A stretch of DNA of 64,000 bases from contig NC_090416.1 of assembly GCF_036365525.1 (NCBI RefSeq), positions 14,188,323-14,252,322 on the forward strand, given 5' to 3'. Below the pieces are notes generated by a model. It saw only the letters and a list, made by a program, of their open reading frames with translations. It had not been told where the DNA came from and searched no databases. A program made the position numbers and the translations under genes. This DNA is from Heterodontus francisci (taxonomy: Eukaryota). This document shows positions 1 through 64,000 of this stretch, piece by piece (the first letter of the stretch is position 1; each line of letters begins with the position of its first letter).

Positions 1-920
1 ATGAGATGAGGTGGGTTGGGGGGGCGGTGGTGGTGGTGTCAACATAGCCCTTAGCATAATGCCACCGCGACAACAGTTTTGGGATGGGAAAGCAAACGTG
101 GCAATTAAGTGCTTGTCCAATCCCTCCCCCTGCCATTTGGATGTCAGTAGAATATGATGCAAGGGGGATGGGACCTTGGTGCTGTAAATGTGACCTGTTT
201 CTTTAATAATACGCAGTGCCTGTCGATCACTATACCAATGCTGTGTCCCACTCACAGAGAGCTTAGATCCTCGGCATCGATGCCCTGGGTCATCGGCCTC
301 TCCATTAAGTGGGTGAGCTTTTTTTTTATTAAAGTTCCTCTCATGTACAGGATGTAGCTTTGTATCGTGGACTTTCTGTTACAACCCTGCTGATTTGTCA
401 TGCACTGTTAACATTTCTGTAATGATTTGTACGTAATATTAGGCCTTAAATATATAATGTTGAAACTTAATCCTCTTTACCAAGGTGTGTGAGAGATAAA
501 ATCTTGACTGTTTAAAGGTGTTATTGGTGCTTTCGTACACTGTGCTGTGCGCGCGCCTGGGTATGTCTCTGCTGTTTCAGCAGCCCACTTAAAATGTTTG
601 GTGAGCTTTTCTGCACCCCACCCCGCACCGCCCCCCCCCCCCCCAACCCCACACCACTTCCTCTCGCCTGCCAAGTCTTACTGCCTTGTTAATCTGTGCC
701 TTTTGCATGTGCAACAGGTTCAGACACTGCCAGCCAGTTGTCAACAGCAGTGGTTTGCAGTGTGGCTGTCTCTGTTATAAAGCCTGGGAGTGGGTGTGAG
801 GAAGAGACTCTCACTTTCTTTCTCTCTCTCACACCCTCATTGGGGCTGGATGCAGTGGATTGCACACTGAACCTTTAGCTCTTGAGACCCGCACTGCAAA
901 CCAGACTAATGGGATGAAAG

Positions 921-1490
921 TATTTGCTGTACCTGCCCTGGGAGTGTTTGGGGACCGTGAAGAGGGAGCTTTACTCTGTATCTACTCTGTGCTGTACCTA
1001 CGGAGGTGTCAATAACTGGGGGCTTGGATTTAAGGTAAGGGGCAGGAGGTTTAGAGGGAATTTGAGGAAAACCTTTCACCCAGAGAGTGGTTGGAATCTG
1101 GAACACTGCCTGAACGGGTGGTAGAGGCAGGAACCCTCACAACATTTAAGAAGTATTTAGATGAGCACTTGAAATGCCATAGCATACAAGGCTACGGGCC
1201 AAGTACTGGAAAATGGGATTAGAATAGATAGGTGCTTGATGGACGGAAGGGCTTGCTTCTGTGTTTGATTGGGACAGTGGAGAGGGAGCTTTACTCTGTA
1301 TCTAACCCCCCTGCTGTACCTGCCCTAGGAGTGTTTGGGACTGTGTAGAGGGAGCTTTACTCTGTATCTGACCCATGCTGTACCTGCCCTGGGAGTGTTT
1401 GATGGGGACAGTGTAGATGGAGCTTTACTCTGTATTTAACCCCGTGCTGTACCTGTCCTGGGAGTTTGATGGGACAATGTAGAGGGAAGT
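921..1490 (+). repeat. ~65-68 bp tandem satellite (gggacagtgtagagggagctttactctgtatctaaccccgtgctgtacctgccctgggagtgtttgat) interrupted by a CR1 3' fragment at ~1000-1262
   Basis: Four to five recognisable units of the same motif on both sides of a CR1-like tail. Confidence 0.8.
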
Positions 1491-2374
1491 GTGGGAATCT
1501 GTTTCTTTATCACTACTGCTATCCCTCAACTTGAAACTGTTATCTATTCTGTTTCCTGAAGGAAAAATGCAGCTCTGAAGTCAGTGCATTAGTCAGTGAA
1601 TTACCCAGTGTGGTACTGAGCCATGCAGGGCTGAAACCCCTCAGTCTGTGCTGTCAGTTGATCCTGAGGGGGTAGCCCTACAGTACATGTATCCTTGGGC
1701 TAAGAGAGGGGAAAATCTTGGCTAAGGATTTCCACTCCTGATCCCTGTCCATTGCCCTGTGCTTGAAAACGGACCTGCGTATATGGACATCACGTGAGGA
1801 CGGGCTGTGCCGCGATGCCAACTCGCCCACTATGCAGTATGCTCCTTGGAGTCTCGGCACAACAACTTGGGTGCAGCTGTCACCCTCGACCCACATCACA
1901 CTCGAGCTTCTCCCCCTTCAAAAGTTAGACCTGAGGATCGAGGGGCAAACATGCCCCTAGCTCCCTTTAAGAATTTGACAGAGGTGAAGAGAGAAACCTG
2001 AAAATAAATACTTGATGTCGGTCGCAGGGTCATTCAGCATCTGAAAGAAAGCCTGTACAGAACAAAACTGAACACTGGCCATGCATACCCGTCGACGTTA
2101 AACCAGAGAGTGCATACAAACTGGAATTGCCCAGTGCTTCATGGCCAGTTTTCTGCACTCTTGCTTATTGTAGTATAAGATGTGGCCCTGGTGTGGCGAT
2201 TGCGCTCACCTTTGCCATTCTTTTGCTTCTCACACTGCGAGGGTCAACGGGCCGAATAGGAATGGCCATCTCTCGGCCAACATTCCTCCCTCAGCCGACA
2301 GCCATCACAAACAGCTGGTCACTCGAGTCATTTTATCTTTCATTCTATGTTGCTTTCTCATTCTTCTGTCAGTC

Positions 2375-2730
2375 TCAGCTGCGGCTCATTGGGTAGCTCA
2401 GTCTCTTGCCTCTGAGTCAAAAGGTTGTGGGTTTGAGACCCTTCCAGAGAATTGAGCCCACAATCCAGGCTGATGCCCGCTTTGCAAGTACTAAGGGAGT
2501 GCTGCCCTGCCAAAGGTGCGCCGTCTTTCGGATGACGCCCGGTATTTACAACTCAACCAACAACACTTTAAAAAAAAAAATCGCATTGCTGTTTGTGGGA
2601 GCTTGCTGTGTGCAAATTGGACACTACAACATTAGCCACACTTCAAAAAGTCCTTCCTAGGCTGCTAAGTGCTTTGGGATGTCCCAAGGTTGCAAAAGGT
2701 GCTGTGTAGATGCCAGTCTTTTGCCTCTTA
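2375..2730 (+). mobile_element. DeuSINE (SacSINE1/AmnSINE1-related) copy, internally deleted
   Basis: tRNA-like head (gcggctcattgggtagc...gggtttgagaccc) and the Deu-domain/tail sequence shared with many other copies. Confidence 0.75.
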
Positions 2731-4220
2731 TTTATTGTCCTGCTTAGCTGGGTCAGCAGAAATAGATTGCAATTGCCCTAAGCTAGGGAGGGGGAATTTG
2801 GCTTGGCCTGTGTGCAGGTATGTATCAGCTTCCAGATGCTTGCCTTTCCCTTCACCACCTGTTCCATTTTTGGAAGAGCCGCCACAGGCTCGATGGACCA
2901 AGATGCCTTCTGTGCTGCGTTATTCTATGACATGAGACATGCATCTAGTGTTTACATGTGCCTCCCCCCCCCCTTTGTTTCTAAAGATGAATTGTAGCAA
3001 TCCAGTTCTGTGCCAATCCACTCGACCGCATGAAATGAAGGCGCCCTCTCGTAGCTCGACAGCTTCACAATGCGAGGCTTTTTCTCTATCTGGCCACTGT
3101 GTGAATGTAACCAGCTAAATTATTTTTTTGTTTATGGCATGAATGCAGAATGCTTTATTTACAAGTTTGAAGATCTCTGCTGCTTGGGAAATACTAACCG
3201 TGCACCAAGCAAAGTGACCTCTGTCATTTCTGCCTTGTTATTCATTTTTTTTCTTTGTGGGGTGGGGTGGGTGGTTCCACAGTTCGATTGCGCCAAGAGT
3301 CGCTGCGGTCCGACAGACTTGCCCGCTGCACTGTCCCGGTCTACATGTGGTAATCTCACACTCTGAGGGCCATGGGGGTGGCTGGTTTGGAAGGGATTTT
3401 GAAGGGGGGTTGGGGGGGTGGGGGGAGGCGAGGGGGGAGAATTGAGGGGAGGAGTTCAGCTAGTATTGCTTGGGGCTGAGGACCCGAGAAAGGGAGACAT
3501 TTTCTCTCGAACCCCTGGCATATGAGAGACTTCTGTGCCCTTGCCTTGAGAAACACAATATAATGAAACCACCCCAATGATGTCAGTGGAGGACTCATCG
3601 ACAGGAGTGTTGGAAGCTGATGGCCCTTTGGGGAGGCATGGAATTGGGTCTTTGTTCAGTTCAGCTATACTGTCGAACTCCGTATCCCAGTGTGTGTTTT
3701 TATTCTCCGTTTTCCCTAATGTCCCCAATCTGTTTGAAGTGATTAAGGTGGTTAAGGTATGGAGCCATACAGTCGAGGCAGGTCTTGTCCTTTGTTCCCT
3801 CGCCTCCATCGACCACGACTGGGTCAGCGCTCGAGGGGCAATGCAGCTGGGTTTTGGGGGTGGAGATCAGTCAGGGACCCTGCTCTCTATCCAGTGCCCA
3901 CCTGGGTTAGGGAGTGGGCAGAATTAAGCCAGAGGATACTTTTTTACCAAGGATATCCTGTGCTCCTGCTTCGGTGGCTGGGCCCAGCTGTGATGCCCTT
4001 CATGGTTGAGCAGCTTGCTGATGCTGCTTAAGCCTGCGTGCAAGAAATGGGCAGGGGGATGAGGTACTGGCAAGGTTGGCAACTGCTTCGAGGAGCAGCG
4101 CCCCCATCAAACGAGGAGAGAAAATTATGCCAAGTGTCTTGAAGTCTGATTGTAACTGCCTTTTATTTAATGGGCCTGTGGATGGGTGAGGCTACTTGTT
4201 AGTATTTACAGTGAGACTGG

Positions 4221-4226
4221 AATAAA
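4221..4226 (+). terminator. Candidate polyadenylation signal (AATAAA) of upstream gene
   Basis: AATAAA in unique sequence with U/GU-rich downstream context. Confidence 0.4.
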
Positions 4227-4469
4227 GCAGGTTTAGTCTGTACTCATTTGTTTCAGAAAATGTTTTTTCTATTTGTGAAAACTGAAATATCTTGCTTTCC
4301 ACCAACTTTGTATCTATATATACATAGAAGTTTACCTAATGTGTGTCTCTGCCTGACTTTATTGAATATATAACTGGGATTGAAACAGCTGATTGTGTGA
4401 AGTTTCTAACAAACATCTGTAAAATATGCATAATAAGTTTTAGTAAATAATTTTTTAAACTAACTAATT

Positions 4470-4800
4470 CATAGTATTATGTAGAATGTGCAGCACAGAA
4501 ACAAACCATTCAGCCCACCTGCTCCGTGCCAGTGTTTATGCTCCACAGGAACAACCTCCTGCCCCCTCGTCATCTCCCCCTATCCCCATATCCTTCTATT
4601 CCTTTCTTCCTCATGTGTTTATGCAGCTTCCCCTTAAATGTATCTCTGCTATTCCCCCTCAACCACTCCCTGTGGTAGCGAGTTCCACATTCTCACCACT
4701 CTCTGGGGAAAGAAGCTTCTCCCCAATTCCCAAATAGATTTATTAGTGACAGTTTTACTTTTACGGCCCCTGGTTTTTGTCTCCCTCACAAGTGGAAACT
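4470..4800 (-). mobile_element. CR1 LINE 3' end
   Basis: Reverse complement of the CR1 tail also seen at 17200-17500 and 28795-29190. Confidence 0.75.
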
Positions 4801-5454
4801 GCTCTAGCCCAGTGAATCCCTTATTAATATAAAAGATCTCTATCTAGAGATGAGTCCCAGCCTATTCCCTCCCTTTCATGCATGAGACTCTGGGCTGGGT
4901 TTGAGTTTTTTTTTTCTCTACAAGTGTCTATCTGCCTCTTGTACCTCACCCCAGTTATCCATGCTTTAACCTTATGCTGGGTGTGTAGGAAAGCTATTCG
5001 ACTCTTAGGGGCATCGGCGATAAACCTGGTCCTGTCCTCACCAAGAATGCTTCCAGAAGGGGCCACTGAATAGTGACCAGGAACAAGGTACCTAGTTGTG
5101 TGGCATATGATTTTTGTTTAGTGGGAGCGGGTGTCAGAGAACTGGAGATATTACTGGACACCTCCTAACTAGCTCTTCTATACTGGACATGAGGTTCAGA
5201 TAAGGACTGGATCAGACATCGTTGTAATGCTGTGCAGAGTGGGATAACTCAAAATCAAAGGCACAAAAGTGGATATGGCCAATGCGTGGTTTTCATGGGA
5301 TCTAATCTCAGCCTGAGTCTCAAGATGGATATGGCTGAGGAAGGTCATTGAGCACCAACCAGAAAAACCCTAAACCCCACTTCACTGTCAGAGAGCCAAC
5401 TATCGCTCAAATGGTTCGAGTTTTTTGCCCACATCACTCCACCCACAGGTCAAC

Positions 5455-5900
5455 AGCAACTTGCATTGTTATTGTATCTTTAACATTGGAAAGGTTACCA
5501 AGGCACTGAACCACGTAAGGCAATATTAGGACAGGTGACCAAAAGCTTAGCCCGAAAGATGGGGAAGGGTGAGGTCATGAAGGAGTTAGTATAGGAGGAT
5601 GAGAATTTTTAAATTGAGGTGTTGCTGGACCGGGAGCCAATGTGGGTGAGCACAGGGACTGAATGGGACTTGTTGGATGCGAGCCACCAGAATTTTGGAT
5701 GAGCTTAAGTTTATGGAGGGTGGAAGATAGGAGGCCAGTGAGGAAAGCGTTGAAAGAGGCCAGTTTGGAGGTAATAAAAAGCATGGATGATGGTCGCGGA
5801 GCAGATGGGCTGAGGCAGGGGTGGAGACAGGCGATTCTACAGAAGTGGAAGTAGGCAATCTGAGTGATGGAGAAAAAATGGGCCGGAAAATCGAGTCGGA
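5455..5900 (-). mobile_element. L2-like LINE 3' fragment
   Basis: Reverse complement of the L2-type tail repeated through the window; degraded ORF2 peptide (LSSTLHKLKLIQNS). Confidence 0.7.
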
Positions 5901-5929
5901 CACCTTTTCAACAATATAGATATTGATCT

Positions 5930-8240
5930 TTTAATTCAGTTTCTCAAACTTTAAAAAAATTTCAACCTAGCTGAAAGCTCAAACTTCAATCAAGAACAGA
6001 AGAAAAGTATCCACAGTGCTTAGGATGCCCTGAAGTCCAATACCATCAATGCCTACAAAGATACACTTGGATTTTCTGACAGGAAACATCAGATTTGTTT
6101 GATGAAAATGATCAGGCCATCAACAAACTGATTGATTGCAAGTGCAAGATTTTCTGTGCCTGGCAGAATGACCCAAGCTCAAAGCAAAAGAAACTGCCCT
6201 CCCAACAGCAATCGCAGAGGTACAAAAGAACACCCACAAAATGAAGATCAGGTGGTGGGCAGACAAGGCAAAGGAAATCCAACATCTCACTGACATGAAT
6301 GATACCCGTGGCTTCTTCACTGCTGCAAAGACCATTTATGGCCCAAGTACTCAAGGACCAGCTCCTTAGCGGCCTAAGGATGGGGGAGATCTGATCAAGG
6401 GAAGCTGTCAACGCCCGTTGGAGGGACCATTTTGAAGCTCTTTTCTATCAAGAATCCATTCTTGAGAGGGTGTTTTCAACTCCATCCCACAACATCCAGT
6501 TAGAGACCAGCTCGGAACTCCACAAATGCCTGCAGGTGATGAAAGCCACCACACAAATGAAGAAAAGCAAATTGGCAGGAGGTGATGGAATCCCCGCTGA
6601 AATCTTTAAGCACGGAGGACAGGAACTAACGTTACAGCTCCACACCGTCATCCTACAGATCTGGAATGAAAAGTAAGTCCCGAATGATCTCAAGGATGCT
6701 ATTATTGTGACAATCTTCAAGAAAGGGGACAAATCCAACTGTGGAAATTACAGAAGCATTTCCATTGTGGGAAAGATCATTACAAGAACACTTCTGAACT
6801 GCCTCATTCCACTTGCTGAAGAGCTACTCCCCGAATCTCAATGTGGGTTTAGGCCATCAAGAGGCACTGCTGACATGATTTTCACAGCTACAAGAAAAAT
6901 GTCGCGAACATCAATCTCTCCACATGGCACTTTTTTGACTTGACAAAGGCCTTCGACTCTAAATCATGAGGCACTTTGGATGATTCTGTTGAAATATGGC
7001 TGTCCTCCAAAATTCGGCACCATCCTTCACCTGCTTCATGATATGTGAGTGGTGATCCTTAGCAATAGATCCATTACAGATCCCTTTGAGGTTAAGACAG
7101 GAGTTAAACAAGGTTGTGTCATTGCCCAACTTTTTTTTTGATATTTCTAGCAGTCATGCTCTGTCTGACTAGAGATGAGCTCCCTGCTGGAGTGCAGCTT
7201 ATTTATCGAATGGAAGGTAAACTGTTTAATCTCAGGTGACTTTAATCAAAAACTGAGACCACCTTGGCATCAGTCATTGAGCTCCAATACCCTTATGATG
7301 CTGCAGTAAGTACTGTGGCTTCAGAGAATCGTCAAAGTGTTTACTAAAGCATATGAGAAGATGGGACTTGCACGCAACATTCAGAAGACCAATGTCCTCC
7401 ATCAGCAAGCTCCAAATGCACACACCCCAACCCCATTGATTAGGATTCAAGATGAGTGCCCGGAAAATGTGGAACACTTCCTGTATCTTGGAAGTTATCT
7501 TTCAAAGAAGGCTGACATTGAAGAAGAAATCCAGCATCGCCTGAAATCTGCTGGTGCAACCTGAAGAAGCGAGTGTTTCAAGATTGTGACATCAAAACTG
7601 AAACCAACTACCATGTAGTTGTGATCCCTACCTTGCAGTAAGGTACTGAAACATGGACAATGTATAGGAGAAACCTCAAAGCACTGGAGTCATTTCATCA
7701 ATGCTGCCTTGCAGACGATTCTACATATCAAGTGGGAGGGCAGGCACACCAGCATCAGTGTCCTCTCAAGCATGTACTACAAGCATTGAGGCTATGTTTC
7801 ATTGTTATCAGCTTCGTTGGGTTGGTCATATACTTTAGATGTCAGATATCAGGCTCCCAAAGCAGGTCGTCTTCTCCCAGCTCAGTCAGGGCAGATGCAC
7901 CCGAGGAGGACAAAAGTGCTGCAAGGATGTGCTGAAAGCCAACATGAAGAATTGCGACATTGACATCAACTCCGAGGAGACCTGGACTGAATCAAATGGA
8001 GGCAGAGTCTGTGGGAGGAATCCCAGCATTTTGAGACCCAACGACGACAAAATGAGGAGGAAAAGCGAGTGTGGAGGAAAGAACAAGCCATGACCCAAAT
8101 TAATCATACAGGACCAGACATCCCACATGACAACAAATGCCCCACGTGCCATAACATCTGTAGATCCTGAATGGGCCTCGTCCCCCATCTTCGGACTCAT
8201 GGAAGACAATCATCCTTGCCTGCGTGGGCTAGCCAATAAT
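5930..8240 (+). mobile_element. RTE-clade LINE, 5'-truncated and degraded
   Basis: Frameshifted RT peptides GGDGIPAEIFKHGG, TIFKKGDKSNCGNYRSIS, ELLPESQCGFRPSRGTADMIFTA, FLYLGSYLS, RLPKQVVFSQL; ends in a short (TAA)n-like tail near 8235. Confidence 0.85.
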
Positions 8241-8460
8241 ATAGTAGTTCACTGTATTATGTAGAAAGCCATGTTTTTGTTTTTTTGTTAAGAGTTAGGT
8301 GGTTGTGTTAGTTCTTGAGTTCAGAAGATAGGCTGACCTTCCAGTGCAGCTGAAGGAGTGCTGCACTATTGGAATGCAATTCTGAGGTCTTAACGAGGGT
8401 CCTTCTTACCCCACTGGCCTTTGAGAAGCCCTTGCGTGGAGTTTTCCCAGTGTCCTAACA

Positions 8461-8620
8461 TAAGTTTGCCAACCCTCCTGGATTGTCATGCAGTCTCCAG
8501 GAATTTAAGATCAATGTCCAGGGCAAGGCTGCTGGCGATGCAGGAGAAAAAGTATTACGGTATTAATTTTCTTTTCATTTTCTTTGCTTATTAGTAAACA
8601 TATTGGAGATGATATGTGTG
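8461..8620 (+). mobile_element. hAT-like DNA transposon end fragment (TAGGGTTGCCAAC-type terminus)
   Basis: ttgccaaccctcctggattg matches a second copy tagggctgccaaccctccaggattg at ~56714; no opposite end found. Confidence 0.45.
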
Positions 8621-8799
8621 GGGAGGGGACCATTTAGGTGGGGCCAAAAACAACTGCAGCTTAAAGATATTGACAATTGCATTTATATTCTTAATAAATA
8701 ATACTGAAATAAGATGCAATAGTCTGCAGCCACGCACCTTTGTGACTTACTGGCCTCTTTCTGTGCTGTGATGTCAGCGCAATGGTTTAACATAGATTA

Positions 8800-9190
8800 G
8801 AAACTACACCACCCAGCAGTCCTAGCGCTGCGCAGGCGCACCGTGCTGTTGCTAAGGTCGATGGGTATGGCAGTTACTTCTGAGGATGGACGTTTTCTCA
8901 GATGCTTCACTAAAACACAATTCCCAGTTCACTTCTGTGATTTTTTTCCACACGCAAAGAAAGAAAGATAAAGTTTTGTGGCAGATACACACCGTTACAT
9001 ATAATCGCTTTATGAAAAAGTGACTACAGCTCCCGGCATGCCCGATCGGCGAGGTGGGCGGGGCCTGCTGTAACGTCACCGTGCGCCCTCACCTCGCAGT
9101 AAACCGGGCGCTGATTGGACGGTTGCAGAGTAGCCAATGGGAGGCGGGTTTACAGGTGGCTGGGGGTAGTTGTGAAGGAAGGCCGTCAAG
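8800..9190 (+). promoter_or_regulatory. PSMD4 CpG-rich TATA-less promoter
   Basis: NRF1-type TGCGCAGGCGCA 8829-8840; ZNF143/THAP11-type ACTACAGCTCCCGGCATGC 9023-9041 and ACTACACCACCCAGCA ~8803; GC box ~9056; ATTGG 9114 and CCAAT 9134; YY1-like CAAGATGG over the ATG. Confidence 0.8.
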
Positions 9191-24630
<15,440 letters not shown>

Positions 24631-24842
24631 GCAGCTGCTCTGACTGGTGTGGAGAAATTTGTTTACGTGATGATCTGCATGTTGCTGCTCCAGATAAGCT
24701 GGCAATACAGATTGGATAACATCGCATTCTTTGGCAGTAATAGCTCGCTGCAAACGATAAAGTTCAGTGTGGATATCTTTATATTTCTTGCCCCTCTTAT
24801 AATAACGCAGTGTGAAAGTTTCAGCTTCCAAAATGGAATGTT

Positions 24843-24848
24843 AATAAA
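24843..24848 (+). terminator. PSMD4 polyadenylation signal
   Basis: AATAAA ~210 nt after the stop, followed by GU-rich sequence at ~24885. Confidence 0.8.
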
Positions 24849-25179
24849 ATACACAAGAATTCAGTAGAATTTCTAATTTATTTGAGTCTGTGTGTGGGGT
24901 GGGGAGGCGTTGGCCTGTGTGTCTATGTGGGGGCACAGGGGTGGGGTGGTGGGTGTGTGACTTTGCAGCGTGATCTGGGGTGTAATAACACGGGCATATT
25001 GGATCCAAACACTCCCTGAAGCTGCTGATCTCAGTTGAGCCACCGGGTGGAGGTATGGAGCTGAGGGCAGGGTTTCCCTCCACACACAATAGGTGCGGTG
25101 GGGTGGGGGGGACATTGCTGTCCTGGAGTCAGGTGCTGGTACCTCCATTGAGACAGGTTTTGGGAGATAGGAGAGCTTC

Positions 25180-25595
25180 CCCTGTGGTGTCAGTGAGTAA
25201 CACTCTTGCTTTCAAGTCCCACTCCAAGCAGACTCTATCAGTACAGAATTGAGGGAGTGCTGAACTGTCATCTTTCAGATGTGATGAACTGAGGCCCTAT
25301 CTGCCCCTCTCGAGTTGATGTAAAAGATCCCATGGCCACTATTTCAAAGAAGAGCAGTGGGGAGTTCTCCCCGGTGTTCTGGGGACAATATTTATCCCTC
25401 AACCAATGTAACTTTTTAAAAAAAACAGATCTCATTCTCATTACTGTTTGTGGGAGCTTGCTGTGTTCAAATTGGTTGCCACGTTTCCTACATTACAACA
25501 ATGCCTACACTTCAGAAGTACTTCATTGGCTGTGAAGCGCTTTGGGACGTCTTGAGGTTGTGAAAGGCGCTATAGAAATGGAACTCTTTCTCTGG
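25180..25595 (+). mobile_element. DeuSINE copy
   Basis: Head remnant, Deu-domain, tail. Confidence 0.8.
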
Positions 25596-26034
25596 GTTCT
25601 AGGCAGGGGGTGAAATTGGTATCCCTGCTTCAGATCTCTCACCAGTGACTGGCTTGTTTGCGGGTATCAGGTGTGTGCAAGAAGTTTGGCGGGGTGGGGG
25701 GGTGATTCTATGGTGGGGTAGAGGGTGGGTGTTGGAAAGCTGTGACGCCTCCACAGTCAAATAGCCTGCCAATGCTGTCTAGGTTTGCACTTGAGCAATG
25801 GCCACCAGAGGTATCTGTGGAACACGCCTCAGGAGAGGAGGTCAGGGGGGAGATGAGCTGTAATGTGTCGATGGCACTGAGTCACGAATATGGCCCTTCA
25901 CTGGCTCACGAGACAGGTTTGTTCTGACGCAGGCCACAGGCAGCACTGCAGAAACAGCTGGTGAATAACAGATGGAGCACATACTTAGAAACTTCACATT
26001 GGGTATAAAAGAAAGACTTTGCATTTATGTACTG

Positions 26035-27440
26035 CATTCGAAGGTTCATTGGATTGATTTCTGGGATGAAAGGAATGTCCTATGAAGAGTGCTTGAGTAG
26101 AATGGGCCGATATTGTCTGCAGTTTAAAAGAATGAGAGGTGATCTCATTGAAACATAAAATACAGGGCTTGACGGTCGATGCTGAATGGCTGTTTCCTAC
26201 TGGCTGGTGGATCTAGAACTGGGGGACACCGTCTCAGGTTAAGGGGTTGGCCATTTATAGAATAGAATGGTTACAACATAGGAGGCCATTCAGCCCATCG
26301 TGTCTGTGTCAGCTCTCTGCAACAGCAACACAGCTAGTCCCACTCCTTGGCCTTTTCCCTGTAGCCCTGCAAATCTTTTCTCTTCAGATCCAATTCCCTT
26401 TTGAAGGCCTCGATTGAACCTGCCTCCACGACACACTCAGGCAGTGCATTCCAGATCCGAACCACTCGCTGTGTGAAAAAGTTTTTCCTTGTCACCATTG
26501 CTTGTTTTGCCAATTACCCTCAATGTGTGCCCTCTGGTTCTTGATCCTTTCACCAATGGGTAGTTTCTCCCTACCTACTCTGTCCAGACCCTTCATGATT
26601 TTGAACGCGTCTATCAAATCTCCCCTCAATCTTATTTATTTATTAAAGATACAGCACTGAAACAGGCCCTTCGGCCCACCGAGTCTGTGCCGACCATCAA
26701 CCACCCATTTATACTAATCCTCATCCCATATTCCTACCATATCCCCACCTGTCTCTATATTCCCCTACCGCCTACCTATACTAGGGGCAATTTATAATGG
26801 CCAATTTACCTATCAACCTGCAAGTCTTTGGTGGTGGGAGAACAGCCCCAGCTTCTCCAATTTATCCACGTAACTGAAGTTCCTCGTCTTTCTCCAACGC
26901 CTTCACATCCTTCCTAAAGTGCGGTGCCCAGAATTGGACACAATAGTCCCCTTGAGGCCAAACCAGTGTTTCAAACAGGTTTATGATAACCTCCTTGCTT
27001 TTGTACTCTTTGCCTCTATTTATAAAGCCCAGGATCCTGTCTGCTTTGTTAACCGCTTTCTCAACCTGCCCTGTCACCTTCAATGATTTGTTCACATATA
27101 CCCCCAGGTCGCTCTGCTCCTGCGCTCCCTTTAGAATTGTACGCTTTGAGCTTGCATTGTCTCTCCTTGTTCTTCCTACCAAAACGTATCGATTCACACT
27201 TCTATAGGACTGAAATGAGAAGAAATTTCTTCATTCAGGTGGGTTGTGAATCTTTGGAATTCTCTACCCCAGAGAGCTATGAATGCTCAGTTGTTGAGTA
27301 TATTCAAGGCTGAGTTTGATAGATTTTTGGGTACCAAGTGAATTGAGAGATATGGAGATCAGGCGAGAGACAGTGGAGTTGAGGTAGAAGATAGAGGAGC
27401 AGGCTCAAGGAGCCAAATGGCATCCTCCTATTTCTTATGT
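26035..27440. mobile_element. Nested cluster: + strand CR1 3' end interrupted by a - strand CR1 (~26260-27205), itself interrupted by an HE1-like V-SINE fragment (~26632-26840)
   Basis: The outer CR1 resumes after the insert (ccattt...ggactgaaatgagaagaaatttcttc); inner peptide [19 protein letters not shown]; SINE matches 55238-55530. Confidence 0.8.
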
Positions 27441-28794
27441 TCTGTACGACCTCAGTGAAGTACTTGTTTTGAAGTATGATGTAGGGAAATGTGGCAGCCA
27501 GTTTGTGCACAGCAAGCTCCCACAAGTGGCATTGAGATTAATGACCAGATAGTGTGTTTTTAACAATGTTGGGTACCACAGTGGGAGAAGAGAAATGAAA
27601 ATGTGAGGAATGGGCCAATGGAAAGCTGCTGTACACAAAGCAAGGAAAGCAGAAGGATAAAGGTGAAGGAGGTTTAGACCTGGTAGATGCCACGACCTGT
27701 TTCTTGCCCGTGACTGGCTGGGCAGAGATCTGCACCTCAAGCAGTGTGTTGCCGATCACGGTAGATCTGACTGATGATGTGCTTCTGCCGTACTGCCTCG
27801 GGAACCTCAAGATCCCTATTATTGAGGTATAGATTGCACACTAAATTAAGCTGTTGCAGAAGAGATTTACTGGAATGGGACCAGGGATGAAGGATTTCAG
27901 TTACATGAAGAGACTGGAGAAGCTCAGATGGTTAAGGGGAAGATTTAATAGAGTTGTTCAAAACGATTAAGGAGAAACTGTTTCCACTGGTCATAGGGTT
28001 GGTAACTGGGGCCACAGGGAAGATGTGGAGAATTTTTTTTAATGCAGTGAGTTGTCGTGATCTGGAATGTGCTGTCTGAAAAGGTGGTGGAAGCAGATTC
28101 AATAGCAAATTTCAAAAAGGAGTTGGATAAATACTTGAAAAGAAAACATTTGCCTGACCCTCTGCTGTGTCTTTGAAAGAGCTATCAAATTAGTCCCACT
28201 ACCCTGGTCTTCTCCAATAACCCTGCAAACTTTTCCCCTTCAAGTATATTTAACAGTTGTTTGTGGGAGCTTTCTGTGAGCAAGTTGGCTGCCATGTCTT
28301 CTACATTACAACACTTCAAAAAGTACTTCATTGTCTGTAAAGCACTTTGGGATGTCCCGAGGTCACGAAAGGCCTGAGAGAAATGCAAGTCTTTCTTTCT
28401 TAGACGGGTCCCTTACTTCAGCAAGAAGTACACATCCCTCAGGATAGCGGGAGAAGGGGAAATACCCACAACCACCCAAACAGGAAAAGTAAATCTTCAG
28501 GGCTTACGGGAAAGTCAAAATAATTTTTGAGCCAGAATTATACCTCGATTAAATTCCTTCAGCGACCTTTGTGGTTATTGGCACAGCAGTAAAGGGTGGT
28601 CTCCAACAAATAAAGAGCCCTCTTGTGTGGAAGGGGAGTGCATTGTTAAGATCTTAGTACCACAGCTCAGTTGGTGTAATGTAAACCTGCAGAGTCACAC
28701 TCCAGTAAGGAGACCACATAACTGGTTGGGTAAAAGTAACACAGGGCTCTGTTATGCTACCTCCAAAATTATTGCCAGCCTGCTGGTAAGGAGG

Positions 28795-29190
28795 ATTTAC
28801 ACAGAATATACAGCACAAAAACAGGCCATTTGGCCTTGCCAGTGTTTATGCTCCACACGAGCCTTCTCCCACCCCCTCTTCATCTCGCCCTATCCCCATA
28901 TCCTTCTATTTCTTTCTCCCTCATGTGTTAATCCAGCTTCTCCTTAAATGTATCTCTGCTATTCACCTCAACCACTCCCTGTGGTATCGAGTTCCACATT
29001 CTCACCACTCTCTGGGCAGAGAAGTTTCTCCTGAATTCCCCATTGGATTTATTAGTGACCGTCTTATATTGAAGGCCCCCTAGTTCTGGTCTCCCCCACA
29101 AGTGAAAACATCTCTACGTTTACCCTATTGAGCCCTTTCATCACTTTAAAGACATCTATCAGGTGACCACTCAGCCTTCTCTTTTCTAAA
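28795..29190 (-). mobile_element. CR1 LINE 3' end
   Basis: Same family as 4470-4800 and 16985-17505. Confidence 0.8.
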
Positions 29191-29990
29191 GAGAGGCAAG
29201 GCTTTGTCTTTCAGATACAACATTAAACAAAGGTTCTGTTCTAATAGCCACCTCAAAGATCATCTGGCATTATTCACAGAAGAGCAGGGGGAAGTTCTCC
29301 CACTGTCTTGGACAATAATTATTCCTCAACCACCATCACAGTGTTGAACAATGCAACTTGATGACCATTTGCCATGCGAGAACATCACTGCCTCACAAAC
29401 CATGTCAATCCATCACTTGTGCTTGATGTCGTTCTGGTGTGCCAAAAGGCAACTTGTTTCTCTCCGGCTTGCACCCCCAAATTAAGACTGCACCCCTTTA
29501 ATCTTTTCACTTTAATATATCCTGCCAGTTTTATACCCTCTTTGCTGAAATTTGCAGATAATTGCCCCTGTAGACAGTTTCCGTCCTCTGATACCCTTGC
29601 CCATGCAAGCCCTGACTAAGAGCAGTGGCAACCTATTCCACTGTGTGAGGCATCACAATGGAATCTGATCTTGAAATCAAAGCCTTTGTGCTTTCCAGCA
29701 GGAGAGTGATCAGGAACAGGAACCATGACCGATTTTTCCTTGTGAATCCAGGGTTTTGGAGCTTATCTAAAACCACTCAACTAACTGAGACCAGAATGGG
29801 ACATCACCTGGGACAATCCTGGTTTGTTTGTGGCTCAGCAACACAACAGGTGTATTTAACCACTGACACGCCCACTACTCCAATTGGTCATTTACTTTAA
29901 TCTGAGCATTTCTATCATTTTCCTTAAACCCAATTTCCTTTTACCTCCAAGAAAACCACTTATAATGTCAATAGGCATGTGTCCTGATTA

Positions 29991-30409
29991 AAAACAAGAA
30001 ATGCTGGAACCACTCAGCAGGTCTGGCAGCATCTGTGAAAAGAGAAGCAGAGTTAACGTTTCGGGTCAACGACCCTTCTTCGGAACTGACAAATATTAGA
30101 AAAGTCACAGGTTATAAGCAAGTGAGGTGGGGGTGGGGCAAAAGATAACAAAAGGAGGTCTTGATTGGACCAGGCCACATAGCTGACCAAAAGGTCATGG
30201 AGCAAAGGCAAACAATATGTTAATGGTGTGTTGAGAGACAAAACATTAGTACAGATTAGGTGTCAATACACTGAATATTGAACAGAAGGGTCACTGACCC
30301 GAAACTCTGCTTCTCTTTTCACTGATGCTGCCAGACCTGCTGAGTGGTTGCAGCATTTTTTGTTTTCATTTCAGATTTCCAGCATCCACAGTATTTTGCT
30401 TTTATTTTT
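29991..30409. mobile_element. Penelope-type short element with inverted arms and a hammerhead motif variant, 14-bp TSD
   Basis: TSD ATGTGTCCTGATTA at 29977-29990 and 30410-30423; arms ~29991-30080 and ~30284-30366 are reverse complements. Confidence 0.8.
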
Positions 30410-30423
30410 ATGTGTCCTGATTA

Positions 30424-30703
30424 GTCGGTTTCCGTGTCAATCATGATTATCTCAATGCCCATTGACTAATTTTGCCATCAATCACGCCCTACCTTGGCTT
30501 TGCGCGTTCCGATTGGCCTGAGCCACTGTCAATCAGTTTGCCCGCCAATCAGTGGACGCCCCTGCGGTCGGAGAGCAGGACCGGCGTCATGACGCAGCAC
30601 GTATAGGGGACACAGACGCAGTGCGGCCGGAATGTATCAATGTGTGCCAATGTATCAGTTGTGAGGGAGCAAGTCCTAGGCAGCAGGGAGCAGGGAGAGG
30701 GAC
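30424..30703 (+). promoter_or_regulatory. PRUNE1 CpG-rich promoter / 5' UTR
   Basis: TGTCAATCA 30435, CCATCAATCA 30475, CTGTCAATCA 30526 (TALE-type); ATTGG 30512 and CCAAT 30545; palindrome GCGTCATGACGC 30584-30595; ETS-like CCGGAA ~30627. Confidence 0.75.
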
Positions 30704-30742
30704 ATGGAGTCTTTCTTGAGGGGCTGCAGAGCCGCTTTAAAG
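30704..30742 (+). CDS. PRUNE1: PRUNE1 coding exon 1 ([13 protein letters not shown])
   Basis: Kozak gacATGG; resembles human MEDYLQGCRAALQ; AAG|GTGAGT donor. Confidence 0.93.
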
Positions 30743-33700
30743 GTGAGTTTGCGTAGGAGCTGGGGGTTTGGGTTGGCTGCAGTGTGTGACCCTGCCTGGG
30801 GGGGGAACTAGGCATCTTGGTTTTAACTGCCCAGCTCGGTTGCAGCAGGAGCACCCAGCTTGCCCCTTAACCCTGCTAGGCCACCCCCTTCAGATGTTGC
30901 ATTGCCCCTTCTCGGCCTCCATAAACTTTAACTCATCCCAAAACTCTGCTGTCCCACCGTATCCTACGGAGTCCCATTCACCTCGCAACCCACACCCCCG
31001 CCTGTGCTCACTGACCTACATTGGCTGCTGGTCCGGCAACGCCTCCAATTTAAAATGCTGCAGATGCTGGAAATCTGAAACAAACCCCCCCCCCAAAACG
31101 GCTGGAAAAACTCAGCCGGTAGCTCCACAGTTGCTGCCAGACCTTCTGAGTTTTTCCAGCACTTGTTTTTGTTTAAAATTCTTATCCTTGTTATCAAATC
31201 CCGTTATGGCTTCTCTCCCCTCCCTATCTGTAACCTCCTCCAGCCTTGCAAGCCTCCAGGATCTCTGCGCTTCTCCAACTCTGGTCTTTTGTGCGTTTCC
31301 CCCCCCCCCCCCCCCCGATTCCCTTCCCATGATTGGCGGCCGTGCCTTCAGCTGCCTGGGCCCTAAGCTCTGGAATTCCCTTCCTAAACCGTTCCACCTC
31401 TCTCTGCTCCTTTAAAGCTTTTGATCACCTGCCCAAATATCTCGTTATGTGGCTCTCTGTCAAATTTTGTCTGCTTAACCACTCCCTCTTCATCACTGTG
31501 AAGTTCCTTGAGATGTTTTGCTATGTTAAAAGTGCTGTGGAAATGTAAGTAGTTGTTGTTAAACACTTCTCAAATGGTAGATGCACTATGTGATGTGGCA
31601 CTGCTGAAGAATACAGTTCATGTTCTCCTGTGAATTGTACGGTAACTTGAGTGAAACCCCTTGTACTACTGTACAGGAGCTTCTAGTTTTCACTGAAAGA
31701 TACAGAGTGTAATGAGGGTTCTGTTCTGTCACCTTTGCCTCCTGCTGTTTACAGAGAACCTGCTGATTGTAGTGCTCAATTATATGATCTGATTATGCTC
31801 CTGGAGGTGTTTTTACTGAGGTCAAAGCACTGTGTAAATACAAGATTTGTCTGTGACTTTAGGAGATGATAGGAAGGAGCCAGGATCTCCTTGGATAGTG
31901 CTAAAGTACAATGTTGATCTGGGATGTTATATGCACAGCAGAATAATGAGCATAGGAGGCTATTCAGCCCATTGTGCTTGTGCTGTCTCTTTGAAAGGGC
32001 TATCCAGTTAGTCCCCATACAGGCCCCCATCCCCCATTCTTTCCACATAGCCCTGCCAAATTTTAATTTTCAAGTATTTATTCAGTTCCCTTTTGAAAGT
32101 TACTATTGAATCTGCTTCCACCGCCCTTTCAGGCAGCGCGTTCCAGATCACAACAACTCCCCCCTCTAGTTCTTTTGCCAATTATCTTTAATCTGTGTCC
32201 TCTGGTTACCGACCCTCCTGCCAGTGGAAACAAAGTAGACAGGAAAAACCCACATAATTTTGAACATCTCTGCTCGAAGGAGAATAATCCCTGCTTCTCT
32301 ACTATCTCCATGTGATTGAAGCTCCTTCTCCCTGGGGGATTAGCAGTGTGTTGCGCATTGTGTCAGAGGTTGCACAGGTTTATAACAACAGGAATGTTAT
32401 CAATAGGATGAGGAAAGGGTGACACTTAGAGGAAGTTTTACATGCAAAATTGTTACTATATTGCTAGCTGGCCTCCTGTGGCGTTGCTCAATATGAGACA
32501 AAGATCACACATCCCTCCGCTGGCGTATTTCGTTGTCACCTGAAGGTTAAAGAACAGTAAAGGCTTGTACAAGGGTACTGAGGTGCAAACAGGCTGTCAG
32601 CTTGTTGAGGCTCTTTAAAAGAGTTAATATTTGAACTCTGCAAACTTGAGCTTTTTATCCATTCACAGGATGTGAGTGTCGCTGGCAAGGCTAGCATTTG
32701 TTTCCCATCCCTAATTGCCCTTGAGAAGGTGGTGGTGAGCTGCTTTCTTAAAGCACTGAAGTCCATGTGTGTAGGTACATCCATAGTACTGTTAGGAAGG
32801 GAGTTCCAGGATTTTGAAGGAACGGCGATATAGTTCCAAGTCAGGATGGTGTGTGTCTTGGAGGGGAACTTGCAGATATGGTGTTCCCATGCATCTGTTG
32901 CCCTTGTCCTTCTAGGTGGTAGAGGTTGTGGGTTTGGAAGGAGCCTTAGCAAGTTGCTGCAGTGCATCTTGTAGATGGTACACACTGCAGTGGTGCAGGG
33001 AGTGAATGCTGAAGGTGATGGATGGGGTGGTGATCAAGTGGGCTGCTTTGCAGCTCCAACAAAACACAAGAAGTAGGACAAGCATCCAGGCAAGTGGAGA
33101 GTATTCCATCACACTCCCGACATATGCCTTGTAAATGGTGGAAAGGCTTTGGGGAGTCAGGAGGTGAGTTACTTGCTGCAGAATTCCTAGCCTCTGATCT
33201 CTTGTAGCCACAGTATTTATGTGGCTGGTCCAGTTAAGTTTCTGGTCAATGGTAACTCCTAGGATGTTGATGATGGGGGAATTCAGCAATGGTAATTCCA
33301 TTGAATGTCAAGGGGAGATGGTTAGATTCACTTGTTGGAGATGGTTATTGCCCGCCACTTGTGTGGCGTGAATGTTACTTGTCACTTAGCAGCCCGAGCC
33401 TGGATGTTATCCAGGTTTTGCTGGATGTGGATATGGAGTACCGTTAGTTTCTGAGGAATCAGTCATGGTACTGAACACTGTGCAAACAACCCCACTTCTG
33501 ACCTTTTGATGGAGGGAAGTTCATTAATGAAGCAGCTGAACATGGTTGGGCCTAGGACACTATCCTGAGGAACTCTTGCAGTGATAGCCTGGGGCTGAGA
33601 TGATTGGCCTCCAACAACAACCACAACTATCTTCCTTTGTGCTCAGTATGACTCCAGACAGTGGAGAGGTTTTCCCCTGATTCCCATAGACTTCTTATTT

Positions 33701-36700
33701 GCCACGCTTGGTCAAATGCTGCCTTGATGTCCAGGGCAGTCACCTTCAGCTCCCCTCTTGAGTTCATCTCTTTTGTCCATGTTTGGATCAAGGCTGTAAT
33801 AAGGTCTGGAGCCGAGTGGTCCTGGTGGAACTCAAACTGAGCGTCACTGAGCAGGTTGTTGCTGTGTAAGTGCTGCTTGATAGCACTGTCTATGACACCT
33901 TCCATTGCTTTGCTGATGATTGAGAGTAGGCTGATGGGTAGCAATTGTCCGGATTGGATTTGTCCTGCATTTTGTGGACAAGACAAACCTGGGCATTTTT
34001 CACTTTGCCAGGTAGATGACAGTGTTGTAGCTGTACTAGAACAGCTTGGCGAGAGAGGTGACTAGTTCCACAGCACAGGTCTTCAGCACAGTAGCTGGGA
34101 TGTGAAGTACTTTGGGACATCCTGAGATCATGAAAGGCGCAATATAATTGAAAGTTCTTTCTTTGACTGAGGGAATGTTGCACTGGCAGCGGATGAGATG
34201 TTAAACCAAGTCTCTGCTGCATCATTTGGATGGAACTATTACCAGAAGGCTGGGGGAGTTCTTCCCCTTTTCCTCAACAACAACAACAATAATTTGTATT
34301 TATACATTGCTTTTAACATAGTAAAACATCCCATGGTGCTTCACAGGAGCATTATAAAGCAAAATTTGACACTGAGCCGCATAAGGAGATATTAGGACAG
34401 GTGACCAAAAGCTTGGTCAAAGCGGTTGGCTTTAAGGAGTGTCTTAAAGGAGCAGAGAGAGGCGGCGATGTTTAGTGGGGAAATTCCAGAGCTTAGGGCC
34501 CAGGCAGCTGAAGGCACGGCAGCCAATGGTGGAGTGATGGGAATCGGGGGATGCTCGTGGGAGCAGAATTGAAGGAAGGCAGAGGGCTGGAGTAGGTTGC
34601 AGAGAACAACACCTCAACTGGCACACGTTTGTCGGGAAATTGCTGTCAGGTTCCTGATAACCTGTGTAAAAACCACTTCCAAATTAAGTCATTGCGTGAA
34701 GGGGTTTGATGTGATGAGGCCCCCACGTCAATTTGTGTATCTCACTAGAATGGGGTCACGTTGATACCCTGCTGACTGAACCTTTAACATGATGTTCCAG
34801 CTGGATGGGCTGCCAATCTGCCAGCCACATACCAGAGTGCGAGAGAGAGATCACAGATGTTAGACCCATCTGGAAAGTTCTGCTTGTTTATTTGGTCGTG
34901 TGAGGGAGTTCCTTCTTGGCTTGGAGGCCAGTTGAAGTACAAAGTGGTTTGGCAGCACTAAAAGAGCTTGCATTTAGGTAGCGCCTCTCAATCTTGGGAT
35001 GTCCCAAAGTGCTTCACAGCCAATGAAGTAGTTTTATGAAGTGTTAGAACGTCGGAAATGCAGCAGCTCAATTTGCACACAGCAAGCTCCCACAATCAGC
35101 GATGGGATAATGACCAGATTATCTGTTTTAGCGATATTTAGTGATTGTGGGATAAATATTGACCCAGGACGTGAATTGTCACAAGGTACTTAGCCCCCTA
35201 CTATCCCCTCCCAAGAGTCAGTGAGGTAATAGACTCAGTGCGTTAACAGGAAGAGCACTGATATCACAAAGGCTCGACCAACTAAATTAAACATTTAAAT
35301 AATGAGTTTGAATCAAAGTAACAGCCACCAGGCCTCACTGGGGCGGGGATCTCCTCCTGTGGATTGTGTGGTGCCTTTGTCTACTGTGCCAGAGATCCTT
35401 TCGACTCCTGGTTTTTAAATCCTAGCTTCCCTCTTTTTTTTTTAATTGACTTTCTGCTTCCACATGTTTTGTGCGGTTTTCTTATTTTTAAAAAAAAGCT
35501 GCATATTTCCTTTGCCCTGAATGTTGCTGAGATCATTGAGGGCTTGGGCCAACCTCGTGATGCGAAGGAGTGGAATTTGCTCAATTGTGATGTCTAGATC
35601 ACTCGAGCTCTTCCTTATAGTTAATGGTTTATTGACGATGACTCAGCTCCCTCATAACCTAACTTCTCCAAACTGGTTTCTCTGAAGTCAGCCAGTGGAA
35701 CCCGAGCTGATTTCTACTTATCCTGTCTGTGTGAAATATTGACCCCCTTGGCAGCCTGTAGCATACCGAATTGCTGTAAAGAGGTGATTCAGACATTGGC
35801 AAGTGGGTTAGGAGAGTGAAAACGGGGTCGTGAAGGTAGATTTCAAGGACTTTCTTGAACGTGGGGAAAGAGAGGGAGCTCTGGTGTGAATGGGGGCAAG
35901 GCGGGCTGAGGATCAGTCCCCGTTGGAGCTCTCTTGTCTTTGAGTCAGAAAGTCACAGGCTCGAGCCCCATGCCAGAGACTTGAGCGCATAATCCAGGCC
36001 AACACCCTCAGTGCCGGTACTGAGGGAGTGCTGCACTGTTGGAGGCCAAGGCCCCATCTGCGCCCCCCCCCCACTCCTCAGGCGGATGTAAAGGATCCCG
36101 TGGGCACGATTTTGAAGACCAGGGAGTTCTCCCCTCAACCAACATCACTATAAAAAAAATTTTAAAAATGATCTGGGTCATTATTACATTACTGTTTGTG
36201 GGAGCTTGCTGTGCGCAAATTGGCTGCTGCATTTCCTACATTACAACAGTGACTACACTTCGCATGTTCTTGATTGGCTGTTAAGGGGTGTCCTGAGATC
36301 ATGAAAGGTGCCATAGAAAAAAGGTCTTGGGAGAGAGGAATATTTGGAGCAATGGGATAGAGAAAGATTGGAATTAAGAGCACAGTTAGAGGTAAGAGAC
36401 TGATGGAAGAGAGATTCTGTCTTTAGTCTGTTCAGATATTGAGGTGTCAAAAAAACTAGAAGCCTTTTTGTGTTGGGGCACAGCCTGAGTATACAGTCAA
36501 CATGCATTAGAGGTGAGATGAGGTTACTTCAATTAGTTTTGACACCCTGCCTTCTATCACTCCCACCCCCGCAGACCCAGAGGAAGCTCCGTGACCTATA
36601 TTTCTTTTTAAATAACATAATGGAATTGATCCTTTCTGTGGCAGGAGTGAAGTGGGATTGTTATCCTTTTGTTTTTAGAAAGAAAGACTTGTATTAATAC

Positions 36701-39700
36701 ATCAGGTTAAATGACCTTGGGATGTCTCAAAGCACATTACAGCTGATGGAATAATTTTGAAGAGTTGTCACTGTTGTAATGTAGGAAATGCGGCAGCCAA
36801 TTTGCACACAGCAAGATCCCACGGACATCAATGCGATGATAACCAGATCATCTATTTTTAGTGATGTTGGTCGAGGGATAAATATTGGCACCAGGACACC
36901 GGGGAGAACTATTTCTTTTCCTCCACCCCCCCCCCCCCCCCCCCCCCACCCCGCTCCTTTTCCAATAGTGGCCGTGGGATCTTTTACATCCACCTGTGAG
37001 GGCAGACGGGGCCTCGGTTTTAATGTTTCATCCGAAAGATGGCACCTCCAACAGTGTAGCTCTCTCTCAGTACTGGCACTGGGTGTGTAGATTTTTGTGC
37101 TCAGGTCTCTGGAGTGAGACTTGAACTCTTGTGAAAGGTTCTTAACCTGCTGACGTACAGTTCCAACGGGTACTGGTGCTTCGCCTAAGTTGTGGGCATG
37201 TCTGAGGTGATGCGAAGCGCGATTAAAAATGCCAGTTCTTTCCTTCATTCTCCTTTAACTCTTCCCCAGTAGTTATTGGATGAGGTAGAAGTGTCGCTGG
37301 AAATGGTTGGCAGCGAGAGGCAGTCTCAGCTCCTGCTCTTCCGGTGGAATGGGAACAATTGGTGGCAAACATATGAACTAGGAGCAGGAGTAGGCTATTC
37401 GGCCCGTCGAGCCTACTCTGCCATTCTGTAAGATCATGGCTGATCTGTGTGTGGACCCAACTCCACTTCCCTGCCAACCCCTGATACCCTTTGACTCCCT
37501 TGTTTGTCAAGAATCTGTCTACTTCTGCCTTAAAACATTCAACGACCCTGCCTCCACTGCTCTCTGGGGAAGAGAGTTCCACAGACTCGCAACCCTCTGA
37601 GAGAAAAAACGTTTCTCCTCGTCTCTGTCTTAAATGTGCTGGAGTGGAAATAATGGGAGCTGGTGGGTGCAGCATTCCTGGTGCGGGCAGTTTAAAGGCC
37701 AGCTCCTTGGCAGGGCTGGCATTCCGTGAGCAGAACAAAGATCCCATTTGTCATTAACGTCCAAGGAAGCTGAGCTCAACTCTTGTCCCCGACTCTCGAG
37801 CTTAGCGCTTGGTGACAGACTGTCAGATGCAAAGTAAACATAATCCCCTCTGCTGATTTCAGTTGCTTAATACAATGCCCAGTCCAGTATTGAGCCGAGC
37901 AGATTGGGAAAGCCCCAGATTTTTATTTCTAGTGTGTACTGGATTAGCTCATCTCCTCTGGTGTGCCTCATTTTAGCTTTAGTTTCCCCTGGGCTTGAGG
38001 GAGTTGGGGGTGGGGGGGGGGTGGAAATAATCAGGCGGGGTTCCCACTCCCGATTGTTATCCTGTGACCACTGCTGGAAAGCCTCTGTCGTGTCAGGCGA
38101 GGTTTGGGCTCAGTTGTGATACCACGCTCGGTTGAATGGCCTCCAGACACTTGCAGGACCTTTACCTGGGGATGTGGGTGGTTCTGGGGGGAAGGGGGGG
38201 GGGGGGGGTACAAAACAAACTCCCAGAAGGTGCCCAGCATCCATGGATCTGCAGGTGCTGACGAGGGCAGGGGAGGGAGACAGACCTGCGTTTTATATGG
38301 CGCCTTATTTTCTCTCTGTCTCTCTCAAAACATCCTGAAATGCAGTGACTTTTATTAAGGATAGGAAAGTCCCACAAAGAGATGAATGACCAGACTTGAC
38401 TATTCCAATGCATTCCCGGCTGGTCTCCCACATTCTACCCTCTGTAAACGTGAGATCATCCAAAACTCTGCTGCCCGTGTCTTAACCCGCACCGAGTCCT
38501 GTTCATCCATCACCCACCCCCTGTGACCTACATTGGCTCCCAGTTGAACTATGCCTCGATTTTAAAAATTCCCATGCTTGTTTTCAAATACCTCCATCAC
38601 CTCGCCCCTCCCTATCTCTGTAATTTCCTTCGAGATCTCTGCGCTCCTCTAATTCTGGCTTCTTGCACATCCCCCAATTTTCATCGCTCCACCATTGGCG
38701 GCCGTGCCTTCAGCTACTTGCACCCTAAGCTCCGGAATTCCCTCCCTAAACCCCTCCACCTCTCTCTCTCCTCCTTTAGTGCTCCTTAAAACTGACATCA
38801 TTGACTGAGCGTTTGGCCATCTGCCTTAATGTCTCCTTATGTGGCTCAGTGTCACATTTTGCTTTATAATGCTCCTATGAAAGGTACTATATAAATAGCT
38901 GCTGTTGTAATAAGAGTCAGGGCAGTATAGGGGCAGTGATAATGAGATTGAGTGGCAGTCATGCTTATATTTTTCCATCTTTGGTTTTCCTTGTTAAGAC
39001 ATAGCCTTTCAGAGTGAGATTTTGCCCATGCAAATGTCTGAAAAACACTCACAGCCTCAGGAAATCATGACCAGTACAAATGACTTTTTTTTTTCCATTC
39101 TGTCCATTCCTGTTCAAACATCATGTGCTGATGTCTTGAAGGGGACTGGGAACCCAGTCCAGAGAGCATAGGATCAGAATGAGTGGAAATAGTTAACCCA
39201 GGATGATTCAATGCCAGCTGTGTGTATGTTAATCCAGCTCCCTCAAGCTGCTGGGCTCAGTAACCCTTTCAAGTCAGAGTTCATAATAAGTGTCTGATTA
39301 AACAAAGGTACTTGCATTTTAATTTGCTCCGTCCAGTTTAATTGATTTTTTTTTAAATTGTCTTTTTCTTTTTTGGGTCCAATTCACCCAAATTCCTGTG
39401 ATTTGTGTGAATCGGGAACATAGGAACATTCAGCCTGAGCCTGTCAATTTGATTTTGGATCTCGACTTCGTTTACCCGCCTTGGTTTCATATAAACCGGT
39501 TTAAAAACACAACAAAAGTCCATCAACCTCAGTTTTGTAATCTTCAGTTGACCTGGAGGGTGAGTGCTTGTCAGGCTGTTCATTGGGCAAGCTCTCCTTC
39601 TCCCCCATCTCGGTTAGATCCTAGATCTGTCTGCTGATCTCAGCCGGGTGGTGTTGGGCAGCGCTAACACTGGGCCTGAGCACTTCGCGAAAGGGGAGGA

Positions 39701-42700
39701 ATCAGCCGCAGTTTCTCGCTCCCAAACGTGCTCCAGCGCAGTGAAATGTGAATGTGGATGCAGCTGCATTTCTGCAGTGCCTTTCTGTGACCTCGGGGCA
39801 TCCCAAAGCGCTTTGTCGGAATGAATAGGAAATGCGGCAGCCAATTTGCTCACAGAAAGCTCCAACAAACAGCAATGACCAGATCATCTGTTTTTAGTGA
39901 TGTTGGTTGGGGGACAAATATTGGCCCCAGGAGAGCTCCTCCACCCCCTCTCCCCCCCACCGATCCTCCAATAGTCGCCGTGGGATCCTCTACGTCCACC
40001 CGAGGACAGATGGGCCCTCGGTTTAATGTCTCATCTGAAAGATGGTGCCTCCAACAGCACTCTCTCAGTGCTGCACTGAAAGTGTCCAGCATGAAGCCTC
40101 TGAGGTGGGACTCGAAAGCATGACGTCAGAAGCAAGAGTGCTACCTACCAAGCCATGGCTGACACTTTGAATGGGATGGGGGGGGGGGGGGGGGGGTGCG
40201 ATCAGGCCCAGTAGTTTTTGGAAAGCATGCGGCAGCACTCTGGCTGGAGGTTGAATACACGCAGTTGAATAGCAGCGGGCGTGTACGCGATGACAATCTG
40301 TCTGAAAGGGTTGACAAGTTGTTGACAAGTCTTTCCTCATCTGTCAGGTTGATGGTGGTGGGGAGGGGGGGGGGGATCATTTGTTTCTCCCTGCGCAAGG
40401 GCATTCATCTGCTTAATGTAGGTCAGTGTGCTGTGACCAGCTGTTCTCTGTCTCTACAAAGCACTGAAGAGGCAGAAATGAAACTGAGCTTTTCTGTGAT
40501 TAGATAGTAGATGCAAAGTGATTATTGTTTTAGGATTGACTTTGTCCGGGGACGACAGTTCTGATGTGGCAAGAGTGGAGACTGATCCGTGCCCTAGACT
40601 TTTTTCTTTTATTCATTCACAGTGTGTGGCAAGACCAGCAGATGTTGCCTATCCCTAATTGCCCTTGAGAAGGTGGTGGTGAGCTGCCTTCTTGAACTCC
40701 AGCGCAGTACTGAACGTGTGCTGCACTGCCTGAGGTGCTGTCTTTTGAATGAGACATTAATCCGAGGACCTTGGGTGGATGTAAAAGATCCCATGGCACT
40801 ATTTCAAAGAAAAGCAGGGGGTCCTGGTCAACAAGTCTCCCTCAGGCAACATCACTAAAACTGATTATCTGGTCATTTATCACTTTTCTGTTTGTGGGAG
40901 CCTGCTTTGTGCAAATTGGCTGCCACGTCTCCTGCGTTGCAACAGTGACTACAATTCAATAAAGTGCTTCATTGGCAGCAAAGTGCTGTGAAAGAAGCGA
41001 ATAATAGGGAGAATTCTCCTGCTCCTCTTCAAAATATTAGCCATGGGATCATTTACATCCATTTGAAAGGTCAGACAGGGTTTAATATCTCCTCTGAAAG
41101 ACCGCTACCTCCGACAGTGTGGCAGTACCAACACTGGGAATGTCGGCCTGGAATGTTGGCTGAAGTCTCTGGAGTGGGACTTGAACCCGTGACCTTCTGA
41201 CCCAGAGATGAGAGTGCTACGCACTGAGCTACGGCCAATAGCTAATACTCCCCTGAGATCCACGCGCGAGCTTTGAAGTGGGATGCCTGGGTTGTTCCCC
41301 TGCCACCCGCTCTTCCCTTCTTGGTTCACAGGCCAGTTATAGTATCCGTGGCAATACCAGTGATCAGCAAGCACGTGGACGAGACTTGGGCCCTTTCTGA
41401 TTGTATTGCTCAGAGAAGGAGAACGCAATTTTAGTGTGTTCCTTATCGTGCTTTTCTCTTTCAGCTGTGTGAGAGGGGAGCCCCGGGAATACATGTTGTG
41501 CTGGGAAACGAGGCTTGTGATCTGGACTCCATGGTTTCTGCCATCTCATTTGCTTACTTCCGAAGCAAGGTCAGTGAGCAACATAGACACACATGCACAT
41601 TTTCATCCTTGTTTTTCAAATCCCTCCGTACCCCATGCAACCCCCACTCTCTTTTTCTCTCTTTCTGCCCCCCCCTCCCCCCCCACAACAACTCCTCCCT
41701 ATCTCTGTAACCTCCTCCAGCCTCTACAACCCTCCGAGATCTCTGCGCTCGTCCGACTCTGGACTCTTGACGATCACTGATTTTCCAACGCCCCGCCATT
41801 GGCGGCCGTGCCTTGAACTGCCTGAGCCCTAAGCTCTGGAATTCCTTCCTTAAGCCTCTCTGTCTGTCTCTCTCTCCTCCTCCTCCTTTTAAGATGCTCC
41901 TTAAAACCTACCTCCTTGACCAAGCCTTTTTGTTACCTGTCCTATTATCTCCTTATGTGGCTTGCTGTCAAATTTTGACTGATTTAACGCTCATTATGAA
42001 GTGCCTTGGGACATTTTACCACGTTCAAGGTGCTATACAAATGCATGTTGAATAAGCCACCACCTGCTTAGAGGATGTTGTTACAGTTGCAGTATCCCTC
42101 AATCAACATTGCTTTAAAATAATAAACTGATGATCGAAGTCATTATCACATTGCTGTGTGTAGGATCTTGCTGTATGCAGATTAGCTGCCACACTTCCTA
42201 CATTACAACAGCGACTCTGCTTCCAAGGCTGTAAATGTGCTTTGGGACAACTTGAGGTTGTGAAAAGCGCTGGATAAATGTTCTCCAATTTGAATTAGTC
42301 TTGTTGGCGTCCAGCGCAGTGGGTCTTGGGCCATCACATAGGTTTCTCAATAATTAAAAGAAAAAAGAATAACTTGTTTCGGCTTGAATTCCTTCTTTTA
42401 TAGACATCACTGGACAAGAAGGCTGTGTTTGTGCCCATCTTGAATATTCCACGCTCGGAGTTTCCTTTGCGCACTGAGTGCACTTTCCTCCTCCGGGAGA
42501 ACCACCTTTCCGAGGACCTCCTCATATTCCGAAACGAGATCGATCTTCACGGGCTGCACAGGGTTGGCCGACTGACCCTGACATTGGTCGATCACAACGT
42601 CTTACCCAGGTACTCGAAATCGCGGTTCTGTTCCGAGGAGGGGGCGGGGGAATCTGAACGAGGAGGAGTTGTGACTGAGTAAATTAGGAGGAACTGTTTC

Positions 42701-45700
42701 CATTGGCCGGAGAACACTGATGTAAGATAATTGGCACAAGAACCAGAAGGGGAAATGAGGGGGGAAAAAGGTTTACGCAGCAAGTTATTATCCAATTCAG
42801 ACCCCTTGTGCATCCACCGTTGGTGGCTGTGCATTCAGGTGCCTGGGCCCTAAGCTCTGGAATTCCCTCCCTAAACCCCTCCACCTCGCTTCCTCCTCCT
42901 TTAAGATGCTGCTTAAGACCGACCTCTTTGACCAAACTTTTGGTCACCCGTCCTAATATCTCCTTATGTGGCTTGATTTCAAATTTTGTTTGATAATGCT
43001 CCTGTGAAACACTCTGGGATGTTTTGCATTGTTTAAGGTGCTATATAAGTGCAAGTTGTTCTGGAATGCACTGCCTGAAAGGGCGGTAGAAGCAGATTCA
43101 ATGGTAGCTTCCAAAAGGGAACTTGAAAAGAGAATATTTGCAGGGCTATGGGGATCGAGAGTGGGACTAATCGGATAGCTGTTTCCAAGAGCCGGCTCAG
43201 GCACAGTGGGCCAAATGGTCTCCTCCAGTGCTGTGTGATTTCCTTATGAAGGACGGAAAATTCCTCTGTCGGAAGACGACAGACTGATGATGTCCCTCGG
43301 TGATTAACGGCCTCCGAGCAAAACCACTCTAATCTGAAGGTCTGTGTGATTTTGTTAGCTGCTTGTTGGGGTGTGATGTTGTCCCACTTTTAAAAAAAAA
43401 AAAAAATTCTTCTGAGAGGTCGTCAATGCATTTAGGACTGCTAGAAAGTTTCACTACTAACAGAAGTGATAAATATGGGATGGGGTTCTGTTTGAGCGTA
43501 GTAGAGACAATACTGGGGTGGGTGTTTTATGGGACAGATGCAGGAAGATGGGCTGAATGGCTTTCTGGTGTCAGCCTTGTTTCAGTGGGTAGTGCACACT
43601 CTGGCCCCTGAGTCAGAAGGTCGTGGGTTTAAGTCCCACCCCAGAGACTTGAGCACATAATCCAGGCTGATGCTCCCAATGCCATTACTGAGGGAGAGCC
43701 GTATTGTCGGAGGTGCTGTCTTCCGGATGAGATGTTAACCTGAGGCCCTGTCTGCCCCCTCTGGTGGAAGAGGGGGGAGTTCTCCCTGGTGCCTTAGTCG
43801 TCAACACCTAAAACGGTGATTTATTGCATTGCTGTATATGGCAGCTTGCTGTGTGCACAAATTGGCTGCTGCATTTCTTGCCTTACAATGGTGACTCCAC
43901 TTCAAAGCGTACTTGATTGCCTGTAAAGCACTTTGGGACAGCCTGAGGCAGTGAAAGGTGCTGTATAAATGCAAGTTCTTTCGTTCTGATCTATCTCCTA
44001 TCTTGTGACCTCACGATCAGGAACTAGTCCTGCAGGAACTAAGGGTTTGTTTGCGAGCTGTTAGTGTACTAATGCTTGGGGTTTGCTCTTTTCGATGCGC
44101 ATTTACAGTATTTCTCTTTCCTTTGCCCTAGAGGTGACGCAGCCCTGGAGGAAGTGGTGATGGAGGTGATCGATCACCGACCCGTGGAGCGTCCTTTCGC
44201 CCCTGGCTGTGTAGTAACTGCTGAGCCCGTGGGGTCCTGCACAACGCTGGTGACTGAACGGATTGTCCAAAGAGCACCTGATATTCTGGACAGGCAACTC
44301 GCTTACATACTGCGCAGTAAGAATTCCATTGGGATCTCTGATTTGTGGATGGGGGTTTGGGTTTAATTTCGAGGGATGGGAAAAAGAGAGAAATCAAAGA
44401 GAATTGGTGAAGAGGAATCTACATATGGGTTCAATATGTTTTCATTTCTTGTTGGGAGGCCATAAATATAAGATAGTCATTAATAAATCCAATGGGGAAT
44501 TCAGGAGAAACCTCTTTCCCCGGAGAGTGGTGAGAATGTGGAACTCGCTACCACAGGGAGTGGTTGAGGGGAATAGCAGAGATACATTTAAGGGAAAGCT
44601 GGATAAACTTGAGGGAGAAAGGAATAGGATAAAGGATATGCTGATGAAGAGGGGGTAGGAGAATGTCGAGGAGCATCAAGGGTAGGATGAGGCTAAAAAA
44701 GGAAGCTCGTGTGAGATACCGAGAGCTCAATACTGCAGAAAGCTGAGAAGATTGTAGAGAATTAAAAAGGAAATTAGGAAAGCAAAGAGAAGGCATGAAA
44801 AAATATTGGCAAGGAAAATGCAAAGTTGCTTTGTAAGTACATAAATAGCAAAAGGATACCTAAGAAAAGAAGAAGGCTTAATTAGAGACCAAAAATGTAA
44901 CCTGTGTTTGGAGGCAGAAGATGTGGGCATAGTTTGTAATGAGGCGCACTTTCTGTAGGGGTGACCAGGTAGTGATCGGGAGTGGAAGCTCTGGCTGATT
45001 TGCTTCTGTCCCCTTCCCCCGCAGCCCAGGGTACAGAGACTATAGAATGGAATCATGCAGCACAGAAGGAGGCCATCTGGCTCATTGTGCCTGTCCATGG
45101 CAGGGTGGAATTATATTTTTTTTCTTTTGGGGACTGGGATCTTTTCTCTCGTACTAGGGGAGACCTAATAGAGGTCGTTAATATTCTCATATTCGTGTCA
45201 TCACAAAGACCGTCTATTTCCACCTCCATAACGTCATGCAACTTCGCCCCCATCTCAGCTCATCAGCTGCTGAAACCCTCGTTCGTGCCTTCATTACCTT
45301 TAGACTTGACTACTCCAATGCACTCCTGGCTGGTCTCCCACATTCTACCCTCTGTAAACTTAAGCTGGATAAACACATGAGGGAGAAAGGAAGAGAAAGA
45401 TATGCTGACGGGGTGAGATGAAGAGGGGGGTGGCGAAGAGGCTTGGTGTGGAGTGGCATGGATGTGTTGGGCCGAATGGCCTGTTTCTGTGCTGCAAATA
45501 CTTTTGCAGCAATTGTTTGGCATTGAAAAGGGAAGCAGACTCCTACATTGTTTGTCTGCTCCAGGTACCATTGTGCTGGACTGCATCAACATGGCTCCAG
45601 AGGCTGGGAAAGTCACGCCAAAAGACGTTGAGTATGTTGCCGCTTTGGAATCCAGATTTAGTGATCTCCCGCCCAGAGCTGCTGCGTTTGACTCGCTGCA

Positions 45701-48700
45701 GAAAGCCAAGTTTGACGTCAGCGGTAAATATCTCTTGTTGCTGCCCCGATTACTTGGGACTGATTGCAGTGGGGGGGGGGAGAAACAGAAAAATGTTGGG
45801 GAATGCAGGAGGTCCCATCCGAAGCATCGGTTTATTTTCCTCTTTCGGCCCTGGCTCAGTGGGTAGCTCTCTCCTGCCTCTGCATCAGAAGCTTGTGGGT
45901 TCGAGTCCCACTCCAGAGACTTGAGCACAGAATTCAGGCCGACACGCCCAGTGTAGTACTGAGAGCACGCTGTTATGATGTAGAAAAGGCAGCCAACCTG
46001 TGCACAGCAGGGTCCCACAAACCGAATAATGACCAGATCATGTCTTTCCATGAGTTCTGATGAAGGGTCACTGACCTGAAACGTTAACTTTGCTGCTTTT
46101 TCCACAGATGCTGCCAGACCTGCTGAGTATTTCCAGCATTTCATGTTTTTATTTCAGATTTCCAGCATCTGCAGTAATTTGCTTTTGTTTTTCCATGATG
46201 TTGTTGAGGGATAAATATTGGCCCCAGGACAGAATTTCACCCGCTTCTCCTCTTCGAAATTGTGGCCGTGGGATCTTTAACATCCACCTTTGAGGGAAGA
46301 CGGTGCCTTGGTTTAAATTCTGTACCAAAAGACGGCACTTCCGACAGTGCAGCACTCCCTTAGTACTGCCACTAGGAGGGTTGGCCTGGATTTTGTGCTC
46401 AAGCCTCTGTAGTGGGACTCGTTCCCACAAGCTTCCGACTGGTGAGAGTTCTAACCACTCAACCACGGGTGACACATATTTGAGCATAAATAGAAATTGT
46501 TGAGGGGGAGATGCAGTGAGGGAAATTCTCACCCATTGATAAAAATCGCTTTGTTCTGTCTAGAGTTGACCACCGAGCAGATGCTGAGGAAGGACCTGAA
46601 GGTTCTGTCTGGCGGGGATCTTCATTTGGCCATCAGTGCCGTCTACGTGAAGCTTGAGGTAGGAAAGTTTAGCGGATCGGTCTCACTGCTCTCTTCAAAC
46701 GCAGTGGAGTTTGAAGTAAGTTCTCTCGTTCTGAACTCCATCTCAAGCTGGCAATGTGTGCAAACCTCAGGATGGGTGTATTGGCCTTGGAGGGGGTGCA
46801 GTGCAGATTCACCAGAATGCTAAAAGGGTTAAATTATGAGAGCAACTTGCATTCTCTACATTACAACAGTGACCACACTTATCGCTACAGCGCTTGGGAC
46901 AACCTGAGCTTGTGAAAGGTGCTGCATAAATGCAAGTCTTTCTTTTAGAGACCAGGCTTGTATTCCCTCGAGTATAGAAGATTAAGGGGTGATCTAATCG
47001 AGGTGTTTCACATGATTAAAGGAGTTGCTAGGGTAGATAGAAACTATTTCCTCTGGTGGGGGGGGGGGGGGTGAGTGGGCAGAACCTTAAAATTGGAGCC
47101 AGGCTGGACAGGGGTGATGTCAGGAAGCACTTCTTCACACAAAGGGGAGTGGAAATCTGGAATTCTCTCTCCCAGAAAGGTGTTGAGGCTGGAGTGGGGC
47201 AATTGGAAAATTGCAAAACTCAGATATTTGTTGGGTAAGGGGATTAAGGGTTAAGGAACCAAGGAGGGGAGGTGGAATTAAGATATAGATCAGCCATGAT
47301 CTAATTGAATGGCGGAACTGACTCGAGGGGCTGAATGGCCTCCTCTGTTCATCGCCTTCTCAAGATGCAACTGAGGATGGGCAATAAATGCTGGTCTCTC
47401 TAGCAATGCTCACATCCTGAGAATGGATTGTTAAAAATGTAAGTGAATTTTGGGGGAGGAGGGGTTCAGGCTGTTTGTGGTGCACTACATAGTCGAATAG
47501 GCATGCCACTCTGTAGTGGGAGCGCACAGGCTTCACTGTGTCCCACCACCATTGGTGTCACGATACGTAGTTTGACTTGATCAGCTTTGACAAATCGAGT
47601 TGACTTCCCTTCTGAACTTTCACCCTTTCTCATAGGATTTACTGGCACGCCCTTGCTTGAAGACGGGGTTTGAAGAATTCTGTCGGGAGGGTGGCTACAA
47701 CGTTCTCGTTGTCATGACGATCTCCTTCAGCGAGAAGAACGAGCCTTTCAGGCAGTTGGCAGTCTACAGTCCTCGCAGCGACTTGAGAGAGTTGGTACGT
47801 TTTGAGAGAATGCGTGGGGGCTGGAAGGCCAAGTGGCCTATCTCAGCCTGCGGAAGGATTTGGAGAGCCACTCCCCACCTGATCCAGGGTCAGCTTTGCA
47901 GCTCAGAATTGGGTGTGGTGGGGAGGAGGAACCTTCTGGGGTTCCTGCTCCTCATTACCACCCAGTGGCGTCTGTTGGGCAGTGTGTGTGTGGGTGGCTG
48001 GATCAAGCTGGGTTTGTGCTGCTCCCCCTAGTTAAATAGCTTGCATCAACAGGCTCAGGAGAGAATAGTGGCCATTTGGGAGATAAGGGAGTGATAGCTG
48101 GTCCTGACTGGACTTGATACCTTTAATTGGGAGGGAGTATGGCTGTGACTCAATGGGGACGAGAGGGTTTGATTATTATACTGGAATATGGAAGTTCACA
48201 TACACATCTATAAAGGTGGTAGTAAAAGCAAGAAATTCTGGAAATACTCAGCAACCCTGGCAGCATCTGTGGAGAGAGAAGCAGAGTTAACGTTTTAGGT
48301 CAGTGACCTTTCTTCAGAACTGACCTGAAACGTTAACTCTGCTTCTCTCTCCACAGATGTTGCCAGGCCTGCTGAGTATTTCCAACATTTCTTGTTTTTA
48401 TTTCAGATTTCCAGCACCCGCAGTATTTTGCTTTTATTATAAAGGTGGTAGGATTGTCAATAAGGCTGTTTTTAAAAATTTTTTTTAAAAAGCTGCGGGA
48501 TCCTAGGTTTTATAAATGGAGGCATAGGGTACAAACGCAAGGAAATTATGTTAAGCCTTTATAAATCACTGGTTAGATCTTAGCTGGAGTATTGTCTCCA
48601 ATTCTGGGCCCTGCACTTTCGGAAGGATGTCAAGGCCTTGTAGAGGGTGTGGAGGGAGATTTACCAGAATGGGACCAGGGATGAGGGACTTCAGTTAATG

Positions 48701-50257
48701 TGGAGAGACTGGAGAAGTTGAGATTGAATTGTTCTCCTCAGAGCAGAGAAGGTTAAGGGGAGATTTAATAGAGATGTTCAAAATTTTGCAAGGTTCTGAT
48801 CGAGTAAATAAAGAGAAACCGTTTCCACTGCAGGAGGGTCGGTAACCAGAGGAGAGTGATTTAAAGTAATTGGCAAAAGAACTAGAGCGGAGACAAGTTT
48901 TCTTTTACACAGCGAGTTGTGATCTGCAATGCGCTGCCTGAAATTCAATAGCGGATTCAATAGTCCCTTTCAAAAGGGAATTGGATATAGAGAAGATTAA
49001 TCTAAAACTAGGGGCCACCAATATAAGATAGTCACCAATAAATCCAGTAGGAATTCAGGAGAAATGTTTTTACTCGGGGAGTGGTGAGAACTTGCAACAT
49101 AAACGTACCATAGGGAGTGGTTGAGACAAATAGCGTAGATGCATTTCAGGGGAAGCCGGAGAAAGGAATAGAAGGGTATGTTGATTGGGTGAGATGACGA
49201 TGGGGTGGGAGGAGGCTCGAGTGGAGTATGAACACCAGCGGGTTATTTGACCTTGGGAGGCGTCACCAGAACTGAGGCTGATCCTCATCTGAGGTCCATA
49301 ACTTTCAAAAGGGTATTGGCTATGTACGTAAAAAGGAAAAACTTTTCAAGGTGATGGGAGAAAGAGCTGGGAGGGGGGATTGGGGCAAATTGGCAGATTT
49401 TGTAGGAGGGAAATTAAAGCCACAGAGAGCATAGATTCACCAGATTGAAGGGCAGCTATTGTTTATGGAGAGATGGGGACTAATTCCACTGGAGGTTGAG
49501 AAGGCTGAGAGGAGATTTAATAAAGATTTTTTTTCAAACCAGGAAGGGTTTTTGATGGGGCGAAGACGGATTGACTAAAATCCTGTGGTTGGGGAGTCAA
49601 TGACAAGGGAGCGTCATCAATTTGAAACGGTCTCTGAGTGTGAGGAGAAGGAGTAGAGAAATGACTTTACACAGAGGGTAGTCAGAGTATGGAATGCTTT
49701 GTCACAGTGAGTGGTTGAGGCAGAGACCACTGCACCTTTCAAGGGAAATGTGGTTATGTATTAGAACAGAGGGATTTTCAAGGCTATTGGAGGAACTGCT
49801 GCCCTCTGTGTTGTCAGTCTCTCTGATTCTGTGATTACAGGTGAGCTGCGTGTTGGAGGAATACGAGGCCCCGTCTCTTCAGTTGGCGCCGATGGAGAGC
49901 CCCTGCTCGGAGATTAGTGCCTATCACCAGGGAAACAGGCTGGCGTCTCGCAAGAAGATCCTGCCGATCATCAAGGACTTCCTGAAGACCCGGGAGGCAG
50001 AGAGGGCAGCCCCCGAGCACACCTGCCGAGCGTGGGATGAGCACAGCGCCTCGCTGGACGGCCGGTGTGCTGGGTGCACGGAGGATGTCCGCCATGAAGA
50101 GGAGGCCTATCTGCCTCCCACCCCCATGAACAGCCTGGTGGAGGGCTGCCCACTGGATGGCGGCCTGCCGAATCTGACGCCGGAGGCCATTTTGGAGAGG
50201 TTCAGTAAAATGGCTGCCGAGGGCCTATCGGATCGGGCCTCATCCGGATGTCACTAA
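30704..50257 (+). CDS. PRUNE1: Exopolyphosphatase PRUNE1 (DHH family), whole gene; join(30704-30742,41465-41569,42404-42609,44132-44316,45565-45723,46564-46658,47636-47794,49841-50257), 454 aa
   Basis: Spliced CDS 1365 nt, all introns GT-AG and in phase. [48 protein letters not shown]2 (SRKKILP) and the PRUNE1-type C-terminus [19 protein letters not shown]. Confidence 0.96.
30930..31560 (+). mobile_element. L2-like LINE 3' end interrupted by a Penelope-type mini element (31057-31171)
   Basis: L2 tail on both sides; insert flanked by a TTTAAAAT duplication. Confidence 0.75.
31945..32330 (-). mobile_element. CR1 LINE 3' end
   Basis: [21 protein letters not shown] peptide on the minus strand. 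Confidence 0.8.
32655..34090 (-). mobile_element. CR1/L2-group LINE, RT fragment, degraded
   Basis: [63 protein letters not shown]. Confidence 0.9.
34280..34610 (-). mobile_element. L2-like LINE 3' end with (TTG)n tail
   Basis: Reverse complement of the L2 tail; (CAA)n at ~34275. Confidence 0.8.
35915..36320 (+). mobile_element. DeuSINE copy
   Basis: Head, Deu-domain, tail. Confidence 0.8.
36685..37135 (-). mobile_element. DeuSINE copy
   Basis: Reverse complement of Deu-domain and tail. Confidence 0.85.
37370..37635 (-). mobile_element. CR1 LINE 3' end
   Basis: Similar to the 18330-18600 tail. Confidence 0.75.
37870..38140 (+). mobile_element. Second, older SINE-like repeat family (tcagccagggttcctgctcctgatc...gctgtgatgcc core)
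   Basis: Diverged copies recognisable at ~1590-1830, 22340-22560(-), 25590-25830, 29620-29870(-), 39600-39730, 47870-48130, 51930-52130, 59370-59620; family name not assigned. Confidence 0.5.
38390..38910 (+). mobile_element. L2-like LINE 3' end
   Basis: LDYSNA-type ORF2 remnant plus tail. Confidence 0.8.
39760..40160 (-). mobile_element. DeuSINE, near full length
   Basis: Reverse complement including tRNA-like head (gtcagccatggcttggtaggtagcactcttgc). Confidence 0.85.
40700..41240. mobile_element. Two adjacent inverted DeuSINE copies (+ ~40700-40990, - ~41005-41240)
   Basis: Deu-domain in both orientations. Confidence 0.75.
41465..41569 (+). CDS. PRUNE1: PRUNE1 coding exon 2 (DHH motif I)
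   Basis: [35 protein letters not shown]; CAG acceptor, GTCAGT donor. Confidence 0.95.
41580..42050 (+). mobile_element. L2-like LINE 3' end
   Basis: L2-type tail. Confidence 0.8.
42404..42609 (+). CDS. PRUNE1: PRUNE1 coding exon 3
   Basis: [25 protein letters not shown]...[12 protein letters not shown]; TAG acceptor, AG|GTACTC donor. Confidence 0.95.
43570..43985 (+). mobile_element. DeuSINE, near full length
   Basis: Head, Deu-domain, tail ending aaatgcaagttcttt. Confidence 0.85.
44132..44316 (+). CDS. PRUNE1: PRUNE1 coding exon 4
   Basis: [19 protein letters not shown]...[12 protein letters not shown]...ILR; TAG acceptor, GTAAGA donor. Confidence 0.96.
45565..45723 (+). CDS. PRUNE1: PRUNE1 coding exon 5
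   Basis: [20 protein letters not shown]...[12 protein letters not shown]; CAG acceptor, GTAAAT donor. Confidence 0.96.
45970..46475 (-). mobile_element. DeuSINE copy interrupted by a Penelope-type element at 46054-46189
   Basis: SINE sequence resumes across the insert; TTTCCATGA duplicated at 46045-46053 and 46190-46198. Confidence 0.8.
46052..46090 (+). ncRNA. Minimal type I hammerhead ribozyme motif (Penelope-type)
   Basis: GAGUU-CUGAUGA-A-GGGUC(ACU)GACCU-GAAAC-GUU-AACUU: both conserved core boxes, stems I and II, palindromic loopless stem III; activity untested. Confidence 0.7.
46564..46658 (+). CDS. PRUNE1: PRUNE1 coding exon 6
   Basis: [31 protein letters not shown]; TAG acceptor, GTAGGA donor. 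Confidence 0.95.
46945..47350 (+). mobile_element. CR1 LINE 3' end
   Basis: [16 protein letters not shown]; same family as 14095-14390. Confidence 0.8.
47636..47794 (+). CDS. PRUNE1: PRUNE1 coding exon 7
   Basis: [53 protein letters not shown]; TAG acceptor, GTACGT donor. Confidence 0.95.
48223..48437. mobile_element. Penelope-type foldback element, 215 bp, 14-bp TSD, inserted in a CR1
   Basis: TSD TATAAAGGTGGTAG at 48209-48222 and 48438-48451; ~80-bp inverted arms. Confidence 0.85.
48452..49790 (+). mobile_element. Several CR1 LINE 3' fragments in tandem
   Basis: ctggagtattgtctccaattctgg, ggggagatttaatagag and other CR1 ORF2/tail motifs. Confidence 0.75.
49841..50257 (+). CDS. PRUNE1: PRUNE1 coding exon 8 (last)
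   Basis: VSCVLEE...[21 protein letters not shown]...[19 protein letters not shown]...*; CAG acceptor. Confidence 0.95.
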   Translation: MSCVLEEYEAPSLQLAPMESPCSEISAYHQGNRLASRKKILPIIKDFLKTREAERAAPEHTCRAWDEHSASLDGRCAGCTEDVRHEEEAYLPPTPMNSLVEGCPLDGGLPNLTPEAILERFSKMAAEGLSDRASSGCH

Positions 50258-50589
50258 CCTGGGACTGGATTGGACGAGCTGATAGCTTTTCTTTGTTATT
50301 GTTGACGGAGGTGGGGCAGTGGGGAAGAGGCCATTTCAACTAGTTAGTGTCCCCAACCCTTGTGCCAGGATCCAGTGGCCCAGGCAGTGATTCATTCACT
50401 TCAGCTCTGTTGAGGCCTCTTTTTTTTTTTTTAATCTGTCACCTGGGTCAGGAAGCTCTAAGGTTCTGTCCTAGGTATCCCCGCCCCATCCCCTCTTGCT
50501 ATTGAGCATCAGCCATCCGTCCATGCTTCCTGACACCAGGAGCTGGGATCAATTTCTGCTCTTCCATGCAATCCAACAAAACACGGAGC

Positions 50590-51040
50590 CTGAGCAGGCC
50601 ATTCAGCCCCTTGAGCTTGTCCCAGCATTCATTGAGATCATGGCTGATCTGTGACCTAACTCCATATACCTGACTTTGCCCCCATATCCCTTAATACCTT
50701 TGGTTAACACAAATCTGTCAATCTCAGATTTAAAATTAATGATTGATCTAGCATCAACTGTCATTTGCGGAAGAGAATTCCAAACTTCTGCCGCCCTTTT
50801 GTGTGTGCAAGTATTTCCTAAGTCTCCCCTAGTGCTAGACTCTCCAACCAGTGGAAATACTTTCTCTCTAGCCTATCAGTTTCCCTTAATATCTTGAAAA
50901 CTTTAATCAAATTTTCCTTTTAATGTTCTAAATTCCAGGGAATCCACCCCAAGCTTGTGTAATCTCTCCTTGCAATTCACCTCTTAAAGTCTAGGTATCA
51001 TTCTGATAAATCTACGCTGTGCTTCAAGGCCAATGTATCT
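50590..51040 (-). mobile_element. CR1 LINE 3' end just downstream of the PRUNE1 stop
   Basis: Reverse-complement CR1 tail. Confidence 0.75.
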
Positions 51041-53479
51041 TTTACAGACACATAGGGGGCTCCTTCTTGGGACAAGAAGCTCTATGTTGATATTGGGTAC
51101 TCTTGGAGGGGTGGGGGGTGGGGGGAAAGAGTCCTTAATCTTTTGCCTATCCACCTGAATCTTCTAGGGTTAGGGCAAAAGGGTGCATCCCCTAAGAGGA
51201 GAGAATGTGCCCCTCACATCAGGCAAACATGGGGATGGGCTGCTGCCTATATTAGGCTTCCAGGTTGGTCTAGATAAGCAGCTCCCAATTTCACTGACCA
51301 CTCTGGGCATTTACTGAATGAGAGGTCAGGCACTTATTGACATGAAGGGTGGGATTGGTTTTGGGGGACACTTTTTTTTTTGCTTCCTCTGTAGATGCTG
51401 CAAGAGACCCACCTAGAAAGAGTCCATTTGGCCCATGGTGCCTGTGCCAGCTCTTTGAAAGAGCTGTGTGATTGGACCCTCTTGCCAGCCGCTCATTTCC
51501 CCCGTAGCCCTGCAGGAAATGTTCCCCTTTTGTTTTATCTTATTGGACTGTGAGGCAGGGCAAGGGGAAATCCGAATCACCTGGTACCAAACCCACCCAC
51601 CCCCCCAACCCCCTTCCCTCCAACCACTTCCCAAAATTGCACAGGCTTCACTGTCGAGGTAAGGGAGAGAGAGGCCATAGGCTCTGAGTGAGTACTGTTG
51701 GTTTAAGCTACTTTAGGCATTTTCTTTGTAACTTCCAGAGCTACCAGATGCCAAGCTCTCGGAGATCGAGAAATTCCACTTGTCCAAACTCCAGGACCTG
51801 TGCTCAGTGTTGCGTTTAGGGGGGATTGGGGGGGGGGGGGGGGCGGTGTGGGGCAGGGGGATGGGTAGAGGGTCAAGAATCTGTACCTTTAGAATCTGAC
51901 ACCATATAATTTAAGCAATAAGATGACTCCAGTGTAGGCTAGGAGGTGTGGTATACAGCAATACAGAGCAGGACGAAGGCACGGCTTGATCCCTGGTCAG
52001 TGCTCAGTTAGCAGCCTGGCTTCAGCTCCTCTTGATCAGGACGGGGATGGGGGGATGGTAATCGCGATGCAGTGACTTCCCCCAGATGGATAGTGAAACT
52101 TCGGTGAGACCAGGGACCTTGGCCCTGATACACCCAGAGTCTAGTTTGATGTAAGAAAGGAGCGTCACTGGGGTGTGATCCGATGGAGCACCAGTGGAAA
52201 TGTATCCCAGCGAAGCTTGGTATTTTTCGGGAGAATGGGAGGATCAAACGGTCAGCCGAAAGATAAACTTCTCCGTTTGCACGAGGGGCACATTGAAACC
52301 TATCAAAAGTCTTCCACTTGGGGAGGTCGCCTGGTTCTCCCATGATATTTCAGGATTTGAAACAAAAGTTTTTTTTTGTGTGTGTGTTTTTTGTGTAAAT
52401 CGGTGAAACTATGCAACATTTTTTAAATTCTGAAGTTAAATTTTGAGTGTGAAAATCTGATTGTGTGGGATGGGTTTGCTTGTAAAATGCAAGCCTTTTT
52501 CAGGATTGAGTTTGAATCCACATGGAAGGTGTGTGACCCTGTCGCAGAGGGCCTCCATGTATTTTATTTGCCCCTCATGCCACCTCTTCTAGAGACACAT
52601 TGACTCTTGTTCATTGAGACCCTCTTCACTGCCCCCTTCCCATCACATAGGAGCACAAGTGAATTGGGGAGCTCAGTGGAGTGTGGTATAGTCTCTTTTT
52701 TCCCCCCCAAACCACCACACCATGGTGCTATATGACTGAATTTTAAAAAAATACTTCCATGAAATGAGTATTGCTGGCAAGGCCAGCATTTTTTGCCCAT
52801 CCCTAGTTGCCCTCGAAGGTGGTGGTGAGCTGCCTTCTTGAACCGCTGCAGTCCATCTGGTGTAGGTACACCCATGGTGTTGTTCGGGAGGGAATTACAA
52901 AGGTTTTACAGCACAGAAACAGGCCATTCGGCCCATCTGCTCTGTGCTGATGTTTACGCTCCATACGATCTTCCTCCCACCCCCTCTTCATCTCGCCCTA
53001 TCAGCATATCCTTTGTTCCTTTCTCCCTCGTGTGTTTATTCAACTTTCCCTTAAATACGTCCATGCTATTTGTCTCAACCACTCGTTCCGCATTCACACC
53101 ACTCAAGATGTTATTGCTCAATTCCAAATTGGATTTATTAGTGACGATCTCACAGCAAGGAAAGGAATCCCATTGCCTAATTTTACGTTCGATGCCCCAT
53201 AGGGGTGGTTCAGACAAACTCGGAGGTCCATCTACGCCGACTTCAACATCAGTTATCAGGAAACAGTCACTGCCAGGCATGGAAGGTTGCTGTTGTATTA
53301 GCAGAGTGCACTCTGTCTTTTCGATTAGTACTCTCGCTTCCCAGGCAACAAAGAAACACAAACTATTCCTATGGCTCATGTGCAAGTCTGCGTCTAAACA
53401 ACATTCATGTGTACGAGCCAATGATAAAAGGATTGCTGACCCAGTGATTATTAATTCAGCCATGGCACAGTCAATAACT

Positions 53480-53925
53480 GCAGCTCTTGCTCTCTCGCCC
53501 CTGAGTTAAACGGTGTGGGTTCAAGTCCCACTCCAGAGACTCCAGCACAATATCTAGGCTGATGCTAACAGTGCCAGGACTGAGGGAGGTGCTGCACTGT
53601 CAGAGGTGCCATTTTTTGGGTGAGACGTTAAACCGAAGAACCATCTGCCCCCTCAAGTGAACGTAAAAGATCCCACGGCAGCTGTTTCAAAGAACAGCCA
53701 CAGGGGTGTTCTCCCAGTGTCCTGAGCCAATATTTATTCCTCAAACACTTTTTTTCAAAAATAAAAATCTGCTCGTGATCATATTTCTGCTTGGAGGAAT
53801 CCTGCTGTGCATAAATTGGCTGCATTACATTACAACAGTGACTATACTTTAGAAGGTACTTCATTGACTCTAAAGCTTTGGGAAGCCCTAAGGTTGTGAA
53901 AGGCGCTATAGAAATTTAAGTTCTT
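53480..53925 (+). mobile_element. DeuSINE, near full length
   Basis: B-box-like gggttcaagtccc, Deu-domain, tail. Confidence 0.85.
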
Positions 53926-54614
53926 GTCAAGGTACTGAGCCCCATCAAACTGGCGAAACAAAAGAGATTTACCAGAAGAAAACAATCCTTGATCAGATAT
54001 TGATGTTTTAACTGTTCTATGAAGGACAGTGCTGGCAGATTTCATTATTAATTATTAATGACTAGAAGTTTGAGAAACTCTGTTAACTTTCTAGTTGTGT
54101 TTTTAAAAAAATATATAATGTTACAATGGCAGCAAAAATGTCGCTGGAGGTAATTGATTTTCCTAATGTGTTAGCAGATGGCGTTTGAGGACGCTGGTGC
54201 GTGGTATTACCACATGGTGAGATGGGCATGATTGCCCTGACGCGGGGCTCCGATCGCAGGTGCAGGTTGCTGTGTTTGAGGTGGGGGTAAAGGGGGTGTG
54301 GGTTGGTGGGATAGGGGGTTGGGGGGGTGGAGTCTGGGAGAGACAGTCATATCTGGGCCCTGCTTATACATCTTCAGGCAGAAGGCTTGAGAGCATGCCA
54401 CAGAGGCAAAAGGGATAACTTGGAGGAAAATGAAAGGATTGGTGTCATAGAGCAAAATGCAGTTAATTTTTAAAAATGAATTAAAACCAATTAACTATAC
54501 AAAATATTCTGTCAAGTGTCGCTTTCTTTACAGCTCTGTTAGTAGCTATGTTTAACTCTGGTTTAATTAGATCTATGACTTGTGAGTTATCATGGTATCT
54601 GCTGTGTTGAGTGG

Positions 54615-54740
54615 GAAAAGGTCACAGACCTGAAACGTTAACTCTGCTTTTCTCAACACAGATGTTGCCTGACCCGCTGAGCATTTCCAGCATTTTCTAT
54701 TTTTGTTTCAGACCCCATCAACAGTAGTATTTTGCTTTTG
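54615..54740 (+). mobile_element. Penelope-type short element, 5'-truncated within the hammerhead motif
   Basis: aggtcacagacctgaaacgttaactctgc...gtattttgcttttg. Confidence 0.7.
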
Positions 54741-55237
54741 TGACAGTTACAGGATGGTTTTGGTTTAGGAAGCTCAAGGAACAACACCTCAAGGCACTTT
54801 ACAGCCTTCCAGCCTCAAAATCAAGTTAGAACAAAGAACAAAGAAAATTACAGCACAGGAACAGGCCCTTCGGCCCTCCAAGTCTGCGCCGATCCAGATC
54901 CTCTATCTGTTGAACAATTTCTGATCCCATTTTTTTCACAAGCAGCTGTTGGTAATGATTCTACTACCATTCACAACTAGAGTCAGAGGAGTGCAACCTC
55001 CTCTAGACCCATCTTTTGTTTCTCTACTTGTCCCATTACCACCCCCTTTTTACCTTTAACCATCGTTATTTTTATTGTCATTTAATCTCTCCTGCCTTCC
55101 GCCCAATCATGCACCTTCCCTTCTGTTCTTTCCTCTCTTCCCCCACGTTCACCAGTGCCCCTTTAGGGAAACAAATCTGTCGTCCTTACCTACTCTGGGC
55201 CTATATGTGACTCTAGTCCCACACCGACGTGGTTAAG

Positions 55238-55530
55238 ATTAGATTAGAGATACAGCACTGAAACAGGCCCTTCAGCCCACCGAGTCTGTGCCGACCATAA
55301 ACCACCCATTTATACTAATCCTACACTAATCCCATATTCCTACCAAACATCCCCACCTGTCCCTATATTTCCCTACCACCTACCTATACTAGTGACAATT
55401 TATAAGAGCCAATTTACCTATCAACCTGCAAGTCTTTTGGCTTGTGGGAGGAAACCGGAGCACCCGGAGAAAACCCACGCAGACACAGGGAGAACTTGCA
55501 AACTCCACACAGGCAGTACCCGGAATCTAT
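55238..55530 (-). mobile_element. HE1-like V-SINE
   Basis: V-domain on the minus strand (gtgtggagtttgcaagttctccctgtgtctgcgtgggttttctccgggtgctccggtttcctcccac) with a CR1-type tail. Confidence 0.85.
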
Positions 55531-56769
55531 GCTCCTCCAATTCAACGATTGTTGGTGGAGCGATTAAAGTCGGGGATGTGCAGCACAGTTAAAAGGCTAG
55601 TGAAGAGTCAAGCATGCCTTTAGCTGCCAAGGACCTAAGTTCTTGAATTCCCTCCCTAAACCCCTCTGCCTCGCTCTCTCTGCTCCTTTAAGATGCTCCT
55701 TAAAACCTGCCGCATTGACCAAGCTTTTGGTCACCTATCCCTAATATCTCCTTAGGGGGTTCGCTGTCAAATTTTTGTCTAATTACGCTCCTGTGAAGTG
55801 GCTTGGGACATTTTACCATGTTAAAGGCTCTATAGAAATGCAAATTGTTCTTCTTTGTTGAAATGGCCTAGCAAATCAGTTGGTTGTATCAAACTTGCTT
55901 CAACGAAAATGAGAGTAAATCTGGATGGAGCACTGGGCTGTGACATAGGCAGCAGATCTGGACAGGACCAAGGCAAGGCACAGCCCAGCCCAACAGACCC
56001 TGCAAAGTCATCTCCACTTAAACCCCCTGCCTAAAAGCTCTGTGGGAGCATCTGCACTACGTGGACTGCAGTGGTCCAGGAAGAAGGTCCACCTGCAGTT
56101 TCTCAATGGTGACTAGCGAGGGACAATAAATAGCAGCCTTGCCAGTGACGCCCACATCCACGGGGTTGAATGTTTGAAAATCCACTGTCCTATCCATAAT
56201 TGGCTTGCCTCCAAGTCTTGACGCCGACTCTCAAGACCAGATGTGGGGCCTCTTCAGGCACTGATTAGAGTCAGCCAGCAGAGGGAAGCATCTTCTGCAT
56301 TACAAGTGAGGCTGCATGGCTGGGGGTGCTTCCCTGCAGCAAGTGAGCTGGAGGTTGGCTGAAGGCTTACTCAAAAGTGCCAAACAGGAAGAGTGGGAAC
56401 AGCTAAAGAGTTGGTTTCAGGAAACTGCTGCTTGTGTCACGATAAGACAGTACATGAAGTTAATGGCTGTGCAGAGAAGTACATTTTTCCTCTTCCACCC
56501 ACCATCACGCAATGGGCCAAAGGTGGCGAATCATGCTAGAGGCAGGGTCCAATCAGAGATAGGTTCCCCCCACCCCTCCCCCTCCCCCACCTCCAAATAT
56601 CTCCAGCCGAAATAGCCATTCTTCACATGAGCCAGGATGGTCAATTCAATTATTGCCTTATCCTACACAAGAGGCCATCAAAATCTGCCCCCGTGCTTTT
56701 AACTCTTTGCCACTAGGGCTGCCAACCCTCCAGGATTGTGTGGCGTCTCAAGAACCTGTAGATTAATAG

Positions 56770-57205
56770 AACTTAATTTCTATAGCGGCTTTCACAACCT
56801 CAGGACGTCCCAAAGCGCTTACAACTGATGCACTTTTTAATGAAGTGTAGTCACTGTTGTGATGTAGAAAATGCAACAGCCCATTTGCACGCAGCAAGCT
56901 CCCACAAACACCAACCAGATCATCTGTTTTTAGTGATGCTTGGTTGAGGGTTAAATGTTGGGGAAGAACTCACCTCGCTCGTCAAAATAGTGCTATGGGA
57001 TCTTTCACGTCCACATGAGAGAGGGCAGACGGGGCCTCAGTTTAACATCTCATCTGAAAGGCAGCACCTCCCACGCTGCAGCGCTCCCTCAGTACTGACG
57101 CTGGGAATGTCAGCCTGGGATTTTGTGCTCGAGTCTCTGTAGTGGGAATCAAATGCACAACCTTCTAACTTAGATGCAAGAGTGCTACCCACTGAGCCAT
57201 GGCCT
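56770..57205 (-). mobile_element. DeuSINE, full length
   Basis: Reverse complement with head ggccatggctcagtgggtagcactcttgc. Confidence 0.88.
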
Positions 57206-57439
57206 GATCCAGTTGTAAAACTGAAAGTATGTAAGATCAAAATGGGATACTGTAGCAGTTGGCAGTAATAAACATTAGGCCAAAATTCCTTTTGTTTAAA
57301 AACACTAAGGGAAAGTTATTAGAAAGGAGAGAACTTAGAATCAACTGGGAGTCACAAAAAGGATGACTTGCGTTACCATGCTTGCTGCAGGTGAAATTTC
57401 ACTGGAAAGCTCTCTTTTCAGATGTCGTTGCACTCTCAC

Positions 57440-57870
57440 CAGGAGGTCGTGGGTTCAAGTCCCACTCCAGAGACTTGAGTGCAAAAGCCAGACCGACATT
57501 CCCAGTGCCTGTATTGAGGGAATGCTTCACTCTCAGAGTTGTCGCTTTTCATATGAAATGTTAAACTGAGGCCCCGTCTGCCCTCTCAGGTGGATGTAAA
57601 AGATCCCATGGCCTCTATTCAAAGAAAGGCAAGGGAGTTCTCCCTCCCTGGGGCCAAGATTTATCCCTGTATCAACGTTACTAAAACAGACTTCTGGTCA
57701 TATCACATTGCTGTTTATGGGACCATGCTTTGTGCAAATTGACTGCCGTGTTTCCAACATTACAACAGTGACTGCACTTCCAAAAAAAGTGCATCATTAG
57801 CTGCAAAGTGCTTTGGGCTGTCCTGAGGTCACGCGAGGCGCTATAGAAATGCAAGTCTTTCTTCTTTCCT
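57440..57870 (+). mobile_element. DeuSINE, near full length
   Basis: gggttcaagtcccactccagagacttgag...aaatgcaagtctttc. Confidence 0.88.
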
Positions 57871-57979
57871 AGGCCAGTTTATAAAAGTACCTGATGTTTG
57901 ACATCTGGTCAGTGCTGGATTAGCTGATCTGAGTTAGGATGTTGCCCCCTTTTTGGAGGAGAAAAACTAATTATGAAAC

Positions 57980-59240
57980 CATGGAATAATACGGCACAGT
58001 AGGAGGCCCATCGTGCCTGTGTTGACCCTGAGAGAGCTATCCGATTAGTCCCTCACTATAACCCTGTGAATTTTTTCCCTTCAAGTGTTTATCCATTTCC
58101 CTTTTGAAAATTACTATTGAATCTGCTTCCACTGCCCTTTCAGCCAGTACATTCCATATTGTAACAACTTGCTGCATAAAAAAAAGTTCCTGAATTTCCC
58201 CCTCTGGTTCTTTTGCCAATTATCTTAAATCTGTGTCCTTTGGTTACTGACCCTCCTGCCAATGGAAACAGTTTCTCCTTATTTACACTATCAAAACCCT
58301 CAATACTTTTGAACACCTCTATACCTGCGGGCACCATGTGCTCCTGTTCCGGGGACAAGACACGGATGACAGGCAGGCAGGCAGTCAGCACCTTCCCATG
58401 GTCCGCGTCTTAACTTGGAATTGCGGATGGCTAACAAGGGTTGCATCAGGAGTAGGAATCCTGTTGTGCTTTTTTTCCTCCCCCTGCTGTCAATTCTGAT
58501 CCCGGGTGTGCTGGTGGTGAGGAGGAAGAGGGAGGATGCACTGGGACTGAGTGATGATGGTGCTGGAAGTGAAGAGTGGAGGGGAGTATTCCATTCACAG
58601 AGTTGCTGTCATTGAGCACAGAGGGCGGGGGTGGGAAGGGAATCACTGCAATATAAAACAAAACCAAAAACACATTTCATGGATTTTTTCTGAGTTACAT
58701 CACTGCACACACCCTGTACCACAGATAGAAACCGGAACATAAACATAACTGTGCCAGTGTCTAGTTACAGCTTTACAGAGATGCCACTAGAATGATACAG
58801 GGGATGAGGCACTTCAGTTATGTGGAGAGACTGGAGAAGCTGGGGTTGTTCCCCTCAAGGCAAAGTGGAGATTTAATAGTGCCGTTGAAAATTATGAAGA
58901 GTAAGAGTATAAGAGTAAATAAGGAGAAACTGTTTCGGCGGCAGAAGGGTTGGTAACCAGAGGACACAGAGTTAAGATAATTGGTAAAAGAACCAGAGGG
59001 GGAGATGAGGAGACTTTTTTTATACAGTCAGTTGTTGTGATCTGGAATGCACTGCTTGAAAGGGTGGTGGAAGCAGATTCAATAGTAACTTTCAAAAGGA
59101 GAATTGGATATATAATGGAAAATGAAAATTCTGTTGCGCTATGGCGAAAGAAGAGTGGGCCTAATTGGATAGCTCTTTCAAGAGCTGGCACAGGCATTAT
59201 GGGCCAAATGGCCGCCTCCTGTGCTGTATAATTCTATGAT
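57980..59240. mobile_element. Two inverted CR1 3' ends of the same family (- ~57980-58325, + ~58780-59240)
   Basis: GHR(F/V)[10 protein letters not shown] and ERxVEADSIV peptides on opposite strands. Confidence 0.8.
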
Positions 59241-60074
59241 CACATTATTGTTGACACAAAGTACAGTTTGTTTCTTTTAAACTTATTTCTTCATTGGTTT
59301 GGTGCTGGTAGGGATGTGCTGACAGGCTAACTGAACTGCTGCCTACGCCTTTAAGTGGTTTAAAATACTTGGGTGGGGGAAAATTAGCTTTAGTCAGTTT
59401 CTGCTCCTACTTGCTGTACAGCAACCACTATTGGAAGGTATGTCAGAGGGTGTGGATGCCAAGTGGGGAAAGATTCAAACTCAGGTGTGAAGCTCACTGT
59501 GGTCAAACAGCCAACCCACACATGAAAACAGATCACTGGTGTGAGATACCAGAGGTTGTGATTGGGTTCCATGGAAAAGTAGCAAGCAGTCTGTGCCCTC
59601 AAGAAGGGGGCAGATAGAATTATAAAGCACTTGTACTTTGATCGCTAGTCTTAAATAGTGGATCTTGACTGGGGCTACCACTGGCGTCAGTGGGCTAGGA
59701 AGGAAAAATATTAGCCCGCTAGCTATTCAGTGGCCCCTGCTGGTTAGTCTGTGAGAATGTGGAACCAAGGGAGAAATAATCTGATAATTCTAGTGATGTC
59801 GGTTGAGAGATAAATATTGGCTCAGGACACCAGGGAGAACCATGTTCTTCCTCAAAACAGTGTACGCGGGATCGTGAGAGGGCAGACGGGTCCTCGGTTT
59901 ATCTCATCTGAAAGACAGCACCTCCGACTGTGCAGCACTCCCTCAGTACTGGTCCTGGGAGTGCTGGCCTGAGTTACGGCGCTCAAGTCTTCCCACCGAG
60001 CTGCAGCTGCCGCCTAATGTACATTAATAATGTTATGCTATTACAGCACCTTTTCCCTTCAATCACACGGCAGA

Positions 60075-60430
60075 GTAATTAGGGCGGGGTGTCCCTGAGA
60101 ATGTATCAATATTTGCAGGGAGGAGGGGCTCTGTGTAGCAGGCACCCCTTGTCTGGATGAACCTCGGCGGCGCTAGGACCCAGACACAGCTGCTGTGATA
60201 AACGCGCAGTTGGTCAATAAAGTGACGGAGAAAAAAGGGGATATGCTGACAATCTGGTTTCTCATTCTGATCTCTCGTCACTGGGGGAGGGCAAGGGGAA
60301 GAGGAAGAGGTGGGAGAGGATAGAGAGAGAGAGAAGAAACATAGGAGCAGGGAAAGGGAATCAAACAAACGAGGCTGGGCCGAAGTGGGAACAGTTCTAA
60401 CTTTGTTTGAGAAACAAAAGTTTGTAACAA
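60075..60430 (+). promoter_or_regulatory. Candidate promoter / 5' UTR of downstream gene
   Basis: Unique, locally CpG-containing sequence; GC box GGGCGGGG 60082; E-box CAGCTG 60188; GATAAA 60197; purine-rich leader. Confidence 0.4.
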
Positions 60431-60435
60431 ATGAC

Positions 60436-60524
60436 ATGAATTCGCAACTGATGGGAAGCAACTCTGAGGAGCGACTGGACAAGGTCCACAAAGGCAAGGG
60501 TGACACGGCGGAACAGAATGGGAG
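60436..60524 (+). CDS. Probable first coding exon of a downstream gene (MNSQLMGSNSEERLDKVHKGKGDTAEQNG-), candidate BNIPL/BNIP2-like by synteny only
   Basis: ATG in unique sequence, hydrophilic open frame, perfect donor GAG|GTGAGT at 60524/60525; no diagnostic domain within the window. Confidence 0.45.
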
Positions 60525-61004
60525 GTGAGTGCGGAGAGAGACAGAGAGGCGGAGAAATCTCAACTTTTCTCTGCTTAAATGGGAAAGTTTGGAGCTGAAC
60601 TGGACACGTCAGGTGGACAGCAGGAGGAGTTTGTTATTCAGTTCAGTCCCCTTCCCCGTTTTATTGGCTCTGCTGGTCGTCTCATCATATTAATCATTTA
60701 GCTGTTTGTTTTATGCCTTATCGTTGCGAATTGAGACTTTCATTATTTGTGTTTCTCAAACTTTTTTTTGGAAAACAACTTTTTTGCATTTAGTTCTCTT
60801 GCCCCCCCCCCCTCCCCATATTTTATAAAGTTATTGGTGATTCCTTACAATGTACAGGATTATTATTTAACAGTTTGTCCGCTGACCGGGCCTCCCCAAA
60901 GCTCCTTAAAGGGCTCCTTGCTCACTGTTGCTCCTCACTGATGAACTTACTGGTCCGGTCAGCTGGATCACTCGGGTACCCCTGGTGTGGTCGAGGATGA
61001 AACC

Positions 61005-61360
61005 ACTTGCGTTTCTGTAGCGCCTTTCACGACCTCCGGACGTCCCAAAGTGATTTACAGCCAATGAAACACCGTTTTGAAGTGTGGTCACTGTTGTAAT
61101 GTAGACAACGCGGCAGCCAGTTTGCGCACAGCAAGATCCCGCAAACAGCAATGTGATAACGACCAGGTCATCTATTTTAGTGACCTTAGTTGAAGGATAA
61201 ATATTGGCCCCAGGGCACCGGGGAGAACTGCCCTGTTCTTATTTGGCCATGGGATCTTTTACGTCTACCAGACGGGGCCTCAGTTTAATGTCTCGGCCAA
61301 AAGAAGGCACTTCCATCAGAGCAGCACTCCTGAAGTACTGGAACCAAGAGCATCAGTCTA
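61005..61360 (-). mobile_element. DeuSINE copy
   Basis: Reverse complement of Deu-domain and tail. Confidence 0.85.
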
Positions 61361-61689
61361 GGTAAGACGGAGATGAGGAAGAATTTCTTCTGGGAGTCTG
61401 AGTCTTTGGATTTCTCGATTCCAGCGAGCTGTGCAGACTGGGCCATTGTCAATCACGGCTTCGAATATATTCAAATTCTTCAGCTATAGGGGAGTCGAGG
61501 GTTATGGAGAACAGGCAGAAAAGTGGAATTGAGGTCAAGATCAGATTCGCCATGATCTTATTGAATGGTGGAGCAGGCTCGAGAGGGCATATGACCCACT
61601 CCTGCTCCTATTTCATGAGGTGGTGTCTGTGGTGATTATGTACTTGAATGTTGGATAAGGATAGGGGTACGTTTCAGAGAATGAATCAT

Positions 61690-63240
61690 ATCATAGAACG
61701 GTCGCAGCACATAAGGAGGCCCTTCAGCCCTTTGTGTCCATGCCAGCTGTCTGCAGGAGCAACTCGGCTAGTGCCACACCCCTTCTCTTTCCCCATAGCC
61801 CTGCAAATTTTTTCTCTTCAGATAATTGTCCAATTCCCTTTTGGAAAAAAACCCACGATTGAATCTGCCTCTCAAGCAGTGCATTCCAGATCCTAACCAC
61901 TTGCTGCGTTTAGAAGAAGGTTTTTCCTCCTGTTGTCTTTGGTTCTTTTGCCATTCACCTCAAACAGTTTCGAATGCCTGCTATTTATCAATGTCTCAAC
62001 GACCTCCTCGTTCACTGACCCTTCTGCCAGTGGGAACAGTTTTTCCCTATCTAGACCCCTCATGATCTTGAACACCTTTATCAAATCCCCTCTTAATCTT
62101 CTCTTCTCCAAGGAGAGCAGCCCCAGCTTCTCCAATTTATCCACGTATGTGAAGTCCCTCATCCCTGGAAACATTCACGTAAATCTTTTCTGCACCCTCT
62201 CTAAAGCCTTCACATCCTTCCAGAATTGGACACAATACTCCAGGTGAGGCTGAACCAGTGTTTTATAAAGGTTCACCATAACTTCTTTGCTTTTGTACTC
62301 TTTGCCTCTGTTTATAAAGCGCAGGATCCCGTGTGCCTTTTTAACCACTTTCTCAACCTGTCCTGCCACCTTCAACAATATGTGCACATATATCCCCAGG
62401 TCCCTCTGCTCCTGTACCCCTTTTAGAATTGTAACCTTTATTGCCTCTCCTTGTTCTTCCTACCAAAATGTATCACTTCATACTTCCCTGCATTAAAATT
62501 CATTCGCCACTGGCCTATATCCTCTTGAAGTCCATCACTATCCCCCTCTCAATTCAAAATAATTCAAAATTTTGTGTCATCTGCAAATTTTGAAATCGTG
62601 CCCTGCACACCCAGGTCTAGGGCATTAATATAGAATAATAAAAGCAGGGGTCCTAGTACCGACCCCTGGGGGGAACCTCATTATATTCCGTCCTTAGTCC
62701 GAAAAACAACTGTTCGCCACTACTGTCTGTTTCCTGTAACTCAGCCAATTTTGTGTCCATGCTGCCACTGTTCCTGTTATTCCATGAGGGCTGACTTTGC
62801 CGACAAGCCTGTTGTGTGGCACTTTATCAAATGGCTTTTGGAAGCCCATATACACCACATCCAACTACATTACCCTCATCCACCCTCTCTGTTACCTCAA
62901 CAGAAAACTTAAGCAAGTTAGTCGAGCACGATTTGCCTTCAACAGATCTGTGCAGGCGTTCCTTAATTAATCCACATTTGTCCAAGTGACTCTTCATTTT
63001 GTCCCAAATTATCATTTCTAGGAGCTTCCTCACTACCGAGATTAAACTGACTGGCTTGTAGTTGCTGGGCTTATCCTTGCACCCTTTTTGAACAAAGGTG
63101 TATCATTTACAATTCTCCAGTCCTCTGGCACCACCCCTGCATCTAAGAAGGATTGGAAGATTATGCAATTTCCTCTGCAATTTCCACCCTTACTTCTCAG
63201 TATCCTTGGATGCATCTCATGTGGTCCTGGTGACTTTCAG
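61690..63240 (-). mobile_element. CR1 LINE, degraded RT fragment
   Basis: [38 protein letters not shown] peptides with frameshifts. Confidence 0.9.
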
Positions 63241-63243
63241 CTT

Positions 63244-64000
63244 TATAATCATCTTGAAAAGAATAAGTTCATTATCGATAGTCAGCACGATTTTGTGAAG
63301 GGTAGGTCGTGCCTCACAAACCTTATTGAGTTTTTCGAGAAGGTGACCAAACAGGTGGATGAGGGTAAAGCAGTGGATGTGGTGTATATGGATTTCAGTA
63401 AGGCGTTTGATAAGGTTCCCCACGGTAGGCTATTGCAGAAAATACGGAAGTATGAGGTTGAAGGTGATTTAGAGCTTTGGATCAGAAATTGGCTAGCTGA
63501 AAGAAGACAGAGGGTGGTGGTTGATGGCAAATGTTCATCCTGGAGTTTAGTTACTAGTGGTGTACCGCAAGGATCTGTTTTGGGGCCACTGCTGTTTGTC
63601 ATTTTTATAAATGACCTGGAAGAGGGTGTAGAAGGGTGGGTTAGTAAATTTGCGGATGACACGAAGGTCGGTGGAGTTGTGGATAGTGCCGAAGGATGTT
63701 GTAGGGTACAGAGGGACATAGATAGGCTGCAGAGCTGGGCTGAGAGATGGCAAATGGAGTTTAATGCGGAAAAGTGCGAGGTGATTCACTTTGGAAGGAG
63801 TAACAGGAATGCAGAGTACTGGGCTAATGGGAAAATTCTTGGTAGTGTAGATAAACAGAGAGATCTTGGTGTCCAGGTGCATAAATCCCTGAAGGTTGCT
63901 ACCCAGGTTAATAGGGCTGTTAAGAAGGCATATGGTGTGTTAGCTTTTATTAGTAGGGGGATCGAGTTTCGGAGCCACGAGGTCATGCTGCAGCTGTACA
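63244..64000 (+). mobile_element. Young 5'-truncated CR1 LINE with uninterrupted RT frame, running off the window
   Basis: ~252 open codons: [58 protein letters not shown]. Confidence 0.93.

What the first reader, a model, noticed from the sequence alone, without database searches (positions are those of the whole stretch)
29991..54740. Family of short, TSD-flanked, hammerhead-bearing Penelope-type elements (retrozyme/SINE-like) with variable 5' inversions
Seen: five copies (29991-30409, 31057-31171, 46054-46189, 48223-48437, ~54615-54740) share a 3' end of the type ...TTTCAGATTTCCAGCATC(C/T)GCAGTATTTTGCTTTT. Four have TSDs of 14, 8, 9 and 14 bp, three are self-inverted, and none encodes protein. 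Four contain all or part of AGTT-C(T/C)GA(T/A)GA-A-[stem II]-GAAAC-GTT-AACT. The first pair of stem II varies while staying paired: G-C (both arms at 30 kb), G-U (46 kb), A-U (48 kb, 54 kb), while the loop drifts (GUU/ACU/ACA). Established: Penelope-like retroelements carry minimal type I hammerheads with a palindromic stem III in their pseudo-LTRs and often form inverted termini. Inference: this is either a non-autonomous ribozyme-containing family mobilised by a Penelope RT/GIY-YIG protein, or extreme 5' truncations of an autonomous shark Penelope. Whether it is already catalogued cannot be determined here.
Basis: partly seen in the sequence, partly recalled or inferred. Interest (0 to 1): 0.72.

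Follow-up and report, generated by a model that had tools for sequence, protein, structure and literature searches.

The report
Short stubs of shark Penelope retrotransposon
These short ribozyme-bearing repeats are cut-down copies of a very abundant, still intact Penelope-type jumping gene rather than a separate mini-element, and many begin at the first base of the ribozyme, which likely marks where the jumping gene's own RNA starts.

Summary
The five copies, four TSDs (14, 8, 9, 14 bp) and three inversions are real. They are not a separate SINE or retrozyme. They match the 3' end of an intact Penelope-like element (Neptune-type motifs, 924-aa RT + GIY-YIG frame, 3.3-kb tandem arrays). The genome holds 59,219 exact tail matches. 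Short and long copies share the same subfamily alleles. 31 of 94 sampled copies stop within 13 nt of the hammerhead's 5' edge, and none at its cleavage site. An extra G, short re-copied starts and a TATA/Inr-like context suggest run-off at the capped mRNA start after internal priming. That step is inferred; no RNA ends were seen. Only 2 of the 5 window copies keep an intact core. The anatomy (minimal hammerhead, inverted arm, tail) is published. Other notes of this scan, on this genome and other shark genomes, reached similar readings; they are not independent support.

The parts
29977..29990 (+). Left TSD (14 bp) of the 30-kb insertion; right copy 30410-30423
29991..30284 (-). Inverted arm of the 30-kb insertion: element positions -3 to -299 (0 = first base of the tail 30-mer); starts at 3' end site 1 and runs through the hammerhead into the 3' UTR; 92.9% identical to an intact unit
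30051..30087 (-). Complete minimal type I hammerhead motif, young-subfamily core (C at position 4, A at 7), stem II first pair G-C
30284..30409 (+). Direct arm, positions -92 to +38, ending in the tail (3' end site 2); hammerhead broken by a 6-nt deletion over stem III
31049..31179 (.). 31-kb insertion with 8-bp AT-rich TSD: tail arm on minus strand (31052-31084, +27 to -5), site-1 arm on plus strand (31124-31180, -52 to +7); no hammerhead
46045..46198 (+). 46-kb insertion with 9-bp TSD (46045-46053 and 46190-46198): single arm from -100/-99 to +38, beginning at the first base of hammerhead stem I (the piled-up class)
46053..46089 (+). Complete minimal hammerhead with canonical core; predicted cleavage after 46085; stem II first pair G-U
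48209..48451 (.). 48-kb fold-back insertion with 14-bp TSD: minus arm 48224-48324 (-3 to -103, G12 changed to A), plus arm 48319-48437 (-83 to tail); the arms share 6 nt at the junction
54617..54740 (+). Older, decayed single-arm copy (-90 to +33, 80.6% identity to the intact unit), no TSD, 5' core box missing

Best explanation
The five repeats are 5'-truncated, partly inverted insertions of an autonomous Penelope-like retrotransposon with an intact RT + GIY-YIG gene, and the many copies that begin at the hammerhead's first base are likely reverse-transcription run-offs at the start of the element's mRNA. Shown: the element is a 3.3-kb unit (hammerhead, two 3' end sites about 35-40 nt apart, ORF, 3' UTR); insertions carry TSDs with a mode of 14 bp; inverted arms mostly start at site 1 and direct arms end at site 2; 5' ends pile up at -105 to -93 and avoid the cleavage site at -68. 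Inferred: the nuclease cuts both strands about 14 nt apart and RT primes inside the RNA at the two sites, from one cut (single arm) or both cuts (head-to-head arms joined by microhomology), as shown in vitro for the anole Poseidon element (PMC11167929). Inferred, less certain: transcription starts at the A that opens stem I, so each mRNA has one hammerhead-tail module at its very 5' end and another at its 3' end. Priming on the 5' module would run off at the cap after about 100 or 135-140 nt, giving the short class. Such stubs would lack the upstream promoter and be dead ends. The templates were uncleaved RNA. Odds: truncated Penelope rather than separate family about 0.93; run-off at the mRNA start about 0.6.
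For: Intact partner: a protein search gave 41,781 candidates, 150 scored, many with the same 924-aa open frame in arrays of 3,290-3,301 bp period; units 98-100% identical. Pfam RVT_1 E 6e-6 and GIY-YIG E 0.002, both below curated cut-offs; DKG, YIDD, CX4CX2C linker and CXXC/YIGET motifs present. Window arm 29990-30284 matches it at 92.9%. Sample: the first 100 exact tail matches on contig C1, 94 kept. 21 of 94 extend beyond -200; 40 of 94 have an inverted arm; 25 of those 40 start at -3 to +4; TSD >=8 bp in 57 of 94, 25 of 57 exactly 14 bp. Pile-up: 31 of 59 copies at risk stop in -105..-93 (0.040 per nt, against 0.0006-0.0015 upstream of -119); 16 of 33 among copies >=96% identical to the intact unit; 20 of 36 inverted arms likewise; 0 of 69 and 0 of 36 at -70..-64. 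11 of 21 non-inverted edge copies have an adjoining TSD. No separate master: 70 edge against 45 long modules, 11 variable sites, all Fisher p>0.1, no private allele. Template-end signs: base before -100 is G 38, A 25, T 6 of 69; G in 14 of 26 with host-like flanks against 2 of 13 internal truncations, p 0.037; 7 of 69 end in a re-copy of the element's own first bases. 2 of 11 ORF-bearing copies that reach the upstream module stop at -99/-98. TATAA-like bases at -30..-25 from the A in most of 37 contexts; of 85 Inr-like hexamers in the unit only the one at -100 has that upstream motif.
Against: No RNA 5' end was observed: only assembled contigs were on offer, most merely guessed to be RNA. The 13-nt window and the TATA/Inr criteria were chosen after seeing the data. 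The pile-up is not a single base: ends spread from -103 to -93 with a mode at -98 (11 of 31), and 4 of 28 stop at -118..-106. The G excess is weak once element-derived flanks are removed (n=26 against 13), and RTs also add untemplated bases. 8 of 11 ORF-bearing copies continue past -100, which needs multimeric RNA or template jumps. In Drosophila virilis Penelope the start site lies upstream of an intron whose end abuts helix I (PMC2377424, PMC4209133), so a start at helix I is not the rule. The sample is from one region of one contig and needs an exact tail. Clade assignment is by motif, not by tree.
Confidence: 0.8

Rival explanations
1. Same family origin, but the pile-up is a stall or release point: RT primed on the 3' module lets go at the edge of the folded or protein-bound hammerhead, or the new cDNA folds back on stem II and short palindromes, without an RNA end there.
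For: A second cluster lies at -92..-80, where stem II is self-complementary (14 of 73 at risk). Many -98 junctions look like fold-backs or microhomology joins (read by eye). The anole ribozyme is protein-assisted (PMC11167929).
Against: Only 1 of 74 stops on entering the structure (-79..-64). The 37-nt fold is weak (-7.9 kcal/mol). In vitro the anole RT product length followed the template's 5' end (PMC11167929, different clade). It does not explain the G excess or the promoter-like context.
Confidence: 0.25
2. The edge is a 3' splice site (pyrimidine tract then CAG at -101..-99), and short copies come from spliced or splice-cleaved RNA.
For: The sequence fits an acceptor; the modal 5' end is -98; the D. 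virilis intron ends at helix I (PMC4209133).
Against: No shared upstream exon is seen: 23 of 69 copies starting at -100 have the TSD within 12 nt, and most others join an inverted arm. No GT-AG joint appeared among the listed joints of the laid contigs (lists were cut).
Confidence: 0.08
3. An independent non-autonomous SINE- or retrozyme-like family with its own short master RNA, mobilised in trans by the Penelope protein.
For: About a third of sampled copies share nearly the same 5' end and have TSDs. Animal retrozymes are proposed to derive from pLTRs (bioRxiv 10.64898/2026.07.22.740005).
Against: No private alleles; every common hammerhead haplotype occurs in long copies too. 5' junctions differ copy by copy. 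No head-to-tail arrays of the short unit among the 94. The putative promoter is left behind.
Confidence: 0.05
4. Hammerhead self-cleavage makes the short templates.
Against: 0 of 69 main and 0 of 36 inverted ends at -70..-64; the short copies contain the whole ribozyme, upstream of the cut.
Confidence: 0.03

Closest known systems
Canonical EN+ Penelope-like elements, Neptune/Nematis type (Craig et al. 2021, PMC8557442; passages read)
   Same: Single RT + C-terminal GIY-YIG ORF with CX2-5CXXC linker, partial tandems, heavy 5' truncation, inverted 5'-truncated arm, optional 30-40 bp tail.
   Different: No tree against named families was made. TSDs here are clear, mode 14 bp. A sharp pile-up of 5' ends at the hammerhead edge is not mentioned in the passages read.
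Minimal hammerheads of metazoan PLEs (Cervera and De la Pena 2014, PMC4209133; parts 1-2 of 4 read)
   Same: Type I, 4-bp stem I, extra base before stem II, G-C closing pair, palindromic stem III; mostly solo copies from truncated PLEs, sometimes paired on opposite strands.
   Different: The youngest subfamily here has C at core position 4; that paper's parts read name coelacanth, fish, frog and reptiles, not sharks.
Poseidon of Anolis carolinensis (Frangieh et al. 2024, PMC11167929; parts 1-2 of 4 and supplement 1 read)
   Same: Two internal RT start sites bounding the tail, both strands cut and extended, uncleaved RNA as template, no RNA ends at the cleavage site.
   Different: Different clade; its ORF begins inside the hammerhead, whereas here a 30-codon in-frame upstream frame and a stop precede the main ORF.
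Adineta vaga Penelope insertions (Arkhipova et al. 2013, PMC3846280; passages read)
   Same: Inverted pLTR with tail, palindromic junctions, 8-10 bp TSDs, TATA plus Inr-like motifs in the pLTR.
   Different: Low copy number; inversions there were read as self-priming on antisense RNA.
Animal non-LTR retrozymes (bioRxiv 10.64898/2026.07.22.740005; parts 1-3 of 5 read)
   Same: Non-coding, type I hammerhead, related to pLTRs, reported in one chondrichthyan genome.
   Different: Defined as tandem repeats with at least two hammerheads; these copies are dispersed monomers or head-to-head pairs with TSDs.

Membership tests
EN+ Penelope-like element | Single ORF with RT and C-terminal GIY-YIG linked to this 3' end | tested here: met
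   924-aa frame, Pfam RVT_1 E 6e-6 and GIY-YIG E 0.002 (below cut-offs), directly upstream of the module
EN+ Penelope-like element | Tandem or partial-tandem arrangement forming pLTRs | tested here: met
   Arrays of 3,290-3,301 bp period in L065-L069
EN+ Penelope-like element | Inverted 5'-truncated arm and optional 30-40 bp tail | tested here: met
   40 of 94 inverted; 25 of 40 inverted arms start about 35-40 nt short of the tail end
Neptune clade | CX2-5CXXC linker between RT and EN, DKG motif, CCHH-type EN | tested here: met
   CX4CX2C ending near residue 798, DKG at 328, CXXC at 830; the linker is shared with Nematis
Neptune clade | Grouping with named Neptune RTs in a tree | not testable with these tools
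   No named reference set held; homologues carry no clade names
Minimal type I hammerhead | Core boxes, stems I and II, palindromic stem III, NUH site | tested here: met
   Intact in 2 of 5 window copies; core positions 109-115 of 115 conserved except positions 4, 7 and the CpG of stem III
Minimal type I hammerhead | Compensatory change beyond chance | tested here: inconclusive
   One pair varies: G-C 56, G-U 53, A-U 5, other 1 of 115; it is also a CpG site; no R-scape run
Minimal type I hammerhead | Self-cleavage as monomer or dimer | not testable with these tools
   Needs an assay; the dimer model scores -13.7 and -8.5 kcal/mol against -24.8 and -23.6 for a stem II duplex
Non-LTR retrozyme | Head-to-tail tandem units each with a hammerhead | tested here: not met
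   No such array in the window or among the 94 sampled copies; not searched genome-wide
Non-LTR retrozyme | Unit ends at the cleavage site; circular RNA | tested here: not met
   0 of 69 and 0 of 36 ends at the cleavage site; circular RNA not testable
SINE-like non-autonomous family | Own master lineage with diagnostic alleles | tested here: not met
   No private allele in 70 edge against 45 long modules
SINE-like non-autonomous family | Internal promoter carried by the short copy | not tested
   No Pol III head was sought formally; the unit is wholly Penelope-derived

The most novel reading that the evidence does not exclude
In this Penelope family the capped mRNA begins at the first base of hammerhead stem I, and the hammerhead-tail module acts like the R region of an LTR element: RT primes internally on the 5' copy, makes a strong-stop cDNA, and either inserts it as a 100-140 bp stub or jumps to the 3' copy and continues, which is how pLTRs and partial tandems arise. 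The tens of thousands of stubs would be a genomic record of that step.
Probability: 0.45. Interest if true: 0.62.

Novelty: new member of a known kind. Interest (0 to 1): 0.36.

Why it matters
As a family it is ordinary: one more Penelope-like element with a known minimal hammerhead and known insertion anatomy. Its value is as a test system. The element is intact and very young, with near-identical arrays, and its insertions record a 14-bp stagger, two priming sites and a sharp stop at the hammerhead edge. How PLEs regenerate their promoter-bearing pLTR and what their hammerhead does are open questions. The run-off model makes the first testable with one CAGE library and one in vitro reaction. 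The absence of ends at the cut site adds genomic support to the in vitro result that uncleaved RNA is the template.

Tried and rejected
Rfam scan at E<=1: four microRNA-hairpin hits on the 48-kb fold-back, explained by the inversion; no hammerhead family. Folding z-scores of the motif and module are not significant. The first 30 loci were chosen by likeness to the 46-kb copy, so they were not used for the 5'-end statistics; they do enter the haplotype table. Subfamily divergence as the cause of the pile-up was rejected because it holds in copies >=96% identical to the intact unit and is TSD-bounded. Sequencing runs: 23 listed, all contigs, 3 on record as RNA; two lays cannot show starts or strand. 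They showed no GT-AG joint among listed joints, including none for a possible 96-nt intron over the tail, but the lists were cut. Their depth step near the hammerhead edge in runs of organisms A and B is not a copy number and is not used. The protein atlas gave no answer. Lunse et al. 2017 on dimer-cleaving PLE hammerheads is not held, so I saw only its citation and a review's summary. Repbase and Dfam are not available, so whether this family is catalogued is open. Paper searches listed nothing describing this shark family or a 5'-end pile-up at the hammerhead edge; the library lacks most subscription journals, and figure S2 of PMC11167929 (genomic coverage) was not seen and may bear on this. 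Supplements of the bioRxiv preprint were not seen.
Full report
Observation. An exhaustive search gives TSDs of 14, 8, 9 and 14 bp for the 30, 31, 46 and 48 kb copies and only a 6-bp match at 54 kb. Three are head-to-head inversions. A complete hammerhead core survives in 2 of 5: the minus arm at 30051-30087 and 46053-46089. The others have a deletion over stem III, G12 changed to A, or a missing 5' half. Rfam gives no hammerhead hit and folding energy is unremarkable, so the identification rests on the core boxes and on the published minimal motif (PMC4209133, parts 1-2 read).

The parent element. A search of the window's own 6.0-Gb genome with the 46-kb copy gave 2,300 candidates, 40 scored. 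Many of the 30 loci shared upstream sequence with staggered starts, leading into RT and GIY-YIG coding sequence. A protein search gave 41,781 candidates; among the 150 scored, many have the same 924-aa open frame and sit in arrays with a period of 3,290-3,301 bp whose units are 98-100% identical. The protein matches Pfam RVT_1 (E 6e-6) and GIY-YIG (E 0.002), both under the curated cut-offs. It has the DKG motif and a CX4CX2C linker, which PMC8557442 (passages) gives for Neptune and Nematis. Its closest named relatives are two bamboo-shark proteins at 71% and 67% identity, then marine invertebrates at about 50-54%; the shark host is inferred from this. All five window insertions align to the end of this unit, the 30-kb left arm over 295 nt at 92.9%. 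Exact counts: 59,219 tail 30-mers, 24,476 of the young hammerhead form, 7,113 of the canonical-core form; reversed-pattern controls gave 0.

Is there a separate short family? I took the first 100 exact tail matches on contig C1 (loci), dropped 3 near-identical duplicates and 3 tails internal to tandems, and kept 94, of which 5 are cut off at 1.5 kb. 21 of 94 extend more than 200 nt upstream. 40 of 94 have an inverted arm, and 25 of these 40 begin at a site about 35-40 nt short of the tail end, the known optional tail. TSDs of 8 bp or more were found for 57 of 94, 25 of them 14 bp. Among 115 ungapped modules (from L001-L030, L070-L169 and the window), 70 short and 45 long share the common haplotypes; 11 variable sites show no frequency difference (all p>0.1) and no allele is private to short copies. 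No tandem array of the short unit was seen. So the retrozyme and SINE readings fail their tests.

The pile-up. With 0 at the tail 30-mer, stem I opens at -100 and cleavage is predicted after -68. 31 of 59 copies at risk end in -105..-93, 0.040 per base, against 0.0006-0.0015 upstream of -119 and 0.0025-0.0045 downstream of -64. In copies at least 96% identical to the intact unit it is 16 of 33. Inverted arms do the same (20 of 36). None of 69 main or 36 inverted ends falls at -70..-64. The window was chosen after seeing the data, but the excess is far beyond that (p about 1e-12 after a tenfold correction). The 46-kb copy and the 48-kb minus arm belong to this class. A smaller cluster at -92..-80 (14 of 73) coincides with self-complementary stem II.

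What makes the edge. A search for young copies with a non-C base before the A at -100 gave 4,837 matches. I fetched 78 of the first 100 rows, leaving out rows that by eye continued as element sequence and one second arm of a fetched locus, and dropped two tandem duplicates; 7 of 76 were templated. In the other 69 the preceding base is G 38, A 25, T 6 (p 4e-5 against 31.5% G). Restricting to host-like flanks leaves G in 14 of 26, against 2 of 13 at internal truncations (p 0.037), which is weak. Seven of 69 show a short re-copy of the element's own first bases (p 4e-4), as if RT realigned at a template end. Of 11 ORF-bearing copies that reach the upstream module, 2 stop at -99/-98, 1 at +11 and 8 run on. 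The A at -100 sits in an Inr-like hexamer (consensus recalled) with TATAA-like bases about 29 nt upstream in most of 37 contexts; it is the only one of 85 such hexamers in the unit with that partner (criteria post hoc). TATA and Inr-like motifs were noted in rotifer pLTRs (PMC3846280, passages), while D. virilis Penelope has a TATA-less internal promoter (PMC2377424, passages).

Mechanism. Shown here: two 3' end sites, a 14-bp modal TSD, two-armed insertions, a stop at the hammerhead edge and no use of the cut site. From the anole element (PMC11167929): both strands are cut and extended, RT starts at two internal sites, and uncleaved RNA is the main template. Inferred: the mRNA starts at -100 and carries the module at both ends; priming on the 5' copy runs off at the cap and leaves a promoterless stub; two such cDNAs joined by microhomology give the fold-backs. 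I put this at about 0.6, stalling at a folded or protein-bound edge at 0.25, and a splice-site origin at under 0.1. RNA data could not decide: only contigs were available.

The ribozyme. Across subfamilies the core is held except at positions 4 and 7 and CpG sites, and one stem II pair moves among G-C, G-U and A-U (56, 53, 5 of 115). That fits selection on the fold but is a single pair. The youngest subfamily has C at position 4; PMC3088659 (passages) says a viroid U4C variant has much lower activity in vitro yet works in vivo. Transcripts of the inverted copies are predicted to fold into long hairpins that bury the motif. Cleavage was not tested.

Novelty. The class, the motif and the anatomy are published; I could not check Repbase or Dfam. 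My paper searches did not list a description of the pile-up, but the library is incomplete. After forming this reading (notes) I found that 166 notes of this scan match the same words and that several on this genome propose the same cap-ended run-off. They are unchecked AI notes on the same element and add no independent weight. Verdict: a new member of a known kind with a testable mechanistic hint; interest 0.36.

Noticed in passing
L068:2179-2298 (and 11 other ORF-linked loci): The hammerhead-tail module holds a 30-codon frame that starts at the first AUG after -100, is in frame with the main ORF and is separated from it by one TAA; the stop is present in all ORF-linked copies examined, including an older subfamily. 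Re-initiation, read-through or a 96-nt intron over both priming sites are possible; no spliced joint was seen.
   Followed up: partly
G000, young subfamily: The youngest, intact subfamily has C instead of U at hammerhead core position 4 in 24,476 exact copies, so the most active form carries a non-canonical core.
   Followed up: partly
L181, L178, L207, L242: One or more short repeats of the element's first 4-8 bases precede position -100, resembling telomerase-like realignment at a template boundary.
   Followed up: partly
window 9221-11160: A tandem array of about 30-bp units, roughly 1.8 kb, with open Pro-rich frames on several strands; probably a minisatellite.
   Followed up: no
window-wide, e.g. 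21517-21615, 15451-15563, 20558-20803: Several other dispersed repeat families of 60-280 bp with 4-10 copies each, likely SINE and LINE remnants; not identified.
   Followed up: no
window 63046-63999: A 318-codon open frame on the plus strand with LINE-like (CR1/L2-type, recalled) RT fragments.
   Followed up: no
L034:7238-7956; L032:862-1580: An RTE-like LINE fragment (class recalled) is inserted in the 3' UTR of an older Penelope copy in L034 and recurs at 91-95% identity elsewhere.
   Followed up: no
L132-L134 and L086-L087: Identical insertions with identical flanks recur 24 kb and about 280 kb apart on C1, indicating local segmental duplications.
   Followed up: no
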